A stretch of DNA of 64,000 bases from positions 124,001 through 188,000 of IMG/VR virus record IMGVR_UViG_3300037010_003311; one strand, given 5' to 3'. The notes beneath the pieces are model-generated. The model made no database searches. It saw only the letters and a program-made list of their open reading frames with translations, and was not told the DNA's origin. The translations under genes were made by a program, and so were the position numbers. Shown piece by piece: positions 1 through 64,000 of the stretch. How positions within the stretch are numbered: position 1 is the first letter of the stretch; each line of letters opens with the position of its first letter.

Positions 1-1555
1 TTATGAGGGCTAATGTATATAATTTAACTGGTTGTACAATAGGGTCAAATATACTTGTTCCATACGGTGCATATTTATTAATTGGTGCTGAAAAGTTTAC
101 TAAGTGGTTACTAGATAAGAATCTAAATTTTAATTTAGATTTCTCTTTAATTTTATTATAAAGAATAGATTTAATACTATATAGAGAATCATCTGGTAAT
201 TTTAACTCATCAAAGTTAAAATTTTTATTCATTGTCTTAGAACGGCTTACTCGGATAATTTCTAAAATATTATCAGTAATAAACTTTGTCATTTTATCAA
301 TGGCTTCTTTGGTATTCTCTCTTCCATCTTTAGTTGCGTTAGTTTTACCATCAGATAGGAAACGTTTATAGACATCGATTTCATTAGATTCTTTAGAAGT
401 ACCATTATCTTCAATAATGATATAGCCATAAAGAATTGATTCGTCTTCAACTATAATAACTTTAGATGGATCAATACCGCGGAGCTGAATATCTTTTAGT
501 TTATCTATATCTAAATCTTCTAGATCTTCAAAATTGTAATCTTCATCCTCTGGGTTGGCATTGTTATCTGTACGGTATTGGTCATTCAAGAATGAAAATA
601 TATTATTCTCTTCTAGTAATACTTTTGGTTGGTTAGTTTTTAAAAAGGATTTTAATTTTAAACTGAAATCTGTTTCCGTAACGGCGCCACCATTCATACC
701 AACGAAAGCGTTTTCGAGCAGCATAGGTTCATCCCCACCATCAACATTAAAACCAATAGCTTCAAATTCAAAAAGATCTTTATAATATGCATGCTCTTTT
801 TTCAACTTTTCTGGAAAACTAGATTCCTGCAATAATTTGCTAGTATTAATAAAATTTTCTAGATTAGAAAAATTTACAATTTCCATAAAATAATTACCAT
901 ACTTTAATGTTTTGGGGATAATAAAATTCTTTAACTTGTTTTCTAATTCATAATAAGAAAACATGGTTTTTAAAAGATTTTCATAATGTTTTTTAATCTG
1001 AGTTTGTTCATCGCGAAAAACCATATTTGGATTATCACCAATAAATAAAAATCTTTTGGTCTGAATATTCTTCACGAAGATATTTTGGATATAAACATCC
1101 TGCATACGGAACGCTATATAATTCAAATCTGGAATTTCATCGTAAATCTGATAACGATCTTTTCTGTCACCACTTATAATGAAATCATTAAAATTACCAA
1201 GTAAGTTACTACTACTAGTGTTTAAAAATTCTCTAGTCTGATCTTCTTCTTTTGTAATATTTGCATTAGTAGTTAAACCATTGCTAGTGCGAATTTGTTG
1301 TATAGATTTACTAAAATCTTCTATTTCAAATCTCTGTACTTTATTAGCTACCGAGGAAAATGAACCATTATTCGATATGACATCTTCATAAACCGATTTT
1401 AACGACTTATCAATATTATCAATAAGTTTCATAGAGTTAAGGCTATTTAGTATAGTTTGATGGGTTGGTATTGGATTACCATTAGCATCAACACCACCAC
1501 CACCAACACCAACATCGCCCAAACTATCATCACTTCCCAAATCTCCAAAACCCAT
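1..1555 (-). CDS. Portal protein (T4 gp20-like), 3' end outside the window
   Basis: Not in the ORF track, apparently because the frame runs off the window. Both ends translated by hand in the same frame from ATG 1555: MGFGDLGSDD...DRKDRYQIYDEIPDLNYIAFRMQDVY... and ...KYAPYGTSIFDPIVQPVKLY. The R-Y-x-x-Y-D-E and PYGxS motifs are typical of gp20-like portals. Confidence 0.72.
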   Translation of the reverse strand, partial: MGFGDLGSDDSLGDVGVGGGGVDANGNPIPTHQTILNSLNSMKLIDNIDKSLKSVYEDVISNNGSFSSVANKVQRFEIEDFSKSIQQIRTSNGLTTNANITKEEDQTREFLNTSSSNLLGNFNDFIISGDRKDRYQIYDEIPDLNYIAFRMQDVYIQNIFVKNIQTKRFLFIGDNPNMVFRDEQTQIKKHYENLLKTMFSYYELENKLKNFIIPKTLKYGNYFMEIVNFSNLENFINTSKLLQESSFPEKLKKEHAYYKDLFEFEAIGFNVDGGDEPMLLENAFVGMNGGAVTETDFSLKLKSFLKTNQPKVLLEENNIFSFLNDQYRTDNNANPEDEDYNFEDLEDLDIDKLKDIQLRGIDPSKVIIVEDESILYGYIIIEDNGTSKESNEIDVYKRFLSDGKTNATKDGRENTKEAIDKMTKFITDNILEIIRVSRSKTMNKNFNFDELKLPDDSLYSIKSILYNKIKEKSKLKFRFLSSNHLVNFSAPINKYAPYGTSIFDPIVQPVKLYTLALI

Positions 1556-1559
1556 ATCA

Positions 1560-1988
1560 TCAGCTTCCCATAATCGCATCAATCATCCTTCTATTTATTT
1601 TTGCACTAGCTGTACCATTTGTATTATCTTTAAAATGCTCCATACTTTTATTGAATAGAGTTAAAAAGGTTTGGTGTATATATAATTGTAAGCCAGCTTT
1701 CGTATATACTTGTGCTAGGTTATCGATCAGTCTTTCATTAAGACTTGTACTAACATCAACAAAAAACCGTTGTTTAATCTCACTTAATACATTCTGGCTG
1801 ATATCTCGATCCATAATAATATTGGCTAAAAAATCATTCAATAAATAAAATTCAAACTTAGTCTTTAAATATCTATCAAAAAACTGCAAACTATTTTGAA
1901 GACTGGTATCGAATATCATACCCTCATGATATGGTAGCGGTTGAGGTTTGGCTCGATTAGAACCCCAAATTTTTTTAAAAAATTCCAT
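1560..1988 (-). CDS. Hypothetical protein
   Basis: 142-aa ORF with AAGGT RBS, packed in the operon before the portal. Confidence 0.7.
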   Translation of the reverse strand: MEFFKKIWGSNRAKPQPLPYHEGMIFDTSLQNSLQFFDRYLKTKFEFYLLNDFLANIIMDRDISQNVLSEIKQRFFVDVSTSLNERLIDNLAQVYTKAGLQLYIHQTFLTLFNKSMEHFKDNTNGTASAKINRRMIDAIMGS

Positions 1989-2005
1989 TAAAATTACCTT
2001 TTGTA

Positions 2006-2314
2006 TTAGTTGAATAATTTATCTACATCTAATGAAGCTATAGTAAAACTATTATGTATGTTGAAGTTTTTTTGGTTGCTTATACTACCGGTACCACCTA
2101 CCGTAGTTTCGGTGGTTGCGTCCAACAATGTAACTTCATCTAGTTCATCTAGTTCGTTTAGTGGACTAATCTCATTAATCTGTTCGTTTAACTTTGTTTC
2201 AAAATTATCAGATTCCTGATCTCTGAAATCATAATTATCTACTATTTCATCTTCGAAATCATCTAGGCCCTGTAGGTCATCATCGAAATCCATTACTTTT
2301 ATTCTCTCTTTCAT
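2006..2314 (-). CDS. Acidic hypothetical protein
   Basis: 102-aa D/E-rich ORF filling the operon gap. Confidence 0.6.
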   Translation of the reverse strand: MKERIKVMDFDDDLQGLDDFEDEIVDNYDFRDQESDNFETKLNEQINEISPLNELDELDEVTLLDATTETTVGGTGSISNQKNFNIHNSFTIASLDVDKLFN

Positions 2315-2325
2315 TTTAAATTTAT

Positions 2326-3576
2326 TTATATAAATAAAGTTTGCTTCTTTATATCCTTACTAATCGCCACCAGATTATTAATACTATCTTTCTCAGCTGG
2401 CCCATTAGGAATATTACTAGTATCTTTACTCATATCCGTAGCTCCACCAATACTAAAAATAATATCAGAAGGATCGGTCATACTATAATCTTTCATTTTA
2501 CCTTGTGCAAATCCATCATTGATTGGAACAATAACTAAACGAACATCAACGTTAAGTGGTTCATCATACTTATTATAAATAGTTTCTACCCCACCTCTTG
2601 TAATATTAATGGCATTTATAATACCATATTTAATATGCATAATACCATAAGCGTTCACATTCCAAATCATTGGATAACCATAGGTAAGACCATCGAAAGT
2701 AACTGGTGCGGCCGCTCGCAAAAGTATCTCTAATGGATCCTTAATATATTGTTGGATACTATCAGGATCACCACTCGGAGAAACTAGTTTAATATTTAAA
2801 TTTAGAGTACTACTATAATCAGTATTCGACCAAACTTTAGGTAGTTCAATTTTGACACCTTGTACTAAACCAGATAATGCCCCAAGTAAACCAAACTTGC
2901 CCTGTATTGCCAGCATACTTATACCAGCGTCTGATGTATATGATTTATACATCCCAGTTAGTAAACCCGCGGCTTGACCAACCGATGATTGGCTAATACT
3001 GTTACCAATTCCTTCAGCATACGCCTGTATCTTATTTTTTTCAGTATGATTAGAAATAACTTCGTTTGCTGTACCATCAGTTGTACCAAATACCATAAAC
3101 CCATTTCCAAGCGCTTTAAAGTTTGGAGGGTCTTTTAAGGTGCGGCCAAGATTTAGTAAATATGACCATTGATTTGTAGCTTTAAATGAAGTAACGGTTA
3201 GTGTAGCTATACCAGATGTGGTCTCCTCCAATTTGGTGATACTATCCGAAAACTTTTGCGTCCAACTTTCGCCGTCATTCTTTGCACTATTAGCTAGTGC
3301 GTCATATAAGTTCTTTATGAGTTCGGTTAAATCGGTTATAGTTTTACTTATAGCTTGCTCAGTGGTATTGTCTTTACCATCTGTTAAGGTTTTACCAATA
3401 TCAACCAGGTCCCCAAGCAAACCACCAGCATTCATTTTATAACCGGTTGGTATAAATTCTATCATCGATAAATTTTTTAATAGTCGGTTAGTGTAGAGGC
3501 CAGCTTTGCCGGCTTCAGGTAAAATTGAGTCATTATACCCTGGCATTTTACCTATTACATATTTACCATTTGCCAT
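2326..3576 (-). CDS. Putative baseplate hub / tail-tube initiator protein
   Basis: Directly follows the tape measure gene; strong AGGAG RBS; beta-rich C-terminal half (PKVWSNTDYS...IINAINITRG...PLNVDVRLVI) resembles tube-fold baseplate proteins. Function inferred from position. Confidence 0.45.
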   Translation of the reverse strand: MANGKYVIGKMPGYNDSILPEAGKAGLYTNRLLKNLSMIEFIPTGYKMNAGGLLGDLVDIGKTLTDGKDNTTEQAISKTITDLTELIKNLYDALANSAKNDGESWTQKFSDSITKLEETTSGIATLTVTSFKATNQWSYLLNLGRTLKDPPNFKALGNGFMVFGTTDGTANEVISNHTEKNKIQAYAEGIGNSISQSSVGQAAGLLTGMYKSYTSDAGISMLAIQGKFGLLGALSGLVQGVKIELPKVWSNTDYSSTLNLNIKLVSPSGDPDSIQQYIKDPLEILLRAAAPVTFDGLTYGYPMIWNVNAYGIMHIKYGIINAINITRGGVETIYNKYDEPLNVDVRLVIVPINDGFAQGKMKDYSMTDPSDIIFSIGGATDMSKDTSNIPNGPAEKDSINNLVAISKDIKKQTLFI

Positions 3577-3587
3577 GATATCTCCTT

Positions 3588-6500
3588 TTAATGTTTTGTA
3601 TACAATGGTGCAAATTGTACATCTTTAAATTTAGGATAACTATAAACCTTTTCAATGTAATCCCATAATGTTTCAGAATTCTTTTGATTATTTTTAATCT
3701 GTTCAAGCTGTTGGGCTAAAACATTTAATCCTTGGTTTGCGGTGTTTGCTGCAGCCAGGGCAACAGCATTCGACTGCTCTAGCAATTGGTTGCTAGCCTT
3801 TAATTGTTCATTATGTGTTTTCAATTGTGCCATAGTTTCTTCATGTTGTGCTTTAACCTGTTTATGCGAATCAACTACCGCTTTTTTAACTTTATCAACC
3901 CCTGAACTTGTTGTATCAGTCGCACTAGTTCCACTACCATTACCAGAAATACTAGTAACTAAAGAATCTATAGTTGATGTTGTGGTTTTAATCGCATCAT
4001 CGGTTGCTTTAGCTTGAGCAGTTACTCCACCTTCTATATAACTACCAGTTAAATTTAAAATGGTATTGCTTATTATTTTATCGAGTGCGGCATCTAAATC
4101 ACCACTAGAATAATGGCTCTTAAATGGCACATGTTTTTTCAGTTGAGCTCGTAAATCATTGATTTCTGCTCTTGTAATTTTTCCATCGGCTGACGCCTTT
4201 TTATACCACGGCCCAGTTACTCCATTCATATAATTGTATTCTGAAGTTAAATATTGTTGAAGGGATTTAATCTTTTTATCTGATTGATTAGAGGTTACAA
4301 AATTTTTTAAAGATGCTGGCATATTAGAAAAATAGTTTTGTTCCCAAAAATCTTCTTGTATTTTGCCAACCCCTTTCATATTTAATAATTGTTTTAACCA
4401 GGCTCGTTGGGAGTTAGATAAAACTTTACCATTTTTTGCAGCATCTACCGCATCATCTATTAATGATTTATGTTGTATATAAAATGAGTCGTTTTGAATA
4501 CTTTTATCTGCTAAAATTTTATCTAATACTTGTCCAGCCACTCCAGCTTTTCTATCAAATTGGTAGGCACCTATAGCATTTAAAGTGCCTTTATCATCCC
4601 CCGATTCATTATAGCGAATGTTTCCATAATCGGCATTTGCTGTTCCAGTTTCTCGTAAATGTAATATCGATTTAAAATCACCTTTACCAAATTGTGCAGT
4701 AAATTGATCAATTCTCTTGCCACTGACTACAGCATCTGTATTCGTTTGCCCAGTACCTAAACCGGCTGCATCTTTTATAGTAGATGATATCTGTTCACCC
4801 ATATAGGTTATAACTTTACCGAGTGATAAAAATGGACCAAATATAACTGAACCAAGAATACCACCAATCAACATACCAATAATACTATCTTCCCCAAAAA
4901 TCATACTTGATACTTTCATACCCTCTTTTACACCAGGCATATTTTCTTTAAGCCAACCACCAGTTTTTTTAGCAGCTCCTTTAAAATCAAAATTGCTAAT
5001 AGCTTTAGAAATTTTTACTATACCAGCTTCTGCATAATTACCTAAGATACCACCAATACCTGCTCCAAGTACTGATCCAAGACCTGGCAGTAAGTATGTA
5101 CCAAGTATACCACCAACTCCAGCTCCAATAGTAATTCCTAGATTATTTTTTACCATATTACTAATAGCTTCCCAAGTGGTAGCTTCAGAACCATCACTAT
5201 TAGTTTCAAATTGTTTAAACCAGTCTTGGAATTTATCTTGCGCTAATTTACCAATCATTGATCCTACCATCATGCCCGGATAACCACCAATTGCAAAACC
5301 TGCTGCACCACCAAGTATTGAACCAGCGTCTTTAATTAGGTTCCCACTAACCGATTTTATTTTATCTAAAAAGCTACGGTCTTTACCAGTCTTTGGATCA
5401 GTATCTGGTTCCATTAAATAACCAAGTACAGCATCACCACCAAGAGCTAGTAACCCAGCTTTACCCATACCAGCAACCTTACCACCAAGATATGAATTAG
5501 CAGATACGGCAGCTCTACCTGCCGCCCTACCCGCTTCTTTTAAAGTCGCTTTAGTATTAGTACGGACTTGTTTAAACCAGTTCCCTTTTTCTTTATGTTC
5601 CTCTAGCTTTTTAACATTTTCTCCATGCGCGGATGCTGCTTCACTCATTTTAGCTTTAGCTTCATTTAACTGAACATTGGCATCAAATATTGCTTGCTGT
5701 TTAGCTTCCTTAGCTGCTTTACTTTTAGCTTCGGTTGCATTAACCCTATCCAGATGGTCTTGTGCACTATTAATCGCGTCCATCTTACCTTTTAAATGTT
5801 CTTTAGTTTTATCGGCTTCTGCTTTAAGAGTAGCTTCTTTAATATGTCTGGCATTAACCATATCCATAATGGAGCCACCAAAATTTTTAAGACCTGGTAT
5901 TTTATTAACTAGGAAAGATGCAGTCTTACCAACAACGGCAGCTAGAATCATACCAGATACCGCAAGATGACCCCTCACCATGTCGGTTAATGATTTATAT
6001 TTATCATTCATTTTAGATAAAGCCGCAGCCAGCCCGAAAGCACCAAGCATTAAAGGCATTGATGTTAAGAAATTATCATCACCTCGTTCTTTCTTAGTCT
6101 TTGGATCGAGAAAACTAGCTATTCTAGCTAACCAGCGGATCTGTTCAGTTTGAGCCGTATTATTTTTCTTTAATTCCTCGGTCTGAGCTTCTTCATTTAT
6201 AAAAGCTTTAGCTTGAGCATCCTTTTGTTCTTGTGCTTGGGCTTTCTGTAAGTCAGTTTCATTCCCCCCAGCTAGACCTAGATGGTTGCGGCGATCAGCT
6301 TCTAAGAATGAAACCATCTCTGGAAATTTAGAAACTTGCCATTTAGGAATAACATGTTCGTCTTCGTGGACTACCCCAACTGGTTTTTCACCAGAGCTAT
6401 CAGGTTTAGTACCAGGTTTTGCTTTACCAGTATCACCCCCATCATTAAAACCTCTTCCGCCAGAGGCCATATGTGCCATAAGGGGATCAAATTCGTTTAC

Positions 6501-8573
6501 TAAATCCCGAATATGATTAAAATTATTATAAGCATATTCTCTAGATCTACTTACCGCGCGCCTACCAGCTAATTGTTCAAAGATCATACCCATAGTACTA
6601 TTTGGGAGGGTTTGACCTAACTCTCGTCTAAGTTTATCTTTAATAGTTTTATTACGAGCTCGTATTTCGTCAGCTGTCATAAGTTTACCGCTGAACTCGT
6701 CCATTGTTCTATCTTCGTCAGCTTGGAAAACACCAAGTTTATTACCGCGGCGTTGACGCTTAGATTCCATCTCAGCTAGGAATTTTAAATAATGGGCCTG
6801 TTCCGCATTATAGTTAACTAGTTTAGTAACTTGGTTAACGAAGTCCCCACTTAAGTAACTAGACATTAAATCAGATTTACTTAAACGATTTGCTCCAATA
6901 GCTGTGCGTAAGGTTCCTTCATCTTGTTCAGGATTAGAGTAAGTACTAGCCATATAGTTCTTGAGTTCTTTTTTTGCTCTATTCCAAAACGAGTCCGTCG
7001 GGTTACCGTCGCTGTCTACACCTTTCCAAGCATTATGTATATTCTTTATCCCTTTCCGACCCATTTTAAAGCCGCCAGATAGCGTATGCCATCCAGGAAT
7101 ATAACCAAGCATTTCATCTAAACCTTGCCATAACGATTCGAATGGCATATCTGGGTGGTCTTCTTCTTGTAAGGTTCTCTTTAAAAGATCTCCGGCATGA
7201 CCAGGTCTAGCTATACCAAAACCATCTTTACGAATACTTAATAATTCGTGACCAAGATACCTAATACCCTCATACATACCAGCAGCGAGCGAAATAGATT
7301 TAGAATAGTAAGAATCACTCGATTGAAGCACTTGGGCAGCACTAGTATGTAAAAGATCAGTAAATGCTACACTTATACTAAATTTTTCACTAAACTCTTG
7401 CTTAGCGTCCATTTCATGACGTTTACGATTTGCCCTATTAAATAACTCAACGCTACTTTTACCAGACAAAGTATTACCAATTTGATCACCAATAGATACT
7501 ACTGATTTAAGGTTTTGCCCAAATTGTGCAAAGCTTTGAGCAGCTTTCTGTAACATGTTTGGTGCCCGGCGAGTACCTTTTTGGTTATATATAGCAGCAT
7601 AACCATCTTCGCCAAACTTTTCGGAAGCTACATTTTGACCAGAGTTTGCTCCACCAACATCCTTATATTCTCTAGCATTAATAACTTCCTCAGCCATCGG
7701 TGCCAATACGCTTGTATGGCTCTCGATTAGCATTAAGACGTTAACCATTAAAGCTTCAGCTGGTGTTAATTGGCCTAACCCTTGGAGCAACCGTAATTGG
7801 CCTTGGATCTGAATCATATTACTATGTTGAATTTCTAACTGCATACCATTATGCAGTTGCATATTAGTATTAGCTGTAAACCGCTTAATATTATATGAAC
7901 CAGCGGCATCCATCATTTTAGACAGTTTACCCCCAGCCATATTAAGGGCCATCATAGTCATAATACCCATCAGTGCTGGTGGCATACTGCCAAGTAGTGC
8001 GCCTTTTGTTCCAGCACCTAAGAGAGAACCTATATTACCAGCTCCACCCATCATACCAGCGGAGAACATACCTAGGCCCTTGCCACCCGACATAGCACCC
8101 ATAAGGGTAAGTGGACTAACATCATGTAAAATATCTGGCATATAACCTAGAGCACCAGCTGCTTTAATAGCTGCACCAGTCGTCCCAATAGACTTACCAA
8201 TGTTAATTAAACCCATATTAGATAAAGCAGCTATATCTCCACCGGAATTTTGATAGCCTACTCTAGAACGGAGAGTAGCAATAGTCTTAATGTTTGCTTG
8301 GTTTTGTTGTTGTGTTTTATAACCGGTTGCCAAATCTCTTAAAGCTGTTGCCCCCATACCAACTGCACCCATATGTTGCATTATTGGACTACTGGTAGCA
8401 TTAGCAACTCCGGGTAATGCTGAATGGCCCATAGCGGAAAGCATTTTAAGCAGACTTAATTTTTGAGCAAGTGAACCCGCACTATCCATAATTGTAGAAG
8501 CTATTTTGCTCTCTTCCATCTCGCGTAACTCGCGCTCATATCGAGCACGTATTTCGTCTATATTTTGGCTCAT
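3588..8573 (-). CDS. Tail tape measure protein with C-terminal lysozyme-like domain
   Basis: 1661 aa with Ala/Gly-rich amphipathic and coiled-coil stretches, the GG-x-TG...GVVHEDEHVIP motif common in tape measure proteins, and a LRET...GAYQF lysozyme-like motif near the C-terminus. Confidence 0.8.
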   Translation of the reverse strand: MSQNIDEIRARYERELREMEESKIASTIMDSAGSLAQKLSLLKMLSAMGHSALPGVANATSSPIMQHMGAVGMGATALRDLATGYKTQQQNQANIKTIATLRSRVGYQNSGGDIAALSNMGLINIGKSIGTTGAAIKAAGALGYMPDILHDVSPLTLMGAMSGGKGLGMFSAGMMGGAGNIGSLLGAGTKGALLGSMPPALMGIMTMMALNMAGGKLSKMMDAAGSYNIKRFTANTNMQLHNGMQLEIQHSNMIQIQGQLRLLQGLGQLTPAEALMVNVLMLIESHTSVLAPMAEEVINAREYKDVGGANSGQNVASEKFGEDGYAAIYNQKGTRRAPNMLQKAAQSFAQFGQNLKSVVSIGDQIGNTLSGKSSVELFNRANRKRHEMDAKQEFSEKFSISVAFTDLLHTSAAQVLQSSDSYYSKSISLAAGMYEGIRYLGHELLSIRKDGFGIARPGHAGDLLKRTLQEEDHPDMPFESLWQGLDEMLGYIPGWHTLSGGFKMGRKGIKNIHNAWKGVDSDGNPTDSFWNRAKKELKNYMASTYSNPEQDEGTLRTAIGANRLSKSDLMSSYLSGDFVNQVTKLVNYNAEQAHYLKFLAEMESKRQRRGNKLGVFQADEDRTMDEFSGKLMTADEIRARNKTIKDKLRRELGQTLPNSTMGMIFEQLAGRRAVSRSREYAYNNFNHIRDLVNEFDPLMAHMASGGRGFNDGGDTGKAKPGTKPDSSGEKPVGVVHEDEHVIPKWQVSKFPEMVSFLEADRRNHLGLAGGNETDLQKAQAQEQKDAQAKAFINEEAQTEELKKNNTAQTEQIRWLARIASFLDPKTKKERGDDNFLTSMPLMLGAFGLAAALSKMNDKYKSLTDMVRGHLAVSGMILAAVVGKTASFLVNKIPGLKNFGGSIMDMVNARHIKEATLKAEADKTKEHLKGKMDAINSAQDHLDRVNATEAKSKAAKEAKQQAIFDANVQLNEAKAKMSEAASAHGENVKKLEEHKEKGNWFKQVRTNTKATLKEAGRAAGRAAVSANSYLGGKVAGMGKAGLLALGGDAVLGYLMEPDTDPKTGKDRSFLDKIKSVSGNLIKDAGSILGGAAGFAIGGYPGMMVGSMIGKLAQDKFQDWFKQFETNSDGSEATTWEAISNMVKNNLGITIGAGVGGILGTYLLPGLGSVLGAGIGGILGNYAEAGIVKISKAISNFDFKGAAKKTGGWLKENMPGVKEGMKVSSMIFGEDSIIGMLIGGILGSVIFGPFLSLGKVITYMGEQISSTIKDAAGLGTGQTNTDAVVSGKRIDQFTAQFGKGDFKSILHLRETGTANADYGNIRYNESGDDKGTLNAIGAYQFDRKAGVAGQVLDKILADKSIQNDSFYIQHKSLIDDAVDAAKNGKVLSNSQRAWLKQLLNMKGVGKIQEDFWEQNYFSNMPASLKNFVTSNQSDKKIKSLQQYLTSEYNYMNGVTGPWYKKASADGKITRAEINDLRAQLKKHVPFKSHYSSGDLDAALDKIISNTILNLTGSYIEGGVTAQAKATDDAIKTTTSTIDSLVTSISGNGSGTSATDTTSSGVDKVKKAVVDSHKQVKAQHEETMAQLKTHNEQLKASNQLLEQSNAVALAAANTANQGLNVLAQQLEQIKNNQKNSETLWDYIEKVYSYPKFKDVQFAPLYTKH

Positions 8574-8601
8574 ACTACCTCTTTAAAAAAATTTTTTTAA
8601 C

Positions 8602-8679
8602 TTTTATTTCAAAAGTTTCTAGAAATCCTATAGCTTCAAAGCTATAAAAACATGTGTAATATAGAAATATACCTCTATG
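8602..8679. repeat. Left arm of 78-bp inverted repeat flanking terminase
   Basis: Reverse complement matches 10874-10951 at 70/78 positions (manual alignment). Confidence 0.9.
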
Positions 8680-8734
8680 ATTGCAATTATCTCTAAGCAG
8701 CTATAAAAAATATTTCTAATATGATCGAAATTTT

Positions 8735-10660
8735 TTACATAATAATAAAGCTATTGAAATCGAAATCTTTGCTCGAACTTTTATTACGCTTAGCATCAAT
8801 TTTTTCAGCATGTGTTAGAGCTGAATCATCAGACTCATATATAATTTTATTTGCTCTGGATTTAACAACCAGGTTTTCATCTCTAGTTATAAGAGAGATA
8901 GATAAATAATCTTTTATATTTGCTGGGTTAAGCCCATATACTAATTGATTTTCTTCGATCTGTAAAATATTTTTCTTAATATTATATTTTCTTACCCAGA
9001 GTGTGAATCCGTAAGCTAAAACAACGTCATCATGTGAATTCTTACCTGCTTCGATTCTACCATTACGTTTATTCTCTAGGGTCCTAAGATCTTCTATTAA
9101 TAAGTCACCATGTATATATTCTGGATAAGTATTAACCATATACATAATTTCATTAAACATTTCATCCCGTTTACCACTACCTATATTTCCAGAATTGCTA
9201 GTATAGAAGCCATATACTATATCATCAGTATCACCAATGTGTTCTTTATACATATACTCGGAATAATCGAAAGCATCATATAATGGATCGGTATATAATA
9301 ATTCTTCTACTACTTCTTTACCAATACTATTTCTTTCGATAATAACTAAAAGATTCATTGGTGAAAGCTTATATTCAAGCGTTAAACCTTTAATACAACT
9401 TTTAAGTAGAGCCGCAAAACGTTTAACTACTGAAAACTTACCCTTCCATTCACCAACTTGTTGCCCAGATCTGGCATCTATTAAAACTAGAGCACTGAAA
9501 TCCGAATGTGGTCCAGCCGACATAGCGGTATCCACCCCTAGATAATATATTCCAAAAGGATCTAGTGGGGCAAATAGTTTAAATTTATTACCAAATGGTA
9601 ACACTAGTTCACTATCTGGTGTCTTAGCTATAAGTTTCATAATAACTTCATCTTCGAATAACGAAGTAGTTGAACCAAGGAAGTTAAGGTCAAGCTCTTG
9701 GTTAATTTTTCTGGTATCGAAGTTAAGTTCGCGTTTTTGTTCTTCATACCATTCTTGTGATCTAAATTCCGACCAATGTAATCTAAGACTAATGAAGTTA
9801 TTTCTTGACTTATCCCCTAACTCATCCATATAAGTTGGATATAGTTCTTTATTTTCATAATCGTATATATTATCAAAATGGGTACTGTTCTGATATATAT
9901 TATGGAAAAAGTTATCGCCGGCACCATTTGGAGTACTAGTAAATATAATACCATTTGGATAACCAAATTTTTTAGCAAAAATCTTAGCCGCAGAAATAGA
10001 TGGTTGCATAGCACCCCATACAGTTTGGGCATGTGGGATAAAAGCAGTTTCATCTATAAATACTAAGGGATTAGAAAGACCCCGACCTACCTTATCTGGA
10101 TCATTACTACCCGAAACAAAGCTAGCGGATATCTTACTACCATTCTTTAATTGTAAATAAGTTAACCTTTCCGCACTATTAGCATTTGGTACTTGTAACC
10201 AGATTGGTAAAGAATCCATCATCTCTTTCATACGGGAAATCATATCCAAAGCTCTCGTCTTATCCAGTGTTAAATAAGAAATTTGTAGTTTAGGGTAGAA
10301 TATCATACAATATAGTAAATAGAGGGCAGAAGTAGTTGTTTTACCTGATTGACGAGAACTCATATAAAGTACAGCATCATGCTGGTGAAACAGTTCTATT
10401 AATATTCTATACTTATTAGTGGAATTCCATTGTTCGGATTCCGCCATTGGAATACGTCCACCTGGTACCGGAATACTAATATAGTTTTCTATAAAATATA
10501 ATGGTGACATTTTACATTTGAACCATTCAATAGTTCTTTCATATGGGTTAAATGAATTTTTTTGTTTTTCAGTTAAGTAAGTATGTACTGGTAATGTATC
10601 AGTAGATTCTATAATTATTTCTGGATTAACGATTGAACGAATATCCTGTTTTCCAGACAT
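8735..10660 (-). CDS. terL: Terminase large subunit (T4 gp17-like)
   Basis: KCKMSPLYFIENY, Walker A SRQSGKTT, Walker B VFIDETAF, coupling motif TSTPNG, nuclease motifs LGVDTA and HDDVV. Confidence 0.95.
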   Translation of the reverse strand: MSGKQDIRSIVNPEIIIESTDTLPVHTYLTEKQKNSFNPYERTIEWFKCKMSPLYFIENYISIPVPGGRIPMAESEQWNSTNKYRILIELFHQHDAVLYMSSRQSGKTTTSALYLLYCMIFYPKLQISYLTLDKTRALDMISRMKEMMDSLPIWLQVPNANSAERLTYLQLKNGSKISASFVSGSNDPDKVGRGLSNPLVFIDETAFIPHAQTVWGAMQPSISAAKIFAKKFGYPNGIIFTSTPNGAGDNFFHNIYQNSTHFDNIYDYENKELYPTYMDELGDKSRNNFISLRLHWSEFRSQEWYEEQKRELNFDTRKINQELDLNFLGSTTSLFEDEVIMKLIAKTPDSELVLPFGNKFKLFAPLDPFGIYYLGVDTAMSAGPHSDFSALVLIDARSGQQVGEWKGKFSVVKRFAALLKSCIKGLTLEYKLSPMNLLVIIERNSIGKEVVEELLYTDPLYDAFDYSEYMYKEHIGDTDDIVYGFYTSNSGNIGSGKRDEMFNEIMYMVNTYPEYIHGDLLIEDLRTLENKRNGRIEAGKNSHDDVVLAYGFTLWVRKYNIKKNILQIEENQLVYGLNPANIKDYLSISLITRDENLVVKSRANKIIYESDDSALTHAEKIDAKRNKSSSKDFDFNSFIIM

Positions 10661-10695
10661 CTGTATTCCTTATAATTTTTAATTATTTTTATACC

Positions 10696-10702
10696 ATTTG
10701 TT
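10696..10702 (-). promoter_or_regulatory. AACAAAT candidate late-promoter motif (also 22185-22191, 26705-26711, 27619-27625, 38035-38041, 42622-42628)
   Basis: Same heptamer found 25-98 nt upstream of five virion/packaging genes and one hairpin RNA. Confidence 0.5.
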
Positions 10703-10751
10703 AAAAATATGTACTTTAGTATCGATTTTAGTTACATGCAACTAAGCTCAT

Positions 10752-10782
10752 ATGGGCTTACGAGCACCACTCGTAAGCCCAT
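10752..10782. other. 13-bp perfect hairpin upstream of terminase
   Basis: ATGGGCTTACGAG-cacca-CTCGTAAGCCCAT; no clear U tract, role unknown. Confidence 0.6.
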
Positions 10783-10873
10783 CTAAAGCAAAAATTCCAA
10801 GCACCCTCAACTAGTATAAAAAAATCAGTCGTTTATAAGTGATAAAAAATCTAACCTTAGCTATAATCCTAAA

Positions 10874-10951
10874 CATAGAGGTATATTTCTATATTACTTA
10901 TGTTTTTATAGCTTCAAAGCTATAGAATTTTTAGAACTTTTTGAAATAAAA
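10874..10951. repeat. Right arm of 78-bp inverted repeat flanking terminase
   Basis: Partner of 8602-8679; contains TATAGCTT-CA-AAGCTATA and the TATAGAAATAT motif. Confidence 0.9.
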
Positions 10952-11071
10952 ATCAAAAATTCGAAATCACCAACCGGAAATGTACTAAGTATCCGTAAAT
11001 ATCTAGTGAAAAATTTTGAAAAAATAAATTTAAACTTACTGTATTAAGTGGGCTCATCGATTGTAGTTACT

Positions 11072-11118
11072 AATATCTTTATTTGAGCGACAGGAAAAGT
11101 TACTTAGGCCATGTGGCC
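11072..11118. repeat. 47-bp direct repeat, copy downstream of endonuclease gene
   Basis: AATATCTTTATTTGAGCGACAGGAAAAGTTACTTAGGCCATGTGGCC is identical to 12744-12790. Confidence 0.95.
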
Positions 11119-11120
11119 AT

Positions 11121-12686
11121 TTAATCTAATTTATATGTAATAGACCCGGAATCATAAATTATAGCAAATTTATTATCTATTATAGTTTGAAGTTCATTAT
11201 TTGTAGATAAATTTTTTTCAAAACCAAATTTAGTTTTATGATTTTGAAATTCTGATTCGGAAAATAAAACATTACTATTATTGAGATGCCAATAAAAAGG
11301 TTCTGGTTCATTAATTGTAAATTCTTTAAAACCCAGCGTTTTATATAAATTATCGTTATCCCAACGTCTATCTATAGTAGTTTTAATTGACCCAACATAT
11401 TTTTCTCTAAAATTATTTAGTAATTTGCTAGCAGCCTCTAGTATATTATAACCAAGTTTGTTACAAAATCTTACTAATAACCATTCGTTGTCATTATCTG
11501 AGTTATTAAAAACCATTAAACTCATTAATTCTGCATCTTTATATAAACCATACGCTAGTGTACAATTGGTATAACCTTGTAAATGGTTATATTCTAGAAA
11601 AGTTTTTGCTTCTAGCTTAGATACATTCTTAATTTTTAAATCATTAGCATCAAGTTTTATACCTTTATCTAAAGTACCAGTGATTATAGATTTCCAGATA
11701 TTTTGTTTAATTGGGTTAATCCATTCTGTTTCAAATATATGTAATAGTTTTATGCCTTTGCTTTGGCAGGCATTGGTCTTTTGTAAGTGCCTAGATTGAC
11801 ATGTATATAATTGAGTCTGTTTAGTACATGATGCTCTTTTCTCAGACATATAACTGTGCCAATAAATACCATTATATTCAATTGCTAGTTTATAGTCTGG
11901 TACGTAAATATCTAATTCGTATGGTTTAATAACATCTCTTATATTTTCTTGGATTAAACTTTCTGGGATATTTATTTTAATTATATCAAGTACCTGCTTT
12001 TCAGAAATACTAATAAATGATAACCGGTTATAATCAATTTTTAATTCTTTAATTTTTTGATGTGTCCTAGCTTCCGAACAATTGAAATAAGTTTGGCATT
12101 TGATATAATCAAATCGTTTATCTTTATCAAGAAACTCTTCTATCCAGAATTCTTTATTATTCCAATTTTCAAAATTTAATAAATGACTATTTTTAAAATG
12201 CGAGCTTCCATATTTTTCTAAATTTTTATCCCTCATTTTAGATTTGGATGCTTCTAGCATATTTGGGTGCTTAACTCCATATATAAAAAGACAGGTTTCC
12301 CTACGTTTTCGAATAACTTCCGGGTTACTGGCAGCACAATTATAACCGGTCCGTTCAAAATAAGTTTCTTTTGCCTTAATTCTGGTTTCTTTTATTTTAC
12401 TTGGGTGATTAACCCCATATTTTTGCATACAAGTATTAATAGTATTGGTTTGTTTAATCCGAGCTCTGATTTCTTTAGTATTTTGCTTACAATTGAGATG
12501 CCCACATGTTAAACCATATCCCCGAGTGGTAGTAAAGAACTTTCTTATATTATTACAATCCATATTCAAGCATTTTAAATTCTCCAGATTTAAATTAAAT
12601 TTAAACTGATATTTAATAGCTTGTTTAATATCTTTAATTGTAATATCTGGAAATTGTGTTAATAATTCTTCTTCGGTAATGGTCAA
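11121..12686 (-). CDS. Free-standing homing endonuclease-like protein (Hef-like): Zn finger + KYG repeats + PD-(D/E)xK domain + NHLQG C-terminal domain
   Basis: C-x4-C...C-x4-C; ~23-aa KYG/YG repeats; ELDIYVPDYKLAIEYNGIYWHS nuclease motif; C-terminal NHLQG...RFC...YDSG domain. Confidence 0.8.
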   Translation of the reverse strand: MTITEEELLTQFPDITIKDIKQAIKYQFKFNLNLENLKCLNMDCNNIRKFFTTTRGYGLTCGHLNCKQNTKEIRARIKQTNTINTCMQKYGVNHPSKIKETRIKAKETYFERTGYNCAASNPEVIRKRRETCLFIYGVKHPNMLEASKSKMRDKNLEKYGSSHFKNSHLLNFENWNNKEFWIEEFLDKDKRFDYIKCQTYFNCSEARTHQKIKELKIDYNRLSFISISEKQVLDIIKINIPESLIQENIRDVIKPYELDIYVPDYKLAIEYNGIYWHSYMSEKRASCTKQTQLYTCQSRHLQKTNACQSKGIKLLHIFETEWINPIKQNIWKSIITGTLDKGIKLDANDLKIKNVSKLEAKTFLEYNHLQGYTNCTLAYGLYKDAELMSLMVFNNSDNDNEWLLVRFCNKLGYNILEAASKLLNNFREKYVGSIKTTIDRRWDNDNLYKTLGFKEFTINEPEPFYWHLNNSNVLFSESEFQNHKTKFGFEKNLSTNNELQTIIDNKFAIIYDSGSITYKLD

Positions 12687-12743
12687 ACTAAATTCCTATA
12701 TATTTATTACTTTAATTATATACTAAAATTCTGAATAATAATA

Positions 12744-12790
12744 AATATCTTTATTTGAGCGACAGGAAAAGTTACTTAGGCCATGTGGCC
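12744..12790. repeat. 47-bp direct repeat, copy upstream of endonuclease gene
   Basis: Identical to 11072-11118. Confidence 0.95.
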
Positions 12791-12799
12791 TAAGTAACT
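12760..12799 (-). terminator. Intrinsic terminator after tail tube gene, with CCTGTCG tail
   Basis: AGTTACTTAGGCCA/TGGCCTAAGTAACT stem followed on the minus strand by a T tract and CCTGTCG. Confidence 0.8.
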
Positions 12800-12833
12800 A
12801 TCTGTTACAATGTTCTGGTCGGGATAATTAAAA

Positions 12834-13613
12834 TTAACCAACAATACCATTTTGAACATTAGTATTTGAAACCAACTTATTGTAAATTAATTCAGTATTA
12901 TTGAATATTTTTGCACTGTTTAATATTGCTACAGCTGTAGCAACTACAGTATCGTTAGTTTCAGTTAATGGATAACCATCAAATCTATACTGCACTTGCG
13001 GACGAACAATGGAGTTATCCATAATATTACTATCATACGCGCTGTTAAGGTCAGTTAGACATTGAACACCATCATAGTATGCAACTTTAATTATATCACC
13101 TGTCGTCCATACTTGTGGGGAACCACCAACTTGACGAGCTACTGGTTTAGTTTGAATAACCATACAAGTTCCTTTATATTCAGAACTTGAAAAGTCTTTG
13201 GCAGCAATTGATGTACCAAGATATGGATCAAGGTATCCAGTCCAAGTACGGTGAACTCTCATAATTGGAGCTCCCCAATAATCTTTATATTGAATACCAA
13301 ATTCTCGAGTGATAGTTTGGCCAGCGAGGAAACTTGCTCCACCAGCTCCACCCATACCTTGTGTATCTTGTAGCATCATCTGTCTATCAGCATGAGGTGT
13401 ATAACCTTCAGCTGAAGATAATAGGTAGTTTTTAGCATTAGATCTGGTTATACCATCTTCCGTGAATAGAACATTTGGTAATCCAAAAAATACATAAAAA
13501 TAACCTTTAATAAATGGGTGGTCGGACGCAGTACGACCAGCCCCACCCGTATAACGATCAGCAGACGCTGTTGATGAATCTTTTATAGCAATTGTATTTA
13601 AAAAAGAGCTCAT
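12834..13613 (-). CDS. Tail tube protein
   Basis: 259 aa directly downstream of the sheath; tube-like pattern (W..Y.DP..G, YKG, terminal FDG). Confidence 0.72.
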   Translation of the reverse strand: MSSFLNTIAIKDSSTASADRYTGGAGRTASDHPFIKGYFYVFFGLPNVLFTEDGITRSNAKNYLLSSAEGYTPHADRQMMLQDTQGMGGAGGASFLAGQTITREFGIQYKDYWGAPIMRVHRTWTGYLDPYLGTSIAAKDFSSSEYKGTCMVIQTKPVARQVGGSPQVWTTGDIIKVAYYDGVQCLTDLNSAYDSNIMDNSIVRPQVQYRFDGYPLTETNDTVVATAVAILNSAKIFNNTELIYNKLVSNTNVQNGIVG

Positions 13614-13632
13614 TTTTTTCCTTTCTTATTTA

Positions 13633-15966
13633 TTATATAACGATAATTGGAATATCGATTACTTCGATAGTGCCAATAGGATTAACAGTAATACTCAAGC
13701 GGAGTGTGTATGTTGACTCGTTATAAACTGCATTAATATTTACAGAACTAAAAATACCATCTTTAAAGTTTTCATTAGAAACTTTATATTTCGACATGTA
13801 CTTATCCACACGTTCAACAGCAACATCAACTACATTAGAAGTCTCTTTACGTTGGACTAAATCTTTCAATAATTTAGGAAGATCTTTTCTTATACGGTGA
13901 ATAACTTTAACCACAGAACCTCTACTTAATTTGGAAGCTTTTTTATAAGCGGTTAATTGATCTATGAAATAAGTACCTTCTGGTTCAACTATGATAGTAT
14001 TAATTTGCATATTTCTTAATTTTGCAATTTGTGATGCACCTGGTTCATAAGCTAGGTTCTGACGAGTAGCATTCAGTAAACCACCTTTAGCGATATTAGC
14101 AACTGGTTCAGTTATACTATAATCTCTATCAGTTTTCAAGTGAGCCATTAAAGCATAATAAGAGGTTGGCATACGTAGACGCTGACCGTTAGTTAAACTG
14201 ATATGCTCTTTGTTAACTTGTGAACTATAAATCATAGTGTTATAAGAACTTAGGCTAAGTACCGAGTTTCTGATATCATAATCAGATTGTACAGCAGTTT
14301 CGTTGCTAGTGTTTGTACCAATATTATAGTTTACTGGTGGAACACTTACTAGTGGCATTGTTATACCAATACTATCACCAAATAATGTAATAGCATTAAT
14401 GACGTCAACATTGTTAGACCAATCTGGAACATAATCAAAATCATATTTTGGATACATTACTTCACGAATCTCTTTTGTATTATTAAAGAAATCAACTAGG
14501 ATATCTCTAGCTTTACAGGTTTGAGCCATTGATGGTAAATATAAGTATCCAGCGCTATTAAATAATGGATTAGTAGCTGTAGCACTATCGTCTTGTCCAC
14601 TCTCCATTTTAATATTGTGGTTTAGTAAATAGTTATAAATATACCAGCGTAAGAAACCAACTTGGTTATAAACTAGTTTACCCTCAGTATTTATAGTTAC
14701 TTGATAGTAAGAGTTATCACCATCAAAATATTTTATAGATGGAATATCTGTTGTAGCTGGATTAGCTATTAAATTATAACCAAGAGTCACTTTCGTTGCC
14801 GGAACTGAATTAGCATCACTCACACCACCAACTGGAACCCATACTAATTCTGCATAACGAATAGTACCAGTATTATCAACGAATGAAATGTATTGGATAT
14901 AATCTTTTGTATCATAATAAAAATTATCTGATTTAACTTGACGTGATATACTATATACTGTAGCTAATGAACCATCAGCTTGAGCAACAATATCACTCGT
15001 TCCAAATATTTCATATTTTTTACCAGCATCAATAAGTATTAAGCGGTTTGCTTGCCCCATTTCTGAATTCAATTGATCAATAGTTGCATATTTTCTTAAT
15101 TCATCACGGATCGTGCTTGAATTTAGATTAACGTCTGCATCGATATCAATTGCCATACTAATGAAATCATTTTTTAGTTTAGAGATTTGATTAACAAAAA
15201 GCTCTTCACCATTATACATATCCACTATTATTTTACCAGTTTTGTTATCTTGATCAATTAATGAAAAAGTAAACGAGTCACTCATAGATTTAACAGTACC
15301 ATTAGAATTTTCAAAAATTCCAGTTTTAATATAGTTAAATTTATAGTTAGTTTCACCATCGCGGTTACTATCTAGTTTTTCATAATCAGTAGCATTACTA
15401 AAAGTCATGAAAAGGTCATTGTACCCGATACCAGGTGCTTGAGCCAAGATACTAAATGCAATTCTACTATTATTAGGGTTTGGTATTGTTTTAGTATGAT
15501 CATGTGGATCAGTAATATAATCAGCACTTAAAGAATCAATAACTGAAACGTATTCATCTTTACTATTAATCTCTTCAAATGTTGAAACTTTAATAACTTT
15601 ACTATTACTATTATTATCTAATGCTTCATCTGCTAACTGATCGTACTTAGATGGTGCATATTTAGTTTTATCAATAGATATACAGTAGTTTGCATACGTA
15701 GCATCTGGTGATTTTAAACAGTAAGTTAAAACTTTATTAGTGAATTGGAATGCATCGTTTGCATACTCTAATCCAAGTCCATAACGATTAACATCAATCG
15801 CACCGTGTTTGTATTTTAGTTCAGATGGAGTTGTACACCAATTAAAACCTTTTCCGTACTTAGCGAATAAAGGTATAAACGGGACTCTACCACCAGCTAC
15901 AGATACTTCAGTAGTCGGTTGATCAATTACCGACGTTGTAATACCTGGTATTATATCATTTGCCAT
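13633..15966 (-). CDS. Tail sheath protein
   Basis: N-terminal IPGITTSVIDQ; C-terminal EPVANIAKG, QINTII, DQLT..K.SKLSR, VNPIGTIEVIDI, typical of contractile sheaths. Confidence 0.87.
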   Translation of the reverse strand: MANDIIPGITTSVIDQPTTEVSVAGGRVPFIPLFAKYGKGFNWCTTPSELKYKHGAIDVNRYGLGLEYANDAFQFTNKVLTYCLKSPDATYANYCISIDKTKYAPSKYDQLADEALDNNSNSKVIKVSTFEEINSKDEYVSVIDSLSADYITDPHDHTKTIPNPNNSRIAFSILAQAPGIGYNDLFMTFSNATDYEKLDSNRDGETNYKFNYIKTGIFENSNGTVKSMSDSFTFSLIDQDNKTGKIIVDMYNGEELFVNQISKLKNDFISMAIDIDADVNLNSSTIRDELRKYATIDQLNSEMGQANRLILIDAGKKYEIFGTSDIVAQADGSLATVYSISRQVKSDNFYYDTKDYIQYISFVDNTGTIRYAELVWVPVGGVSDANSVPATKVTLGYNLIANPATTDIPSIKYFDGDNSYYQVTINTEGKLVYNQVGFLRWYIYNYLLNHNIKMESGQDDSATATNPLFNSAGYLYLPSMAQTCKARDILVDFFNNTKEIREVMYPKYDFDYVPDWSNNVDVINAITLFGDSIGITMPLVSVPPVNYNIGTNTSNETAVQSDYDIRNSVLSLSSYNTMIYSSQVNKEHISLTNGQRLRMPTSYYALMAHLKTDRDYSITEPVANIAKGGLLNATRQNLAYEPGASQIAKLRNMQINTIIVEPEGTYFIDQLTAYKKASKLSRGSVVKVIHRIRKDLPKLLKDLVQRKETSNVVDVAVERVDKYMSKYKVSNENFKDGIFSSVNINAVYNESTYTLRLSITVNPIGTIEVIDIPIIVI

Positions 15967-15980
15967 AAAGGTCTCCTTTA

Positions 15981-16000
15981 AATATTTTGCGCAAAATATT
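15981..16000. promoter_or_regulatory. Perfect 20-bp palindrome next to the sheath RBS
   Basis: AATATTTTGCGCAAAATATT. Confidence 0.4.
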
Positions 16001-16091
16001 GTATTTTTTTGGGTTTGAATATTTCTGACGGTTTACTATAAACCTATTCCATAAAAGGCTATAAAACTTATACCGAGGTATAAGTAGTGGC

Positions 16092-16859
16092 TTATACCAA
16101 AATAAACCACTCGATCATAAGATCGTCACTAGCTTCTAACCACTTATTTAAAGTAGTGAATCTAGCAAAAATTGAACTATCAGCATTAAATTTTTCAGCA
16201 TCCGTAGCACCGAATGGTACATCTGGATTACCAATTTCGGTATTAACCATTAATAGAGAGGCTTCATTAAATCTAAATACCCTAGTTGGATAATTTGGAT
16301 TTTGATTACATTCATCTGCTAACACATACATAGTAAATTTAACAGTAGTTTTTGCACTGATATCTTTGAACACTTGATTTCCAGTGCTATCTATAGTACT
16401 GATATGATGTGTTTCATCAACTATCTCTATCTTACCACCATCGGCAGTAATAAGTTTTGATTTACCATTATGTATATAACGATAAATACCATTATCTAAA
16501 CTATTACCAGCACTAAATGGGACCGGATCAAATAAATCAGTATCATCATCAAATGGCCCTATTTTAGATGGTGTCTGACCAACATCACAACCACCAGAAC
16601 CAACGCGGAAGTATCTTATATTAAATTCTGCTCCATTTTCTTGCCCGACCAATTTTTTTAATAATTTTTCGCGACCCGCCAATACAACAAGATTGTTTTC
16701 AAGGATTGGTTCTCCCGTTCTAAGATTAGTAACTCTTACCCTACCAATCTCAGAATGGTTATGATCTAGATCTGGCCAAGTAGCCCAGGTCTCGTCGGCT
16801 GGAGAAAGATTACTACTATCTATTTCGGTAAATGTGGTTAATCTATTTTTTCTTTGCAT
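16092..16859 (-). CDS. Putative baseplate / fibre-attachment protein
   Basis: NLVVLAGR...F.VGSGG...NEASL...FARFT motif series seen in myophage baseplate proteins. Confidence 0.5.
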   Translation of the reverse strand: MQRKNRLTTFTEIDSSNLSPADETWATWPDLDHNHSEIGRVRVTNLRTGEPILENNLVVLAGREKLLKKLVGQENGAEFNIRYFRVGSGGCDVGQTPSKIGPFDDDTDLFDPVPFSAGNSLDNGIYRYIHNGKSKLITADGGKIEIVDETHHISTIDSTGNQVFKDISAKTTVKFTMYVLADECNQNPNYPTRVFRFNEASLLMVNTEIGNPDVPFGATDAEKFNADSSIFARFTTLNKWLEASDDLMIEWFILV

Positions 16860-16875
16860 TTAATTTCCTTAAAAT

Positions 16876-19113
16876 CTATAAATCAATAATTACACCATTA
16901 CGGTATACGCTTAATGTTACATCATCATTTATAAAAGAACCTGAATTTTGGTCTTTTATTTGTTTCACAATAGTAGTTCTATTGCTACCTTTTTTAGCAT
17001 CCACTCCGCTTGGTTCACGATTTAATACAATATTTCTGCTTAATTGCTTTGTACCAACTGCCGACTGATTTATAACCTTTAATGGTATAAAATTCATTTT
17101 ATCTTTAATTTTTAAAATCTGGGTATCGTCATTCATATAACTTTGATCAATATTAAAAAAATAATTTTCAAAAAGATTTATTATTGGATTAAAGAACTCT
17201 TTCTTAAACGTATCACTTAGTATGAATCGACTAAACATATCCCTAATAAAAATTTTAGATATTTTATCAGTTTTAGATACATCTGGATCAACTTGTCGGT
17301 ATAGATTCAAAAACGTTTCAAAATATATTTTATCACCAAGTGGTGGATCATTTGGATTTAATGGATCAATAACCTTTGCTATATCTTTTAATCTTTCAAT
17401 CTCTTGTATTAGCCTTGGATACTTAGATATAATCTTTTGTCTAAATAAAATATAATTTGATTCAGAATATGTAAGTAATAGATTAATAAAAGTATCTCTA
17501 TCTAATTCGGTGAGATTCCACTCATTTTTAATAAATGTTAATTCATCTATCGCGGCTGTGGCCACAGCCGCATCTAATATACCATTAGCTTTTTGTTCGT
17601 TTAAAAAGCCAGTTAATAGTTCAATCAATGGGGTTAAAGTCTCTGGCAGATTACCATATAACTTAGCCCTGAGATCAGCACTAGTAAATACTGTGTTTAA
17701 GTCTATATTTTCTTGAGTGCTTAGTAATGAATTAAATTTAAACTTAAATTCTTTTAACTGGTCATATGGTGCTAACTTTTTAATATATTTACCATTTTCT
17801 AGTACCCAAGTATCTGAATTATCGATCAATAGATTTTTATAATCCTGGATCAGGGTTTCAATAGTTGGTAACATAGTTAATGGATATTGGAAATAACTAT
17901 AATAGTTAGGAATAACTTCGTTTCGATCAAGTTTAGAATTAAATCTATAAACCGTAGTATCAAAATCCCAACCAGGATTCCGAAATTTAAGTTCTTCTAT
18001 TTTTATATAAGTTAGAATATTTAAGTAGTCACCAAGAGGTATACGATTACTATAATTACCAATATTTATATAAAACTTATTATTCTGTAAAGCTGTGGTA
18101 CCATACATGCGGACCAGATCTGGATACATGGACATAGTATCATAAATATCATCACCAGTATTATACTGTATATATAGTACATTAGTATGAACTGGAAAAA
18201 TGTTACGTTTAGTAACTCTATCATTTCTACTAATATATTGCTCAAGTCTCATAAAATATTTAGAAGTAACAATATTTGCATCTAAATCAGTAATTAACTT
18301 TTTTGGATCCATTATATAAACCGGTTTTAGTTTATAGGCATACTTCTTAATACCATGAGTCTGGGAATCTGATATACTAAGATCAGTCTTTATGGATCCC
18401 GTGAGATCTGAACTATCAATAAAAATTTCAAAAGGTTCACTATTTGCTGGATCTAGAGCAATTTGCTCAGCCGTTGGGGCAAGTGTAAATTTTATTTTGT
18501 ACCAAGGTTTAACTTTTAAAGTGACGGTGGTTACCTTTTTCATATTTGCGTAATCAAATGAAATAGTAAGATGTGGTGTCAAGGTTGGATAATGAACAGC
18601 AACTCCGATATTGCTAATATCTTTAGCATAATACTTTTCAATTGGATAATATTTACCATCATCTTCTAAGTATTCAATTTTATCTATAACTGGTACTTGG
18701 TATTTAGCATTCACATACTCATCAGTCTCTTCGACTACAACATTATAAAAATTTATATCACCAAGTACATCTTCCATGACCTGAGCAAATAGTTTATAGA
18801 TTTGGGGAGTACCTCTTTTCTCAAAGAGTTGGTTTAATATATATATTATTTTTGCTTTGTAATCATCTGGTATTGTTTTAGTAATATTATCATCTATACC
18901 AAATTGCATAAAATAAAGAGTCAAGAATTTTTTACTTGGTTGATTCTTTAAAAAATTTATTATGTCTTCTGGTATAGTCTGGTATAAATCGGATAATACG
19001 GTACTAAATAACTGTTTAATATCATTAGTATTATTCAAAGTATTAAACATTGGTAAAGTGACTAATAACTCGCTAAATTCATTGATAAGTTTATCATCTA
19101 TAAGCGTATTCAA
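16876..19113 (-). CDS. Putative baseplate wedge protein
   Basis: 745 aa in the structural operon; LFEKRGT resembles the Y..KGT wedge motif. Confidence 0.45.
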   Translation of the reverse strand: MNTLIDDKLINEFSELLVTLPMFNTLNNTNDIKQLFSTVLSDLYQTIPEDIINFLKNQPSKKFLTLYFMQFGIDDNITKTIPDDYKAKIIYILNQLFEKRGTPQIYKLFAQVMEDVLGDINFYNVVVEETDEYVNAKYQVPVIDKIEYLEDDGKYYPIEKYYAKDISNIGVAVHYPTLTPHLTISFDYANMKKVTTVTLKVKPWYKIKFTLAPTAEQIALDPANSEPFEIFIDSSDLTGSIKTDLSISDSQTHGIKKYAYKLKPVYIMDPKKLITDLDANIVTSKYFMRLEQYISRNDRVTKRNIFPVHTNVLYIQYNTGDDIYDTMSMYPDLVRMYGTTALQNNKFYINIGNYSNRIPLGDYLNILTYIKIEELKFRNPGWDFDTTVYRFNSKLDRNEVIPNYYSYFQYPLTMLPTIETLIQDYKNLLIDNSDTWVLENGKYIKKLAPYDQLKEFKFKFNSLLSTQENIDLNTVFTSADLRAKLYGNLPETLTPLIELLTGFLNEQKANGILDAAVATAAIDELTFIKNEWNLTELDRDTFINLLLTYSESNYILFRQKIISKYPRLIQEIERLKDIAKVIDPLNPNDPPLGDKIYFETFLNLYRQVDPDVSKTDKISKIFIRDMFSRFILSDTFKKEFFNPIINLFENYFFNIDQSYMNDDTQILKIKDKMNFIPLKVINQSAVGTKQLSRNIVLNREPSGVDAKKGSNRTTIVKQIKDQNSGSFINDDVTLSVYRNGVIIDL

Positions 19114-19152
19114 AATTTTCCTTTCAATCTAAATATCCATGACCGTATGGAT

Positions 19153-20130
19153 CTAAACTAGATCCAATGTTATGTTAATGAATGGGCTATATAACTCATA
19201 CAATGTTGCTACTGCAACATATAGCGCCGAGGCAGTTTGGGTTGTACCACTTGTTACTGCGGGCACTACCGCTACAATTGGATAACCATTATCATTAGTT
19301 TGGTATTTATAATTTAGTATGACTGGTAGATCTACTTTAGCTAATGTTTTTAAAGCATGTATCGTACGATTTACCAAAGTTTGATCATCTGCAGAAAGAC
19401 TAATATCACTAAAAAGGCACTTGGTTGGATTATAAAAACTTTTAATTGTTTTAATGAGATTAGCTTTCTGATTAATTAATCCAACGAAATTACTATAGTA
19501 ATGGCTTGGGTACCAAATATCAAATTCATTATTAAAGTAATATGTTTCATTAACTTGTACTAGGTCCAAACTACTTTTAACGAGTGGAGCGTTTTCATAA
19601 GTTATTTGGTATAGTTTTAGATCTTTATGTACGCTTTGAATATATGTTACCCCGAGTACCCGGAATATTTCATTTGGTTCGGAATAGAAGCTAAATAGAT
19701 CATCTGGTAATGGTTCAGTCATTTGAAATATAGTCATAGTGCTACTAGAATTAATATCATAACCAAATCTATCATCATTCCTACCAATTTGGTAGGATAA
19801 TGGATTATTGTTAAACGATGGGCAGAATTCATAAACATTATAAACGGAATCTTCTAATTTTTTAACATTATGAATACTTGTTTCATTATCGAAGTTACTA
19901 TTCTTTGGAATATAGTTATGGTAAAATTTTACAACAACCGAATCCTTTTTAGAGTTCAATAAATAATAGTTTAAGTTCTTAATATACTCTTTATATATAG
20001 AATACTGATAAAAATCTTGGGTTAATAAAGTAGCTCCTGATTCAAATATACCACCATCACTTGGTAGGTTCGGAAATGCTTTATTAACCGGATTATCAAT
20101 ATTTGCTTGATTCACTCGAGGAGTTGGCAT
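19153..20130 (-). CDS. Virion structural protein, possibly neck/head-closure (gp14-like)
   Basis: EPLPDDLFSF...EIFRVLGV resembles the gp14 P..GDLI.F...LFEI..V motif; weak. Confidence 0.4.
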   Translation of the reverse strand: MPTPRVNQANIDNPVNKAFPNLPSDGGIFESGATLLTQDFYQYSIYKEYIKNLNYYLLNSKKDSVVVKFYHNYIPKNSNFDNETSIHNVKKLEDSVYNVYEFCPSFNNNPLSYQIGRNDDRFGYDINSSSTMTIFQMTEPLPDDLFSFYSEPNEIFRVLGVTYIQSVHKDLKLYQITYENAPLVKSSLDLVQVNETYYFNNEFDIWYPSHYYSNFVGLINQKANLIKTIKSFYNPTKCLFSDISLSADDQTLVNRTIHALKTLAKVDLPVILNYKYQTNDNGYPIVAVVPAVTSGTTQTASALYVAVATLYELYSPFINITLDLV

Positions 20131-20160
20131 AATGGTTCCTTTCTGATTCGATCATCTAAT

Positions 20161-22158
20161 CTAATTAGCTACGACGTCTAAACTTAACAATTCGTTATTA
20201 ATACTAATAACTATTTGTAAAGTAACTTTTACAAACATACCATTATCCTGACTAATAGGGGTAATAGATACTAAATTAAAATTAGCCGAATACAATATAT
20301 TTAGCTGTATTATAAATTGGCTAAGTTCTTCGGTTATGAAAGTTACATTAAATGCTTTAGTTTGTATAAACTGTTTAATATATGATTTAAAGCCACCACT
20401 AAATGGTACTATGTTTTCTGTTAACCGTAAGTATGTACCAAATTGTGTAACAAAGAACTCTTTAAAATTATAAATTTTATTGAAATGGCCTTGGTTAAGG
20501 TTTATATCCAATAATGAAGTTGTTTGTAATATATATGGTTCGGCTCTTTTATTATTACGGTTAATCTTATAGAAGAAAACCATTAGAATCTGGTTAAGAT
20601 CCGCAGCCGATATAACAGCGGTATCTATAAAATTAATAAGTGGCTTATAATTTTCATATGCTAAATCACTATTATCAATATTACCTTCCTTATCATATAA
20701 TAAGAACTTCTCTAATTCCTTACAATGATTATAACCAGATGTGATACTAATATTAAATATTGTATTACTATCTGGAGCATCTGGGAATAGGAAGCCAGGA
20801 GCATTCATAAAAAGCTTTTTGTAATCACTACCAATGTTTGTTTTATTATACTTGCGGTCGTAAGTTTCATCAAATATATAAACCTGATTACTAATACTTT
20901 GTACCGGAGCATTACTAGTCGCACCAAAACCATAAAATATACTATTGTTAAAACGGAACGATTTATCTATTTCTTTAACGATTATTGAACTAGTCTTATC
21001 TATAGAAACATTAAAGTAATGTCTCTTTTTATTAGTAATAATAAAATCTAAAAATAAAGGATCAATTTTTCGTTCGTGTGAAGATGTAAAGGTTTGATAA
21101 TAATAATAGTTATATGTTGAATTATACTTTATTGTATGATTTTGTAAATAATTATAATCTGGATTCTGTAAAATTTCTGGTTTGAAAACAGCTTCGGTTC
21201 TACAAATGTTTACCGATAATATTATATTTCTTATATCTGGACTAATTTCAATATCTAAAATATTAGAGTTGGTTAAATTATAATAGAAAATTATATCTTT
21301 ACTAATTGAGTTATCTCGGGCCGATAAAGCTACTTCATAAATAACTGGTTCGAGATTATCGTTTTCAATAAACACTTTATTGAACTCTAAATGTAAACGA
21401 TTTGGAAACTTAGTATATAATGAATCTGGTATATTGCTATTACGACAAGCCTTATAAAAAATTGGATGCAAATTAGAATTATCGCGAAAGAGTGAAAGTA
21501 TTCGATCTTTATAAAAATATAATTTATTAGCACTCTCTTTTACATAGCTATTAAACAGCATAAACCGGAGGCCAATCTCGTTTTGAATAGCTATTGGCAT
21601 TTCTGCTAGTAGTATTGATTCTTTATTATTAAAACTAGATACTGGAATAAAATCTTTTAAATTATAAGTAATATAATCATTTTGGGTAATATAAACATCA
21701 TTCTCGAAACTATTAATTCGCTCTTTATAATGTGCCAAATCTTTTAGGCTTAATGATAATAGAGCTGTACTGGTACCAGCGGATTCCCAACCAGGGACAC
21801 CAGTGTTAGAAACTGGTTCTTTATTAACGATTGGTAAAAAGTTAACCAAAGAACTATAATCCGGTATAGTAACAACTTGTTGAGGTTCTATCCCAGTCGC
21901 TAATGGGATAGCGACTGCTGGCGTATTTGGTTCAATTAATGGTTGAGCTTGGTTAAGATGTGTATTAACCGTAGTATCAAAATTATTAGATACCAATTCT
22001 GTTATAGTTAACCATTTTACAATCGGGGTTGTTTTTATTGATGTAGTTGGAAAGTACTGGTCGTGAAGGTTAACATTAATTGTACCAGATATAATATTAC
22101 TCAATTTAGTAATTAAGTAAATCTGTAAAAACCCTTGATTGGGCATTGTATTAGCCAT
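20161..22158 (-). CDS. Virion structural protein, possible C-terminal gp25-like domain
   Basis: 665 aa, first gene of the structural operon; the last ~100 aa (YLRLTENIVPFSGGF...) weakly resemble gp25. Confidence 0.4.
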   Translation of the reverse strand: MANTMPNQGFLQIYLITKLSNIISGTINVNLHDQYFPTTSIKTTPIVKWLTITELVSNNFDTTVNTHLNQAQPLIEPNTPAVAIPLATGIEPQQVVTIPDYSSLVNFLPIVNKEPVSNTGVPGWESAGTSTALLSLSLKDLAHYKERINSFENDVYITQNDYITYNLKDFIPVSSFNNKESILLAEMPIAIQNEIGLRFMLFNSYVKESANKLYFYKDRILSLFRDNSNLHPIFYKACRNSNIPDSLYTKFPNRLHLEFNKVFIENDNLEPVIYEVALSARDNSISKDIIFYYNLTNSNILDIEISPDIRNIILSVNICRTEAVFKPEILQNPDYNYLQNHTIKYNSTYNYYYYQTFTSSHERKIDPLFLDFIITNKKRHYFNVSIDKTSSIIVKEIDKSFRFNNSIFYGFGATSNAPVQSISNQVYIFDETYDRKYNKTNIGSDYKKLFMNAPGFLFPDAPDSNTIFNISITSGYNHCKELEKFLLYDKEGNIDNSDLAYENYKPLINFIDTAVISAADLNQILMVFFYKINRNNKRAEPYILQTTSLLDINLNQGHFNKIYNFKEFFVTQFGTYLRLTENIVPFSGGFKSYIKQFIQTKAFNVTFITEELSQFIIQLNILYSANFNLVSITPISQDNGMFVKVTLQIVISINNELLSLDVVAN

Positions 22159-22245
22159 AAATCACCATCCATATAAAATTACCAATTTGTTTTTGTATAG
22201 AAATTTGGTACAGTTTGGTCTCTGCCATTACTTCGATCGCAGATG

Positions 22246-22270
22246 AAAGATTTTTTTAACGACATGAAAA
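22246..22270. repeat. 25-bp direct repeat downstream of endonuclease pair
   Basis: AAAGATTTTTTTAACGACATGAAAA, 24/25 identical to 24903-24927. Confidence 0.85.
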
Positions 22271-22293
22271 AGTTGGGCCACCTGGACCACAAC

Positions 22294-23601
22294 TTAATCT
22301 ATTTTAAAAACAAAATTACCGGAATCAAAAATAGCTTTATAACCATTAAGGTCTATAACTAGTTCTTTTTCAGTTAAATTTTCTTTATATACTTCAAGCT
22401 TTGTTTCAAGCTTATGTTTTTGGAAACTCTGTCGACTATGAAGTTTTGGTAAATTGTAATTATCAGTAATGTCTTCTCGCCAATAAAAATAATTTGGCTC
22501 AGCAACCTTTTCTTCATGGAATCCAATCTGTCTATATAAGTTTCCTTCTGACCAACGCCTATTTGCATATGATTTAATACTACCTGTATATTTAGCTTTG
22601 AATGCTTTGAGTAACCTGCTTGCACCACCTACTACACTATAACCTTTTGCATTACAAAACCGCATAAGCTCCCAATCTGTATTCTTATCAAATCGGCTTT
22701 TACTAAATGTCATAATAGATACTAATTCTTTTTGGTAGAATAAAGCAAATCGAATAAGTGCTTTACCAGTTCCTTGCAAGTGGTTACTTTCAACGAACTG
22801 ATTGCTTATTTTTAATAAACCTTTATGAGCCCGGTTGCTAGAATCAATCTCTATAATATCACATTTCCGAGCATAAATTCTATTAGATAAACCAAGAGCA
22901 TTTATTATCATGCTTTTCCAAATAAGTTGTTTGTTAGGATGTAGCCATTCTATATCATACATATATAGTACTTTTATACCAGTTTCAAGGCCACGATTAG
23001 TTGTATTCAAAAAATTATTTTTTTTGGATTTAAGATTACTTCTGGCTTCGATAATTGATTCGGCATTTGGAGTGATTGGGGTAAGCTTAGTAGCTAATTC
23101 TTTACTAATAAGGCTATCATTCAATAACTCGACTATTACTATCGAAACTTGTTGGTCTGGGAAATATATATCATTATCTAAAATATTAGCCTTATCACCA
23201 GCTAATACATAGTTAAATGATCTAGCCTCCAGCCACTGTACAATACTAGCAATAATAGTTTTTTTATTATTATATGTAGCCTCAGCTGGTAGAATATTTG
23301 GGATGGTTGGTACCTCTGGTTCCACAGCTTGAGTTATATGTTTCTTTTTAGATATAGTATTTACAATTTTAGTGATTTTCATATCTTTAATAGTACTAGC
23401 CATTTTAGCTTGGCAAGAATCACTACAGCAATATTTAAAACCAGCATCCGAATTTTTCCAAGCTTTTAAATTACCGCAATCCGGATTAATGCATTCTAAA
23501 TTATCTAAAGTTAATTGGAACTTATCCTTGTATTTTAGAATTCGTTTTATATTGAATTTATCTATGTTTGGATAATACTCTTTAAGTGTCGCTTCCGTCA
23601 T
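22294..23601 (-). CDS. Hef-like endonuclease paralog with degenerate nuclease motif
   Basis: Likely start ATG 23601 (AAGGGA RBS, 1 nt after the upstream stop). Shared N-terminal Zn-finger domain, no KYG repeats, DNDIYFPDQQVSIVIVELL in place of the nuclease motif, complete NHLQG domain. Confidence 0.75.
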   Translation of the reverse strand: MTEATLKEYYPNIDKFNIKRILKYKDKFQLTLDNLECINPDCGNLKAWKNSDAGFKYCCSDSCQAKMASTIKDMKITKIVNTISKKKHITQAVEPEVPTIPNILPAEATYNNKKTIIASIVQWLEARSFNYVLAGDKANILDNDIYFPDQQVSIVIVELLNDSLISKELATKLTPITPNAESIIEARSNLKSKKNNFLNTTNRGLETGIKVLYMYDIEWLHPNKQLIWKSMIINALGLSNRIYARKCDIIEIDSSNRAHKGLLKISNQFVESNHLQGTGKALIRFALFYQKELVSIMTFSKSRFDKNTDWELMRFCNAKGYSVVGGASRLLKAFKAKYTGSIKSYANRRWSEGNLYRQIGFHEEKVAEPNYFYWREDITDNYNLPKLHSRQSFQKHKLETKLEVYKENLTEKELVIDLNGYKAIFDSGNFVFKID

Positions 23602-23602
23602 T

Positions 23603-24790
23603 TTATCCCTTTTTAATTTTGAGTTCGTGTGGGTCATCTGTTCGCAGCTGTAATTGTCCAGAATCATATACCTGGAATTGAGTAGATTCAGTTTTAATTT
23701 TTGGCTCAATTATTAAATATTCTTCTAGGTTTATAGATTCTAGATAGCACCCATCGTCCAAAACATATGAAAAAGCCACTTCCGTAGCCCTTGGTTCTAA
23801 TTTAAATTTTATTGCATTCTGGATTTTAGAAATATTTTTTTCATAAGTATCTGTTTCATAAAGGTGTACTAAGCTAATACCAGCAGCAATACAAGCTAAT
23901 GATTTCTGCTGATGGTAGTACTTATCTGTACCAGCTTCAGTACTATGCCAATATAAACCATTATATTCCACGGCAAGTTTTAATGCCGGAATATAAATAT
24001 CCAACTCTAGTGGTTTAATTATGCTACGGTTGTTAGTATTGACCTCGTAGCCTAGTTCTTGTATGTAGCTAGCAAGCTGCTGCTCTTTTAAGCTGGAACC
24101 TTTAAACTTTTTATATTGTATGTTTAATCGCTTAGCTCTTTGCCATAAATGACCAGAGGTACAATTAAAGTGGTTCATACATTTTTCAATATTTAAATAA
24201 CCATCAACCATTAAAAAGTTTTCTGCCCAATATTTAGCATCATCCCAATGTACAAAGTTAGTAATATGCTTATTTAGATGGTTTTTACCAGCACCATATT
24301 TATTAGAGTTTGTATCTTTTGCTTTCAATATTGCTTCTGGATTCGAGGTAGTATGTTCATAACCAGTTCTAGTTAAATAAGTTTGTTTAGCTTTTAATCT
24401 GGTTTCTTTAATTTTACTAGGATGTTCAACTCCATAATTTTTAAGAGATGTTAATTTCTTCTTCTCTTTAATTAATGGGCTACAGCTATTGTATTCAAAT
24501 CCAAATCGTTTGAGGTTAGTAGCTTTTTGTTTAGAAAACATTATTTCTAAAATTTTGGGCTTAGAAACATTTTTACAAATGTCGCTACCACAAGTATGAC
24601 CGAATCCTTGCGTAGAATTTTGCCACTTCCGTAACAAACCGCAACTAGGATTAATACATTTAATATTGGCTACAGTATATTGGAACTTAGTTTGGTATTT
24701 GATGGATCGTTTCAAATCTATTAGCTTGGCATCAGGGAATTGGGCTCGTAACATTTCTAGGGTTAATGACATTGTTACAGAATCTGACAT
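23603..24790 (-). CDS. Homing endonuclease-like protein (Zn finger + KYG repeats + PD-(D/E)xK), short C-terminus
   Basis: ELDIYIPALKLAVEYNGLYWHS; lacks the NHLQG domain. Confidence 0.8.
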   Translation of the reverse strand: MSDSVTMSLTLEMLRAQFPDAKLIDLKRSIKYQTKFQYTVANIKCINPSCGLLRKWQNSTQGFGHTCGSDICKNVSKPKILEIMFSKQKATNLKRFGFEYNSCSPLIKEKKKLTSLKNYGVEHPSKIKETRLKAKQTYLTRTGYEHTTSNPEAILKAKDTNSNKYGAGKNHLNKHITNFVHWDDAKYWAENFLMVDGYLNIEKCMNHFNCTSGHLWQRAKRLNIQYKKFKGSSLKEQQLASYIQELGYEVNTNNRSIIKPLELDIYIPALKLAVEYNGLYWHSTEAGTDKYYHQQKSLACIAAGISLVHLYETDTYEKNISKIQNAIKFKLEPRATEVAFSYVLDDGCYLESINLEEYLIIEPKIKTESTQFQVYDSGQLQLRTDDPHELKIKKG

Positions 24791-24827
24791 ATATTTCCTT
24801 ACTAGAATATTGTTACAATCTACCTTT

Positions 24828-24838
24828 ATATTTCTATA
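24828..24838 (-). promoter_or_regulatory. TATAGAAATAT promoter-like motif (also 10883-10893, 41238-41248, 42263-42273, 44084-44094, 57027-57037, 63553-63563; plus-strand copy 8660-8670)
   Basis: Conserved 11-mer overlapping a TAnnAT -10-like hexamer, mostly 27-43 nt upstream of start codons. Confidence 0.65.
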
Positions 24839-24902
24839 CTAATTAAAATAGTACTGGGACTATAAACTGTAACAATATCCCTGTCGTAGGTGTTGCTAAA
24901 TA

Positions 24903-24927
24903 AAAGATTTTTTTAACGACAGGAAAA
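24903..24927. repeat. 25-bp direct repeat upstream of endonuclease pair
   Basis: AAAGATTTTTTTAACGACAGGAAAA. Confidence 0.85.
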
Positions 24928-24953
24928 TTTTAGAGGCTTACGCCTCTAAAATT
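24917..24953 (-). terminator. Intrinsic terminator after major capsid gene
   Basis: AATTTTAGAGGC-GTAA-GCCTCTAAAATT stem with GNRA loop, then TTCCTGTCG. Confidence 0.8.
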
Positions 24954-26607
24954 ATTGTTGCATTGTAGCAGAACCAGTATCTAGTGTTGATACAGCGTTA
25001 TTATCTGGTGTAGATAATTCACCGAAGTAAGTAACTCCAGATGTTTGACCTAGTGAATCATAGTTGAATCCTGAGATTCCAGTAATTTTGATTGTAGCAA
25101 TACCTTCAGAACGAACAATACCAATCCAGTTTCTTGATTTGATGAAAGTACGGTTGATAGAGTTTGTAACCTCGCGAATTACATAGAATGGTTTATGAGA
25201 CACTTCCAAAATTGTACTTTGGCTTAATGTTTCAGATTTTGTTACAAGGTGGATTAAATCATCAGCTACCGCAAATGATGAAATGATTTGTAACTTAGCG
25301 AAATCACCAGTTGTACCATTTTGACCCATTTCTCCAACAGCACCAGAAAATTTCATTGTAAATTCTTGAAGAGATTTCAATAATGCAGCTGCTTTAATTC
25401 CACAGATAACATAAGAGAATTCTAAACGAGTGTTTTTACGTACAATTTCTTGTAGCATTGTAATTACTGGTAAAATGTTTTTGAAGATATCAGCAAATGA
25501 TCTAGGGTTAGTACCGAAGTCAGCTTTGATTTTTGAAAAATCGACTTCTGCATAGTGACCAAATTTTTTAGCTGATGGAATGTTTGTTTCCAAAAGTTCA
25601 GCAATTTCATAATCTTTGTTCAATTTCATTTGATCTTTTACATAATCTTTTACTTGAGCAATGATATCTAGATTGTAAAGTGATTTCCAATCTTGGATGA
25701 TTTCTTCAATGTTTTCGATTTCGAAAGAATCTTCAACGTCTGCATTGATATCGATCATTGATTGTTCTGGTCTTGCTTTAACAACACCTTTACCATTACC
25801 AACACCAAAGATACGTGTACGGAAAGTAATTGAACCAGTTGTAACTGTTCCAAGGAAAGAGATATTTACTATACCATAAGTAACTTGACCATTATCAAAG
25901 TTTACTGAACCAGAAACACGGATAACACCAAGAGAACCACCATTAGCATCAGTTAAAGTAATATCTTCATCAAAATTACCACGAGCATCAGCAATAATGA
26001 TAACAGCCATATCATGTTGAGTATCTGTAGTACCATCATTAGTTGTGAAAGTGATGTTAGTTATTTTGAAATTTCTTTTATTGATACGGAATTGATCAAC
26101 ATTAGTTGTAATACCAGCCAAAGTGAAAAGATTTGAAACAGCTTTATAAGAAACTAGTGTAACATAACCAGGACGAACGATTTGGTTAGCATTTGGGAAG
26201 TAAACTTTAGTTTCAGCGCCATCAAGACCAATAATTTTAGCAGTCCATTTAAGACGTGGAATAGACATTATTGGTTTATCAGATGGATAAACTGTAACAG
26301 CTTGGCTTAATAGAGGCTCTGCATAAATATCAAGTAGCATAGGGAAAGATGTTACTGAATAAGAGATCGCTTCAGGTGATCCCAACATTGTTGTACCCTC
26401 TTCGATAATCATTTGACGTTGACGATCAAAAAGTGATTGGAAGAATGGTTTTTGACTCTCTTCAAAACCTTCTAAAAGCTTTTGAGTATAAGACTCATAA
26501 TACATATCATCAGTAATTACTGATGTTGATGTTAATGCATCATCAAAAATAACAGAGTTATCAGCAACGAATGCACCAAAGTTTTCTAAAATTAGACCTT
26601 CTTGCAT
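24952..26607 (-). CDS. Major capsid protein (distant T4 gp23 / HK97 fold)
   Basis: 551 aa immediately downstream of the prohead protease; strongly biased codons; IEEIIQDWKSLYNLD matches the gp23 E..QDL.A..G.D motif; followed by a strong terminator. Confidence 0.87.
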   Translation of the reverse strand: MQEGLILENFGAFVADNSVIFDDALTSTSVITDDMYYESYTQKLLEGFEESQKPFFQSLFDRQRQMIIEEGTTMLGSPEAISYSVTSFPMLLDIYAEPLLSQAVTVYPSDKPIMSIPRLKWTAKIIGLDGAETKVYFPNANQIVRPGYVTLVSYKAVSNLFTLAGITTNVDQFRINKRNFKITNITFTTNDGTTDTQHDMAVIIIADARGNFDEDITLTDANGGSLGVIRVSGSVNFDNGQVTYGIVNISFLGTVTTGSITFRTRIFGVGNGKGVVKARPEQSMIDINADVEDSFEIENIEEIIQDWKSLYNLDIIAQVKDYVKDQMKLNKDYEIAELLETNIPSAKKFGHYAEVDFSKIKADFGTNPRSFADIFKNILPVITMLQEIVRKNTRLEFSYVICGIKAAALLKSLQEFTMKFSGAVGEMGQNGTTGDFAKLQIISSFAVADDLIHLVTKSETLSQSTILEVSHKPFYVIREVTNSINRTFIKSRNWIGIVRSEGIATIKITGISGFNYDSLGQTSGVTYFGELSTPDNNAVSTLDTGSATMQQ

Positions 26608-26778
26608 AAATATATCCTTAAAAAATTTTTTTTGAAGTTGTATAGTACCAATATAATATACGAAATATCATATAATTTTAAAATAACTAGCTCTTCAACT
26701 AGATATTTGTTTATCAGTATTTATAATATGGTTTTTATCTTTGAATTTTGATTTAAGAGTTTTGTAAACGACTATTCG

Positions 26779-27594
26779 TTAGATTTTAAAACGAATTGCG
26801 TTGGCTTTACTATTTTTACTATTATCATTCAAAGTTCTAAACAATGAATCTATTAAAAAAGTAGTTGTTTCTTCAAGAGTACCTTTAATACAAGATGTAC
26901 CATCGCAAACAACTCTTTCACCTTTACTATTAACTGGAAAATACCCAAGATTTGAACTCTCAAGTAATACTTCAGAGCTAACAATCTCTTGTTTCATGCG
27001 GTTTAAGTTACTAATCTGTTTAAGCAGATTTGTACTCTCGTCGAAGAATTCAGTAATAACAGCATTACTATGACTTGGATTACTAACGACGTCAAAGGTT
27101 AAAGCTTTAAGACCTTTACCATCAACAATAACTGTACCATTTGGTTGAGTCGTCCCAGCTCCAAATGCTCTTAGGCTAAAACCAATACCAATTTTATCTT
27201 TCAATAAACGATAAAGATTCATTCCTGGATCATTAGTTAGTGTTTCACAATCAGCAACAATAAATTTACCATCAAATGTCAGATTAGTATAAACAATACA
27301 AGCATCTTTCAATCTAATAGTACTAGAACGTTTCATTCTTGACTCAAAATCTCCTTGTGGAGTTGGATGATCCATTTCACCAAGAAGTTTTCTTTCTAAG
27401 GCTTTTTGCTGTAATTGATCAATTATAGTTTGGAGTGCAAAAGATGTGTACATTCTACCATTATTATTAAGTACATTGGCTTCTTGCAAATATGCTCGAA
27501 ATCTAAGTTTAAATGCATTACCTACTTGGGATTCTTCTAATAGAGTAATTTTCGTAGGGACATAACTCTGTTCCTGGATTAAATCTATTTTCAT
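26779..27594 (-). CDS. Prohead core protease (T4 gp21-like)
   Basis: N.NGRMY, LGEMDHP, GFSLRAFG and TFDVVSNPSH catalytic motifs. Confidence 0.92.
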   Translation of the reverse strand: MKIDLIQEQSYVPTKITLLEESQVGNAFKLRFRAYLQEANVLNNNGRMYTSFALQTIIDQLQQKALERKLLGEMDHPTPQGDFESRMKRSSTIRLKDACIVYTNLTFDGKFIVADCETLTNDPGMNLYRLLKDKIGIGFSLRAFGAGTTQPNGTVIVDGKGLKALTFDVVSNPSHSNAVITEFFDESTNLLKQISNLNRMKQEIVSSEVLLESSNLGYFPVNSKGERVVCDGTSCIKGTLEETTTFLIDSLFRTLNDNSKNSKANAIRFKI

Positions 27595-27671
27595 TTATAG
27601 CCCTTTCATTAATTTGTAATTTGTTTCATGCTTTAATTTTAATTAAAATAAATTATTATGAAAGGCATTAA

Positions 27672-27699
27672 GAGACAATAGCTATTTAACTATCGTCTC
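27672..27699. terminator. Possible terminator hairpin
   Basis: GAGACAATAG...CTATCGTCTC imperfect stem just after the stop codon; lacks the CCTGTCG tail. Confidence 0.35.
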
Positions 27700-27709
27700 A
27701 CTTTTTTCA

Positions 27710-30700
27710 TTATGCATTAAACTCGCTATTAATACTTAAAATATTTAAAATATTATTATCTCTGTAATTCTCTATAGCCAGTTTTATAACACTTATATCA
27801 TTAAATATTTTTAAACTGAAGTTATTTAGTACTTGAGTAAGTAGATGACTTCTTGTTTCAATAGTACTTGTGCGGAACGAACTGGTTAAACCATAAGTTA
27901 TAAGCTGAGTATCCGTTATATCTAAATTAGTAAGATTTGTCTTATCGCTAGTTTTATTCATAATATCTATAACTATGTTTAAATTATTACGATTATCAAT
28001 AAAGTCAGTATATGATGTAGCAACCCGTGTTATTAAATCGGTATAACTAGTATCAATAACTGGTAATGAAATATTTATTTCACTACTATAATCAGTTATA
28101 ACTATACTATCTAAACTACTAATATAACCATTAAGAATTGTAGTTATATTCAATATCTCTTCTTTTTTCAAGAAATAATCAACAAAAGAAACGTAGGAGA
28201 CCATATAATTAAAATCTTCACTAACTGATTTAACTCTAGCCTCGCGTACAAACCTAGTAAGTTCTTCGGTATTCAAATCTACTGGTACTAGTGATATAAA
28301 CGATTTTACATCCTCTTTATAAACATAAAAGTTATCACCAATAACTGGAATATCAACATTTGTAGTAACTGCATCATTAGAACGATAGATTAAATTTTTA
28401 CTTCCATTAATAGCAATTATATCACCATGGGCATTACTTATAGCACTGAATGGAGTAATATTATTAAAATCTATATCCGGGAACGTTGTTGATCCTGCTG
28501 GTTTGCTACCAAGACTATCATAAATAAAATATTTACCATTATATTCATAACATATAACTTGTACGTTATCAAGCATTATATAAAAATATGGATTAGTAGT
28601 ATCCATATTATAATCATTTAGGAAGGTTAATGTTTTAAATGAACTAGTTTTAAAATCTGATGCTTGTAAACTTGAACCATCTATTTGGTAAACAGCCGGT
28701 AGTAAACGATTTGGAAACTGGCTCCTTGTTATAACGTTATCTCTAAGATCTAGTATTTTTAAGCGAGTAACTTCTTTGAAAGCTTCATTAATTAAATACC
28801 TTTCGTTATTAGTACCAATTGGTCCTAAATCAACACCAAATCTATAATTATTAACATCAGTATTTAGTAAAATAGTATCTATTATAAAATTTTTATCATT
28901 TAGTACAATAGGTGGTTTATTAAAATCCAACAATATTTTATTAATTTCATCTGTATAGTTAATAATATTTTTTTGATTATTATTAATCCTAGATTCAATT
29001 CTAACTATATCTAACCGAGCAAGTTCTGTATCATAACTATTTGACCCCCCAGTAAGCAATGCCTGATATCTACTTTTTGAACTAGCTAGTTCGCTTTGCA
29101 ATTGATCAGTTAAACTAAACTCATATGTGAGTCTATCCACCAAATAAGTATAATTAAACCGCTTCCTTTCATAATTGCTAAGATAGAAGATATCTAAAGC
29201 TAACGTTTCATTATTTTTTGTACGTTGTTTATCAGCTAGAGCTTTTGAATTCTGGTAACCTGTAATAAGAGTTTTATTATTATAAATTGTTTTATTGAGA
29301 TCTATAATTTTTTGCTTAACGAAGTTAATTATAATTTCCGTATAGTTTAACATGTTTGATAGCTTATGATTAAGAATCTGTAATGTGGTTAACAGATTTG
29401 TATAATAAATATTTGCTAAGTTAAGGGCCTCTATACTACTTTTATTGGTATTCAGTTCTTTAATAAGGGTATCAGCTTTAACCTGTCTGGCAGTTATTTC
29501 TGCTGCTGTATCAATTCTAGTGTTAACACTATAATCGATGGTCTTATTATTTTCATCGGTATACATGACACCAAGATTTGCAATTAGGTTAGTTGTAATA
29601 TCTTCTAGAACATCATTGGTATTATCTGGATCATCACCTAACGCAAGTTGGGTAACAGCTACCAATTTATCTAAATCAGATTGTATATTACCAGTGGCCT
29701 TCGTTAAAAGATCGTTTTTGATATTATTGATAGTTTCCAGTAAAATGTTAATAATTCTATTATTATTAGCAATGATAATGGATAATATAGCATTTTGGCC
29801 ATAAACGGTTTCTATACTGTTTAAGACTCGCGCTTTTAGATTGTTGCTCGCGGTCGAACCAGCTACAGAACCAGAAGCTACACAAAAGGTGTTATTAAAG
29901 AAGTGTACCATACTATCAGTATCTGGTTCTGTAAATCTAAGGGCTAGAATATCATTCTTATAAAGTGTATCTCCAGATGGGAACACTATATCTTTAATTA
30001 GGTAATTACTAAACCAAATACTAAAGTTTATGAAATCGGGAGTATCATTATTAGTATAATCTATAGTATATGGTACACCATTACTATCTAGGCTAATATT
30101 TGGAAGTTCACTGAAATCTAAAATAGTACCAAGATAATTACTATAATTCGTAACAGTGTTAGCCAAGGCAGTAGTACTAGTAAGCATATTATTAGCCAGT
30201 ATGTCATTACTATAATAAGAATTTACTGCTAGATACTCATCGGAAAATAGTTTATGGTTCCCATATAAATCTACCGCATTCGACCAATCAATTTCATTAC
30301 TATGATTAATGTTTAATAATAATTTAGTACGACTAACAGCATTTCCAACGGAAACCGCACCTGGAAAGTATCTGGTACTAATAAAACCACGAGTATCCCA
30401 TTCAATATAATTAGCAAGATCATACATAAGAATAGAACCATTAAAATAGTTGCTATCATCCTCTAGGTAGTAAATATTACCAACTTCGAGATTGACTAAT
30501 GGATGGTTATAAGTTAAACCATATCTATTAGTAAACGTAAATATCTTAACTGAACCATCAGCTTGTATTTCTTTTACAAGTTTCTGATACTGCATATCGA
30601 GCAAAACATTATCTGGATCCAAATCAATTAAACCACTAAAAAATACAAGATGAGTATCATTAATATTATCATAAAGATACAAGCCATTAACTTTATCAGT

Positions 30701-31669
30701 TTTCTGTCTTGAACTCATAGCTGGTTTATAAAGTTTATCTCTTTGATCGAAATAAACCATAGTTCCAGACTTTAATCCAATTTGGACATCAAGACTGGTG
30801 ATAGTTGTAAAAATAGATTTGCTTAAGCCTGCATTATTAAAGACCGAAAACATTTGATCTTGAATATTAGAGAATAGACTTTTAAAGTTTGCCATATACT
30901 TTTTAGATAACTGCTGCGGATTAATCCCTCGCTTATAGTAGCTAATAGTATTATCACTATTAATAATACTAACTAGTTCACCACTATCAATTAATGATTT
31001 TAAATCGCTACTATTAATGTTATTATAAACTTCGGGAGCGCTGCGAATAATATTACCATTATTATCTGTGGAAAATGTAGCTATCTCAAAATATGGTATA
31101 TTTTCAGTATCATAGTTATAAAGATTTTTATTAGCTATAATTTTAATTCTAGCTCTTTGTGCAGGTAGTTGTTGTAACCAACTATATTCAACTATAATTT
31201 TATAATCTAGATTTTTAAAAAGTTTAATCTCTTGTCCATCAAAGTTTGGATTAGTAAGATCTTGAACCGAATTTATAGAATCTAAATTTTCAGTAGGCGC
31301 TTCAAACAGAAAAAGAACTGGTTTCTTGAACTCAATAAACTGGTCATCAATAAAACAAGCACCTGGATTAACTCTAAAGATATGGTAAATTTTATTTAAC
31401 TTAACGTATTTCGTAACATCTTCTATAGTAAGGTACTGTGTAGCATTATTACTATCGACTAAAAGATAATCTACCGAAAACCCTTGTATATATGATATGG
31501 TATTTCCATCAATAGTTGTCTCTTTAAAGGCGGAAAACGTTTTCGAAACCATCTTTAGATAATCATGTGGGTCCCTAGCATCAGGATCAAGACCCCTAGT
31601 TTGGATGGAATCTTGTAAAGAGATGCTCGCATTTAATATATAACTATTATCAACTATTAAGGTTTGCAT
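27710..31669 (-). CDS. Large putative virion protein with coiled-coil segments
   Basis: ~1320 aa; likely start MQTLIV at 31669 (AAGGT RBS); located in the structural region; no recognisable catalytic motif. Confidence 0.6.
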   Translation of the reverse strand: MQTLIVDNSYILNASISLQDSIQTRGLDPDARDPHDYLKMVSKTFSAFKETTIDGNTISYIQGFSVDYLLVDSNNATQYLTIEDVTKYVKLNKIYHIFRVNPGACFIDDQFIEFKKPVLFLFEAPTENLDSINSVQDLTNPNFDGQEIKLFKNLDYKIIVEYSWLQQLPAQRARIKIIANKNLYNYDTENIPYFEIATFSTDNNGNIIRSAPEVYNNINSSDLKSLIDSGELVSIINSDNTISYYKRGINPQQLSKKYMANFKSLFSNIQDQMFSVFNNAGLSKSIFTTITSLDVQIGLKSGTMVYFDQRDKLYKPAMSSRQKTDKVNGLYLYDNINDTHLVFFSGLIDLDPDNVLLDMQYQKLVKEIQADGSVKIFTFTNRYGLTYNHPLVNLEVGNIYYLEDDSNYFNGSILMYDLANYIEWDTRGFISTRYFPGAVSVGNAVSRTKLLLNINHSNEIDWSNAVDLYGNHKLFSDEYLAVNSYYSNDILANNMLTSTTALANTVTNYSNYLGTILDFSELPNISLDSNGVPYTIDYTNNDTPDFINFSIWFSNYLIKDIVFPSGDTLYKNDILALRFTEPDTDSMVHFFNNTFCVASGSVAGSTASNNLKARVLNSIETVYGQNAILSIIIANNNRIINILLETINNIKNDLLTKATGNIQSDLDKLVAVTQLALGDDPDNTNDVLEDITTNLIANLGVMYTDENNKTIDYSVNTRIDTAAEITARQVKADTLIKELNTNKSSIEALNLANIYYTNLLTTLQILNHKLSNMLNYTEIIINFVKQKIIDLNKTIYNNKTLITGYQNSKALADKQRTKNNETLALDIFYLSNYERKRFNYTYLVDRLTYEFSLTDQLQSELASSKSRYQALLTGGSNSYDTELARLDIVRIESRINNNQKNIINYTDEINKILLDFNKPPIVLNDKNFIIDTILLNTDVNNYRFGVDLGPIGTNNERYLINEAFKEVTRLKILDLRDNVITRSQFPNRLLPAVYQIDGSSLQASDFKTSSFKTLTFLNDYNMDTTNPYFYIMLDNVQVICYEYNGKYFIYDSLGSKPAGSTTFPDIDFNNITPFSAISNAHGDIIAINGSKNLIYRSNDAVTTNVDIPVIGDNFYVYKEDVKSFISLVPVDLNTEELTRFVREARVKSVSEDFNYMVSYVSFVDYFLKKEEILNITTILNGYISSLDSIVITDYSSEINISLPVIDTSYTDLITRVATSYTDFIDNRNNLNIVIDIMNKTSDKTNLTNLDITDTQLITYGLTSSFRTSTIETRSHLLTQVLNNFSLKIFNDISVIKLAIENYRDNNILNILSINSEFNA

Positions 31670-32249
31670 TTTTAACCTTTTCAAAATTTGCATTTTTTGC
31701 TTTAATTCTAGCATCAACTTCTTTTAAAAATTGCGTTAGATCTATTTCAATTTGACCAACTAGCTGATAGATAACATTAACATCCATTACAAAGATAAGT
31801 TCGTTTAAGATATTTACATAATCCGTAAAACTTTCTAAAGTATTGACTTCTGTATTGTCCAATACAGAAAGGTTTTGTAAATTTTTTATCATATCTTGTA
31901 ATTCGTTAATTTTATCATACAACCTGAACTGAATAAATTTCTGATCGGCTATATCGATACTCTGTCCCATAATTGCGGCACTTGTATCTGGATCTGCGGT
32001 ACTAAGATCCCCATCACTAGTACCAAGATCACCAGACCCATCTAAACCATCTGAACCATCTGAACCATCGGACCCATTATCCTGAGAGCTAGATGACCCA
32101 TCTGAACCATCAGACCCATCATCTTGCTGGTTAGATGAACCAGATCCTTGCTGGTTAGAGCCACGACTGGCGCCATCTTCCAGTAGTAGCAATAAATCTG
32201 TATTATTTTCAAGTAAGAATTGTCTTGCTTGTGGTGATAATTTTAACAT
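31650..32249 (-). CDS. Acidic low-complexity protein, possible prohead core/internal protein
   Basis: Likely start 32249; GSD/DGS repeats; N-terminal LLE motifs resemble gp21-type cleavage sites. Confidence 0.5.
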   Translation of the reverse strand: MLKLSPQARQFLLENNTDLLLLLEDGASRGSNQQGSGSSNQQDDGSDGSDGSSSSQDNGSDGSDGSDGLDGSGDLGTSDGDLSTADPDTSAAIMGQSIDIADQKFIQFRLYDKINELQDMIKNLQNLSVLDNTEVNTLESFTDYVNILNELIFVMDVNVIYQLVGQIEIDLTQFLKEVDARIKAKNANFEKVKNANLNS

Positions 32250-32262
32250 TATATTTTTCCTA

Positions 32263-35200
32263 TTATAAAATTTCTTCACTCGTTTCATGATAAGTAGTAT
32301 TCGTTACATAATTAGAAACTGGCTTTACCAAATTAGAGAATGATTCCATTACATAAGTAGCACCAACTTTTAATTTAGTATCAGTATTGTAATCTGCGGC
32401 AACATCTAATGTTCGATTAAATAAATCGGCACCATTTATAAAAGCACTATTTTTAAAGTTTGTAACATTCGTAGAAACAACTGGGTCGGTATCTTTTTTG
32501 ATTAGATATTGATAATTAACTTCATCGAAATTAGTATAAATTAATCCAGGTAAGTTAAAGGTTGCTCTAATCGTATCTATATTGGTTTGGGTATAACTTA
32601 TCCCTGTACCAGCTAAATAAATGTTCCAACCAACTATGCCATAATTAGTACCAAGATTAGATACTGCATTGATAGTTAATGGATTAAATGAAAGATCTAA
32701 ACTGGAACCAACTTGTGATCTTTCTAAAAAGGTATCATCCCAGTTATCCTTATTACTATCATTAAATAAGGTTTGTAATATTGCCCAACTAGCCGAGGTA
32801 GCTTCTGGCCATTGTACAATACCAGCTTCATAGTATTTATTAGCCGAACCACCTATACTGGTAGCTAAACCAGTTAAAGACGTAAGCTTATTATTTTTAG
32901 CAATATAATTCCCAAAGACTGTGGTTGGACCACCAACTAAATCAGTAAGCATATTATTATTGCAACGAAAGTTGCCTTTTATAGTTGTAGGCAAACGATT
33001 ACCTATAATTGTAGTAAGACTTTTTAACTGGTTATCTTCAATAAAGAAATCTGATTCAGCTGTTGTATCCCAAATCCATTTAACATACTTACCAACTAAA
33101 TCTTTATATTTAGTAGCAGCTGTACCATTATTAGAAAGAATTTTATCTAATGTAAGATAGTTTCTAGATGATATAGAGGTAGCATTATCTATATTATCTA
33201 AGTGTACCCAGATAAAACTTGGTAAATGATTACTTAACCTGGATTCTTTTTCGATATTTATAAATTCGCGGGTACCTGGATCAACTAGGTTATTATTTAC
33301 TATCTCTTCATATTCAAAATAACGATTACTTAAATATACCGGACCGGTTGCTTTAATAATATAAGAATCAGTTACTTGATTGTAAGTTATGGTACAGCTA
33401 TCTTGTAAGCCATAGTAGCCTAAATCGCGCACAATAGTTTGTGGTGCACTAATATTTAATTCATAAATTTTATTTGCTCCATACCTCGATAACTGATCTA
33501 GATTCTCTAGCCCATTTATATATGTTGGCTCATTAAAAGAAAAATTATTATCATTTGGGTAAATGTTAATTGATTCGTTATTTAGTGCTGAAGTGAAAGT
33601 ACCAAAATCAGTTATTATCTCAATCTCATTATCAGTAACATTTTTATCATTTGGTGTCATAGCTTTGTAATTGATACCATTGAAGCTATTAGTGCGAACC
33701 GAATCGAAATAGTTATCAGTCACATATTCACTTTTAATAAAATTTATATCCCCAATCGGAGTACCATCATAATTAGTAATATCAATTATTTTAAAATAAT
33801 TTAATTCATACTCTGGTAAATAATCATGAGTGAATGTAGTAGAAATCTGGGAAAGAGTAGTACTAAAACTTATTTTAATATCTAAAGTAACATTATGTAA
33901 ATCTTCATACAACACTGGATTAGATATAAGATATGGATAAATTCTTATTTTATCACCAGGCATATTTTTATCTAACTTACTATTATAATTAATCCGGAAC
34001 ATATCCTGGAAAGGTACCCCGTTATCATTAATTATTTCTATTGCCGTCATTGTAGCACCAGTTACTGAACCAAAACCAAAATCAAATTCATTTAAAGTAG
34101 AGTATAGGTACTGTTTTGTTCCATCCATCTGAGGCCCACCAACCGAACCAGTTACTAAATTATATGCTGTAAACGGGATACGCTTAATAGTATAAAAATT
34201 AATAGTATAACTACCAGTTACACTAGATCTAGTTATAGTGTAGTTAATTTTATCAGTTGTTCCTGTGGATACTTGACTAGATACTAGTTGTAGGTCAGTA
34301 CTTATAGTTGACATATTGATCCAAGAGAAATACTTAATGAAAGAGTTATCTATTGGCTGGTATGGCTCTATTGGTAAAATTAAAGTATTACCAACATTAT
34401 GATTAGCCAGAAGCTTATCATTATAAAACATATTTAGTTTTATAATAACTGGGGCGCTCGCTTGGATTGGATTATTTTCACTATCGATTAATGAAAAACT
34501 ATATTTACCATTCTGGGTATCAGTGTGGTTTATTCTATTGAATTTAACATACTGACCAGTTACTGGCTTAGAAACTATTTCGAATGTTTCAGTAAATGGA
34601 AATATTGCCGGAGATGTTAATAATTCGGTTTCTGGTTGATAGTCTAAGATAAAGTCTTCAGTATAATATTTATTCTGGATTGCATCAAGCCCTATATCAT
34701 TATTGATCTCCATTATAAAATCAATTGAATTCTGCCCAGCGAAAATAATTAAATACCTTTCGATCTGTATAATTGCAGCCCTGGAATAATTAGAATAATC
34801 ATTACTAATAATCTGATAACTCGTAACTGGTTTCTGTATAGAAGAAGGGGTAATTATATATTCACCATTTCCGCGAGAACCAAGTATCTGATTAGTAAGT
34901 ACTTCTATTGCCCCACCTGTTGCAATGGACCCTAGAGATGGATCAACTTTAATAAGTTTAGAATCGGTACCATATACTAGTTCTCCTGTGCTATTATCAA
35001 CAGTTATAGATATAGTTCTATAATATAATGAACCATCAGTTCCATACTCAGGGAAAATATAACCATCGTTATTTTTATAGTAACTATAATCAAAATATTT
35101 ATTAACCGATTTCAAGTAGCAGAATTTACTAGCTATAGTTTCATCACTAGGAGTTTGGATTTCCGTAATAACTGCTCGGTTCTTATCAAATTGTGACATA

Positions 35201-38007
35201 TAAATTGTTTCAGTATGGAAGTTACTATTATTTGGAAGTTTCATAGTTCTAGTTAATGGTAAAGTAATTAGAGTATCTTGTGACCAAGCTCCAATATTGG
35301 TACCACTAAATTTAGGATTATTATCATCAATAGTATCCCCATTATTAATGACTCGGTTACCAAATCTAGTATCATTAATTATAAGTTTAATAATTGGTGT
35401 AAATGGTTGTGAATAATCAAGATTATCTACAATCTGTACTAATGGATTATTAGTAATACTTCCACTACTTATACCTTGGTTAAATACACCATTTTGACTA
35501 TATACCGATTTATCTCTTAAGGTAATAAAGCCATCGTTATAAACAACATTATAATTATCAGTTAAAATTACATAAAATTTGTAAGTAATATTATCTGCAG
35601 TAGTTATAGGCCTGGTATCATCGAAATAACATTTTTGAAATATTAAATCGTCTTTAGTGAATCCATAAACTGGTTCTGAGAACGTAAGAGTTACTATTTT
35701 CGTACGATTCGTAGTATCAGTAGTATCCACTGCGATACTAAAACTTGCGGTTGGCGTTGTTTTTGCAACAATCGATAGAGTTTTAGTAAGTACTACTTGC
35801 ATATCAGTTACATCAGTTAGTGTTATAGTTAAATGGTTATTACCAAGGGCAAATAGATATTCGATTGACCAAGTACCATCGGTATCTGAAATCGGTTCTG
35901 CTAAAATAGTTCCGGTATCTGAATTTTTAATTGTAATTTTAGAGTTTGGCTCAGTATCGGTTCCATATAGAGTTAAGTATTGTTTATTACTATAATCTTC
36001 GGCTATTGTTAAAATTGTAGCATTAGTAAGTTCTTGATATGGGGTAACCGGATTCAATTCATCATAAACATAAATATGATTAGACGTATTTTGATTTTGC
36101 TCATATATAATGAAAGCTGCATTAGAAAGTGCACTAGGAGTACCTATTGCATCAATAATACTATATTGTATAGTATTAGCCCCAATATTAAGATTTGGTA
36201 ATTGAAATATAAAACCATACTCATTTTCTGCTCTAGCATCAACGTTTAATGATTTAGAGAAAGCAAGAGTCGTACCAACATTTACACCATTTAAAAATAT
36301 ATTAACTGATGGTAGATCTCTAACTCCATTTTTATCTAAAATAACAAGAGGATCAATAAAACCAAGAATAAAGGGTTTCTGGTTACTAGTTGTACCATAC
36401 ATTTGCATCCGATGCAATTCATTAAAAGTTTCCCAACTATTTAAATTAGCTATCGTTTTAATATTTGGTACATAATAACTAGATATAATTGGAGCAGCTG
36501 GTAAATTACTCTGTACTGTAAAGTTTATAGCTGGTGAAGCTTTGCTTTCAAAGTTAGTATCTTTTACAGTGAAATAAATACTATGACTACCATCGGTTAA
36601 AGGATTAAATAAATATGTTTCAAAGCTACCATCCTGGTTAATAGAAGTTTGACCAAGTAAAGTCCTAACCCCAGCTATATCTTCGTAAATATTAATTAAA
36701 CTTTGATATTCGGAAATATTAATATTATAAGCTATTTTGGTAGCATATTCATTTATAGTTAATTTTTCTTTATTTTCATATATATGTAATAGTGTTGGAT
36801 CAATTATAGCGTTATTATCAATTACCATAGTTTCTGAAGAACTTGAAGCAGCATCTACTATGTCGGTTGGTATTGGAAACTGATTTAAATTAACAATACC
36901 ACTATTTATAACAGTTGGATCGAAACCAGCAACCGATGTAACCGGACTAACATTATTGACAGATGGTAACCTATTAATAAGACTATATAAATAAGTACCT
37001 TGTGTACTACCTTTTGGAATATAAATATTTTTAAGATTCTGCATCTTACAAACTATATCATGCCCAGAATGATTGATAGAATTTGAATATAATGTGAGTC
37101 TATCATAAAAAGTTAAACCCGTATATATTGGATCAGATTTTAATCTAAGAATATTATAATCACCAGTGCTAATATTAACTATTTTAAAGTCGTTGCTATA
37201 ATTATAAATATTTGGGATTACTTCATTATCTTTATAAATATAATTTACTAAGGTTGGAATAGTAAAAGTTTTAAATAGTTTTGGTATTACTATTCTTGAA
37301 TAAATATAAGTGGTGCCCACTATATCATAGGTTACAGCATTATCAATACTAAGAAACCATCTATTAATATTTATTGTCCCGGATGTATTGTAGGTAGCAT
37401 TATGTTTTTTTAGATTTAACTTATTATAGTTAGTTTGCGAACCTATATTATTGACACTAGTATCATTTAGAGTTATATAAAAATAACTATCGAAGTCAGT
37501 ATTTTGATGCAATAAATCTATAAAGTTACTAACTAGTGTACCAGCTGGTATCGTAAATGGTTGCTCATATACAACTATGGTTTCTAAGTTTACTGCGACT
37601 GGTTTATTAATTTCGATACTATTTAGTAATAGCTTAATAGTATTAGACCCTGAGGTCTGGGGAATTTGGAAAGTGATATCAGTTATATTTTCTCGGATTG
37701 CAGTAACTGGTGCAACCGTTTTAGTATCAACTGTATTGTAAAGTTGTACTCCTGTTTCGGCATTAACTACTCTATCACCAGATATATCTAAAACAGGTAT
37801 GGTAGTAAACCTATTCAGGTTCGCAGTAATTGTAACAGTATCTGAATTATCTAATAAGTTAGCATTAGGGATAAAAATATAATTGCTATCTCCATATCTA
37901 GGATAACTATTAGTGTTTAAATAATCAACCTCTTTTGCTGGATTAAAGGCATTGGTTAAGGTGAGATTCGCTAATTGCGAAATGTTAGTTATTGGTGTAG
38001 TTGCCAT
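32263..38007 (-). CDS. Very large virion protein with Ig-like domains and C-terminal LRR-like repeats
   Basis: 1914 aa; LTDGSHSI, GTWSI and TLTFSEPVYGF Ig-like signatures; N.LTSL.G.P..V.G.F.C repeats near the C-terminus. Confidence 0.65.
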   Translation of the reverse strand: MATTPITNISQLANLTLTNAFNPAKEVDYLNTNSYPRYGDSNYIFIPNANLLDNSDTVTITANLNRFTTIPVLDISGDRVVNAETGVQLYNTVDTKTVAPVTAIRENITDITFQIPQTSGSNTIKLLLNSIEINKPVAVNLETIVVYEQPFTIPAGTLVSNFIDLLHQNTDFDSYFYITLNDTSVNNIGSQTNYNKLNLKKHNATYNTSGTININRWFLSIDNAVTYDIVGTTYIYSRIVIPKLFKTFTIPTLVNYIYKDNEVIPNIYNYSNDFKIVNISTGDYNILRLKSDPIYTGLTFYDRLTLYSNSINHSGHDIVCKMQNLKNIYIPKGSTQGTYLYSLINRLPSVNNVSPVTSVAGFDPTVINSGIVNLNQFPIPTDIVDAASSSSETMVIDNNAIIDPTLLHIYENKEKLTINEYATKIAYNINISEYQSLINIYEDIAGVRTLLGQTSINQDGSFETYLFNPLTDGSHSIYFTVKDTNFESKASPAINFTVQSNLPAAPIISSYYVPNIKTIANLNSWETFNELHRMQMYGTTSNQKPFILGFIDPLVILDKNGVRDLPSVNIFLNGVNVGTTLAFSKSLNVDARAENEYGFIFQLPNLNIGANTIQYSIIDAIGTPSALSNAAFIIYEQNQNTSNHIYVYDELNPVTPYQELTNATILTIAEDYSNKQYLTLYGTDTEPNSKITIKNSDTGTILAEPISDTDGTWSIEYLFALGNNHLTITLTDVTDMQVVLTKTLSIVAKTTPTASFSIAVDTTDTTNRTKIVTLTFSEPVYGFTKDDLIFQKCYFDDTRPITTADNITYKFYVILTDNYNVVYNDGFITLRDKSVYSQNGVFNQGISSGSITNNPLVQIVDNLDYSQPFTPIIKLIINDTRFGNRVINNGDTIDDNNPKFSGTNIGAWSQDTLITLPLTRTMKLPNNSNFHTETIYMSQFDKNRAVITEIQTPSDETIASKFCYLKSVNKYFDYSYYKNNDGYIFPEYGTDGSLYYRTISITVDNSTGELVYGTDSKLIKVDPSLGSIATGGAIEVLTNQILGSRGNGEYIITPSSIQKPVTSYQIISNDYSNYSRAAIIQIERYLIIFAGQNSIDFIMEINNDIGLDAIQNKYYTEDFILDYQPETELLTSPAIFPFTETFEIVSKPVTGQYVKFNRINHTDTQNGKYSFSLIDSENNPIQASAPVIIKLNMFYNDKLLANHNVGNTLILPIEPYQPIDNSFIKYFSWINMSTISTDLQLVSSQVSTGTTDKINYTITRSSVTGSYTINFYTIKRIPFTAYNLVTGSVGGPQMDGTKQYLYSTLNEFDFGFGSVTGATMTAIEIINDNGVPFQDMFRINYNSKLDKNMPGDKIRIYPYLISNPVLYEDLHNVTLDIKISFSTTLSQISTTFTHDYLPEYELNYFKIIDITNYDGTPIGDINFIKSEYVTDNYFDSVRTNSFNGINYKAMTPNDKNVTDNEIEIITDFGTFTSALNNESINIYPNDNNFSFNEPTYINGLENLDQLSRYGANKIYELNISAPQTIVRDLGYYGLQDSCTITYNQVTDSYIIKATGPVYLSNRYFEYEEIVNNNLVDPGTREFINIEKESRLSNHLPSFIWVHLDNIDNATSISSRNYLTLDKILSNNGTAATKYKDLVGKYVKWIWDTTAESDFFIEDNQLKSLTTIIGNRLPTTIKGNFRCNNNMLTDLVGGPTTVFGNYIAKNNKLTSLTGLATSIGGSANKYYEAGIVQWPEATSASWAILQTLFNDSNKDNWDDTFLERSQVGSSLDLSFNPLTINAVSNLGTNYGIVGWNIYLAGTGISYTQTNIDTIRATFNLPGLIYTNFDEVNYQYLIKKDTDPVVSTNVTNFKNSAFINGADLFNRTLDVAADYNTDTKLKVGATYVMESFSNLVKPVSNYVTNTTYHETSEEIL

Positions 38008-38056
38008 AAAAATCGCCTTCGTAATAAATTACCGATTTGTTGAATTAGTATTTTAA

Positions 38057-38096
38057 CGACAGGAAAAAGCTACTATGTTGTACAACATAGTAGCTT
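38057..38096 (-). terminator. Intrinsic terminator separating accessory block from virion module
   Basis: Perfect 30-bp palindrome AAGCTACTATGTTGTACAACATAGTAGCTT ending in a T tract and CCTGTCG on the minus strand. Confidence 0.8.
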
Positions 38097-38100
38097 AGGA

Positions 38101-38769
38101 CTAATTTAATGGAGACCGATTATAATTAATGTTTAAGATTTGCGCATATTTATAACCATACATATGACCATTTACTTTTAATGTGTTTAATGTAGCATCG
38201 ATTGATCTTAAATCTGGATTAGGTTTAGTTTCTTGGTTAACCACTTTTAAACCATCCATTATAAAACTTATATCTGATTCATTTAATTCATATGCTTCCC
38301 AACCACTAGATGGTTGACATTTGAAATTCCAGTGGTTAGAGCTAAGGATTGAATAGGTTCCGGCTTTTATTATTTCACCACCCCAATTACCCCACGCCTT
38401 AGGTATTGGTCTACTAATAATTTTACCAATATTATTCGCGATACCATGATCTGGATGCAGATCACTTTCCGGAAATAGTACTATTTCCGGTTTATAAGTA
38501 GACATCAAAGAACTCAAATCAGTTACAATTGCATGAATATCATTATTAGTAAGTTCTGTATCAAAATACAATGGATGGTTCATAACAATATTTAAACTTG
38601 CATAAAATTCTTTGACCTCTTTAAACCGATTATCAGTATCGTGCCTTCTACCAGAACATAAGGTATAAATCATTATTCTATATCCAGCATCCATATATTT
38701 TTTTATAATACCGAAGCATCCAAAAATTGCATCATCTAGATGAGCTTCAATTATTAGAATTGTTTTCAT
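38101..38769 (-). CDS. PIG-L / LmbE family N-acetylsugar deacetylase
   Basis: EAHLDD and HPDH metal-binding motifs. Confidence 0.85.
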   Translation of the reverse strand: MKTILIIEAHLDDAIFGCFGIIKKYMDAGYRIMIYTLCSGRRHDTDNRFKEVKEFYASLNIVMNHPLYFDTELTNNDIHAIVTDLSSLMSTYKPEIVLFPESDLHPDHGIANNIGKIISRPIPKAWGNWGGEIIKAGTYSILSSNHWNFKCQPSSGWEAYELNESDISFIMDGLKVVNQETKPNPDLRSIDATLNTLKVNGHMYGYKYAQILNINYNRSPLN

Positions 38770-38774
38770 TTATA

Positions 38775-39107
38775 TTAAACCTTTTTTCTTTTGTCCCAGT
38801 AACTAAAAAACTTAGGATCAGTATATCTAAAAATATCGGAATGTAATTCCTCGATTAAATTATCATTCGGATGTATAAATGGATGAACCGTATTCTGGTA
38901 CCATTTTTTTTCAACTAATACATACAATTCAATTATTGAATAATATTCAAGCCAAACATATTGCAGTTTGTCTAGATTATTACCAGTTAATGACTCATTA
39001 TATACTTTAGTAGGAAACCAAGCAAATTTCAATCGGGCTCGGAAGCAGGTTTCTTTCTCTTTTGCTAGCATCCGGATCTCTTCTGAAAATACAAAACCGA
39101 GATTCAT
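38775..39107 (-). CDS. Hypothetical protein
   Basis: 110 aa; overlaps the upstream stop (ATGA); FAWFP..V...VWLE motif common in small phage proteins. Confidence 0.65.
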   Translation of the reverse strand: MNLGFVFSEEIRMLAKEKETCFRARLKFAWFPTKVYNESLTGNNLDKLQYVWLEYYSIIELYVLVEKKWYQNTVHPFIHPNDNLIEELHSDIFRYTDPKFFSYWDKRKKV

Positions 39108-39517
39108 TCTTTAACCTCACCTCTAGTGCCTAACTGTAGTACCATCGAACATTGTTCTATATTATTATGTAACTGATCGAAAATGCGATGCACTAATATT
39201 TCATCTGCCTCTCTAGTTTCCCCTGGTTCTGAAGAACTATTCGGCTTCCTCCCCTGATTCAAATATTCTATCGCTTTAATCAGGTTATCATAAATTTTGG
39301 ACTTACCGCCTCGGTTGGCAAGCATGACTAAATCTATTTCGCTATGTGGAATAGATTTAGCCAACTCCTGGATCATGGTTTGATATGGTAAATTAACTGT
39401 TTCCGCTTCTGGCCCTAGGTATGGTAAATTAACTGTTTCCGCTTCTAACCCAGCCAATTCAAGATACTCAAAAAAATCTGGAGTATTATTATCCTTTGGA
39501 TTAATTGGATTTGGCAT
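39104..39517 (-). CDS. Hypothetical protein with duplicated EAETVNLPY
   Basis: 137 aa; exact 27-bp repeat at 39384-39410 and 39420-39446. Confidence 0.6.
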   Translation of the reverse strand: MPNPINPKDNNTPDFFEYLELAGLEAETVNLPYLGPEAETVNLPYQTMIQELAKSIPHSEIDLVMLANRGGKSKIYDNLIKAIEYLNQGRKPNSSSEPGETREADEILVHRIFDQLHNNIEQCSMVLQLGTRGEVKE

Positions 39518-39941
39518 CTACTGTACCTTCAGCTGGGACATCTTTTAAAGCTTCGGTAACCATTGTTGCTAACTCAGGGTTTGATTCAATAACTTCCAGT
39601 TGCTGTTTAGTATTAGCAATAACTGTTTGTTCCTTAATTAACCATAATTTAATAACTTTGGCGCTGAGTTCAGATTTATTTAGATTTCTTAATCCATCAA
39701 GTTGTTGTTTACTTAGTTTAGTTAAAGATAATTCTTTAATTTTTTTAATTAGTACAGATTTAGACTTTGGTTTAAAATATTTTTTAGCTTGGAGCAATTT
39801 AGCCTCTAGCGTAAGTTGATTACTATTCTGTTTAACTTGGTTTTTAAGCTTCTCCGCCCAATTCTGATCATCTGAGATTACTTCATCTTGCGCACTCGTC
39901 ATAACATCTAACTTGTGGTTTTGTACATCTTCATTCATCAT
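39501..39941 (-). CDS. Hypothetical protein
   Basis: 146 aa with AAGGA RBS. Confidence 0.65.
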   Translation of the reverse strand: MMNEDVQNHKLDVMTSAQDEVISDDQNWAEKLKNQVKQNSNQLTLEAKLLQAKKYFKPKSKSVLIKKIKELSLTKLSKQQLDGLRNLNKSELSAKVIKLWLIKEQTVIANTKQQLEVIESNPELATMVTEALKDVPAEGTVDAKSN

Positions 39942-40020
39942 ATTTCCTTTTAAAATTTAATTTATGTTATTGAGACGATCTACGTCTTTTTAATTATTTT
40001 GATAATACTTAGTGTATCAG

Positions 40021-40548
40021 CTATTTATTCTCTCTTCTATCATGAATCAATAATTTTTTATTTGTAACTATTTGATCAGTCATTTTAAATAATTGGCTTG
40101 GGCTAAAAATATTATCATGTGGAAGACAACAAGTTGAATAACCGTAAGTAATATTATTTATAGAACTTAATTTATCTTCTAATTCCGAAATTTGGAATTC
40201 TTTTAATAATATTCCAAATTCGTCACCACCAATACGAAATATTTCCGAGCCGATACAATCTCTAAATGTGGATTCTATATTACTAGATACCTCTTTTATT
40301 AATTTATCACCAGCGTCGAAACCATCTAAACGATTAATATTATGTAAATTATTAATATCAATCAGCACTAATAAAAAATTTTTCTTCTCATAAGTACATT
40401 GTTCGTATAATGTATTAAGATAATTATCAAAATCTTTACGTAATTTAAAACCAGTAAGAAAATCATATTTATAACGTTTAACTTCTTCTTTTAGATATTG
40501 TACTTCATCTATTAAATTAAAGAAATTTTGTTCATTAAATTCAATCAT
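40021..40548 (-). CDS. GGDEF-domain protein (putative diguanylate cyclase)
   Basis: DFLTG, LIDINNL, GFDAGDKLI, FRIGGDEF; likely start ATG 40548 with AGGGAG RBS. Confidence 0.9.
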   Translation of the reverse strand: MIEFNEQNFFNLIDEVQYLKEEVKRYKYDFLTGFKLRKDFDNYLNTLYEQCTYEKKNFLLVLIDINNLHNINRLDGFDAGDKLIKEVSSNIESTFRDCIGSEIFRIGGDEFGILLKEFQISELEDKLSSINNITYGYSTCCLPHDNIFSPSQLFKMTDQIVTNKKLLIHDRRENK

Positions 40549-40560
40549 ATAATACTCCCT

Positions 40561-40643
40561 ATGACAAGAAAAATAGATTAACCAAGCAGTTGTTGGATCT
40601 GATGGGGAAGAATGGATTGTCATCAACTGCTTGGTTAATCTAT
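40561..40643 (-). terminator. Terminator/attenuator immediately upstream of GGDEF RBS
   Basis: Perfect 20-bp stem (40573-40592/40624-40643) followed by TTTTCTTGTCA, a variant of the TTTTCCTGTCG tail. Confidence 0.7.
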
Positions 40644-40654
40644 CTAAATTCGAG

Positions 40655-40835
40655 GGGGACCTAGTAGCTACTAGGTCCCCTGGTACATATGTTTATACTC
40701 TAAAACAAACTCCGTACCACTTCTAAAGGCATGAACTAACATAAGGATGCTCGTTCATCTACCTTTGGCCAAAGATTATAGACTAGCTTTAGGATTTTGA
40801 ATTGGATCACTAAATCCATCGTCGCTACCCGGACT
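40655..40835 (-). ncRNA. Candidate multi-hairpin RNA / leader
   Basis: Non-coding and GC-richer than flanks; successive stems AAAGGT/GCCTTT + ATGAAC/GTTCAT, TGGTAC/GTACCA + GTTTGT/ATAAAC, and a 26-bp perfect palindrome at 40655-40680. Mismatches resolve as G-U on the minus strand. Confidence 0.5.
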
Positions 40836-40843
40836 TATAATTT

Positions 40844-41209
40844 TTAAAAAATATTTTTGATTAAATTACTAGTAGGAACTAAATCCGATTTATTCATAAT
40901 AATAAATGGTCCGCGTTCATCACTCGTAGTATTAATTGTTACGCGATTCTCTTCCATAATTTCGCGATACTGATTAGTCTTAGCGACCGCCTCATCACGA
41001 ATGGTAAGTAAAAAAGCATTTTTACATTTTAAAATTTGATAAGAGCTTCTAGTGTAAGAAGTCCCACCTTCCGAAAATACATATGGATATCCCTCACTAT
41101 CATAACCAGCAAAATGCCCTTCATTAATACCAAATTCGGTATTGTGTTCTTGGTACATAACTGGATCATTAAGTTCCAAAACTATTTCATTATACCTGTC
41201 GCATCTCAT
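40844..41209 (-). CDS. Hypothetical protein
   Basis: 121 aa; AAGGA RBS; upstream TATAGAAATAT motif. Confidence 0.7.
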   Translation of the reverse strand: MRCDRYNEIVLELNDPVMYQEHNTEFGINEGHFAGYDSEGYPYVFSEGGTSYTRSSYQILKCKNAFLLTIRDEAVAKTNQYREIMEENRVTINTTSDERGPFIIMNKSDLVPTSNLIKNIF

Positions 41210-41327
41210 TTCTAATCCTTTATTTTTAATTATTTTAATATTTCTATAATAATTTAAATATAATATTGGCTAACAATAAATACAATGATTGAAACTAAGT
41301 ACTATTAAAAAAAAGTTTTCACATGAT

Positions 41328-42065
41328 TCATACTATACATCTTGGTTTATTCGTTTTAACCGATCCAATATTAAGTATTTTATACAATTCGTTATCTTGA
41401 GTCATTATGTGAGTGCACCCTTCATCGATGGCAATTGCTAATTCATTTTGCCAAATAGTACCATCCCAAGCGTTAGTCTCTGGTAAATTAACAGAAGCCA
41501 TAAAAATACGTTTAGTTTCATCGTTTGGTGAAACTTCATCATTGTTGTCTTCTACAATGTACCAATCTTCAGCAAGTACATCGGTTTGTGATGCTAACCA
41601 CGGTACAATTTTGTTATCTGCGGTTTTCATATCAATATGGGCATTGTAATTGATTTCGGTACCTTCCGGATAAATACCAAGTAACGGTGCACGATTCACT
41701 TTAAACGTACTACCGGGTACAAGAAATAAAAACATACCTTTGCCATTCCAGCCAGTTCTAGCAACTTTATTACCCGTCTTTAATGCTTGGATGGCTTCCC
41801 CAAAATTTAAACCACTTGCAATTGGACTAGGTTCTGATTCCACAAATGGTTCAAAATTAGCATGGAAGTATTCTTTTGTCACTAACCATTGATCATCATG
41901 ATTCCTTGGGTTACGAGCTACCATGTCTCCCTGTTTAGGTTTATTGCCCACTGTGTCTACTGGCATCGAAATCGTTGATATATCTAATCCAAACATAACT
42001 TCTTCAAAAGTTACTGGTCTAAGTTCAGCTATTGCTGATCTTTTATATTTTTTAAAATTTTTCAT
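41328..42065 (-). CDS. Tad2/DUF2829 anti-defence sponge domain fused to extra N- and C-terminal domains
   Basis: LNFGEAIQALKTGNKVARTGWNGKGMFL...VPWLASQTDVLAEDW is the DUF2829/Tad2 signature. Confidence 0.85.
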   Translation of the reverse strand: MKNFKKYKRSAIAELRPVTFEEVMFGLDISTISMPVDTVGNKPKQGDMVARNPRNHDDQWLVTKEYFHANFEPFVESEPSPIASGLNFGEAIQALKTGNKVARTGWNGKGMFLFLVPGSTFKVNRAPLLGIYPEGTEINYNAHIDMKTADNKIVPWLASQTDVLAEDWYIVEDNNDEVSPNDETKRIFMASVNLPETNAWDGTIWQNELAIAIDEGCTHIMTQDNELYKILNIGSVKTNKPRCIV

Positions 42066-42135
42066 TATATTATTTCCTTTTAAAATCTAAGTTCATATGC
42101 TAGAACTTTAGTAGCTGATAATAAAGCATTGGTTC

Positions 42136-42231
42136 CTAATTATGGTTTGTGGTGACACCAATTTTATCTTGTATTAAACCATCAAGTGTATCTCGATCAA
42201 AATCGCGCAAATTATTTTTCATATTATCCAT
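42136..42231 (-). CDS. 31-aa small ORF (possibly a gene remnant)
   Basis: Strong GGAGG RBS and upstream promoter motif; MDNMKNNLRDFDRDTLDGLIQDKIGVTTNHN. Confidence 0.4.
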   Translation of the reverse strand: MDNMKNNLRDFDRDTLDGLIQDKIGVTTNHN

Positions 42232-42336
42232 CTTATGTCCTCCCTTTTAATTAATTACATAAATATTTCTATATTAGAAAAAATAGTAAAACAACTATTG
42301 ATAAAATGAGGTACGTCTCAAAAATTAGGATTTTCG

Positions 42337-42402
42337 CGACAGGAAAACTTGCGACTACTAACATAAAGTGAGGAGACAATATGTTAGCAGTTGCAAGTTT
42401 TC
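42337..42402 (-). terminator. Terminator of tRNA transcript with C/U-rich loop
   Basis: ~22-bp stem, loop TTGTCTCCTCACTT, ending TTTTCCTGTCG. Confidence 0.75.
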
Positions 42403-42410
42403 AATATTAA

Positions 42411-42486
42411 TGGTGGAGAATAGCGGGGTCGAACCGCTGACCTACTGCTTGCAAGGCAGTCGCTCTCCCAACTGAGCTAATTCCCC
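42411..42486 (-). tRNA. tRNA-Ala(TGC)
   Basis: GGGGAAT TA GCTC..GAGC G ACTGC CT TGC AA GCAGT..AGCGG TTCGACC CCGCT ATTCTCC A CCA; G3-U70 pair; encoded CCA. Confidence 0.97.
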
Positions 42487-42506
42487 ATTAAAATATGCAA
42501 TTCAAG

Positions 42507-42618
42507 TGTCTAAGTATAACTTAATCATTAAGAATTTTATACAACAAGGAAATCATAAAGGAGGACAAAGAATGGGAAATCAAAGAACGGCAACATGGAT
42601 TAAGGTTATACTTAGACA
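42507..42618 (-). ncRNA. Candidate sRNA: 20-bp closing stem with ~70-nt C/U-rich loop
   Basis: TGTCTAAGTATAAC(C)TTAATC stem; the loop contains TTTGTCCTCCTTTATGATTTCCTT; AACAAAT motif directly upstream. Confidence 0.5.
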
Positions 42619-42693
42619 ACTATTTGTTATCACTATTTAAAATACCAAGCAAGTGCAACTTAGGTCTTATTTTGTGTAGGAACTATTTAAACA

Positions 42694-42773
42694 TGGCTGG
42701 GGAATGTAGGATTCAAACCTACAATCTCTATATTGTAAATATAGAGCTCTAATCATTTGGAGTAAATTTTCCC
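42694..42773 (-). pseudogene. Degenerate tRNA-Val(TAC)-like element
   Basis: Intact anticodon stem CTATA-TTTACAA-TATAG and T stem GTAGG/CCTAC, but T loop TTTGAAT and mispaired acceptor and D stems. Confidence 0.65.
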
Positions 42774-42778
42774 ATTAT

Positions 42779-42854
42779 TGGATCGGAGTGGAGGGTTCGA
42801 ACCTCCGACACGCAGCGCCAAAAGCTGCTGTTCTACCAACTGAACTAACTCCGA
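42779..42854 (-). tRNA. tRNA-Gln(TTG)
   Basis: TCGGAGT TA GTTC..GAAC A GCAGC TT TTG GC GCTGC..GGAGG TTCGAAC CCTCC ACTCCGA T CCA; U1-A72 pair. Confidence 0.93.
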
Positions 42855-42860
42855 ATAGGA

Positions 42861-43029
42861 GATAGCCGCGCCATCATTGATTACACAGTAGAGGTGTTTT
42901 AACTTATCTAGTATATTAAACTGGTTCACATATCTGCTTCACATTTTTACATCATGACTTCTCACCCCGGTCTGATATAACGCTGCTAAATAACGATTTT
43001 AAGTTTAATGGCATTCATCATCTGGCCAA
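42861..43029 (-). ncRNA. Candidate structured RNA upstream of tRNA-Gln
   Basis: Several long-range helices with G-U pairs on the minus strand; no ORF. Confidence 0.4.
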
Positions 43030-43045
43030 GATTAGATATTAGTTA

Positions 43046-44050
43046 TTAACGAGTTTGATAATTTACCATATCCGAAATGAGTTCATCTAACTTTTTATTA
43101 TATTTCGATATAGTTAATGGAATAAACATATTTTTAAGCATCCGTTTATTAATCTCTTCTTTGTAAACTTTAGTGTACTTAATCATATCTAAGTTCGAAT
43201 ATAAATCTTCTTTTTTACAAATTTTTATAATTTTACTAAGAACCTCTGTTAAATAATTATCACAAATATTTTGATCAGTTACTGTAAAACCAATATTAAA
43301 AATTAAGTTTTCTCGGTTTTTTGAACACTCAATAATTTTTAATAATTCCGGTTTAACATATTTTGATTCTATATTTGTGAACACTCTACGGATTTTTGGA
43401 TTTATAATACACGGTTTATTATTGATAACATTATGAATTAAAGTTGGTAATACCATCCCTGATTCTGGCTCATGGCCTATTCCAGTAATATTAAAAAATC
43501 TTACTATTTGTACATTAGGCAATTCTCTAAATAAGAACTCGGATACTAATTTTTGGCTCGCGTAGCCACCACGTTTGCTCAAAAGCGGGTTACTTATAGA
43601 TATTGGGGAATTATCAATTATATCCCCATTCTCTCCAAATACTTCGCTACTACTAGCAAACACTAATGGTATTTTACTCTTTTCAATAAAGTTATACACT
43701 TTAAGATTAATAGTTAACGCATCAGCAATTGTATTTTGATTAAGAATATTATTAACTCCAACTGGACTAGCAAGATGTATACAACAATCAAAAAAATGTT
43801 TCTTAAACTTAGGAAGTTTCTCTTTTACTAAATCTATATTATAACGAATAAGATTTTTATCATTGTAGTTATCTAAAAGGCGGCTACGACCATAATGCGT
43901 AATAACCTTAGGTTCATCCCCACCAATCATATAATTATATTCTTTATCAATTATATGAACTCTATAATTAAGATCTAATAGCCATTTAGTTATATGACTT
44001 CCAATAAAACCAGCTCCTCCAATAATTAAAATATTTTTCTTTTTTTTCAT
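43046..44050 (-). CDS. NAD-dependent nucleotide-sugar epimerase/dehydratase (extended SDR)
   Basis: GGAGFIG, HLASPVG, ASSSEVFG, YASQK, RFFN. Confidence 0.9.
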   Translation of the reverse strand: MKKKKNILIIGGAGFIGSHITKWLLDLNYRVHIIDKEYNYMIGGDEPKVITHYGRSRLLDNYNDKNLIRYNIDLVKEKLPKFKKHFFDCCIHLASPVGVNNILNQNTIADALTINLKVYNFIEKSKIPLVFASSSEVFGENGDIIDNSPISISNPLLSKRGGYASQKLVSEFLFRELPNVQIVRFFNITGIGHEPESGMVLPTLIHNVINNKPCIINPKIRRVFTNIESKYVKPELLKIIECSKNRENLIFNIGFTVTDQNICDNYLTEVLSKIIKICKKEDLYSNLDMIKYTKVYKEEINKRMLKNMFIPLTISKYNKKLDELISDMVNYQTR

Positions 44051-44129
44051 TATTAGTCCTTGGTATTAATTGAATTTATCTATATATTTCTATAATAGGT
44101 TAAATCGTTGATATCCGAACTATCAGTAA

Positions 44130-44918
44130 TTAGAACCAACCCAATGCTAACATAGTTTCTAATTCTACAATTGAATAAGATTGTAGGTTATCATACCTAT
44201 AAATACTTTTTTTAGAAATCAAATTATTTAAAAACATTTTAGTTACTTGGCAAGTTTGTTTAATAAAGTTTTCCTTATTAATAATGAAATTTACAATTTG
44301 ATCTTTGTCACCAACAAAACTACCATTCTTTAATTGAAATATTAAACCTTTATTTCTTGTACTATCATATACACGTGGAATATTTAAAATAAGATATTCT
44401 TTGATATTAGAACGAATATATCTTTCCATTGCTAATTTAAATACCGCATAATTATTAAATTCTTCTATATCAACCGTTGGTGCACTAAAACCTAGATTAT
44501 TAATCTTTACTGGTATCTCCTGGAATGTAGCCATACTACTAGCAAATATTAGCTTACATTTTAATGCTTTAGCAAGTTGTACGATATTAATAGTACCATC
44601 AATCATGGTTTGGCTAGTTTTAACTTCATTTTGGAAATCAAACTTATCACTAGGGCTTGCAAAATGAATAATGCAATCAACATTTTTAAATGACCGGTAC
44701 ATACTAACGATTTTCGAATCGCGTATATCTGAATCAATATAAATAATTTTATCAAATCGTTTAGTAAGTTCTGGCTTTAGTAATCCAATAAGATAACCTT
44801 TGCCACCAGTTATTAACGCTGTACCCATTATCCGTTTATTAATTTTCTTTTGTTCATCTTCAAATATAAATGTATTGGTGTTTACTATTTTGATATCATT
44901 TTGTTTCTTGGAGTTCAC
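44130..44918 (-). CDS. Second SDR nucleotide-sugar epimerase/reductase
   Basis: ITGGKGYLIG, IHFAS, FASS, YAVFK; true start may be ATG 44828. Confidence 0.8.
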   Translation of the reverse strand: MNSKKQNDIKIVNTNTFIFEDEQKKINKRIMGTALITGGKGYLIGLLKPELTKRFDKIIYIDSDIRDSKIVSMYRSFKNVDCIIHFASPSDKFDFQNEVKTSQTMIDGTINIVQLAKALKCKLIFASSMATFQEIPVKINNLGFSAPTVDIEEFNNYAVFKLAMERYIRSNIKEYLILNIPRVYDSTRNKGLIFQLKNGSFVGDKDQIVNFIINKENFIKQTCQVTKMFLNNLISKKSIYRYDNLQSYSIVELETMLALGWF

Positions 44919-45369
44919 TATCTTTTCCTAATCTTATATAAAATATTCCATTTGGATAACTATTTATTTCGGCTAAATTATTTTTAAACTCATATAATGT
45001 TTCTGGATCATAAAAAGGAATATCCAGCATCTTCATTATTTCGTAATCATCATCTAATTGATGACCAATACCAAATTTTTCATAACCATACTTACCAGCA
45101 TTACAAATTATAATTTTACCGAAGTGTGATCCAAAGTGTTTACAACTAAATTTTAACTGTTCGAGCCTATGAATAATAAATCCGGCAACACCATAAATGT
45201 AAACGGTGTTACCTTCCGAAGCAATACCAGCTGCTACATTAACTAAATTGCTTTCACCAAGATTACAATTTATAATTTTAGCTTTAGATGGAAATCGTTC
45301 GGTATTCCACATATCTGCATGCAGTAGGTAATCAGTATCTTTTAAACTATCAGCAAAGGTCATGCGCAT
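44896..45369 (-). CDS. Transketolase-like pyrimidine-binding subunit (short)
   Basis: NCNLGESNLVNVAAGIASEG, F..HRLEQLK, G.GH, YIRLG. Confidence 0.85.
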   Translation of the reverse strand: MRMTFADSLKDTDYLLHADMWNTERFPSKAKIINCNLGESNLVNVAAGIASEGNTVYIYGVAGFIIHRLEQLKFSCKHFGSHFGKIIICNAGKYGYEKFGIGHQLDDDYEIMKMLDIPFYDPETLYEFKNNLAEINSYPNGIFYIRLGKDSELQETK

Positions 45370-45423
45370 AATAATTCCTTTTTAAGGCAAATATACGATT
45401 TCTATGTTCGATATAATTTATCA

Positions 45424-46173
45424 TCATTTAATAAACCTTTCCAGAAACTTCATCTTTTTTAATTTATCGCTAATGGTAAGTCCATTAAGATGTTTTAAAC
45501 TTTCTAGATTTTTATAGTGCCATTTAACCGAATCAATTTCCATCTCTAGTACTCCATCACCCTTTATCGTATGAATAAAGATAACCACTGGTTTTACTTT
45601 CAGTTCCTGACAATTGGATACTTTTTTAAATTGCTCATCAAAGCTTCGTACCAAATTTATTTTTGGATTAATATATATATCCCAGACCTCCCAATCATTT
45701 ATTTCAAACAATTGTATGTATGAGGAATGTAACTTATTGTCAGCGAGAGGGCCAGTTAATTGCATTTTATTAAAATCTATAGTTACTACCATTTGTAATT
45801 GGTTTTGGCCAATGAACTGGATCGCTTCATATGTAGGCCCCATCTGTAAAGCGGCATCGCTAATATTAACCCATGTTGGTTTATCGGATACTAGACTAAT
45901 TCCAGCCGCTACCCCTAAAGCGTTACCAAGAGTCTCTTCGCTGAAATTTACAAATGGTAACTCTTTATGCTTAATACCATAAGAATATTCAGAAATTGGT
46001 TTAATTGTGGTATCTAACCAACCATTCTTTTCCCAAGTATAATAATAAGCTTCTGCCCCAAACGGTTTACCAATTACTATATTCCAATCTTTAGTTACTA
46101 ACCCATTACTAAATATATAATCTAAATAGTATAATTGTGAAAGAGCACTAGGTATATGCATATTATAACCCAA
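45424..46173 (-). CDS. Transketolase-like TPP-binding subunit
   Basis: HIPSALS, TLGNALGVAAG, SDAALQMG..YEA...DFNKMQ, HTIKGDGV, WHY. Confidence 0.85.
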   Translation of the reverse strand: MGYNMHIPSALSQLYYLDYIFSNGLVTKDWNIVIGKPFGAEAYYYTWEKNGWLDTTIKPISEYSYGIKHKELPFVNFSEETLGNALGVAAGISLVSDKPTWVNISDAALQMGPTYEAIQFIGQNQLQMVVTIDFNKMQLTGPLADNKLHSSYIQLFEINDWEVWDIYINPKINLVRSFDEQFKKVSNCQELKVKPVVIFIHTIKGDGVLEMEIDSVKWHYKNLESLKHLNGLTISDKLKKMKFLERFIK

Positions 46174-47026
46174 ACAATGATTTTAAATCTTCTGTTATGG
46201 AATACCCAATTGAATACTCCATCGGTGTATATTCATTTAAAATTTTTATTAACTTAGTATCTATTTCTCTATTAAAGACTGGAGCGATTAATTTATATGA
46301 ATCATTCATACCAAATAATTTGCAGTTAAATATTTCATAATTTAACCGAATCATAATTCTTTTATGATTAAACAGTTTTAATTTATTATTTTGATCGGTC
46401 GTGTCTAATATACAACTATTTTCGTAAATATTTGGGAAATAGCTAAAAATATTATTTTTTGTATATAATGGAAATTCATAAAATCTTTTATATAAATCAA
46501 TTATTAAATCAATATCATTTTTAAGTAGTGGCTCAAAAGGTTTCCAAATAGAACCAGATAAAGCACTGGTTCTATAATATGGTCTCGGCCCATCTTTTAT
46601 TTCAAAATCATTAACGGTAGGATTCGTTTTCGAAAGTACTTTAACCGCTTCAATATACTCACTAAAACTTGGAATATATGGTTCATTACTAGTAGCAGCT
46701 GCAATTAAAGCTTCATGACAATTAATCATCTGCTTTAAATCAATACTACACTCAATTTCCAAATCTTTAAGTAACTTATTACTAATTTTAAAATTTTCAA
46801 TTATTTCAGGTGTAATATTTGCTGCATTATAGAAGTTATTATTATAATGATCTTCTAAACTAGCAAGAGATTTATAATAATAAGTAAAGTTAATATCGCG
46901 GAATACAAACCCCGCCGAGTCATCTATAAATATTATAGGATTAAGAGCCGTTGCTGCATCATCAGCGTACAGCTCATTAATGTATTTCGTTTCCGCCTCA
47001 ATTATGGCTTGCCTCGATTCGTTCAT
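46163..47026 (-). CDS. Hypothetical protein in tailoring cluster
   Basis: Likely start 47026 (AAGGGGG RBS); overlaps the downstream gene. Confidence 0.65.
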   Translation of the reverse strand: MNESRQAIIEAETKYINELYADDAATALNPIIFIDDSAGFVFRDINFTYYYKSLASLEDHYNNNFYNAANITPEIIENFKISNKLLKDLEIECSIDLKQMINCHEALIAAATSNEPYIPSFSEYIEAVKVLSKTNPTVNDFEIKDGPRPYYRTSALSGSIWKPFEPLLKNDIDLIIDLYKRFYEFPLYTKNNIFSYFPNIYENSCILDTTDQNNKLKLFNHKRIMIRLNYEIFNCKLFGMNDSYKLIAPVFNREIDTKLIKILNEYTPMEYSIGYSITEDLKSLFGL

Positions 47027-47067
47027 GGTTTCCCCCTTTAAATAGATTTGAATCACAGTTAAGCGAA

Positions 47068-48042
47068 TCAATAATTACATATACTAAATGTTAATAATTC
47101 GGAATCCGAAACATTTGAATTATCTATTTTTATTTCAGAAAGAATAGTTTCAATCTCTTTTATTTTAATAGTTTTTGTTTCGTTTTCGTAATGTATTTCT
47201 ACTTCATCTTTATTTATAAAAAATGATGCTGATGGGTTATAGTTCAACGAGGTTTTATCTAATTTCGAAGTATTGTACATATCAAATATTTTTTCTATAT
47301 CGGAAAACTTATCGATAATAGGTTCCCGGCCATAATTAAGAAATTTAAAATTATCTCGAACAAAGTCGAAGCATTCTTTATAGCTTTTAATAAATGTTAT
47401 AGTTTTATATATTTTGAACTTATTTAATACACTTGCTTCAGTAATATTAAATGGTTCAAAGATTCTATAATCGAACCCAATATTAATATAGATATTCTCT
47501 AAATTAAGAGTTTTTAAATACTCTAAAAATCCTAAATACTTTTTAGGATCTTCTGTAACAACTAAATTCAAATTAACATAACCATAATATTTATATGTTG
47601 TTATAATATTTTGAATTATAAATTTTAGTGACCATCTTGGTCCGTTTGTACGTTCTGGGTCCTCGATATGTGGACTAATAACCATATCAACATTCTCTAT
47701 TTTATAGAGCTCTTTAATTATAGTATTAAACTTTTTTATCGGTATTTCACCATTAGTGAAAACATAACCTTTATAATTTTCAATGACTTGTTGCTTATAT
47801 CGCATTAGCTCAATAAAATATGGAGCTAATAATAGTTCACCACCAGCTTCCATAAATATTTTACCTTGCTTTGGCATTACATGATTAAAGTATGGTACTA
47901 TATCGAAGTTTCCAGAATGGTTTTCGGTTATTGTATTATTTAGAAAATTATAACAGAAGTCACATTTTAAATTACATTCGGTGTACCACTCGACACATAT
48001 AATAATATCATCTGGATCAATACTGATTCGGTGGGAACTCAT
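47068..48042 (-). CDS. Radical SAM protein
   Basis: CNLKCDFC, GGE, FTNG. Confidence 0.9.
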   Translation of the reverse strand: MSSHRISIDPDDIIICVEWYTECNLKCDFCYNFLNNTITENHSGNFDIVPYFNHVMPKQGKIFMEAGGELLLAPYFIELMRYKQQVIENYKGYVFTNGEIPIKKFNTIIKELYKIENVDMVISPHIEDPERTNGPRWSLKFIIQNIITTYKYYGYVNLNLVVTEDPKKYLGFLEYLKTLNLENIYINIGFDYRIFEPFNITEASVLNKFKIYKTITFIKSYKECFDFVRDNFKFLNYGREPIIDKFSDIEKIFDMYNTSKLDKTSLNYNPSASFFINKDEVEIHYENETKTIKIKEIETILSEIKIDNSNVSDSELLTFSICNY

Positions 48043-48626
48043 TAATAATCCTTAATTATAAACATCGGGTACTTAGGAGCTTTCATTTGGAAAGCATAAT
48101 CAACTAAAAATTTTTTTTCATCTTCGAAATTATTAAGAAATGGTTTTTGTACAAAAATATAATTATTAAAAATTAAAAAGGTATCTATCAATGGTACAAT
48201 CCCAGTAGTTAAAACATGATCGAATAGTAGATCGGCAAACTTAATACCACAATATTGTTTAATAATCAAATTATCTTTATTTGGATAGTTCTTTATAAAC
48301 TCTATAATATCTTGATCAGGTAAAGCGTTAGGATTTATTATGTTAGTATAATTATTATTAATTTTATAGAAAAAGTTTTTATCCTGGATGCGTGGGGTAA
48401 ATACTTCTAATTTAGTATGATCGCTTGCAACCTTAAAGCCATAATGTTCGTGAGCAAGAAGTGTACTAACTACATCAGACTGCTTGAAATCAAGAATCTT
48501 TTCTATAAGTGGTTCATAAAAGCCATAATCATCTAAAAATTCTTGAATCTTTCTAGTTTTAATATATTTAATTTTTTCTTCATTGCTAAAAATTTCATCA
48601 CCTTTTATTTGAATAATATTTCCCAT
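48042..48626 (-). CDS. Hypothetical protein in tailoring cluster
   Basis: Likely start 48626 (GAGG RBS); TAATG coupling to the next gene. Confidence 0.65.
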   Translation of the reverse strand: MGNIIQIKGDEIFSNEEKIKYIKTRKIQEFLDDYGFYEPLIEKILDFKQSDVVSTLLAHEHYGFKVASDHTKLEVFTPRIQDKNFFYKINNNYTNIINPNALPDQDIIEFIKNYPNKDNLIIKQYCGIKFADLLFDHVLTTGIVPLIDTFLIFNNYIFVQKPFLNNFEDEKKFLVDYAFQMKAPKYPMFIIKDY

Positions 48627-48636
48627 ATTAATACCT

Positions 48637-49485
48637 CTAATTTTCCCAAAACTCATTATCAAAATAACAAAAATTATTATGACATTGAGATATTATATAT
48701 TCGTTACCACTAAAATTAAATTCCGAAAGTTTGATGCCAGTTTTATTAGTAAATATATCATTAAAACATTTATATACTACATTATCCTGAATAAATAAAA
48801 CGAAATTTTTAATATGGCACCGTTTATTAAAACTAGAGGTATTATTTTTCCATATTTCATAATTACTTAATTTATTAAACCGATGCGGTATAAATGCCCA
48901 ATCATTTTTTAAATACTTAAAATTTTTATCTTGTTCCAAAGAAACTAAATGTTTACTACTTGGACTAGCATCAAGTTTTTTTGGTAATAATGGATAGTAT
49001 TGAACTTTGTCTTTATAAATCAATTTTAACTTTTTATATAATTCGATATTTGACCGAGGTAGATCCATTATGGAGATTTCGTTAAGATTTGAACTAAATG
49101 TATTAATTGTTTTTAGTAGTTCAATAAATTTAGTTTCAGTATAATGAAAAGAGTAATTTAATTTTATATCAGGGTATGATGCTACGGCTGCTTCGACTAC
49201 CGCGGGGTTAGAACCATTAGTCTGCAAAATTATAGAACCAAAGTAACTTTTAGCTAATAGTATTAAATCTATAAGTTCTGGGTGCAAAGTAGGTTCGCCT
49301 CCAAATATAAATAAAATATTATTATCAATACCTGATTCTTTAACCCTAAGTTTATCGAAAAAATTTTTTAGATTCAAGAAATCTATTTTTGTATAGTCTA
49401 TAGATGATTCAAGCGATTTATGCATATCCTCACAATACGGACAATTGTAATTACAACTTTCAATTAATCGGTACTCTATTTTCAT
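48637..49485 (-). CDS. Radical SAM protein with C-terminal Cys cluster
   Basis: CNYNCPYC, GGEPTLHP, QTNGS; C...C...CHNNFC. Confidence 0.92.
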   Translation of the reverse strand: MKIEYRLIESCNYNCPYCEDMHKSLESSIDYTKIDFLNLKNFFDKLRVKESGIDNNILFIFGGEPTLHPELIDLILLAKSYFGSIILQTNGSNPAVVEAAVASYPDIKLNYSFHYTETKFIELLKTINTFSSNLNEISIMDLPRSNIELYKKLKLIYKDKVQYYPLLPKKLDASPSSKHLVSLEQDKNFKYLKNDWAFIPHRFNKLSNYEIWKNNTSSFNKRCHIKNFVLFIQDNVVYKCFNDIFTNKTGIKLSEFNFSGNEYIISQCHNNFCYFDNEFWEN

Positions 49486-50596
49486 TTGGCCCTCTATTTT
49501 TTACTTTTAGTGTTTTTAGTAAACCATCGCAGAAGCACCCATTATGAGGGCAACACTTAGGAATAATAGCTTTAATATTTTTGAAAAAATTAAAATTTGT
49601 AGTAAGATCAGCCCGTATATTAAAACAAAATTGTTTTACTTCTCCACGAAAGTTAATTTCATAATTATTATTATAACAATCCCAACCTTTAAAATGTGCA
49701 AATTTTTTAGAATAGATATCATAATCATTTAATAATAGTGGAGTCTCTATATCTGGTTCGGACCAATAGATAATATTTGGTTTATATAAAGCCTCTTGTT
49801 CTAGGTACTGGAATTCATTATAAAATTCTTCTGTATAATTATGTAGTTTATGCATATCACCATCATCATATAAAAAATGTGGATGGATTTCTATCCCATT
49901 GGTTATCAATTCGCGAATTATATTCTTAATAAATGGCCAATATTTTTTATCTGGGTGCAGCATCACATTTACTTTATTTCTATAACCTTTATTTTGCATA
50001 GTTAAAATTTTATCAATGAACTGATTATATTTATCTATATATTCAAAATGAATGCTCCATAAAAAATATATTTTTGGACCACCCCTAGTATCATTAGAAG
50101 TTTGTTTTATAGAATTTTCATAATGATCAATATCTGGTAAAGATTCAAAGAACTCTAAAGGTTGGATGGAATTAGTAGTTATATATAGTCTAGAATCCGG
50201 GTGCCGGTTAATAGCTTTCCAACTTAATTCCATTAATTCCAAAAACCTAGGATGGATGGTTGGTTCACCACCTTGGAAACCTAAAAATATTGGTAGGGTG
50301 CTGCGCTCTAAAGCCGCTATAACTAGCTTTTGCCGGTTCCAAGTATCTTGCTTATTCCATAAACCATCTGGGGAATATTGTTTAATTGCATAACAGTAAG
50401 CGCAATTCAGTTGACACTTAGTACTAACGTCCCAGTGGATATATAACCGGTTAACTTTATGAATATGTTCTACTGATATGGCTTCTGGAGCAGTCGATAC
50501 AATATTTGTATTACCGTGACCCAATAGTTTAAATTCATTTAGTTTGTCTAAGATATCTATTTTTTCCATATTTAAGTAGTTCCATTTCATTTTCAT
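49460..50596 (-). CDS. Radical SAM protein with C-terminal Cys cluster
   Basis: CQLNCAYC, GGEPTIHP, TTNS; GWDC...C...CCPHNGCFC. Confidence 0.92.
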   Translation of the reverse strand: MKMKWNYLNMEKIDILDKLNEFKLLGHGNTNIVSTAPEAISVEHIHKVNRLYIHWDVSTKCQLNCAYCYAIKQYSPDGLWNKQDTWNRQKLVIAALERSTLPIFLGFQGGEPTIHPRFLELMELSWKAINRHPDSRLYITTNSIQPLEFFESLPDIDHYENSIKQTSNDTRGGPKIYFLWSIHFEYIDKYNQFIDKILTMQNKGYRNKVNVMLHPDKKYWPFIKNIIRELITNGIEIHPHFLYDDGDMHKLHNYTEEFYNEFQYLEQEALYKPNIIYWSEPDIETPLLLNDYDIYSKKFAHFKGWDCYNNNYEINFRGEVKQFCFNIRADLTTNFNFFKNIKAIIPKCCPHNGCFCDGLLKTLKVKNRGPNENRVPIN

Positions 50597-51377
50597 AATT
50601 TATTTCTCTAAAGTTTTCTATTTCTAGTAGTGAGAGTTGACTCCAGTCTAAATCCTCTGAATAAGGTTTAAGTAGTCGTAGTTTAAAAATAGATAATGGG
50701 GTCTTTGTTAAATTATCAAAAAATCCATTTTTATTATATATATAATAATAAAAATTCTTAGATTTATATTCGTTTGATCCATTCCAATCATCAATAAAAT
50801 ATAAAATATCATATTGATTGAAAAAATTTATAAGTCGTTGATAATCTTTATTATTTGGATCAAGTATTGAAACTTCTAATATAGTATTTTTAGATTGTTT
50901 TAAATAATCTTGCAAGTCTAAAAATTTTGATTCAGTTTTAAGTTTCAATAATTCTGGATGAATACTTATATTTAAAATTAGTAATATATTAGTATCTTTA
51001 AATATATCTATTACATACTTATAAAAACTTAAAGACCCTGAAAAATTTGTAGGTATTACTAAACGAACAGCTTTGTCGGCAAACATATTCTTTATAAGAT
51101 TAAGATATGGTATAACAGTATCTTTAAATAATGATAACTCTCCACCTTGTATAATTAAAAAGAATTGTTCGATCTCGTTTTTCTTACATTCTAATAAAAA
51201 GAATTTTAGATTATAAGTTAATGTTTTTAAATCAATAAGCTTTTTTTGTGAAGTTTCTGAACCCTGTGAACAGTAACTACAACTGAAGTTACAATAACTA
51301 GTTAATTCTATTGTTAGATTCACACTTTTTAATTTTGGGTTAATTTTTAACCGTTGTATTATTGAGGAATCTTTCAT
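50535..51377 (-). CDS. Radical SAM protein
   Basis: CNFSCSYC, GGE, TNFS, SIHPE. Confidence 0.9.
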   Translation of the reverse strand: MKDSSIIQRLKINPKLKSVNLTIELTSYCNFSCSYCSQGSETSQKKLIDLKTLTYNLKFFLLECKKNEIEQFFLIIQGGELSLFKDTVIPYLNLIKNMFADKAVRLVIPTNFSGSLSFYKYVIDIFKDTNILLILNISIHPELLKLKTESKFLDLQDYLKQSKNTILEVSILDPNNKDYQRLINFFNQYDILYFIDDWNGSNEYKSKNFYYYIYNKNGFFDNLTKTPLSIFKLRLLKPYSEDLDWSQLSLLEIENFREINYENEMELLKYGKNRYLRQTK

Positions 51378-51999
51378 CTTTATTATGCTCCGGAAAACTT
51401 ATATTATCTAAACCATCACATGTTTGGATAAACATTTGTTTTTTTATTAAGGTTATTTTGCCATCCGAGCCATCCACGGATTGTTTAAGTATTTGAAAAA
51501 GTTTCCAATCATTATCTAGGTGATTATTTAATAACTCAGATGGAAAACTAGGTAATAATTCTTTTTTAAAAATAATTTGCGAAAGTTGGAATAAATCATT
51601 TGTAGTTTCTATTTTAAAATTATTTCTATAAGTTAGTTGTAGTAACCGATCTTCTAATTTAGCCGGTTTGTAATTCATATAAATTAATGAAGAATCTAAA
51701 ACTAAATGTTCAACAAAAGATGATGATAAATAATCATCGTCTTCTAAAAAGTAAATGTATTCACCACTAGCTAAATCAAATAAATGTTTATATAAATAAC
51801 CTAAATTATTATTACTATAATATGAATATCTAATCGGGTAAGAATCGGAGTATATTTCCTGAATATCTTTACTATCGTTATTAACGAGAACTTCTATATT
51901 AAATGAAAATTTAAACTGTAAAATACTATTAATACACCGTTCAAATAACTTTGGTCGGTTATGAGTTAAAATCAATATGCTCAATTTGGGGATAGACAT
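51340..51999 (-). CDS. GT2 (GT-A) glycosyltransferase
   Basis: ILILTHNRP, VNND, GEYIYFLEDDD. Confidence 0.9.
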   Translation of the reverse strand: MSIPKLSILILTHNRPKLFERCINSILQFKFSFNIEVLVNNDSKDIQEIYSDSYPIRYSYYSNNNLGYLYKHLFDLASGEYIYFLEDDDYLSSSFVEHLVLDSSLIYMNYKPAKLEDRLLQLTYRNNFKIETTNDLFQLSQIIFKKELLPSFPSELLNNHLDNDWKLFQILKQSVDGSDGKITLIKKQMFIQTCDGLDNISFPEHNKDERFLNNTTVKN

Positions 52000-53014
52000 C
52001 TTGCTTTCCTTTTAATTGTTTTTCTATACCATCACATTCTTTAAACCATTTACATTTCATACACTCTTTTGGCTTATAATAAGTGTATTCTCTAGATCGT
52101 TTTGCTGCATTCCATCCTAATTCTAAAGACTCGGACCAAGTATATTGTTTATTATTATCAAATTTATAATCTCCATTATAAACTTCTTTATTCCAATCAG
52201 TTGTATCAAATACGTGCTGAAACTGACCATAAACTAAATCTGTAAATTCCCCAGCAAAGCAAAAGGGCAAATACCGAATACGAATATCAAATTCTGGATA
52301 ACTAACTTTAAGCTGGCGTATAGTATTCAAAACTGGAACACTAAGCTCTTCGTATTTAATTATGTTGGATTTTGCATTATCATCCCAATAATTATGAAAT
52401 ATGAAATTTACTTGTTTTAATCCAAACTTGATAAAATGGTATATTACTTGTAAAAAACTATTATCTATACAATTACGGTTACTAGTTGTAATAGTGCAGT
52501 TAATACGGGTTATAATACCATTAGATAATGAATTGGTAATAGCTTTAACTAAGTTTTTATAAGCTCCTGGTTTACCAACTATTTCATCATGATAATGATC
52601 GGTACCATGCATACTGAATAAAATCTCTTTTAATCCATAATCTTTAGACTTAAGAAGGAAATCAAGATCTTTAAATTTTTGACCATGACTAAGAGTACTA
52701 ACATGATCAAATCCTTCGTTACAATATTTTAAAATCCTAAACCAGTCTGGGTGAATACTACTTTCTCCACCACTAAGTTCGATTTCTTTAATAAGGCTAT
52801 AACTGCTAATATAATCAATACGGTCTTTAATAATTTTAAAATTATCCATCTTATCTAAACGATCTTTATAATAACAGAATGTACAATTCAGATTACAAAG
52901 AGTTCCGGTATCCAATTTTGCTCGCTTACAAAGAGGGTTAGTTTGTTCGGACCATAATGGATTAATTTCTGGCGTAGCAATTAAATTATAATTCATTTTA
53001 TCCCTTTTTTCCAT
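51959..53014 (-). CDS. Radical SAM protein, HxsC-like C-terminus
   Basis: CNLNCTFC, SGGE, YLPFC, K.KECMKCKWFKECDG. Confidence 0.9.
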   Translation of the reverse strand: MEKRDKMNYNLIATPEINPLWSEQTNPLCKRAKLDTGTLCNLNCTFCYYKDRLDKMDNFKIIKDRIDYISSYSLIKEIELSGGESSIHPDWFRILKYCNEGFDHVSTLSHGQKFKDLDFLLKSKDYGLKEILFSMHGTDHYHDEIVGKPGAYKNLVKAITNSLSNGIITRINCTITTSNRNCIDNSFLQVIYHFIKFGLKQVNFIFHNYWDDNAKSNIIKYEELSVPVLNTIRQLKVSYPEFDIRIRYLPFCFAGEFTDLVYGQFQHVFDTTDWNKEVYNGDYKFDNNKQYTWSESLELGWNAAKRSREYTYYKPKECMKCKWFKECDGIEKQLKGKQDVYPQIEHIDFNS

Positions 53015-53079
53015 TAATAATACCTTTGTGTAGATAATTGATTTTTCTCTTAAAGATAGTAGTTACTCTACACAATTCG

Positions 53080-54066
53080 TTATTTTTTACCAAGAATTTG
53101 TCTTATCGTTTCGATAATTATATCCGAATCATCCAAATATAAGCTATCGAAATTATTTTCTATATCCCATTTTCTAACCATCAGACCAGTGTCGATTTTT
53201 AAATAATCTTCGTCAATATCATTATCGTAAATTACTGGAATACCAAAATATTTACATTCCGCAATCATACGAGGACTACAATCCCATTTACGATCTATTG
53301 GTGTATAGATATATGCTGACATAATTTCAAAAATATTATGGATTGGTACTACTCTATAGCAAACTTGTTTATCAATAATAGGATTATCAAGTAAAGGGCT
53401 CTCTTTATTAATAAGAATAAGTAAGCGTTCGTGGTTATTCAAATTAGATAAATGTTTTTTAATAGTACAATTATCGATCAGTTTACAATTACTCGTAGCA
53501 TATAATATTACATTCTTTGGTAATTGACTTTCCATATGATTAAAGCTATCAGTTTTTAATATTGGATTTAAAGCATTAAAGTTTAATTTTTTAACATAAT
53601 TAAGTTTCTTTGCATTGAGTGGTAATTTATAATTTAATCGTTCATCCACCATAAATAATATTTTATCAATTAAGTTATTATACAACTGGAACTTGGAGTA
53701 ATCTCTAGTCCCACATGGAAATAAAATCAAACCTTTTACATTATATATATTTACCTCATTAAGTAAACCATCGGTAAAAATTAGAATGGAGTTAGGACAA
53801 TTATAAATTCTTGGCCTACTAAATTTAATTTTTAAATCTTTTACTAAATTTGGATCATACTTAGATAATGCTATTTCCATTTCTTCTTTACTAATATCCT
53901 CACCAAAAACTATTTCAACTTTATAATATTTATTTAGTAAGATATAATATTCGATTACTTCAAAAAAATGGCCACAAATTCCATGTTTATTATCATGACT
54001 ACTATAAGTAAGTATTACTTCTGCATCCGAAGTAAAAGCCAATTGCTTTTTAATTTTATTTTCCAT
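53080..54066 (-). CDS. Putative GT-B glycosyltransferase-like protein
   Basis: DCSPRMIAECKYFGIPVI resembles the GT-B E-x7-E-A...G.PV motif; paralog of 57074-57916. Confidence 0.5.
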   Translation of the reverse strand: MENKIKKQLAFTSDAEVILTYSSHDNKHGICGHFFEVIEYYILLNKYYKVEIVFGEDISKEEMEIALSKYDPNLVKDLKIKFSRPRIYNCPNSILIFTDGLLNEVNIYNVKGLILFPCGTRDYSKFQLYNNLIDKILFMVDERLNYKLPLNAKKLNYVKKLNFNALNPILKTDSFNHMESQLPKNVILYATSNCKLIDNCTIKKHLSNLNNHERLLILINKESPLLDNPIIDKQVCYRVVPIHNIFEIMSAYIYTPIDRKWDCSPRMIAECKYFGIPVIYDNDIDEDYLKIDTGLMVRKWDIENNFDSLYLDDSDIIIETIRQILGKK

Positions 54067-54874
54067 TATTATTCCAGTTTTGTTTACATATATTAAAGTT
54101 TTTTAAACTATTAATTGTTGGCTGAAATTGATTAGAACTAAATGAGGTACATGTTTTGCATATATCTGGAGTGATACCATCTTTAAAATCTTTAAATAAT
54201 TTATATCGTTTACCATCTAAATAAAGATCTTTAAAATTGGTTTTATAAATATTTCCAAGTATAGCATCTTTAGTGAGATCGGTTGGTTCTCCGGAACAAG
54301 TGCAATAATTGAAATCACCATTTGATAAAATTCGTGGTACCCATAGATTTGAACACACTCCAGTTATTTTTGGAACATTTATTCGGGATTGAGTTTCACA
54401 ATCATAATCATAAAATCTGTTCCGATTACTTAATTCGATATTGATACCATATTGTTTTGCAAGTTGAATATTTTCTTCAATCTTATAAAAAAATTTATCC
54501 TTAGCTCTTGTCTGGTATTTAAATTCTTCTATCCCATCGCATCCATAATGAGAAACATGAATTTTTAATTTTTTTAAATTAATACCATTCGTAGTTAACT
54601 TATCGAAATTTATTTTAGAAAAATTTGTATGAAATTCAATTGTTTTAAGATTTGAATTGGTGAATAATTTTAGAATTTCATATATATCTGGGTGCAAAAA
54701 TATTTCACCTCGACTTGGAGTTAATTTTAAATATGTTATTTTTAGTTCATTGATATCTTTAATTAAAGTTTTGATTGTGTCGAGGTTAATTATTTCTAAT
54801 GGTTCTTTTGTATTACCCGCCCCACAAAAATAGCACTTAAAATTACACTGATTAATGATCTCAATTGCCAACAT
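54056..54874 (-). CDS. Radical SAM protein with SPASM/twitch-like domain
   Basis: CNFKCYFC; CSNLW...NGDFNYC...LGNI...CKTC. Confidence 0.92.
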   Translation of the reverse strand: MLAIEIINQCNFKCYFCGAGNTKEPLEIINLDTIKTLIKDINELKITYLKLTPSRGEIFLHPDIYEILKLFTNSNLKTIEFHTNFSKINFDKLTTNGINLKKLKIHVSHYGCDGIEEFKYQTRAKDKFFYKIEENIQLAKQYGINIELSNRNRFYDYDCETQSRINVPKITGVCSNLWVPRILSNGDFNYCTCSGEPTDLTKDAILGNIYKTNFKDLYLDGKRYKLFKDFKDGITPDICKTCTSFSSNQFQPTINSLKNFNICKQNWNNNGK

Positions 54875-55226
54875 CTATAAGACCTTTTCGATTATCAGAA
54901 GCTATGGTTTTACACACTCGATAATCAAGTCGTTTAATCTTTCTGTAAACGTTAGGGTAATCCATTTTCAGATTATCTAAATAAATTTTAAAACAATCAA
55001 GTTCGAATTCAATCTCGGAAAAGTATTCAGTGGTTTGATTAAAAAAGAGTTTCGTGGCTGGATCAGCAACCGTTTCAATACCTACCTCAAAGTTTTTACT
55101 TCGGCCACATAACATGTAGTTATATGTGGCTAGTTGTGGTATAGTATTAGCTATATTAACAGACCGTAGATTATTGGAATTTAACTGAGATGATTCTTTA
55201 TCACATTCGTATTTTGGATCTGGCAT
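54861..55226 (-). CDS. Hypothetical protein
   Basis: 121 aa; AAGGA RBS; overlaps the next gene. Confidence 0.65.
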   Translation of the reverse strand: MPDPKYECDKESSQLNSNNLRSVNIANTIPQLATYNYMLCGRSKNFEVGIETVADPATKLFFNQTTEYFSEIEFELDCFKIYLDNLKMDYPNVYRKIKRLDYRVCKTIASDNRKGLIDVGN

Positions 55227-55239
55227 TAATCTAATCCTT

Positions 55240-56766
55240 TTAACTTTTTAATATATATATTTGTCTACCACGAGTAATAGCAACATATATTAATCGTAGC
55301 ACTGTATCTAAATCTTTACGTAAGAATGCAATAAGTTCATCACCATTAATGAAAACGTGGTCATACGTGCTCCCTTGTAGCTTATGGAAAGTATTAGCAA
55401 ATACTGGTCTAACGAAAGCGTATTTCTTTTTGAAATCATAGAACTTTGCCCAAGCATCCCGTCTTTTGCTACCAACTTCTTTAGATGCTATATCAGCAAG
55501 TTGTTTTAGTTTCTCTTGGTACTTCTTAACATATTTTGAATCTAGAATATTAAATGTTAAACCATCTTCGTCGGTACAGTACCAATACTCATACTGTTTA
55601 TCGAATGTTTGCTTATGTTTAATTTCAGCTATAGTAACTATATCTCCATTATTGTATTGGATACCACCATTTTTATCATATGGTTTTAAAAAGATAATTT
55701 TTTCACCAGGGATATATTCTGGAATAATACCATCTGGATAATCATTAATGTTATTCATATATCTAATATAAGTATTATACTCTTGTACTAGTCTATTAGT
55801 ATAGCATCCAATAATTTTATCTTCGGTCTCTATTTCAAAGTACCTTTTCATAAACTGTCCAGCATCGGAAAAGCATTCTATATCTGGTTTAGGAGTAGTC
55901 ATGAATTCCATCAATTTAGATATGTTGTATTGCTCATTATCATTGATGCATTCAATAAGCCATAAAGCAAAATGGGTAATACTCGAATCTTCTTTTTGTC
56001 GTACAACTTGCTTAAGTTCATATCTATTTACTAATGGGTTTCGTTTATTAAAAATAAAATTCATTTGGCCATTTACTGGCTTAATTTGATAACTGTCCCC
56101 AATAAAGATAATCTGTTTCCTGACACGGTTAGAAAGCAGTTCAAATAGCATCATAGCCATATCATGATTAATCATACTAGACTCATCCACAATTAGATAA
56201 TCGCAATAAATAATGTCTGCTCTAAGGTCTACTTCATTATTTACAAATATTTCGTTACCATCGTCGTCTATAGCGTGTTTTAAACCAAGAAACGAATGTA
56301 ACGTTTTAAAATATAAGCGTCTACTCATTTCGAGGTCAAAATCGTCCATTTCAAGCTGACGTTGAATCATATTCTTAATGACTTTTAAAGCCTGGTGTGT
56401 TGGAGTGATAATTGCTATAGTTGGATAACTTTCGCTTTCATAAAGTCGTTCGACCACATTACTAGTAATTGTACTTTTACCGGTCCCGGCAAAACCTTCA
56501 ATACTAATAACTTGTTCGGTTTTATCTTTATTTTCTAAAATATTAGTAGTGACGTATTCTTGGATCTCATTTAGATCAATTTCTAATTTTTTAGGTTTAA
56601 CTTTCTTTGGTTTTGGGGCTATATCCCACCCACCCAAATAAAACTCTTCTTCTACTATAGGGACCGTAGGCATTTGTGGTGGATTTGGTGCAGTCGTTAC
56701 TTCAACTGCTTCTTGTGCCCCAATTACTTCACCCTCTAACTCGGTATCTAATATTATTGATTTCAT
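55240..56766 (-). CDS. dda: Dda/RecD-like SF1B DNA helicase
   Basis: GFAGTGKST, TPTH, IVDESSM, IGDSYQIKPV, RQ, TFHKLQGSTYD, YVAITR; likely start 56766 (GAGGAG RBS). Confidence 0.9.
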   Translation of the reverse strand: MKSIILDTELEGEVIGAQEAVEVTTAPNPPQMPTVPIVEEEFYLGGWDIAPKPKKVKPKKLEIDLNEIQEYVTTNILENKDKTEQVISIEGFAGTGKSTITSNVVERLYESESYPTIAIITPTHQALKVIKNMIQRQLEMDDFDLEMSRRLYFKTLHSFLGLKHAIDDDGNEIFVNNEVDLRADIIYCDYLIVDESSMINHDMAMMLFELLSNRVRKQIIFIGDSYQIKPVNGQMNFIFNKRNPLVNRYELKQVVRQKEDSSITHFALWLIECINDNEQYNISKLMEFMTTPKPDIECFSDAGQFMKRYFEIETEDKIIGCYTNRLVQEYNTYIRYMNNINDYPDGIIPEYIPGEKIIFLKPYDKNGGIQYNNGDIVTIAEIKHKQTFDKQYEYWYCTDEDGLTFNILDSKYVKKYQEKLKQLADIASKEVGSKRRDAWAKFYDFKKKYAFVRPVFANTFHKLQGSTYDHVFINGDELIAFLRKDLDTVLRLIYVAITRGRQIYILKS

Positions 56767-56814
56767 TTTTACTCCTCTATTTTCTTTAACCTTTATTTTT
56801 AACGCGTGAGAAAT

Positions 56815-56838
56815 ATAGCGGTGGTTTCCCACCGCTAT
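56815..56838. terminator. GC-rich hairpin upstream of helicase
   Basis: ATAGCGGTGG-tttc-CCACCGCTAT (GAAA loop on the minus strand). Confidence 0.45.
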
Positions 56839-57073
56839 TTTAAACCTTTTGATTTTGCCAGAATATAATCATCGATTATGGTTGATTGATTATATATACC
56901 ATTTGTATTTCTAGAAGCATTTGAACCACGCTCCATCATAAAGACCGAGACCATTCTCACTTTTGATAAAATATATTTTAACATTGTTGGTGAATCCTTT
57001 TCTTTTAAGAATTACAAGTTGCTTATATATTTCTATTATTACTATTTAATAGTTTTAGACCGATGCATGATTG

Positions 57074-57916
57074 TTAATCATTTAAAAAATCTTTTATAAG
57101 AATATCATTTTCCGTTAGCCAATATTCATTTAAATCGTTGGATGTGTACCTATCATAAATACTATCATTTTTATATTCATCTTTCACAAATATAACGTTC
57201 AAATTTTTTTTATAGAATTTAGCTTCCGGGATCAATCTATTATTAGTATCTAGCGCACCATTATGAACATAAAGAATATTATTAACCGTATCATATATAT
57301 TTAAATTTTGAGTATGTGTCTTAAAAATATAATCGGGTGGTAAAAATGCTCGTATATCGTTAACGGTTGATGACAAGCTAGAAACATAGGTTTTATTATT
57401 TTTTATATCGGATTGTAGTTCTTTAAATATATCGAATTTTAATTTAAGACGAGTTCGTTTAAAAAATTTCTGATAATCATAATAACCATATATAGTAGTG
57501 ATTGGATAGGGAATACCCAATTTCATATCTTTAGTATTATTACAATAAAGATATTTAATACCATTTGGGTTGAGCCAATAAATTTCATTATAGCTTTTTA
57601 CATCAAGAAATAATACTTTATCCAATTTCAAAGAATAACAATCAAGTCTAGAAATAAATTTAATATTATCTAGCACTTGTTCTATGATTTCCGGTTTATA
57701 TTTATTATTATAAAGTGTAAGAACTTTTTCTTTGATTTTAGTATCATTTGGATCGCAAACTATATAAAAATTTATCGTCGCATCATTATTTTTGCCAATA
57801 ATTTGGAATAATTGGTAAAAATATTCAAATGTATAAAGTAAGGTGCCATTAATTTGATTATATTTTTGCCAATAATAAACCACTCCATATTTTATCTTTG
57901 AATCAGATACTAACAT
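57074..57916 (-). CDS. Putative GT-B glycosyltransferase-like protein (paralog of 53080-54066)
   Basis: INGTLLYTFEY ~ ICGHFFEVIEY; DTNNRLIPEAKFY ~ DCSPRMIAECKYF; likely start 57916. Confidence 0.5.
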   Translation of the reverse strand: MLVSDSKIKYGVVYYWQKYNQINGTLLYTFEYFYQLFQIIGKNNDATINFYIVCDPNDTKIKEKVLTLYNNKYKPEIIEQVLDNIKFISRLDCYSLKLDKVLFLDVKSYNEIYWLNPNGIKYLYCNNTKDMKLGIPYPITTIYGYYDYQKFFKRTRLKLKFDIFKELQSDIKNNKTYVSSLSSTVNDIRAFLPPDYIFKTHTQNLNIYDTVNNILYVHNGALDTNNRLIPEAKFYKKNLNVIFVKDEYKNDSIYDRYTSNDLNEYWLTENDILIKDFLND

Positions 57917-58562
57917 AACCAGCTTTTGATATCCAATCTTTTTTAAATCTATTATAAATCTCAGTTGATTCTTCCAATGTATCAGCGTCACGAATCTCAT
58001 TTTTTAGTTTACAATAATTATCGTATGCGGCAAACGCTCTAGATATTTCATCCTTATTCATTAGATACTTTTCTAGAAGATCAATAAGTTCATCATTTTC
58101 TTTTTCTAATATTTCAATATACTTTTCTTCTTTATTTGCATCAGTAATAAAATAACCTTGTTCCATAAGACTATTATTTAGTACTATAAATTCATAATAG
58201 GTAAGATTTGCAACTGTATTAATTTTTTGATCAAAGAATCTTTCTGCTTCAAGTAATATGTTTTGCTTCGCTTGTTCAAGCAATACATCAACGTGTATCT
58301 CTGGTAAAGAATCTTTTACAACTATATCATATGGCTCGAGTTTTGTTAAACCTCTAAATTCGGTTATCAATACCGCTTTATCAAGTTTTAGGTATTTGTC
58401 TACTTTTGTAGCACTTGCTTTAGTTAATGGTGCAATCCTATACCCAATATCATAATCCTTAAGTTTACTACTAGTTTGATCAATGATTTCGATTATTTGA
58501 TATAGGCCAATCTGTATTTTTTTACATAATGCAAATTTTGCTGCATTTTGATTTTTTTCCAT
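57903..58562 (-). CDS. Hypothetical protein in radical SAM operon
   Basis: Likely start ATG 58562 (AAGGA RBS); helical, acidic C-terminal half. Confidence 0.7.
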   Translation of the reverse strand: MEKNQNAAKFALCKKIQIGLYQIIEIIDQTSSKLKDYDIGYRIAPLTKASATKVDKYLKLDKAVLITEFRGLTKLEPYDIVVKDSLPEIHVDVLLEQAKQNILLEAERFFDQKINTVANLTYYEFIVLNNSLMEQGYFITDANKEEKYIEILEKENDELIDLLEKYLMNKDEISRAFAAYDNYCKLKNEIRDADTLEESTEIYNRFKKDWISKAGYVSI

Positions 58563-59868
58563 TCGAATTTTCCTTAATTTTAATTTTACCAGCGTTCCAT
58601 AAGGCGCGGGTTTTGTGCACCATCCGGCTTTCTGGTTCAAGTATTTTATAATCTACACCAAGTGGATAGCAACCAGAATCCAAGTCATATATATCTATCA
58701 CAGTGTCTGGATCATAAGCTATAAATTTATCTATTTGCTCTTTCCAATTGCTTAAGTTTATATCTTCATATAACTGAAGCAACCGAATACCGGCCTCTAA
58801 GCAGGCTAAAGCTTTTCGTTGGTGTCGGTACTTACAAAAATCGTAATCTAGTTGTTGTGAGCTGATCCCTATGGTTTCGTGGTAGCTATGCCAATAACTA
58901 CCATTCCATTCTATTGCCAATTTTAAGCTAGGTATCCAAATGTCTAGCTCCTGATTTGGTATTATGGTCCGTTCATTTGCTACCGCTGGAACACCTAAGC
59001 TTTCTAAATATGGTATTATAGCTTGTTCCTGTAAACTAGTTGCTGCGGTCTTGGTATATTTTATACCAAGTTTTTTAATTTGGGTATGGGTAGCTGGTTG
59101 TTCACAATTAAAATAATCCATACATGTTATATAATCAAAATAATTATCGTTTGTTATAAAATTTCTTTTCCAGAATTCGATATCGTTCCAATATTTAGCA
59201 TTAGTATAATGTTTACGTTTTGGATTACTTACCCCATATTTTTCGATATTATTTTTAATCATCTTTTCTTTAATATCTTTATTTTGTAAAGGTTTTGATA
59301 CACCATACTTAATTAAACTTGATTCCTGTTGTTTACGTTTAATTTCTGAATTAGAATTTGGACTTTTGGTACCATATTTTTCGATATTATTTTTAATCAT
59401 CTTTTCTTTAATTGCCGGATGTTGCATAGAAGTTGTATAACCATATATTTGTAAACAAGCTTCTTGTTGCTTACGCTTAATTTCCGGGACCGAATTCGGG
59501 CTGCTGGTACCATATTTTTTAATACTGTTTTGAACCATTTTTTCTTTAACCACTAAACTTTGAATAGGGTTTTCGACACCAAATCTATCTAAACTAGTTT
59601 GTTTATATTTTATTTTTCTTAATCTAATTATTTCCGGCCTCATTATATTATAGCATTCGGTTGAACAACAATATTTGAGCCCAGATTTTGTAGTACCTTT
59701 CGATTTCAAATTTTTACAATCCTGATTTAAACACTTTATATTTTCTAAAGTTAACTCAAATTTTAATTGATATTTTACTATAAAATTTAATTGTCGGATT
59801 GTTAAATTTTTTGCTTCTGGATACGCATCTTTAATTAATTCTGGGGTTAATTTATGTTTCTGTAACAA
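58522..59868 (-). CDS. Homing endonuclease-like protein (Zn finger + six KYG-type repeats + PD-(D/E)xK)
   Basis: ELDIWIPSLKLAIEWNGSYWHS; exact 41-bp internal duplication at 59234-59274 and 59372-59412. Confidence 0.8.
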   Translation of the reverse strand: MLQKHKLTPELIKDAYPEAKNLTIRQLNFIVKYQLKFELTLENIKCLNQDCKNLKSKGTTKSGLKYCCSTECYNIMRPEIIRLRKIKYKQTSLDRFGVENPIQSLVVKEKMVQNSIKKYGTSSPNSVPEIKRKQQEACLQIYGYTTSMQHPAIKEKMIKNNIEKYGTKSPNSNSEIKRKQQESSLIKYGVSKPLQNKDIKEKMIKNNIEKYGVSNPKRKHYTNAKYWNDIEFWKRNFITNDNYFDYITCMDYFNCEQPATHTQIKKLGIKYTKTAATSLQEQAIIPYLESLGVPAVANERTIIPNQELDIWIPSLKLAIEWNGSYWHSYHETIGISSQQLDYDFCKYRHQRKALACLEAGIRLLQLYEDINLSNWKEQIDKFIAYDPDTVIDIYDLDSGCYPLGVDYKILEPESRMVHKTRALWNAGKIKIKENSNGKKSKCSKICIM

Positions 59869-59870
59869 TC

Positions 59871-60773
59871 TTAAACTCTATTAATTTTAGCTTCTAAGTC
59901 AATTACTTGTTTAGTTAAACTAGTTACTTGTTGCTTTAAGTTTTGGACTTCTGCTATTAGTGGACCAATTAACTGTTGATAGTTTACCATATAATAACCA
60001 TCTAAGTCTTGGGTTAAAGCCTCGGAATCGCGTAATTCGGTGTTTAAGAGGCTTTGAGCAATGATACCATAATGCTTTTGTGGTAGAGCCGTAACTTTAT
60101 CCGCAGCTAGGTACTGGAACTTAACTGCTCGAACATTATCCAGAATGCCAGACTCGAGAGTCTGAATATTTGCTTTTAGTCTTTCATCCGAGTAGTTACA
60201 ACCACAGTTACCATTACACGAGCATACTACGTTGCACTTGCAGTCTTGGTCACAACCGGATTGATTAATTACCGTATTATTTAAATTATCTATTATTGAT
60301 CTAATGAAAGCCGCATTAATGATATCGGCGCCATCAGATTTATCTACTGGTGAGGCTGATAGTGTAGATGGTTGTTGCCAGGCATTTTGTAAAGCTTTGA
60401 CTCGGTTAACTACATCTAACCATAACTGACCATAAACTATATGCTTATCAAATGGGGTCTGCCCATTCGCATCAAGATCGATAGTCTGCATCAGCCCTCC
60501 ACCAAGATATGGTAAAGCATTACCAGCAGCATCGTGGAGAGGATTATTTATATATCTATTAATCTCTTCGTTAACAACGTCTACCAATGTTTTAATTATA
60601 TCGGTATCGTAAATAATATGTTGAGCTATTGGATTGCTATCATTTAAAGCCGAAAGTATTGTTGCTGACGTTGGCCAATTTACAACTTGTGCGTCGTCAG
60701 ACCCAGACCCTAAAGCATGTGCCGGGTCATGTGCATTTATATGGCATAAACCATTTGGTGTATTATCTGCCAT
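59871..60773 (-). CDS. Cys-rich protein with C-terminal peptidase S74 intramolecular chaperone (putative radical SAM substrate / virion fibre)
   Basis: CDQDCKCNVVCSCNGNCGCNY directly followed by SDERLKANI...YGIIAQ...VNYQQLIGPLI..VQ.L coiled coil. Confidence 0.8.
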   Translation of the reverse strand: MADNTPNGLCHINAHDPAHALGSGSDDAQVVNWPTSATILSALNDSNPIAQHIIYDTDIIKTLVDVVNEEINRYINNPLHDAAGNALPYLGGGLMQTIDLDANGQTPFDKHIVYGQLWLDVVNRVKALQNAWQQPSTLSASPVDKSDGADIINAAFIRSIIDNLNNTVINQSGCDQDCKCNVVCSCNGNCGCNYSDERLKANIQTLESGILDNVRAVKFQYLAADKVTALPQKHYGIIAQSLLNTELRDSEALTQDLDGYYMVNYQQLIGPLIAEVQNLKQQVTSLTKQVIDLEAKINRV

Positions 60774-62083
60774 TAATTCTCCTTTAACATTTTATGTAGT
60801 ATTCTATCTATACTACCAAAGCTTTTATAGAATATACAATTATTGAATTCATTATCGTTATTATATAGATTTTGTATCTGGGTGCTTGATGACTCGGGTA
60901 TTTCGGATGTACTCTGGTTACCAGTTCTAGCTTTATTTAATGAATAGATAGCAGCTGGGCACATCGCACAATACGTAGCGGCACAATCCGTACAAACTGA
61001 GTTCAAATTTTCAACATTATAATTTTCAGCTATTTTATAACGTTCTAAGAAAGCTACTATTTCATTGTATCCAGTTTCCATCAATGGCTCCATAAAATTT
61101 AAACTCATTTTTAAATCTTTGCTATCTTTAATATATAAAGAACCATGGCAGAAGTTTAATGAACCATCCACGTTAAGAGCAATAAGATTTGAACCAGCCG
61201 AACAATGGCTGCGATGACTAAGATTATTATAACCTGAGGTACCAGCCTTAAACCAACTCATAATAAACGAATTATACTTTTTATAAAATTGGTATTCTTT
61301 TTTAACTATTTCCGTAATTGCGGTAGTAAAATGTTTTACTAACTCTAGTTTTTTATTTACCGGTAAAATATTAACATAATCCAATGTTGGTGAGTACTGT
61401 ACATTAATATTCTTTAAATTTGGGTATTTAACCCGTATTAAATTGTCTATCTGATAGAACTCATCCCAAGTGTCGATTAAAGTATCTACCGTCTCTAGTG
61501 CTTGTAATGGTATCGTAGCTTTTAGGCTAAGAAAGTTCAAACCCGTAGTACCGGTACTACCAGTATCACAATAATCTTTTACTATATTTAAAAAATTATT
61601 CAATACTTCCTTTTTAGTGGATGTCCCGGTTTTGGTTAACCGGTATTGATCATTAATTACTTTACCATCATACGATACTTGGATAGTTAAACGATTTAGT
61701 ATATCCAATGATTTAAAGTGATCCAGTATCCGGTTAAGGTTCTTTGCATTATAACCATTTGTATAAATCATGAACTTAATACCATAATTTAGTTTAAAAG
61801 CGTTTGCTGCTCTAATTATGATATCTGGGTTAAGTGTAGGTTCTCCACCCCAGAATGTTATACATATGGAATCAAACCGCTCCATAAAGTAACTACTCCT
61901 TTGTAAAAATTTAATATTTTCAAAAATGGTCTCATAATCTGTAAGCTTGGTTCTATCAGTCTTTTCCCCCTCGAAGCAGTATGTACAAGCTAAGTCACAT
62001 AATGCCGTGGTGGTAATCTCAAATACAAACTCTCTAAGTACTTTGGGTTCAGGTTGTATGATTGATTCTACTATCTCTTTCAT
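60773..62083 (-). CDS. Radical SAM/SPASM maturase
   Basis: CDLACTYC, FWGGEPTL, TNG, VSYDG; CSAG...FCH...CTDCAATYCAMCPA. Confidence 0.93.
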   Translation of the reverse strand: MKEIVESIIQPEPKVLREFVFEITTTALCDLACTYCFEGEKTDRTKLTDYETIFENIKFLQRSSYFMERFDSICITFWGGEPTLNPDIIIRAANAFKLNYGIKFMIYTNGYNAKNLNRILDHFKSLDILNRLTIQVSYDGKVINDQYRLTKTGTSTKKEVLNNFLNIVKDYCDTGSTGTTGLNFLSLKATIPLQALETVDTLIDTWDEFYQIDNLIRVKYPNLKNINVQYSPTLDYVNILPVNKKLELVKHFTTAITEIVKKEYQFYKKYNSFIMSWFKAGTSGYNNLSHRSHCSAGSNLIALNVDGSLNFCHGSLYIKDSKDLKMSLNFMEPLMETGYNEIVAFLERYKIAENYNVENLNSVCTDCAATYCAMCPAAIYSLNKARTGNQSTSEIPESSSTQIQNLYNNDNEFNNCIFYKSFGSIDRILHKMLKEN

Positions 62084-62382
62084 TTTAAATCATTTAGAAA
62101 GTTTTCTGCCATTTCCGTTAATTTGGAAAGATTAACATCCGGTTCGGACTCTATATTAGAAGACATTATAGATTCTAAAATGTCTTTCATCTGTTCAGGA
62201 TCTATTCGGTAATCATTATCATCTACTTGCTTAAGTAACGCTTCCAAGGTACTCAGTAAAAACATATCTAAAGTGCGGTCTTCATCTTTTATATTAGCAT
62301 ACGCTAAAGCTATACCAACTGCGGCAAGAAAATACTTTTGATTTTTCTTTTTTTGTAACTCTATTTCATTTAACGGTTTCAT
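62080..62382 (-). CDS. Small helical hypothetical protein coupled between two SPASM enzymes
   Basis: 100 aa; ATGA overlap with the downstream gene. Confidence 0.7.
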   Translation of the reverse strand: MKPLNEIELQKKKNQKYFLAAVGIALAYANIKDEDRTLDMFLLSTLEALLKQVDDNDYRIDPEQMKDILESIMSSNIESEPDVNLSKLTEMAENFLNDLK

Positions 62383-62383
62383 T

Positions 62384-63526
62384 TTAACTCTCCATTTCTA
62401 TTATTGTTTTTAGTTGATTTTTTATATTTGTATTTGTTGTACCCTGCGATATTATGGCTAAAGCGTACTGATTTAACCTTTTGAATATATTGCACAGGTT
62501 TTCTTCTGGTACGAAGTCGTTTGTGACAATCTGTGCTAAACAACCTTTATCACATACATTTTTAATACTGCATGCCTGGCAAGTAGGATTGTTTATAGCC
62601 TGGTCATAATCTTTGACTGTAAGTTTTTTATCCATGAAGGAGTTACATGAATATATTTCATTATCTGGTCCTATAAGTAACTTATTCGATGGGGTGGAAT
62701 TATCAGAAACTGGTAGAACACCACAACTTGAAATACTAACTGATTTCATTTTGTAAATTATATTTTTAACAATCCATTCCCGGAATATACTTGGTATTCT
62801 ACCAGAATACATAGGGCTCAAAATAAATTGATATAATTCCAATAACTGCTGGAATAGTTCAGATACTGATTCATTATCCCAAATACCATTGTCGCGTACT
62901 AAAGTTAAATGTGGTTCTAAATTATAATTATCCTTAATCCATCTATAATTCTTTAAAATAGATACCCGCTTAATACCAGTTGGATAAATCATTGTATGAC
63001 AAAATGGTGCACAATACTTTAGTAAAGTTTTAAATTCTGGAGCCTGGTATTGTTCCAATACCCTAGTATTACCGCGCTGTGGTCGCTGTATATCAGTCCA
63101 TAAACCATCGAATGAAAATATGACTTGCACTGGAGACTTACGATATGTTTTGTCCGTTAATCGTTTTAAGTTTTCTTCCGTTGCTAGAAGCATATTACTG
63201 GGTAACTTATAATATACCTGATATGGTGGATGATCTGATGCCGAGAATAGTTCATCTAAACCATCTAGTATTTCTAAAATAAGATTGGTCTTCAATAATG
63301 GTTCTCCACCAAAGAAATCAATATATATTTTATTAGTATTTAAAACTTGGGTTGCTGGTTGCTTTGGATGGTTTAGCTTTTCTAAGTATTGTTGTATGAA
63401 CTCTATGGTTCGATGAGGTTCAATTGCCTGGTGGTTGCTATTATCAAAATTATAACAATAACTACAATTTAGATTACATTGTTTGGTTAGCATAATAGTT
63501 ATATAAATATTTTCTTTCACGTACAC
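62384..63526 (-). CDS. Radical SAM/SPASM maturase
   Basis: CNLNCSYC, FFGGEPLL, SFDG; CG...YSC...CQACSIKNVCDKGC...C. Confidence 0.93.
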   Translation of the reverse strand: MYVKENIYITIMLTKQCNLNCSYCYNFDNSNHQAIEPHRTIEFIQQYLEKLNHPKQPATQVLNTNKIYIDFFGGEPLLKTNLILEILDGLDELFSASDHPPYQVYYKLPSNMLLATEENLKRLTDKTYRKSPVQVIFSFDGLWTDIQRPQRGNTRVLEQYQAPEFKTLLKYCAPFCHTMIYPTGIKRVSILKNYRWIKDNYNLEPHLTLVRDNGIWDNESVSELFQQLLELYQFILSPMYSGRIPSIFREWIVKNIIYKMKSVSISSCGVLPVSDNSTPSNKLLIGPDNEIYSCNSFMDKKLTVKDYDQAINNPTCQACSIKNVCDKGCLAQIVTNDFVPEENLCNIFKRLNQYALAIISQGTTNTNIKNQLKTIIEMES

Positions 63527-63604
63527 TCTTTTGGTTTTTGATAATTTAATTAATATTTCTATAATATAGTTTATAGTGCTTGTGCTAGATCTGTGTTGAT
63601 CCAG

Positions 63605-63638
63605 CGACAGGAAAAGTGATTGGGCATAAAGCCCAATC
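63605..63638 (-). terminator. Intrinsic terminator after tail-fibre gene
   Basis: GATTGGGC/GCCCAATC stem followed by ACTTTTCCTGTCG. Confidence 0.75.
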
Positions 63639-63639
63639 T

Positions 63640-64000
63640 TTAAACTTTTAATTCTACGATTCCATCAACTGAATCACTTAAAGCTATTCCAATAAATGAA
63701 AATTGATAATTGTTTGGTAGGTTCCATCTTTGATAACCAACTGCTTTGCCACCATTACTTGCTAAAAGATATTCACCTTTAGCAACTGGTGCCGCAACTT
63801 TAACTGGGATACGACCTTTTAGTGCAATAAATGGATTATACAGATCATACATCTTACCGGTAGTTTCTAACTCTTCTGGTGATAGAGTACCAAGATTATC
63901 ATTCATTCTAAATGCTGGTTTCTTAGAAACTACTCCAGCTAGTGGCATACCTGGTTCAAAAAGAGTTACCTCCTGGCTTCCACCTATTGCTAATATAGTA
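63640..64000 (-). CDS. C-terminus of tail fibre with peptidase G2-like autocleaving chaperone; 5' end outside the window
   Basis: Frame stays open to the window edge: TILAIGGSQEVT...GVVSKKPAFRMN...IALKGRIPVKV...KGEYL, typical of fibre C-terminal chaperones in T4-like phages. Confidence 0.7.
   Translation of the reverse strand, partial: TILAIGGSQEVTLFEPGMPLAGVVSKKPAFRMNDNLGTLSPEELETTGKMYDLYNPFIALKGRIPVKVAAPVAKGEYLLASNGGKAVGYQRWNLPNNYQFSFIGIALSDSVDGIVELKV

What the first reader, a model, noticed from the sequence alone, without database searches (positions are those of the whole stretch)
8602..10951. Terminase gene enclosed by a 78-bp inverted repeat with inward-facing promoter motifs and a direct-orientation palindrome core
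Seen: 8602-8679 and 10874-10951 are 70/78 identical in inverted orientation, with weaker similarity for ~18 bp further inward. Each arm has TATAGAAATAT pointing into terL, so the left one is antisense and is the only plus-strand copy I saw. Each also has TATAGCTT-CA-AAGCTATA, whose asymmetric CA core reads the same on the plus strand in both arms although the flanks are inverted. Inference: an invertible or recombinase-type cassette, an antisense switch that delays terminase expression, or paired packaging/replication sites.
Basis: partly seen in the sequence, partly recalled or inferred. Interest (0 to 1): 0.7.

Follow-up and report, generated by a model that had tools for sequence, protein, structure and literature searches.

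The report
Convergent promoter modules bracketing terminase gene
The inverted repeat around this uncultured jumbo phage's terminase gene is real, but it is two copies of a promoter-plus-operator module, which puts face-to-face promoters at both ends of the gene; that most likely gives antisense control of terminase, not a DNA-flipping switch.

Summary
They are the only such pair in the 226.7-kb phage record.

Each arm is a composite regulatory module:
- an A/T-rich palindrome;
- a 16-18-bp box, ATAGC-N6-GCTAT ("PAL");
- exactly 14 bp of spacer;
- the phage's own promoter motif, TATAGAAAT.

That motif has 30 copies, 24 of them in the 8.6% of the record that is non-coding. Most sit about 30-50 nt upstream of replication and nucleotide-metabolism genes. 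The record encodes multisubunit RNA polymerase subunits.

The right arm is terL's sense promoter. The left arm is an orphan antisense promoter at terL's 3' end. The antisense module is the conserved one: it recurs downstream of terL in three of the four related lineages with DNA, and as part of a compact pair upstream of terL in the fourth. Their neighbouring proteins are only 31-45% identical.

Nothing supports an invertible cassette. No recombinase gene was found. Every contig and every relative shows one orientation. The "direct CA core" fits a flip of the palindrome's centre.

Best reading: convergent, co-regulated promoters give antisense interference with terL. No transcript data were available, so this is untested.

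The parts
8594..8697 (+). Left arm of the inverted repeat, read inward on the plus strand. It lies in the spacer between the terL stop codon and the start of the 1661-aa tail gene.
   Evidence: 88/104 matches to the right arm. It is conserved in strain variants.
8599..8617 (.). Outer A/T-rich palindrome of the left arm (AACTTTT-ATTTC-AAAAGTT). It is homologous to the leader of the large tail gene in relatives L020 and L023.
   Evidence: Sequence, fold and alignment A2.
8629..8646 (.). PAL box of the left arm (TATAGCTT-CA-AAGCTATA; core ATAGC-N6-GCTAT). Putative operator for a dimeric DNA-binding protein.
   Evidence: All three N6 PAL boxes in the record lie exactly 14 nt from a TATAGAAAT motif. 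The half-site sequence is invariant in all but one of the instances found in the relatives.
8660..8670 (+). Antisense promoter motif TATAGAAATAT pointing into the 3' end of terL. It is followed by 8671-8679, which on the minus strand forms a degenerate sense-facing partner (CATAGAGGTAT, 8669-8679).
   Evidence: No conserved antisense ORF lies downstream.
8735..10660 (-). terL, terminase large subunit, 641 aa.
   Evidence: Pfam PF03237, PHROG phrog_2, and 71-80% identical homologues in metagenomes.
10661..10882 (-). Roughly 220-nt non-coding leader between the right-arm promoter and the terL start codon. It contains a strong G+C-rich hairpin at 10752-10782.
   Evidence: Fold gives -30.8 kcal/mol, z -5.4. 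The hairpin region varies or is replaced in other strains. No Rfam match.
10856..10959 (-). Right arm of the inverted repeat, read inward on the minus (coding) strand. It is the sense promoter module of terL.
   Evidence: In relative L003 the same module sits 65 nt upstream of the terL start codon.
10883..10893 (-). Sense promoter motif TATAGAAATAT of the right arm.
10907..10924 (.). PAL box of the right arm, 14 nt upstream of the promoter motif.
10935..10954 (.). Outer A/T-rich palindrome of the right arm.
11121..12686 (-). Free-standing homing endonuclease gene directly upstream of the terL unit. It is flanked by a perfect 47-nt direct repeat of the terminator module (11072-11118 and 12744-12790). 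This is context, not part of the inverted repeat.
   Evidence: phrog_3339, E 2.5e-87. Direct repeat. The gene is present in some relatives and absent in others.
3588..8573 (-). 1661-aa tail gene (weak tape-measure similarity) downstream of terL. In the window it has no intact promoter motif of its own, so it is probably co-transcribed with terL.

Best explanation
What each arm is. Reading inward, each arm holds an A/T-rich palindrome, the PAL box ATAGC-N6-GCTAT, exactly 14 bp of spacer, and the phage's conserved promoter motif TATAGAAAT(AT). PAL has 5-bp half-sites about one helical turn apart, so it is probably the operator of a dimeric regulator. If transcription starts about 6 nt after the motif, PAL is centred near -40.

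What the motif is. It is most likely read by the phage's own multisubunit RNA polymerase. It heads replication and nucleotide-metabolism genes, so it probably belongs to an early or middle class.

What the two arms do. The right arm is terL's sense promoter, with a 220-nt leader. The left arm is an inverted copy in the spacer between terL and the tail gene, and it fires back into terL. terL is therefore bracketed by two convergent promoters under the same operator. While this promoter class is active, polymerase collisions and a non-coding antisense RNA across terL would hold terminase expression down.

How the repeat arose. It came from inverted duplication or gene conversion of the ancestral downstream module. 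It is not a site for programmed inversion.

Shown versus inferred. Shown: the anatomy, the motif's genome-wide behaviour, and its conservation. Inferred: promoter activity, the antisense RNA, its effect on terL, and the protein that binds PAL.
For: The motif behaves as a promoter.
- There are 30 copies of TATAGAAAT. By my base-composition estimate about 13 are expected. The 11-mer has 14 exact copies against about 1.5 expected.
- 24 of the 30 lie in the 8.6% of the record that is non-coding, and 17 of those are in sense orientation.
- Most sense copies sit about 30-50 nt upstream of a start codon.
- The genes they head include RNase H, clamp loader, dNMP kinase, a nucleotide-sugar epimerase, radical-SAM enzymes and a homing endonuclease.
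- No copy precedes the major head protein or tail sheath genes within the window.

The phage has its own polymerase. The record encodes beta- and beta'-like RNA polymerase subunits. In such jumbo phages the only promoter class that can be found bioinformatically is a conserved AT-rich motif of about 10 nt near -10 (PMC7598289, PMC5312081).

PAL is tied to the promoter.
- ATAGC-N6-GCTAT occurs three times in the record, against about 0.2 expected by my estimate. Each copy is exactly 14 nt from a TATAGAAAT motif: the two arms and genome position 210,433.
- The same spacing of 14 nt (15 in one case) holds in relatives L003, L001, L020 and L023.
- The half-site sequence is the same in all but one of the instances (one L001 copy reads GCGAT), and the centre varies. 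That points to sequence-specific protein recognition, not a purely structural hairpin.

The antisense module is conserved.
- TAT[A/G]GAAA(A)T, then 14 nt, then PAL lies downstream of terL in the window, L003, L020 and L023. In L001 it is part of a compact face-to-face pair upstream of terL.
- The flanking tail protein is only 31-45% identical among these phages.
- In strain variants the left arm is more conserved than the coding flanks. None of the listed differences falls in 8533-8678, against 3-5% in the flanks. A roughly 90%-identical relative differs at 3 of 72 arm positions against about 9% overall.

Other support.
- No antisense ORF is conserved.
- A second convergent pair of the same motif, also with PAL, encloses 267 nt of non-coding DNA at genome 210,122-210,444.
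- The outer part of the arm is homologous to the tail gene's leader in L020 and L023. So the downstream copy is the original and the right arm is the duplicate.
- Precedents exist. Early antisense RNAs cover the structural genes of phage PAK_P3 (PMC4933390). Phikmvvirus phages share a conserved antisense phage-specific promoter (PMC10914365).
Against: - No RNA data exist for this phage. The only runs labelled RNA were probably DNA and came from a roughly 90%-identical relative, held as strandless contigs. Promoter activity, timing and the antisense transcript are all inferred.
- If the sense and antisense promoters share one motif and one operator, they fire together. It is then not obvious how that would time terL expression, as opposed to simply damping it.
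- No plus-strand terminator that would bound the antisense RNA was found.
- At least three related lineages manage without the pair. L025-L027 have no copy of the motif. The contigs carrying P0003 and P0002 leave only 26-108 nt between the genes.
- In L020 and L023 the antisense motif is altered (TATGGAAAAT). Polymerases of this kind can be intolerant of single changes to their promoter (PMC5312081).
- No candidate PAL-binding protein was identified.
Confidence: 0.5

Rival explanations
1. The repeat is a neutral by-product of recombination. The left or right arm is a leftover of promoter-cassette shuffling, or of double-strand-break repair driven by the homing endonuclease next to terL. On this reading the antisense copy has no regulatory role.
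For: - The locus is a hotspot. A homing endonuclease flanked by a perfect 47-nt direct repeat sits next to the right arm.
- The gene content upstream of terL differs among relatives.
- Regulatory cassettes occur as repeat pairs elsewhere in the record.
- The arms within one genome are more alike (78% and 69%) than arms compared across genomes (48-64%). That implies repeated duplication or gene conversion.
- T4-type PeSL cassettes recombine in this way (PMC2839356).
Against: - The antisense module keeps its motif, its spacing and PAL across lineages whose neighbouring proteins are only 31-45% identical.
- The module is more conserved than the coding flanks in strain variants. Neutral DNA would have decayed.
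- Presence of the homing endonuclease does not track presence of the repeat.
Confidence: 0.2
2. PAL acts as an RNA or single-stranded DNA hairpin, for example a terminator, a processing site or a stabilising stem, and not as a double-stranded operator. This would explain why its loop reads the same on one strand in both arms.
For: - The 2-nt centre is in direct orientation in the window and in L003.
- In L003 the box is followed by a run of T when read inward. In L020 and L023 it is followed by TTTGTTTTT on the sense strand.
- In L020, L023 and L003 the sense promoter places PAL in the 5' leader of the tail gene's mRNA.
Against: - The stem is weak, 5-8 A/T-rich pairs. The arm folds are only modestly better than shuffled sequence, z -1.1 to -2.6.
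- T runs are not on a consistent side. The window has AAAAAC when read inward and GGATTTCT or GAATTTTT when read outward.
- The stem sequence is nearly invariant, with no compensatory variation in the five core pairs.
- The phage's apparent terminators are a different motif, with longer G+C-rich stems.
- The outer PAL pair of L001 is a strict inverted copy, so the centre is not always in direct orientation.
Confidence: 0.12
3. The repeat is an invertible or excisable terL cassette. Recombination between the arms would flip terL. Recombination between the two 18-21-bp direct PAL copies would excise it. Either event could act as a switch on terminase.
For: - 104-bp arms would be a substrate for a recombination-proficient phage.
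- The design is symmetrical, with an inward promoter on each side, so terL would stay expressed in either orientation.
- PAL resembles a recombinase site: 8-bp inverted half-sites around an asymmetric 2-bp centre.
- PeSL pairs in T4-type phages excise mini-circles (PMC2839356).
Against: - No serine or tyrosine recombinase is in the record, although the record is only 81% complete.
- Contigs from four mat or sediment runs and four wastewater runs cross both arms only in the reference orientation, with no strand-changing joint.
- All five related lineages with DNA, and the two for which only gene tables were returned, have terL co-oriented with its neighbours.
- The cores lie in direct orientation, which excludes inversion by a site-specific enzyme.
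- The arms are 15% diverged, and the left arm's orthologue in other strains is closer to it than the paralogous right arm is.
- Excision of an essential gene has no evident use.
Confidence: 0.06
4. The arms are paired sites for DNA packaging or replication. PAL could be a binding site for the small terminase subunit, bracketing terL. Alternatively the orphan promoter could prime an R-loop origin.
For: - The sites lie beside terL.
- The left-arm promoter is an orphan next to A/T-rich palindromes, which recalls the T4 origins that depend on a promoter transcript (from memory, not checked here).
- In T4, short homologies flanking gene 17 are synapsed by the small terminase subunit (from memory, not checked here).
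Against: - Cumulative GC skew shows nothing at this locus. Its only turning point is the strand switch at 98.5 kb.
- A third PAL module lies 75 kb away at an unrelated gene.
- No small terminase subunit gene is recognisable nearby.
- Read termini could not be tested, because only contigs were available.
Confidence: 0.07

Closest known systems
Cis-antisense control of phage genes from a promoter at the target's 3' end (lambda oop RNA against cII; early antisense RNAs over structural genes in PAK_P3 and PAK_P4; the conserved antisense phage-specific promoter of Phikmvvirus)
   Same: A promoter on the non-coding strand lies just beyond the 3' end of the target gene. No ORF follows it. It is conserved among relatives. 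The target is a late-function gene (PMC4933390, PMC10914365; lambda oop from my own knowledge and as mentioned in PMC4933390).
   Different: Here the antisense promoter is an inverted duplicate of the gene's own sense promoter module, and both carry the same operator-like box. No transcript has been observed. No terminator defines a short RNA.
PeSL regulatory cassettes of T4-type phages (promoter-early stem-loop)
   Same: Both are short composite cassettes of a promoter plus a stem-loop or palindrome. Both occur as repeats that flank genes at variable loci next to homing endonucleases. Both show evidence of recombination or duplication between copies (PMC2839356, PMC4122927).
   Different: PeSLs are sigma70-like early promoters with G+C-rich terminator stems. 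They are numerous, lie in direct orientation and flank non-essential ORFans. T4-type gene 17 (terL) lacks them and served as the negative control in that work. Here there are only three PAL modules, the pair is inverted, it brackets the essential terL, and the motif is not sigma70-like. The phage's stem-loop plus TTTTCCTGTCG modules are a closer analogue of PeSLs than the arms are.
Early (virion RNA polymerase) promoters of RNA-polymerase-encoding jumbo phages (phiKZ, AR9, phiR1-37)
   Same: The motif is a highly conserved AT-rich element of about 10 nt, present in dozens of copies upstream of non-structural genes. The genome encodes beta- and beta'-like subunits (PMC7598289, PMC5312081).
   Different: The sequence differs from the AR9 early motif (AAATATATATTAT-N6-G). 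Only one beta-like match and one split beta'-like gene were detected in this 81%-complete record. An upstream palindromic box at a fixed distance is not mentioned in the passages I read on those promoters.
Site-specific invertible switches (Hin/hix, Gin/gix, FimB/E-fimS)
   Same: Inverted repeats bracket a segment, promoters are involved, and a small palindromic site has an asymmetric 2-bp centre.
   Different: There is no recombinase gene. The cores are in direct orientation. The promoters sit in the arms and point inward, not inside the segment pointing outward. The arms are long and diverged. Only one orientation is seen.

Membership tests
Site-specific invertible DNA switch (Hin/Gin/Fim type) | A dedicated serine or tyrosine recombinase is encoded nearby or elsewhere in the genome. 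| tested here: not met
   PF00239 and PF00589 give no match in the 226.7-kb record, while the control genomes gave matches. Caveat: the record is estimated to be 81% complete.
Site-specific invertible DNA switch (Hin/Gin/Fim type) | The crossover sites have identical asymmetric cores in inverted orientation. | tested here: not met
   The CA centre reads the same on the plus strand in both arms, so it is in direct orientation.
Site-specific invertible DNA switch (Hin/Gin/Fim type) | Both orientations are present in a population. | tested here: inconclusive
   Only the reference orientation appears in contigs from eight runs. Assembled contigs drop minor variants, and raw reads were not available.
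PeSL mobile regulatory cassettes (T4-type phages) | A composite of a promoter plus a stem-loop in intergenic DNA. | tested here: met
   PAL plus 14 nt plus TATAGAAAT in both arms.
PeSL mobile regulatory cassettes (T4-type phages) | Many dispersed copies in direct orientation flanking non-essential ORFans, with a sigma70-like promoter and a terminator stem. | tested here: not met
   There are three PAL modules only. The pair is inverted around the essential terL. The motif is not sigma70-like, and the sigma70 scan is at background, 19 sites against 16.4 expected. The stem is weak.
Cis-encoded antisense RNA control (lambda oop or PAK_P3 type) | A promoter on the opposite strand at or within the target gene, with no ORF of its own. 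| tested here: met
   An exact promoter motif lies at 8660-8670 (+), 65 nt beyond the terL stop codon. The 62-aa antisense ORF is not conserved in L003, L020 or L023.
Cis-encoded antisense RNA control (lambda oop or PAK_P3 type) | An antisense transcript is detected, and it affects the target's expression. | not testable with these tools
   No RNA run holds this phage. The runs labelled RNA were probably DNA from a relative, held as strandless contigs.
Jumbo-phage promoters read by a phage multisubunit RNA polymerase (early class) | A conserved AT-rich motif of about 10 nt, over-represented upstream of non-structural genes, in a genome that encodes beta and beta' subunits. | tested here: met
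   Definition taken from PMC7598289 and PMC5312081.
Jumbo-phage promoters read by a phage multisubunit RNA polymerase (early class) | Transcription starts a fixed few nucleotides downstream of the motif, and the transcripts appear early and independently of protein synthesis. | not testable with these tools
   This needs infection-time RNA mapping, and the phage is uncultured.
MITE or insertion-sequence-like element | Terminal inverted repeats with target-site duplications and multiple genomic copies. | tested here: not met
   The full arm occurs only as this one pair. I saw no target-site duplication at the compact L001 pair. No match in viral contigs, and only four hits in unrelated bacteria in prokaryote genomes, about the number expected by chance on my estimate.

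The most novel reading that the evidence does not exclude
The two arms make terL orientation-proof. Recombination between them would flip the essential terminase gene, or PeSL-like exchange between the two direct PAL copies would loop it out. Because each arm supplies an inward promoter under the same operator, terL would stay expressed either way. This would be a recombination-active cassette around a core gene. The repeated regeneration of the inverted pair in separate lineages would then be the footprint of that activity.
Probability: 0.07. Interest if true: 0.7.

Novelty: new variant of a known kind. Interest (0 to 1): 0.42.

Why it matters
Almost nothing is known about transcription control in uncultured jumbo phages that carry their own RNA polymerase. 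In this group, promoters other than the early class are reported not to be predictable from sequence. This locus provides three testable things: a clear promoter motif, an operator-like box at a fixed distance from it at only three promoters, and a conserved antisense promoter aimed at the terminase gene. If the antisense reading holds, it extends antisense silencing of late genes (seen in PAK_P3-like phages) to a new phage clade. It would also show a simple evolutionary route, in which a gene gains a sense promoter by inverted duplication of its own antisense promoter. For genome scanning, the practical lesson is that an inverted repeat bracketing a phage gene can be a pair of promoter modules and need not be a recombination site.

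Tried and rejected
- Rfam scans of 8400-11300 and of the 210-kb locus found nothing relevant.
- The sigma70 promoter and intrinsic-terminator scans of 8300-11300 were at background levels.
- No serine or tyrosine recombinase was found. PF00940 (T7-type RNA polymerase) and Sigma70_r2 gave no match, but the PF00940 control also failed, so that result says nothing.
- Megablast of the locus against GenBank phages found nothing. tblastn found only T4-type terL at about 27% identity.
- The module pattern found no match in IMG/VR contigs and four hits in unrelated bacteria in prokaryote genomes, about the number expected by chance on my estimate.
- The 291-kb relative could not be searched whole. DNA for the contigs carrying P0003 and P0002 could not be fetched.
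- terL relatives at 51-66% identity (L008-L012) lack the module.
- The 62-aa antisense ORF at 8721-8909 is not conserved, so it was rejected as a gene.
- The leaders downstream of the three PAL promoters share no similarity.
- Small ORFs next to the third PAL module show no DNA-binding domain.
- terL is not unusually similar or dissimilar compared with its neighbours, so there is no sign of transfer as a cassette.
- GC skew gives no origin or terminus signal at the locus.
- The direct CA core as evidence for a recombinase site was rejected as weak. The centre of the palindrome is the only part that varies among relatives. It appears flipped in the window's left arm relative to L020, L023 and L003. 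It is direct in two pairs and strictly inverted in the L001 pair. Two transitions or a small inversion of the palindrome's centre would produce it.
Full report
**The observation.** The window is part of a single-contig virus record of 226,657 bp with 31.9% G+C. It came from a microbial-mat metagenome and is estimated to be 81% complete. In the window all long ORFs lie on the minus strand. The repeat finder reports inverted arms at 8594-8697 and 10856-10959, 104 nt and 85% complementary. BLAST of the arm against the whole record finds only its partner (E 8.6e-21). Apart from that, only the 12-15-nt core around TATAGAAATAT recurs. Between the arms lies one gene, 8735-10660 on the minus strand. 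It is a T4-type terminase large subunit (PF03237, phrog_2). The promoter-like 11-mer at 8660 (+) and 10883 (-), and the 18-mer palindrome at 8629 and 10907 with the same CA centre on the plus strand, are exactly as described.

**What the 11-mer is.** Genome-wide there are 30 copies of TATAGAAAT and 14 of the exact 11-mer. From base composition I estimate about 13 and 1.5 by chance. Of the 30 copies, 24 lie in the 8.6% of the record that is non-coding, and 17 of those are in sense orientation. Most sense copies sit about 30-50 nt upstream of a start codon. The genes they head are RNase H, clamp loader, dNMP kinase, a nucleotide-sugar epimerase, radical-SAM enzymes, a homing endonuclease and small unknowns. 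No copy precedes the major head protein or tail sheath genes within the window. The record encodes beta-like and beta'-like RNA polymerase subunits. In jumbo phages that encode their own polymerase, the one promoter class that can be found by sequence alone is a highly conserved AT-rich motif of about 10 nt near -10. It is used for early genes, and in phiKZ and phiR1-37 transcription starts 6 nt downstream (PMC7598289, PMC5312081). I therefore read TATAGAAAT as this phage's own promoter, probably of an early or middle class. The timing is an inference.

**What the palindrome is.** The box ATAGC-N6-GCTAT (PAL) occurs three times in the record, against about 0.2 expected by my estimate. All three copies sit exactly 14 nt upstream of a TATAGAAAT motif: the two arms, and a third module at genome 210,433-210,463. 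The same spacing of 14 nt (15 in one case) is found in every related module I could read (alignments A1 and A2). Across these roughly ten instances the 5-bp half-sites are the same in all but one (one L001 copy reads GCGAT), while the 6-nt centre varies freely. A purely structural hairpin would be expected to vary its stem with compensating changes. An almost invariant stem sequence with half-sites about one helical turn apart looks like the operator of a dimeric DNA-binding protein. If transcription starts about 6 nt after the motif, the box is centred near -40. As RNA the element is weak: the arm folds reach only z -1.1 to -2.6. T runs are not consistently on one side. The phage's apparent terminators are a different, much stronger motif (see "Things noticed in passing"). 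No candidate binding protein was found.

**Relatives.** terL homologues at 71-80% identity occur only in metagenomes, and gene order around terL is conserved.
- L003 (71% identical terL) has the same arrangement: an 83-nt, 76% inverted repeat flanking terL (1781-1863 / 4014-4096). Each arm has PAL, 14 nt and the motif. The upstream module lies 65 nt from the terL start codon.
- L001 (75%) has both arms face to face within about 140 nt upstream of terL. PAL boxes lie at 5609-5624 and 5724-5739, with motifs at 5639 (+) and 5708 (-), and a third PAL at 5665-5680 between them.
- L020 and L023 (75-80%) have only the downstream module. PAL is followed 14 nt away by an altered antisense motif (TATGGAAAAT). 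This sits face to face with a perfect sense motif that would drive the large tail gene.
- L025-L027 have no copy of the motif. The contigs carrying P0003 and P0002 leave only 26-108 nt between the genes.
- terL relatives at 51-66% identity lack the module.

So the element that recurs is the antisense-facing module beside terL, downstream of it in the window, L003, L020 and L023. It is retained although the adjacent tail protein is only 31-45% identical among these phages. In strain variants the left arm changes less than the coding flanks.

**How the inverted repeat arose.** The outer part of the arms (TTTCTAGAAACTTTTGAAA...) is homologous to the leader of the tail gene in L020 and L023. The downstream (left) copy is therefore in its native context, and the right arm is an inverted duplicate placed upstream of terL. 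There the formerly antisense promoter points in the sense direction. Arms within one genome are more alike (78% in the window, 69% in L003) than arms compared across genomes (48-64%). They also share lineage-specific spacers. So duplication or gene conversion happened separately in at least two lineages. On short time scales there is no homogenisation. The left arm's orthologue in other strains is 96-99% identical to it, while the paralogous right arm is 85% identical.

**The invertible-cassette reading.** No serine or tyrosine recombinase is present. One contig of run X1 spans 7400-11101 with no differences. Contigs from three further mat or sediment runs and from four wastewater runs cross each arm only in the reference orientation, and no strand-changing joint is reported. 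All relatives keep terL co-oriented with its neighbours. Contigs cannot exclude a rare inverted form, so this is evidence against a frequent switch, not proof that inversion never happens.

The direct CA core is not good evidence for a recombinase site either:
- the centre is the only variable part of PAL;
- on the coding strand it reads TG in both window arms but CA in both L003 arms and in L020 and L023;
- the outer PAL pair of L001 is a strict inverted copy;
- the window's left-arm centre looks flipped relative to its orthologues.

Two transitions, or a small inversion of the palindrome's centre, would produce this. With two direct pairs and one inverted pair the sample is compatible with chance. 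A strand-specific RNA or single-stranded DNA role is not excluded.

**Most likely mechanism.** terL is bracketed by two convergent promoters of the same class, each under the same operator-like box. The right arm would start a sense RNA near 10876, with a 220-nt leader that contains a strong hairpin (10752-10782; -30.8 kcal/mol, z -5.4). This hairpin varies or is replaced in other strains. The left arm would start a non-coding antisense RNA near 8677 that runs into the 3' end of terL. The 62-aa antisense ORF is not conserved. Convergent firing would reduce full-length terL mRNA by polymerase collision and by RNA pairing. This is the logic proposed for the early antisense RNAs over structural genes in PAK_P3 (PMC4933390), and it resembles lambda oop. 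A conserved antisense phage-specific promoter is also known in Phikmvvirus (PMC10914365). The same phage has a second convergent pair with PAL at genome 210,122-210,444, enclosing 267 nt of non-coding DNA in the leader of an 834-aa gene. It also has a few other orphan antisense copies of the motif. Opposed promoters therefore look like a habit of this genome. I give about 0.8 to "the arms are promoter/operator modules" and about 0.5 to the full statement including antisense control. No transcript data exist, and co-firing of sense and antisense promoters explains damping better than it explains timing.

**Rivals.**
- A neutral relic of cassette shuffling or of repair driven by the homing endonuclease (0.2). 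The hotspot nature of the locus supports it. The conservation of the module argues against it.
- PAL as an RNA or single-stranded DNA hairpin (0.12).
- Packaging or replication sites (0.07). GC skew is featureless here, and a third module lies at an unrelated locus. Termini were not testable.
- An invertible or excisable cassette (0.06).

**Things noticed in passing.** The gene upstream of terL is a free-standing homing endonuclease (phrog_3339, E 2.5e-87). It is bounded by a perfect 47-nt direct repeat of a stem-loop plus TTTTCCTGTCG module. That module occurs 16 times in the record and looks like the phage's terminator signal. Several pairs of it flank small cassettes, which is the closest analogue here of T4-type PeSL cassettes (PMC2839356, PMC4122927).

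**Verdict.** The structure is real and conserved and has a coherent regulatory reading. It is a new variant of known kinds (cis-antisense and convergent-promoter control, and repeated regulatory cassettes in large phages). It is not a new kind of element. Interest is moderate.

Noticed in passing
window 11072-11118 and 12744-12790; 16 copies genome-wide, for example window 24926, 38066, 42346 and 63614 (minus strand): A conserved module made of a stem-loop followed directly by TTTTCCTGTCG and then an A run. It has 16 copies, 14 of them on the minus strand, and it usually follows gene ends. It is probably the phage's terminator signal. Near-identical pairs flank small cassettes. One perfect 47-nt direct repeat brackets the homing endonuclease gene next to terL, which resembles PeSL cassettes.
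   Followed up: partly
window 11121-12686, 22294-23709, 23603-24790 and 58522-59868 (all minus strand): Four paralogous homing-endonuclease-like genes (phrog_3339 and/or DUF7487). One lies beside terL and two beside the major head protein gene; those two overlap each other. One is driven by a TATAGAAATAT promoter.
   Followed up: partly
window 10752-10782: A very stable G+C-rich hairpin (-30.8 kcal/mol, z -5.4) in the terL leader of a genome with 32% G+C. One strain variant changes it heavily, and a roughly 90%-identical wastewater relative replaces it with 95 other bases. It shares a 13-nt stem sequence with a terminator-like hairpin at genome position about 210,650.
   Followed up: partly
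L028 1623-1650 and 1918-1945 (genome 210,122-210,149 and 210,417-210,444): A second pair of inward-facing TATAGAAAT motifs (28 nt, 96% inverted repeat). One carries a PAL box. The pair encloses 267 nt of non-coding DNA with a nested 53-nt inverted repeat. It lies in a non-coding stretch of about 800 nt upstream of an 834-aa gene of unknown function. No Rfam match.
   Followed up: partly
genome positions 280, 1368, 4615, 90192 and 98348 (minus-strand copies; outside the window): Copies of TATAGAAATA that are followed about 8-14 nt later by ATCCTC or ATCCCT. Some have no sizeable ORF downstream or lie next to a gene end. These may be small RNAs with an anti-Shine-Dalgarno-like sequence, or a promoter subclass.
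   Followed up: no
genome 78,297-78,988 and 84,117-85,661 (outside the window; L041, L042, L031): The phage encodes beta'-like and beta-like RNA polymerase subunits. The beta' domain match is split into two pieces with two TAA stops inside the scanned frame. This suggests a split gene, an intron or an inserted element.
   Followed up: no
L001 5428-5478; L025 about 2940-2990; L026 1-60: Tandem short repeats directly upstream of terL in relatives: seven copies of the heptamer AGTATG(A/C) in L001, and ATTTATTA-type repeats in L025-L027. Contigs L026 and L027 end within these repeats.
   Followed up: no
window 8620-8691 as laid in runs X7-X10: In wastewater runs, two different contigs share the inner 72 nt of the left arm. 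One continues into terL and the other into 1.6 kb of unrelated sequence. Either the module has a further copy in that relative, or a second phage is present. These runs are labelled RNA-Seq but behave like DNA.
   Followed up: no
protein hits P0008-P0041: Most terL homologues at 57-65% identity are 800-910 aa long, against 620-670 aa in the close clade. This suggests an extra domain or an inserted element in those terminases.
   Followed up: no

What the first reader, a model, noticed from the sequence alone, without database searches (positions are those of the whole stretch)
11072..12799. Endonuclease gene bracketed by a perfect 47-bp duplication of the tail-tube terminator's 3' part
Seen: 11072-11118 equals 12744-12790. 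The upstream copy belongs to an intact terminator. The downstream copy starts 2 nt after the endonuclease stop and has lost most of its 5' stem arm. Known: homing of free-standing endonucleases is gene conversion and normally leaves no target duplication. Inference: a recent insertion by a duplication-generating or circle-integration route aimed at the terminator tail; the gene could also loop out by recombination between the repeats.
Basis: partly seen in the sequence, partly recalled or inferred. Interest (0 to 1): 0.7.

Follow-up and report, generated by a model that had tools for sequence, protein, structure and literature searches.

The report
Homing endonuclease insertion duplicating a terminator
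A selfish nuclease gene in an uncultured giant phage sits just after the tail-tube gene's transcription stop signal between two identical 47-base copies of part of that signal; related strains lack the gene and have one copy, and other copies of the gene show the same layout, so this looks like a repeatable way for such genes to enter new sites.

Summary
Window 11072-11118 equals 12744-12790 (47/47; none expected by chance). In public runs the 47-mer has about twice the depth of its flanks. Genes run on the minus strand: tail tube, an intact 13-bp hairpin, a 521-aa Hef/EDxHD-type homing endonuclease gene (HEG), a copy lacking the outer 5' arm, a spacer, then terminase.

The repeat is not random DNA. 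It is the 3' part of a signal found about 17 times in this genome and across the phage clade: a hairpin followed directly by TTCCTGTCG and an A-rich tail.

The layout recurs. A second paralog is bracketed by 49 nt (one mismatch) and a tandem pair by 28 nt (26/28). Five independent Hef loci in unrelated viral contigs also show it; ten cultured-phage loci do not.

Empty sites exist. A ~97% identical strain lacks the second HEG and skips exactly one repeat period. An ~85% relative has one hairpin and no HEG at this locus.

Best reading: a recent HEG insertion between a terminator and the next promoter that re-copied the terminator's 3' part, probably through illegitimate or one-sided break repair or template switching. 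The repeats now allow precise loss or gain. The duplication route itself is unresolved.

The parts
12834..13613 (-). Tail tube-like gene (259 aa), downstream of the sheath gene 13633-15966(-)
   Evidence: ORF list. phrog_21257 virion structural protein and phrog_23 sheath for the neighbour. 45-61% identical relatives always follow a sheath gene.
12770..12799 (-). Intact terminator-like hairpin of the tube gene (13 bp stem, 4-nt loop)
   Evidence: Terminator scan. RNA fold -26.4 kcal/mol, z = -6.5.
12744..12790 (-). Upstream copy of the 47-nt repeat: 5 nt of the 5' arm, the loop, the 3' arm, the T-run with the TTCCTGTCGC box, and a 15-nt A-rich tail
12760..12768 (-). Conserved box TTCCTGTCG directly after the hairpin (upstream copy)
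   Evidence: 6 matches in the window against 0.13 expected. 15 in the genome, all co-oriented with genes and preceded by a hairpin. Hairpin plus TTC(C/T)TGT follows the tube stop codon in 15 of 26 loci of distant relatives.
12687..12743 (-). 57-nt HEG leader (unique sequence; AGGA ribosome-binding site 7 nt before a TTG start)
   Evidence: Sequence. The N-terminus aligns with paralogs that start with ATG.
11121..12686 (-). Free-standing Hef/EDxHD-type homing endonuclease gene, 521 aa: N-terminal DUF7487 helical repeats, central Vsr-like nuclease (about 225-335), C-terminal GNAT/Mom-like domain (about 340-521)
   Evidence: phrog_3339 E = 2.5e-87. DUF7487. Profile of 29 homologs hits I-Bth0305I, PDB 3R3P, E = 2e-6. 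AF2 model pLDDT 86.8. Foldseek hits to GNAT folds and phage Mu Mom. Seven paralogs in the genome.
11072..11118 (-). Downstream copy of the 47-nt repeat. It starts 2 nt after the HEG stop codon, lacks the outer 5' stem arm and forms no stable hairpin.
11088..11096 (-). Conserved box TTCCTGTCG (downstream copy)
10661..11071 (-). Non-coding spacer before the terminase gene. It holds the promoter-like word TATAGAAATA (10884-10893) and one arm of a 104-nt inverted repeat (10856-10959).
   Evidence: No ORF of 40 aa or more. No tRNA or Rfam match. Motif census. Inverted repeat. Conserved at about 85% in the HEG-less relative.
8735..10660 (-). Terminase large subunit gene (641 aa), the next gene after the insertion
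   Evidence: Terminase_6N and phrog_2
24900..24927 (-). Second case inside the window: upstream copy of a 28-nt repeat (box plus tail), directly after the hairpin that ends the major head protein gene 24952-26607(-)
22294..24838 (-). Two tandem Hef-like HEGs (23603-24790 and 22294-23709) between the two 28-nt copies
22243..22270 (-). Downstream copy of the 28-nt repeat (26/28). It is preceded by a different hairpin that starts right after the HEG stop codon, and its box is mutated to TTCATGTCG.

Best explanation
This is a free-standing homing endonuclease gene of the Hef/EDxHD (Vsr-like nuclease) family. It has invaded the short spacer between the tail-tube gene's terminator-type signal (hairpin, TTCCTGTCGC box, A-rich tail) and the promoter region of the terminase gene. 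The insert is a 57-nt leader plus the ORF, with no 3' UTR. The invasion was not the canonical two-sided gene conversion. The 47 nt from just inside the hairpin's 5' arm to 15 nt past the box ended up on both sides of the insert.

The most likely way (inferred): the nuclease, or a replication problem at the hairpin, produced a break or nick at or near the signal. Repair then used one-sided or illegitimate double-strand-break repair, or a template switch of the MMBIR type. The invading end copied the signal, then the HEG up to its stop codon, and rejoined the recipient upstream of where it had left. This re-copied the 3' part of the signal.

Consequences seen in the sequence: the tube gene keeps an intact terminator; the HEG lies behind it; the region after the HEG keeps its original 47 nt of upstream context. 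After that first event, the HEG can spread among strains by ordinary homing through the flanking homology. It can be lost or regained precisely by homologous recombination between the two copies.

Shown: the insertion, the duplication, the empty alleles, the recurrence and the family assignment. Inferred: the break-repair route, the timing and where the enzyme cuts.
For: The 47/47 repeat is real and has double depth.

HEG identity.

HEG-less alleles with one copy: at this locus in an ~85% identical relative (X3 joint 11109->12788 with TTTAA between, which gives one 12-bp hairpin). At the paralogous locus in a ~97% identical strain (X4 contig of 1010 nt; joint L004 1420->2875 skips 1454 nt, the repeat period).

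None of 30 tube loci of more distant relatives has an HEG after the tube gene; 15 of the 26 whose tube stop could be read have a single hairpin plus box.

Recurrence in this genome: 47/47, 48/49 and 26/28 brackets at 3 of 5 HEG loci. About 3 of 238 other non-paralog-array genes have a bracket (Fisher p = 8e-5; p = 0.008 if tandem paralog arrays are counted).

The geometry repeats. The right edge lies 13-16 nt after the box. The downstream copy always lacks the outer 5' arm or the whole hairpin. The HEG stop codon lies 0-2 nt from the downstream copy or, at the tandem pair, from its hairpin.

The same layout occurs at 5 independent Hef loci in unrelated IMG/VR contigs. In two of them the repeat starts with the stop codon itself.

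Established knowledge: T4-type phages can acquire introns and HEGs by illegitimate one-sided break repair with microhomology junctions (review PMC2988022, citing Parker et al. 1999). The EDxHD prototype I-Bth0305I is a homodimer that footprints about 60 bp, prefers a pseudopalindrome and often only nicks (PMC3239194). A homing endonuclease can drive microhomology-bounded segmental duplication (SegB, PMC13096335).
Against: No donor sequence was found, so junction microhomologies cannot be examined. No cleavage data exist. Every sequence window shorter than 47 nt of the empty allele survives in the HEG-bearing allele. If the enzyme cuts here, self-immunity would need a target longer than the repeat. 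Otherwise the enzyme cuts elsewhere, and the link between nuclease and duplication is then indirect. Perfect identity may reflect gene conversion rather than recency. Ten Hef loci in cultured phages and 11 of 12 in related clade genomes show no bracket. So duplication is not an obligatory part of Hef mobility, or it decays fast. Empty alleles cannot be polarised as ancestral or looped-out.
Confidence: 0.5

Rival explanations
1. Cassette exchange of the PeSL type. The HEG plus one copy of the 47-mer exists, at least transiently, as a small circle. The circle is made by recombination between the two copies. It integrates by homologous recombination into the single copy of a HEG-less genome, so gain and loss are both simple crossovers in the repeat.
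For: The product of a single crossover between a circle and a 47-nt homology is exactly the observed structure. The empty allele at the paralogous locus differs by exactly one repeat period. In T4-type phages, ORFs flanked by composite terminator/promoter cassettes form mini-circles and are gained and lost at these cassettes, and less than 50 bp of homology suffices (PMC2839356, PMC4122927). The unitig graph (repeat at 39.2; HEG at 20.5; flank at 22.2) cannot exclude a circle.
Against: It explains spread and loss but not origin. The two copies are locus-specific: other cassettes in the genome share only the ~10-nt box. A circle therefore had to carry this locus's own 47-mer already. True PeSL exchange between different cassettes predicts chimeric cassettes, not 47/47 identity. 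No sigma-70-type promoter lies in the repeat.
Confidence: 0.2
2. The endonuclease itself makes the duplication. It binds the hairpin plus box and nicks the two strands at positions 28-50 nt apart. One nick is in or before the hairpin and the other about 14 nt after the box. Fill-in after insertion then yields a long target-site duplication, as with a transposon.
For: The right edge sits at a nearly fixed distance (13-16 nt) from the conserved box at three loci. The left edge falls in the 5' arm at two of them. Relatives of the enzyme footprint about 60 bp, act as dimers and frequently nick one strand only (PMC3239194). Both copies in the HEG-bearing allele are incomplete relative to a ~60-bp site, which would give self-immunity.
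Against: The duplication length is not fixed: 28, 47 and 49 nt here, and 31-53 nt elsewhere. There are no terminal repeats and no transposase or integrase domain. No homing endonuclease is known to work this way. Most Hef loci have no bracket.
Confidence: 0.15
3. The HEG arrived with a terminator of its own. The identity of the two copies is secondary, produced by gene conversion between two neighbouring cassettes that already shared the box.
For: At the tandem-HEG locus the downstream copy has a different hairpin and shares only the box plus tail (26/28). This looks like a partly homogenised or partly diverged pair.
Against: Conversion needs homology on both sides of the tract, and only about 10 nt are shared between unrelated cassettes. 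The downstream copies at the two best cases are truncated versions of the local hairpin, not independent terminators. The empty allele equals exactly one period.
Confidence: 0.1
4. Assembly artefact or chance repeat.
For: The source is a metagenomic contig. Short-read unitigs cannot span 47 nt at k=31.
Against: No such repeat appears in shuffles. The repeat unitig has double depth. The same HEG-bearing sequence is found in three samples from different studies. The same architecture occurs at two other loci of the genome and in unrelated contigs.
Confidence: 0.03

Closest known systems
Hef (phage U5) and Hef-like free-standing homing endonucleases; EDxHD family prototype I-Bth0305I (PDB 3R3P)
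   Same: Protein family and nuclease fold. Free-standing gene between conserved essential or structural genes: here tube/terminase and head protein; in cultured phages nrdA/nrdB, gp23/gp24, gp18/gp19 and a split DNA polymerase. Present or absent among close relatives.
   Different: Canonical homing leaves no target duplication, and none was found at 10 cultured-phage Hef loci. Here 28-49 nt of the target flank the gene at 3 of 5 loci.
PeSL mobile regulatory cassettes of T4-type phages (Arbiol et al. 2010, PMC2839356; Comeau et al. 2014, PMC4122927)
   Same: Short composite stem-loop signals dispersed between genes. ORFs are flanked by two of them. Indels between close relatives occur exactly at the cassettes. 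The neighbours stay transcriptionally insulated. Loop-out and re-integration are possible.
   Different: PeSLs are one family of similar sequences with a sigma-70 early promoter, and exchanges give chimeric cassettes. Here the flanking copies are a local duplication (47/47), while other cassettes share only the box. No sigma-70 promoter lies in the repeat. The cargo is a homing endonuclease. The phage clade is different.
Illegitimate ('one-sided') double-strand-break repair in phage T4 intron homing (Parker, Belisle and Belfort 1999, as summarised in PMC2988022)
   Same: A known route by which mobile endonuclease-bearing DNA enters sites that lack homology on one side, with junctions at microhomology. 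It can re-copy recipient sequence.
   Different: It was shown for a plasmid and phage td intron system. It is not known as a recurrent natural signature at terminators. The original paper could not be read here.
Integrative elements that target the 3' end of tRNA genes
   Same: The geometry matches: an intact target upstream and a partial 3' copy of the target downstream of the insert, so target function is preserved. The boundary lies at a stem-loop.
   Different: No integrase or recombinase is present. The repeat length is variable. The target is a terminator-type signal, not a tRNA gene.
SegB-driven segmental amplification in phage T6 (PMC13096335)
   Same: A homing endonuclease's breaks lead to duplications bounded by microhomology next to its own gene.
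   Different: There the HEG plus a tRNA gene is amplified in tandem under selection. Here a short non-coding signal is duplicated around a single HEG.

Membership tests
Hef-like / EDxHD (Vsr-like) homing endonucleases | Sequence membership in the family | tested here: met
   phrog_3339 'homing endonuclease' E = 2.5e-87 over residues 30-520. blastn and tblastn hits to genes annotated as Hef-like in Campylobacter, Proteus, Yersinia, Acinetobacter and other phages. A profile of 29 homologs hits I-Bth0305I (3R3P) at E = 2e-6.
Hef-like / EDxHD (Vsr-like) homing endonucleases | Conserved catalytic residues of the Vsr-like nuclease core | tested here: inconclusive
   D259 is invariant. E257, E270, the block Y271-H277, H300 and K303 are at least 90% conserved among 29 homologs. 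There is a weak Vsr match at residues 258-293. A residue-by-residue mapping onto the EDxHD catalytic set was not made.
Hef-like / EDxHD (Vsr-like) homing endonucleases | Free-standing gene that is present or absent among closely related genomes at the same site | tested here: met
   Empty sites in runs X3 and X4. No HEG after the tube gene in 30 relatives.
Hef-like / EDxHD (Vsr-like) homing endonucleases | Site-specific cleavage of the HEG-less allele and unidirectional gene conversion | not testable with these tools
   Needs enzyme assays and phage crosses. The homodimer prediction gave no answer.
PeSL-type mobile regulatory cassettes | Dispersed composite element made of a terminator stem-loop and a promoter | tested here: inconclusive
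   About 17 hairpin-plus-TTCCTGT(C/G) elements, all co-oriented with genes. No sigma-70-like promoter lies in the repeat. The promoter-like word TATAGAAATA lies outside the repeat, further downstream. Function is untested.
PeSL-type mobile regulatory cassettes | Flanking cassettes are different family members and exchange yields chimeric cassettes | tested here: not met
   The flanking copies are 47/47 and 48/49 identical local duplicates. Different loci share only about 10 nt.
PeSL-type mobile regulatory cassettes | Mini-circles formed by recombination between flanking cassettes | not testable with these tools
   Only k=31 contigs of the runs were available. Their graph fits both a circle and an integrated copy.
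DNA transposon / insertion sequence | Transposase, terminal inverted repeats and a target-site duplication of fixed length | tested here: not met
   The only ORF is the HEG. No terminal inverted repeats were reported at the insert ends. Duplication lengths are 28, 47 and 49 nt.
Integrase-mediated site-specific insertion (tRNA-gene type) | Tyrosine or serine recombinase encoded by the element | tested here: not met
   The interval from sheath to tape measure contains only the tube gene, the HEG and the terminase gene.

The most novel reading that the evidence does not exclude
Hef/EDxHD homing endonucleases may have a second mode of mobility besides gene conversion. In this mode they colonise new intergenic sites by a terminator-directed, duplication-generating insertion. 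The palindromic hairpin plus the conserved box would be recognised by the dimeric, nick-prone enzyme. Cuts or a stalled fork at the two ends of the signal's 3' part would give a 28-53-nt target-site duplication. This duplication would both preserve the neighbours' regulation and make the invaded allele immune, because each copy is an incomplete ~60-bp site.
Probability: 0.2. Interest if true: 0.85.

Novelty: new variant of a known kind. Interest (0 to 1): 0.6.

Why it matters
How free-standing homing endonuclease genes reach new sites ('transposition' as opposed to homing) is an open question. The literature I could search offers only illegitimate break repair as a possibility (PMC2988022). 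Here the scar of such events is still readable. The boundaries are precise, the matching empty alleles are available, and the same geometry occurs at three loci of one genome and at several unrelated phage loci.

This makes the question testable. One can synthesise the single-copy site, add the enzyme and map the cuts.

It also defines a new clade-wide signal (hairpin plus TTCCTGTCG) in a group of uncultured jumbo phages. And it shows that terminators can act as safe landing pads whose partial duplication insulates the neighbouring structural and packaging genes.

If it is only rare illegitimate repair filtered by selection, it is a neat but ordinary example of phage mosaicism.

Tried and rejected
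1. Close DNA relatives. Megablast against 50,697 phage records found nothing. blastn found only short hits inside other Hef genes. Exact-pattern scans of IMG/VR and of JGI metagenome contigs, for the repeat and for the inferred empty-site hairpin, found nothing.

2. Tube-protein relatives (30 loci) are only 40-61% identical and are not syntenic downstream of the tube gene. They could not serve as empty sites, but they revealed the conserved hairpin plus box.

3. I first took a near-identical pair at genome 224563/225042 as a third insertion. It is a tandem array of paralogous small genes, each with its own terminator, so I dropped it.

4. I first thought the 49-nt repeat supplied the ribosome-binding site of the gene after the second HEG. 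The ATG there opens only a 12-codon frame, and the real gene starts 86 nt further on behind a TATAGAAATA word. I withdrew that idea. The second HEG itself does start 2 nt after the repeat and can use the repeat's AAGGA.

5. RNAfold paired the box with sequence 5' of the hairpin at two loci. Other elements do not share this, so I rejected it as a general feature.

6. There is no tRNA and no Rfam family in 10500-13000.

7. phmmer of the single protein against the PDB found nothing. The homodimer prediction gave no answer.

8. Ten Hef loci of cultured phages, and 11 of 12 Hef loci in four related large contigs, have no bracket.

9. Two key papers could not be opened: Parker et al. 1999 and Sandegren et al. 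2005.
Full report
1. The observation

Window 11072-11118 and 12744-12790 are identical over 47 nt. With up to three mismatches allowed there are exactly two matches and none in 100 dinucleotide-preserving shuffles. The whole virus record holds only these two copies. That record is 226,657 bp, GC 32%, estimated 81% complete; the window is its bases 124001-188000.

All genes in this region are on the minus strand. Read in the direction of transcription, the order is:
- sheath gene 13633-15966;
- tube-like gene 12834-13613;
- an intact hairpin 12799-12770 (13 pairs, 4-nt loop), followed directly by TTTCCTGTCG;
- a 57-nt leader;
- a 521-aa ORF 12686-11121;
- two bases, then the second copy of the 47-mer;
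- 411 nt without an ORF of 40 codons or more;
- the terminase large subunit gene 10660-8735.

The upstream copy holds the last 5 nt of the 5' arm, the loop, the 3' arm, the box and a 15-nt A-rich tail. The downstream copy has the same 47 nt, but the outer 5' arm is replaced by the end of the ORF. As RNA, the intact signal folds at -26.4 kcal/mol (z = -6.5). The truncated one folds at -8.8 kcal/mol (z = -0.2).

2. Is the duplication real?

Four public runs from microbial mats and sediments hold the region. In run X1 the 47-mer is a separate k=31 unitig at depth 39.2. The unitig carrying the ORF (11089-12773) has depth 20.5 and the tube flank 22.2. Two copies per genome would give exactly this. 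The same HEG-bearing sequence occurs with no mismatches in X1, X2 and X3. One caveat remains: unitigs at k=31 cannot link across 47 nt, so physical linkage rests on the source contig.

3. What the gene is

The ORF matches PHROG 3339 'homing endonuclease' at E = 2.5e-87 and carries DUF7487. DNA and protein searches hit genes annotated as Hef-like homing endonucleases in phages of Campylobacter, Proteus, Yersinia, Acinetobacter, Klebsiella, Dickeya and others.

A profile of 29 homologs hits the catalytic domain of I-Bth0305I (PDB 3R3P) at E = 2e-6. I-Bth0305I is the prototype of the EDxHD (Vsr-like) family, to which its authors assigned the Hef type (PMC3239194).

The AlphaFold model (pLDDT 86.8) shows three parts: N-terminal helical repeats, a central alpha/beta nuclease domain, and a C-terminal domain from about residue 340 to 521. 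That last domain matches GNAT folds in Foldseek, with phage Mu Mom as the best hit.

The genome holds seven paralogous ORFs at five loci.

4. What was duplicated

The 47-mer is part of a recurrent signal. TTCCTGTCG occurs six times in the window against 0.13 expected and 15 times in the genome. With the variants TTCCTGTCA and TTCCTGTGG there are about 17 elements. In each, a 9-16-bp hairpin is followed directly by the box and an A-rich stretch, and all are co-oriented with the genes.

In distant relatives (tube protein 40-61% identical), the tube stop codon is followed by a hairpin plus TTC(C/T)TGT in 15 of 26 loci. One of these stands before a convergent gene. So this is a clade-wide terminator-type signal. 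Whether the box acts in termination, processing or initiation is not known.

A different word, TATAGAAATA, is the better promoter candidate. It occurs 31 times against about 9 expected. It mostly lies 30-60 nt before a ribosome-binding site and start codon. It stands back to back where the two transcription directions diverge. It lies outside the repeats, further downstream. The insertions therefore sit between a terminator-type signal and the next promoter.

5. The pattern recurs

- A second paralog (genome 120525-121928; L004 1438-2841, minus strand; 50% identical to the first) is bracketed by a 49-nt repeat with one mismatch. Again the upstream copy belongs to an intact 12-bp hairpin. The downstream copy keeps only 7 bp of stem. 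The HEG stop codon overlaps the start of the downstream copy. The HEG's ATG lies 2 nt after the upstream copy, behind its AAGGA.
- Two tandem HEGs just after the major head protein gene (window 22294-24838) are bracketed by 28 nt of box plus tail, 26/28 identical. Here the downstream copy follows a different hairpin that begins right after the stop codon.
- At all three loci the right edge of the repeat lies 13-16 nt after the box.
- The other two HEG loci have no bracket.
- Among the other genes of the genome, flank repeats are nearly all explained by tandem paralog arrays. About three unique genes have one. This gives Fisher p = 8e-5, or p = 0.008 if the arrays are counted.
- Outside this genome, 5 independent loci among 68 testable Hef loci in IMG/VR show the same layout. 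The repeats are 31-53 nt. In two of the five the repeat begins with the stop codon itself, and two carry the TTC(C/T)TG box.
- Ten loci in cultured phages and 11 of 12 in four related large contigs show none.

The signature is therefore recurrent but found at a minority of loci. That is what one expects if only recent events remain readable, or if only some insertions use this route.

6. Empty sites

- This locus. Run X3 contains a 282-nt contig (depth 2.9, about 85% identical). It joins window 11109 to 12788 with TTTAA between. The result is the tube gene's end, one intact 12-bp hairpin with a different loop, the box and tail, and then the spacer. There is no HEG.
- The second locus. Run X4 contains a 1010-nt contig (depth 5.7; 23 mismatches over 899 aligned nt). 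It joins L004 1420 to 2875 and skips 1454 nt, which is exactly the repeat period. The joint lies inside the repeat. HEG-bearing fragments occur in the same sample at lower depth, so both alleles coexist.
They cannot be polarised, because the ancestral state and a loop-out product look the same. However, no relative has an HEG after the tube gene, and the downstream copies are truncated. Together these make the HEG-bearing state the derived one.

7. How it most likely works

Canonical homing copies the HEG between two homologous flanks and leaves no duplication (established knowledge; PMC2988022). The structure here needs two non-homologous junctions. Their positions in the target overlap by 28-49 nt.

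I favour one-sided or illegitimate break repair, or a template switch. An end from the recipient copies the signal and then the HEG up to its stop codon. In these cassettes the stop codon is always followed at once by a hairpin, which is a plausible stalling point. The end then rejoins the recipient inside or before the hairpin. T4-type phages are known to do such repair, and a homing endonuclease has been shown to drive microhomology-bounded duplications (PMC2988022, PMC13096335).

Afterwards, ordinary homing or a crossover in the repeat (as for PeSL cassettes; PMC2839356) can spread or remove the gene.

A more novel alternative is that the dimeric, nick-prone enzyme itself cuts at both ends of the duplicated segment. 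Its relatives footprint about 60 bp (PMC3239194). Three things speak for this: the fixed distance of the right edge from the box, the hairpin-anchored left edge, and the fact that both copies are incomplete relative to a ~60-bp site. Two things speak against it: the variable repeat length and the many loci without a bracket.

One firm point constrains both models. Every window of the empty allele shorter than 47 nt survives in the HEG-bearing allele. Insertion alone therefore cannot protect a short target at this site.

8. Comparison with what is known, and verdict

By family the gene is an ordinary Hef/EDxHD homing endonuclease. The arrangement works like a PeSL-type cassette or like a tRNA-gene integration that restores its target. 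It is not a member of either group:
- the flanking copies are local duplicates, not different members of a cassette family;
- there is no sigma-70 promoter in the repeat;
- no recombinase is present.

In the papers I could search I found no description of long target duplications as a recurrent signature of free-standing homing endonucleases. That library is incomplete.

I rate this as a new variant of a known kind. The observation and its extension are solid. The mechanism is open but directly testable.

Noticed in passing
window 8594-8697 and 10856-10959: The terminase large subunit gene is bracketed by a 104-nt inverted repeat (85% complementary). Each arm contains the promoter-like word TATAGAAATA, so the distal arm would point antisense into the gene's 3' end. 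Alternatively, the two arms could pair in the mRNA. The position of the terminase gene between the tube and tape-measure genes is also unusual and is not seen in 30 relatives.
   Followed up: partly
whole genome; window 10884-10893, 24829-24838 and others; genome 90183-90232: TATAGAAATA occurs 31 times against about 9 expected. It mostly lies 30-60 nt upstream of a ribosome-binding site and start codon on the coding strand. It stands back to back at the point where transcription diverges. It is probably the phage's own promoter word, reminiscent of the T4 late TATAAATA. The same inverted pair (TATTTCTATAGTAAC ... GTTACTATAGAAA) follows the tube terminator in several relatives.
   Followed up: partly
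window 11121-12140 (protein residues about 340-521): The C-terminal third of the Hef-like protein is a GNAT fold whose best solved match is the DNA-modifying Mom protein of phage Mu. Some Acinetobacter phage records call the homolog 'nuclease/acetyltransferase'. Its role in a homing endonuclease (DNA binding, base flipping or modification) is unknown.
   Followed up: partly
window 22294-24838: Two Hef-like genes stand in tandem directly after the major head protein gene's terminator. The first (395 aa) lacks the C-terminal part. The second starts 1 nt after the first one's stop codon.
   Followed up: partly
window 58522-59868; genome 55844-57418 and 85891-87039: Three further Hef paralogs have no flanking repeat. 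They are packed tightly against their neighbours, with stop and start codons a few bases apart. One follows a tail-fibre-like gene and lies near a radical SAM gene. Whether any of them splits a host gene was not checked.
   Followed up: no
window 13100-13123 (tube gene); L004 1089-1098: In the divergent strain (about 95-98% identical) that dominates run X4, substitutions cluster in short patches about 310-330 nt from the two HEG insertion sites. There are nine changes in 24 nt in the tube gene, including a compensating +1/-1 pair. These may be target-site or immunity polymorphisms, or edges of conversion tracts.
   Followed up: no
L071 476-506 / 2374-2404; L105 1083-1137 / 2761-2813; genome 201590 / 201947: In several bracketing pairs, the two hairpin copies have identical stems but reverse-complemented loops. 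This suggests strand switching across the hairpin or small loop inversions.
   Followed up: no
genome 33-42 kb, 61-64 kb and 224-226 kb (outside the window): There are large tandem arrays of paralogous small genes. Some are rich in repeats of the ATGGTAATGC type, and each unit has its own hairpin-plus-box signal. These arrays account for most flank repeats in the genome.
   Followed up: partly
window 10673 / 12900 (runs X2 and X3): Low-depth contigs join 12900 back to 10673 with 28 other letters between. This is most likely a short chance match from another organism or a relative with a different gene order. It is unexplained.
   Followed up: no

What the first reader, a model, noticed from the sequence alone, without database searches (positions are those of the whole stretch)
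11088..63615. Phage-specific terminator tail: hairpin-TTTTCCTGTCG at eight sites
Seen: plus-strand CGACAGGAAAA at 11088, 12760, 24917, 38057, 42337 and 63605, with variants at 22260 (CGACATGAAAA) and 40562 (TGACAAGAAAA). Each abuts a hairpin, mostly of unrelated sequence, at the end of a minus-strand unit. Known: intrinsic terminators conserve only stem and U tract. Inference: the GC-rich heptamer is a sequence-specific signal, such as a pause/termination element for a phage-modified or phage-encoded RNA polymerase, a protein-binding site or an RNA 3'-processing site.
Basis: partly seen in the sequence, partly recalled or inferred. Interest (0 to 1): 0.6.

Follow-up and report, generated by a model that had tools for sequence, protein, structure and literature searches.

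The report
Jumbo-phage terminators with conserved tail
A giant phage that carries its own RNA polymerase ends many of its transcription units with a hairpin of any sequence followed by a fixed TTTT-CCTGTCG tail, a layout much like the mapped terminators of phage phiKZ; this points to a termination signal read by the phage's own polymerase, but no RNA data exist to prove it.

Summary
In the full 226,657-bp phage genome about 22 such elements exist. All 15 copies of TTCCTGTCG sit directly 3' of a hairpin, and none is antisense.

The layout is: stop codon (or tRNA cluster), then a hairpin of free sequence, then T(2-4)-CCTGT[C/G][G/A]-N3-A-run, then separate promoter-like motifs (TATAGAAATA or AACAAAT-N3-TA), then RBS and ATG. 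So the element is the terminator module, not a promoter.

The phage encodes a split beta/beta' multisubunit RNA polymerase. Metagenomic relatives (capsid protein 48-77% identical) keep the tail behind unrelated hairpins. One lineage uses CTTGT[C/G] instead.

phiKZ terminators, whose RNA 3' ends were mapped, have the same plan. I re-derived this here: hairpin, TTAT, N, YYGT.

Verdict: a clade-specific variant of the known jumbo-phage conserved terminator. It probably acts as a pause or termination signal for the phage polymerase. That mechanism is inferred, because no RNA data exist.

Side finding: three homing-endonuclease genes and two small ORFs are bracketed by 47-60-nt duplicates of the element.

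The parts
11088..11118 (-). Terminator element downstream of homing endonuclease 1. Tail TTTTCCTGTCG is at 11098-11088; a truncated hairpin (GGCCACATGGCC plus its 3' arm) is at 11099-11118. It is the downstream copy of a 47-nt direct repeat.
12760..12799 (-). Terminator element after the virion-protein gene 12834-13613. It has a 13-bp hairpin plus the tail TTTTCCTGTCG, and is the upstream copy of the 47-nt repeat.
22260..22295 (-). Variant element (tail TTTTTCATGTCG) after the tandem homing-endonuclease genes. It shares a 28-nt tail repeat with the 24917 site.
24917..24951 (-). Terminator element directly after the major capsid gene (24952-26607): hairpin plus TTTTCCTGTCG-TTAAAAAAA. Relatives L029, L030, L032 and L034 have an element with the same tail core and different hairpins at the same place.
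38057..38096 (-). Terminator element after gene 38101-38769, with a 13-bp hairpin. An AACAAAT promoter-like motif follows at 38035-38041, ahead of the 1914-aa gene.
40562..40642 (-). Variant element: a long-range hairpin plus TTTTTCTTGTCA, which has the core form of the G001 lineage. An RBS and ATG follow within 20 nt.
42337..42397 (-). Terminator element ending a tRNA cluster (tRNA-Gln, Val and Ala at 42854-42411): an imperfect 50-nt hairpin plus TTTTCCTGTCG.
63605..63638 (-). Terminator element after gene 63640-63948: hairpin GATTGGGC..GCCCAATC plus ACTTTTCCTGTCG. A TATAGAAAT motif follows at 63555-63563.
11121..12686 (-). Homing endonuclease gene 1 (phrog_3339, HNH type, Pfam DUF7487), bracketed by the duplicated element.
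22294..24790 (-). Two overlapping homing-endonuclease ORFs (23603-24790 and 22294-23709), lying between the capsid-gene terminator and the variant element.
38035..38041 (-). Example of the separate late-promoter-like motif AACAAAT(N3)TA. Others in the window are at 10696-10702, 22185-22191 and 27619-27625.
42265..42273 (-). Example of the separate AT-rich promoter-like motif TATAGAAAT(A). Others in the window include 10885-10893, 24830-24838, 41240-41248, 44086-44094 and 63555-63563.

Best explanation
The hairpin plus T(2-4)-CCTGT[C/G][G/A] (then N3 and an A-run) is this phage's transcription terminator. It is tuned to the phage's own non-canonical multisubunit RNA polymerase. Shown: the element closes transcription units. 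Inferred: the nascent RNA hairpin forms, the U tract is short (2-4 U), and the conserved pyrimidine-to-G step (CCT|G, 6-8 nt past the stem) acts as a pause or release signal that makes up for the weak U tract. Also inferred: the rest of the tail and the downstream A-rich block lie in the polymerase's downstream DNA channel, or are read by a polymerase subunit or factor. Separate promoters (TATAGAAATA and AACAAAT-N3-TA) then restart transcription for the next gene. Where no such promoter follows, as upstream of two homing endonucleases, the next gene would be expressed only by read-through.
For: Position: the hairpin starts at or within a few nt of the upstream stop. The stop-to-core distance is 22-74 nt for most of the 20 intergenic sites in G000 (6, 194, 207 and 287 nt at four) and 13-51 nt for most in relative G001 (four at 80-440), whereas the distance to the next start is 16-210 nt or more. 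One element ends a tRNA cluster. Orientation: all ~22 are co-oriented with the genes. Coupling: no CCTGTCG lacks a hairpin beyond the ~5 copies expected by chance. Not a promoter: two other motifs behave like promoters. Of the AACAAAT copies, 15 of 25 are intergenic and 14 are sense within 150 nt of a start; in G001 all 22 intergenic copies are sense. TATAGAAAT occurs 30 times. Both occur with and without the element, and AACAAAT lies at a variable distance from it (6-29 nt). Of the 19 gaps that hold the element, 16 also hold one of these motifs downstream. Polymerase: Rpb2_6 (E=2.7e-25) and a split Rpb1 across two adjacent ORFs. No sigma70 region 2 was found, and sigma70-like promoter matches are at chance (124 against 119 +/- 10). 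Conservation: G001 (capsid 52-54% identical) has 17 sites of hairpin plus TT-CTTGT[C/G]nTTnAnTTCA. L029/L030 (75-77%) have CCTGTCG, and L032/L034 (48-49%) have CCTGTCC or CCTGTGC, always behind different hairpins, including at the same place after the capsid gene. Precedent: RNA 3' ends in phiKZ map to hairpin-TTAT-KYYGT (PMC10914365). My scan of phiKZ found 101 hairpins followed by TTAT and then G/T-Y-Y-G-T, for example TTATGCTGT.
Against: There is no RNA evidence: no RNA run holds this genome, so the 3' ends are unmapped. The pause mechanism rests on general knowledge of bacterial polymerases (the Y-1/G+1 elemental pause), not on a test. Conservation reaches about 10-15 nt past the core (the A-run in G000, TTCA in G001), which is more than a simple pause needs. 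AR9 and Staphylococcus phage Machias also encode such polymerases, yet their tails are TTAT-type without YYTGT, so the tail is not universal. Only 3 elements lie in the + strand half of the genome. Some strong intergenic hairpins lack the tail.
Confidence: 0.72

Rival explanations
1. The tail, with or without the hairpin, is a promoter or start region for a phage polymerase, as N4 uses hairpin promoters and as phiKZ late promoters centre on TATG (which occurs in phiKZ's TTATG terminator tails).
For: At three sites (G000 4624, 61645, 121951) the next start codon lies 16-17 nt after the core, which leaves no room for another promoter. In phiKZ, 54 of 101 tails read TTATG, which contains the late-promoter core TATG (PMC7598289). 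Weak conservation continues downstream of the core.
Against: Two other motifs already behave as promoters and occur independently of the element. The element is tied to the upstream stop, not to the downstream start. It follows a tRNA cluster. Stems of 8-16 bp plus a T-run are terminator-like, whereas N4 promoter hairpins are 5-7 bp (own knowledge). No copy of the motif exists without a hairpin.
Confidence: 0.1
2. The element is an RNA processing or stability site. Transcripts run through it, a nuclease or RNA-binding protein recognises UUUUCCUGUCG next to the hairpin, and the hairpin then protects the new 3' end.
For: The sequence is conserved immediately 3' of a stable hairpin. Conservation extends beyond the region expected to be transcribed if the polymerase stopped 7-9 nt past the stem.
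Against: No candidate nuclease was identified. The phiKZ counterparts were classed as intrinsic terminators from 3'-end mapping. A short T-run directly after the stem is typical of termination.
Confidence: 0.1
3. The element is mainly a DNA-level recombination or cassette boundary, or a homing-endonuclease target, comparable to the T4 promoter-stem-loop cassettes or to integron attC sites.
For: Five or six near-duplicate pairs bracket single inserts: HEG1 (47 nt), HEG3 (52 nt), HEG2a/b (28-nt tail only), orf92 and orf133 (57-60 nt). One contig from another sample joins 11109 to 12788 and so lacks HEG1.
Against: Most elements are single copies with unique hairpins. Both flanking copies and all other copies stay intact in a genome with seven endonuclease paralogs, so the motif is unlikely to be the cleavage target. 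The endonucleases are old paralogs (28-39% identity) and each duplicated the local terminator. This looks like a secondary use of a repeated regulatory element. The HEG-less allele rests on one low-depth, divergent contig.
Confidence: 0.08

Closest known systems
phiKZ / 201phi2-1 conserved intrinsic terminators (5'-BCCYCCCCHWWDGGGRRGGBYTTATKYYGT-3'; Putzeys et al. 2024, PMC10914365; PMC11512511)
   Same: Both belong to a jumbo phage with its own split multisubunit RNA polymerase. In both, a stable hairpin is followed directly by a 4-nt T-rich tract, one base, then YYGT. Compare phiKZ TTAT-G-CTGT or TTAT-G-TTGT with TTTT-C-CTGT here and TTTT-C-TTGT in G001. Both have tens of copies per genome at gene ends.
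   Different: In phiKZ the stem itself is conserved (CCYCCCC/GGGRRGG), the tract is TTAT, and many sites are bidirectional; G and T of YYGT are only 45-63% conserved there. Here the stems are all different, the tract is TTTT, CCTGT is invariant (20 of 20), a further CG and an A-run are conserved, and all sites are unidirectional. RNA 3' ends are mapped in phiKZ but not here.
Canonical bacterial intrinsic (Rho-independent) terminators
   Same: A GC-containing hairpin directly after the gene, followed by T residues.
   Different: The T tract is only 2-4 nt and is followed by a conserved GC-rich heptamer. In 8000-27900 a standard scan (at least 5 T in 8) flags only one of the four elements there.
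T4-type PeSL cassettes (promoter-early stem-loops flanking mobile ORFs; Arbiol et al. 2010, recalled, not read here) and lambdoid 'morons'
   Same: Repeated regulatory stem-loop units bracket single inserted genes, here homing endonucleases and small ORFs. The orf133 repeat carries both the terminator and a promoter-like motif.
   Different: Here the repeats are terminator-first units tied to a phage polymerase signal. Most copies are not associated with inserts.
T7 RNA polymerase class II termination/pause signal (ATCTGTT; recalled)
   Same: A short sequence-specific signal containing CTGT that stops a phage polymerase.
   Different: The class II signal works without a hairpin on a single-subunit polymerase. 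No such polymerase was found here, but that search was uninformative because its controls did not ring.

Membership tests
phiKZ-type conserved terminators of jumbo phages with their own multisubunit RNA polymerase | The phage encodes split beta/beta' RNA polymerase subunits | tested here: met
   PF00562 at G000 84117-85661 (E=2.7e-25). Rpb1 domains 1 and 2 lie on two adjacent ORFs, 77460-78782 and 78851-80740. PHROGs names them RNA polymerase beta subunit.
phiKZ-type conserved terminators of jumbo phages with their own multisubunit RNA polymerase | A stable stem-loop at the 3' end of transcription units, co-oriented with the genes | tested here: met
   Hairpin energies are -12 to -28 kcal/mol. 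The hairpin abuts a stop codon or a tRNA cluster. All ~22 are co-oriented with the genes.
phiKZ-type conserved terminators of jumbo phages with their own multisubunit RNA polymerase | A short T-rich tract, one base, then YYGT directly after the stem | tested here: met
   TTTT-C-CTGT in G000 and TTTT-C-TTGT in G001, against TTAT-G/T-YYGT in phiKZ as re-derived here.
phiKZ-type conserved terminators of jumbo phages with their own multisubunit RNA polymerase | The exact TTAT tract | tested here: not met
   The tract is TTTT or TTT (ATT in two sites); none of the 20 sites has TTAT directly before the core.
phiKZ-type conserved terminators of jumbo phages with their own multisubunit RNA polymerase | A conserved stem sequence (CCYCCCC...GGGRRGG) | tested here: not met
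   Stem sequences are unrelated between sites, and between relatives at the same place after the capsid gene.
phiKZ-type conserved terminators of jumbo phages with their own multisubunit RNA polymerase | RNA 3' ends map at the element | not testable with these tools
   The only runs that hold the sequence are DNA metagenomes.
Canonical intrinsic terminator | A U tract of about 6-8 residues after the stem | tested here: not met
   Two to four T, then CC. Only 1 of the 4 elements in 8000-27900 passes a rule of 5 T in 8.
Promoter of the phage polymerase | A fixed short distance to the downstream gene start, and occurrence independent of the upstream gene end | tested here: not met
   The distance to the start is 16-210 nt or more and variable, while the distance to the upstream stop is tight. 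The motif never occurs without the hairpin. Other motifs fill the promoter role.
Rfam families | A match to a curated RNA family | tested here: not met
   Only tRNA hits in the window at gathering thresholds.

The most novel reading that the evidence does not exclude
The post-hairpin tail (T-rich tract, N, YYGT) is a termination code read by the non-canonical jumbo-phage multisubunit polymerases, whose sigma-like subunit stays attached during elongation. On this reading it is shared from phiKZ to this uncultured clade and drifts with polymerase lineage (CCTGTCG, CTTGTC, TTATGYYGT). That would insulate phage transcription units from host-type termination rules. Because the unit is repeated, it would also serve as the landing and duplication site for homing endonucleases and small gene cassettes.
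Probability: 0.3. Interest if true: 0.6.

Novelty: new variant of a known kind. Interest (0 to 1): 0.45.

Why it matters
How the sigma-less, split multisubunit polymerases of jumbo phages terminate is essentially unstudied. phiKZ and 201phi2-1 show conserved terminator motifs, but their stems are conserved too, so the roles of stem and tail cannot be separated there. In this clade the stems vary freely and only the tail is fixed, and it changes between lineages. That isolates the tail as the sequence-specific part and gives natural variants (CCTGTCG, CTTGTC) for swap experiments with matching polymerases. In practice, the tail plus the two promoter-like motifs allow operon maps for a large uncultured jumbo-phage clade straight from sequence. 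The bracketing of homing endonucleases by duplicated terminators suggests how selfish genes insert without disturbing neighbouring operons.

Tried and rejected
- Megablast of 24 kb against GenBank phages found no match. Capsid tblastn found only weak hits to Staphylococcus jumbo phages.
- An exact scan of IMG/VR for TTTTCCTGTCGCNNAAAAA gave 5 hits. None has a hairpin and the contigs are unrelated, so these are chance matches.
- The exact TTCCTGTCG is absent from relative G001. At first this looked like non-conservation, until a k-mer count of hairpin tails revealed the CTTGT[C/G] variant.
- A profile search of IMG/VR with the capsid alignment returned only the same relative.
- The T7-like polymerase search (PF00940) was uninformative because its controls did not ring. 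PHROGs and Pfam on large ORFs found no single-subunit polymerase, but not all ORFs were scanned.
- AR9 and Machias show no YYTGT tail enrichment, so I rejected the idea that the tail is universal among such phages.
- The supplementary TTS tables of the phiKZ paper are not held, so exact 3'-end positions relative to YYGT could not be read.
- I considered the tail as an inverted copy of the late-promoter motif and as an anti-Shine-Dalgarno-like pairing partner of downstream RBSs. Spacing is not fixed and most sites have no RBS nearby, so I rejected both.
- I considered the motif as the endonuclease cleavage target and rejected it, because all copies stay intact in a genome with seven endonuclease genes.
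Full report
**1. Observation**

The plus-strand 11-mer CGACAGGAAAA is exact at 11088, 12760, 24917, 38057, 42337 and 63605, and has one mismatch at 22260. That is 7 matches against 0.76 expected, and none of 100 shuffles reached 7. The looser variant at 40562 is also present. All ORFs of 100 aa or more lie on the minus strand apart from three short ones inside minus-strand genes.

Read on the minus strand, every site is a hairpin, then 3-5 T, then CCTGTCG (or CATGTCG / CTTGTCA), usually followed three bases later by an A-run. The hairpins are unrelated in sequence, with two exceptions. Sites 11088 and 12760 share a 47-nt repeat. Sites 22260 and 24917 share a 28-nt repeat of the tail only.

**2. 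The whole genome**

The window is bases 124001-188000 of a 226,657-bp virus record with 32% GC. Genes run on the + strand up to about 98 kb and on the - strand from there to the end.

- All 15 copies of TTCCTGTCG follow a hairpin.
- Of 20 CCTGTCG copies, 16 follow a hairpin; about 5 copies are expected by chance from base composition.
- With a strict criterion (hairpin dG <= -12 kcal/mol ending within 6 nt), 13 of 20 qualify, against 3% of random positions.
- Counting CCTGTCA and CCTGTGG forms there are 20 clean sites. Variants (CATGTC, CTTGTCA, CCTGCCC) bring the total to about 22-24.
- All are co-oriented with the local genes: three on + (4624, 61645, 63636) and the rest on -.
- The aligned logo is ..TTTT CCTGTCG y n a AAAA... 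CCTGT is invariant in the 20 sites, which were collected by that core.

**3. What the element is attached to**

The hairpin begins at, or a few bases after, the upstream stop codon. The stop-to-core distance, hairpin included, is 22-74 nt for most of the 20 intergenic sites in G000; four lie outside that range, at 6, 194, 207 and 287 nt. The distance from the core to the next start codon ranges from 16 to over 80 nt.

The 42337 element follows a tRNA-Gln/Val/Ala cluster, not a protein gene. That ties the element to transcription rather than translation. In the - strand half, 19 of 45 intergenic gaps of at least 50 nt hold an element.

**4. It is not the promoter**

Two other motifs behave as promoters.

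- AACAAAT(N3)TA: 15 of its 25 copies lie in the 8.5% of the genome that is intergenic, and 14 of these are sense and within 150 nt of a start codon. In relative G001, 22 copies are intergenic and all 22 are sense. It resembles the AR9 late promoter AACA-(6N)-TA/G (PMC5312081).
- TATAGAAAT(A): an AT-rich motif with 30 copies, many of them 25-45 nt before an RBS. It resembles the AT-rich early promoters of such phages (PMC7598289).

Both occur with and without the hairpin element, and AACAAAT lies at a variable distance from it (6-29 nt). Of the 19 gaps that hold the element, 16 also hold one of these motifs downstream. So the intergenic layout is terminator, then promoter(s), then RBS. Sigma70-type promoter matches are at chance level, 124 against 119 +/- 10.

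**5. The polymerase**

The genome encodes an Rpb2_6 domain protein (E=2.7e-25). It also has an Rpb1 homologue split over two adjacent ORFs. This is the hallmark of the phiKZ/AR9 group of jumbo phages (PMC7598289). No sigma70 region 2 was found. The search for a T7-like polymerase was uninformative.

**6. Relatives**

The capsid protein has 111 homologues (38-79% identical) in metagenomes, which indicates a large uncultured clade.

- G001 (181,622 bp, capsid 52-54% identical) lacks TTCCTGTCG. It has 17 sites of hairpin plus TT-CTTGT[C/G]-n-TT-n-A-n-TTCA, again abutting stops.
- Directly after the capsid gene, L029 (75%) has a different hairpin plus TTTCCTGTCGTTAAAAAAC.
- L030 (77%) has two tandem hairpins there, each with TTTTCCTGTCG.
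- L032 (49%) has TCCTGTCC and L034 (48%) has TTTTCCTGTGC.
- L031 and L036 use T-run-CGGC-T-run there, and L031 has CTTGTCG and CTTGTGG elsewhere.

So the tail core YYTGT[C/G] is kept while the stems turn over completely. This shows selection on stem structure and on tail sequence.

**7. Comparison with known systems**

ONT-cappable-seq of phiKZ mapped 133 termination sites. Sixty-one of them share 5'-BCCYCCCCHWWDGGGRRGGBYTTATKYYGT-3', that is a hairpin, then TTAT, then KYYGT (PMC10914365). Phage 201phi2-1 has a similar motif (PMC11512511).

I re-derived this from the phiKZ genome. I found 101 GC-rich hairpins followed within 3 nt by TTAT. After TTAT come G (54) or T (25), then Y, Y, G (45), T (63). 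Examples are TTATGCTGT, TTATGTTGT and TTATGTCGT. This is the same plan as TTTT-C-CTGT here and TTTT-C-TTGT in G001.

The differences are as follows. phiKZ conserves the stem and uses TTAT, and many of its sites are bidirectional. Here the stems are free, the core is invariant and extended by CG, and the sites are unidirectional.

AR9 and Staphylococcus phage Machias have AT-rich TTAT or TTTAT tails with no YYTGT enrichment. The tail therefore differs between lineages rather than being universal.

**8. Mechanism**

Shown: the element's position, orientation, obligatory coupling to a hairpin, independence from the promoter-like motifs, conservation across relatives, the phage's own polymerase, and the phiKZ precedent.

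Inferred: the U tract is short, so something else must slow or release the polymerase. The invariant pyrimidine-to-G step (CCT|G or CTT|G in this clade, YY|G in phiKZ) lies 6-8 nt past the stem, where bacterial enzymes release RNA. It matches the Y-1/G+1 core of the elemental pause consensus (Larson et al. 2014; Vvedenskaya et al. 2014; recalled, not read here).

The sigma-like subunit of these polymerases is reported to stay attached (PMC7618050). It could therefore read a DNA signal during elongation, but this is speculation. Weak conservation 10-15 nt further downstream may reflect downstream-duplex contacts or promoter-proximal A-tracts.

**9. Homing endonucleases**

Seven paralogous endonuclease genes (phrog_3339, DUF7487; 28-39% identical) are present.

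- HEG1 (window 11121-12686) is bracketed by a 47-nt duplicate of the local terminator. The repeat begins inside the hairpin and ends 16 nt after the core.
- HEG3 (G000 120525-121928) is bracketed by a 52-nt duplicate of the same kind.
- The tandem HEG2a/b lies between the capsid terminator and a second element that shares only the tail.
- Two small ORFs (92 and 133 aa) are bracketed likewise. The orf133 repeat includes the AACAAAT motif.

In a second mat sample, one low-depth divergent contig joins 11109 to 12788 and so lacks HEG1. This is weak evidence. I read these pairs as insertions that reuse and duplicate the regulatory unit, not as the element's primary function. The motif is unlikely to be the cleavage site, because every copy stays intact.

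**10. Verdict**

It is a clade-specific variant of a kind already described for phiKZ-like phages, so novelty is moderate. The missing piece is RNA 3'-end mapping or in vitro termination with the phage polymerase.

Noticed in passing
window 10696-10702, 22185-22191, 27619-27625, 38035-38041 (- strand); genome-wide list: AACAAAT(N3)TA is strongly intergenic and sense-oriented upstream of genes, and occurs only in the - strand (structural) half. In relative G001 all 22 intergenic copies are sense. It resembles the AR9 late promoter AACA-(6N)-TA/G and is probably this clade's late promoter.
   Followed up: partly
window 10885-10893, 24830-24838, 41240-41248, 42265-42273, 44086-44094, 63555-63563 (-); 8660-8668, 22196-22204 (+): The AT-rich motif (T/A)(A/T)(A/G)TATAGAAATA has 30 copies in the genome and 17 in G001, many of them 25-45 nt before an RBS. 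It is a candidate early or virion-polymerase promoter. Some copies point antisense.
   Followed up: partly
window 8594-8697 and 10856-10959: A 104-nt inverted repeat (85% complementary) flanks the large-terminase gene (8735-10660). Each arm carries a TATAGAAAT motif, so one arm would drive antisense transcription into the 3' end of the terminase gene.
   Followed up: partly
window 11121-12686, 22294-24790, 58522-59868; G000 56039-57403, 85900-87039, 120525-121928: Seven divergent homing-endonuclease paralogs (phrog_3339 / DUF7487) are present. One sits directly after the RNA polymerase beta gene. Relatives also carry DUF7487 genes right after the capsid gene (L033, L034, L036).
   Followed up: partly
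window 10673-12900 (table 5c): Contigs in runs X2 and X3 join 12900 to 10673 with 28 other letters in between. A related phage therefore seems to have a much shorter junction between the virion-protein and terminase genes, lacking both the endonuclease and the terminators.
   Followed up: no
window 42411-42854 (- strand): A tRNA cluster: tRNA-Gln(ttg), tRNA-Val(tac) and tRNA-Ala(tgc).
   Followed up: yes
G000 61700-63361 (L023 1700-3361), with related copies near 1.8, 33.8, 35.2 and 38.4 kb: A multi-copy paralogous gene family (phrog_5070/7964, starting MVEKKYKLGES...) carries conserved internal hairpins (AAAAGAGTTCGATGGGAGAACTCTTTT). Two adjacent copies lie between the elements at 61645 and 63636.
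   Followed up: no
L031 11620-11680; L036 5445-5510 and 13875-13930: A second tail type follows hairpins in some relatives: T(6-8)-CGGC-TTTT(T). It occurs after the capsid gene in L031 and L036. L031 has CTTGT-type tails elsewhere, so two terminator classes may coexist.
   Followed up: no
phiKZ NC_004629 (L052-L065): In 54 of 101 phiKZ hairpin-TTAT tails the next base is G. This gives TATG, which is the published late-promoter core with G as +1. Terminator tails and late start sites may therefore overlap in phiKZ.
   Followed up: no
G000 65961-70022, 73389-75017, 113344-115617: Other annotations seen: a 1353-aa protein with an rIIA-like N-terminal region, a RecJ-like exonuclease, and a ribonucleotide reductase large subunit.
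   Followed up: no
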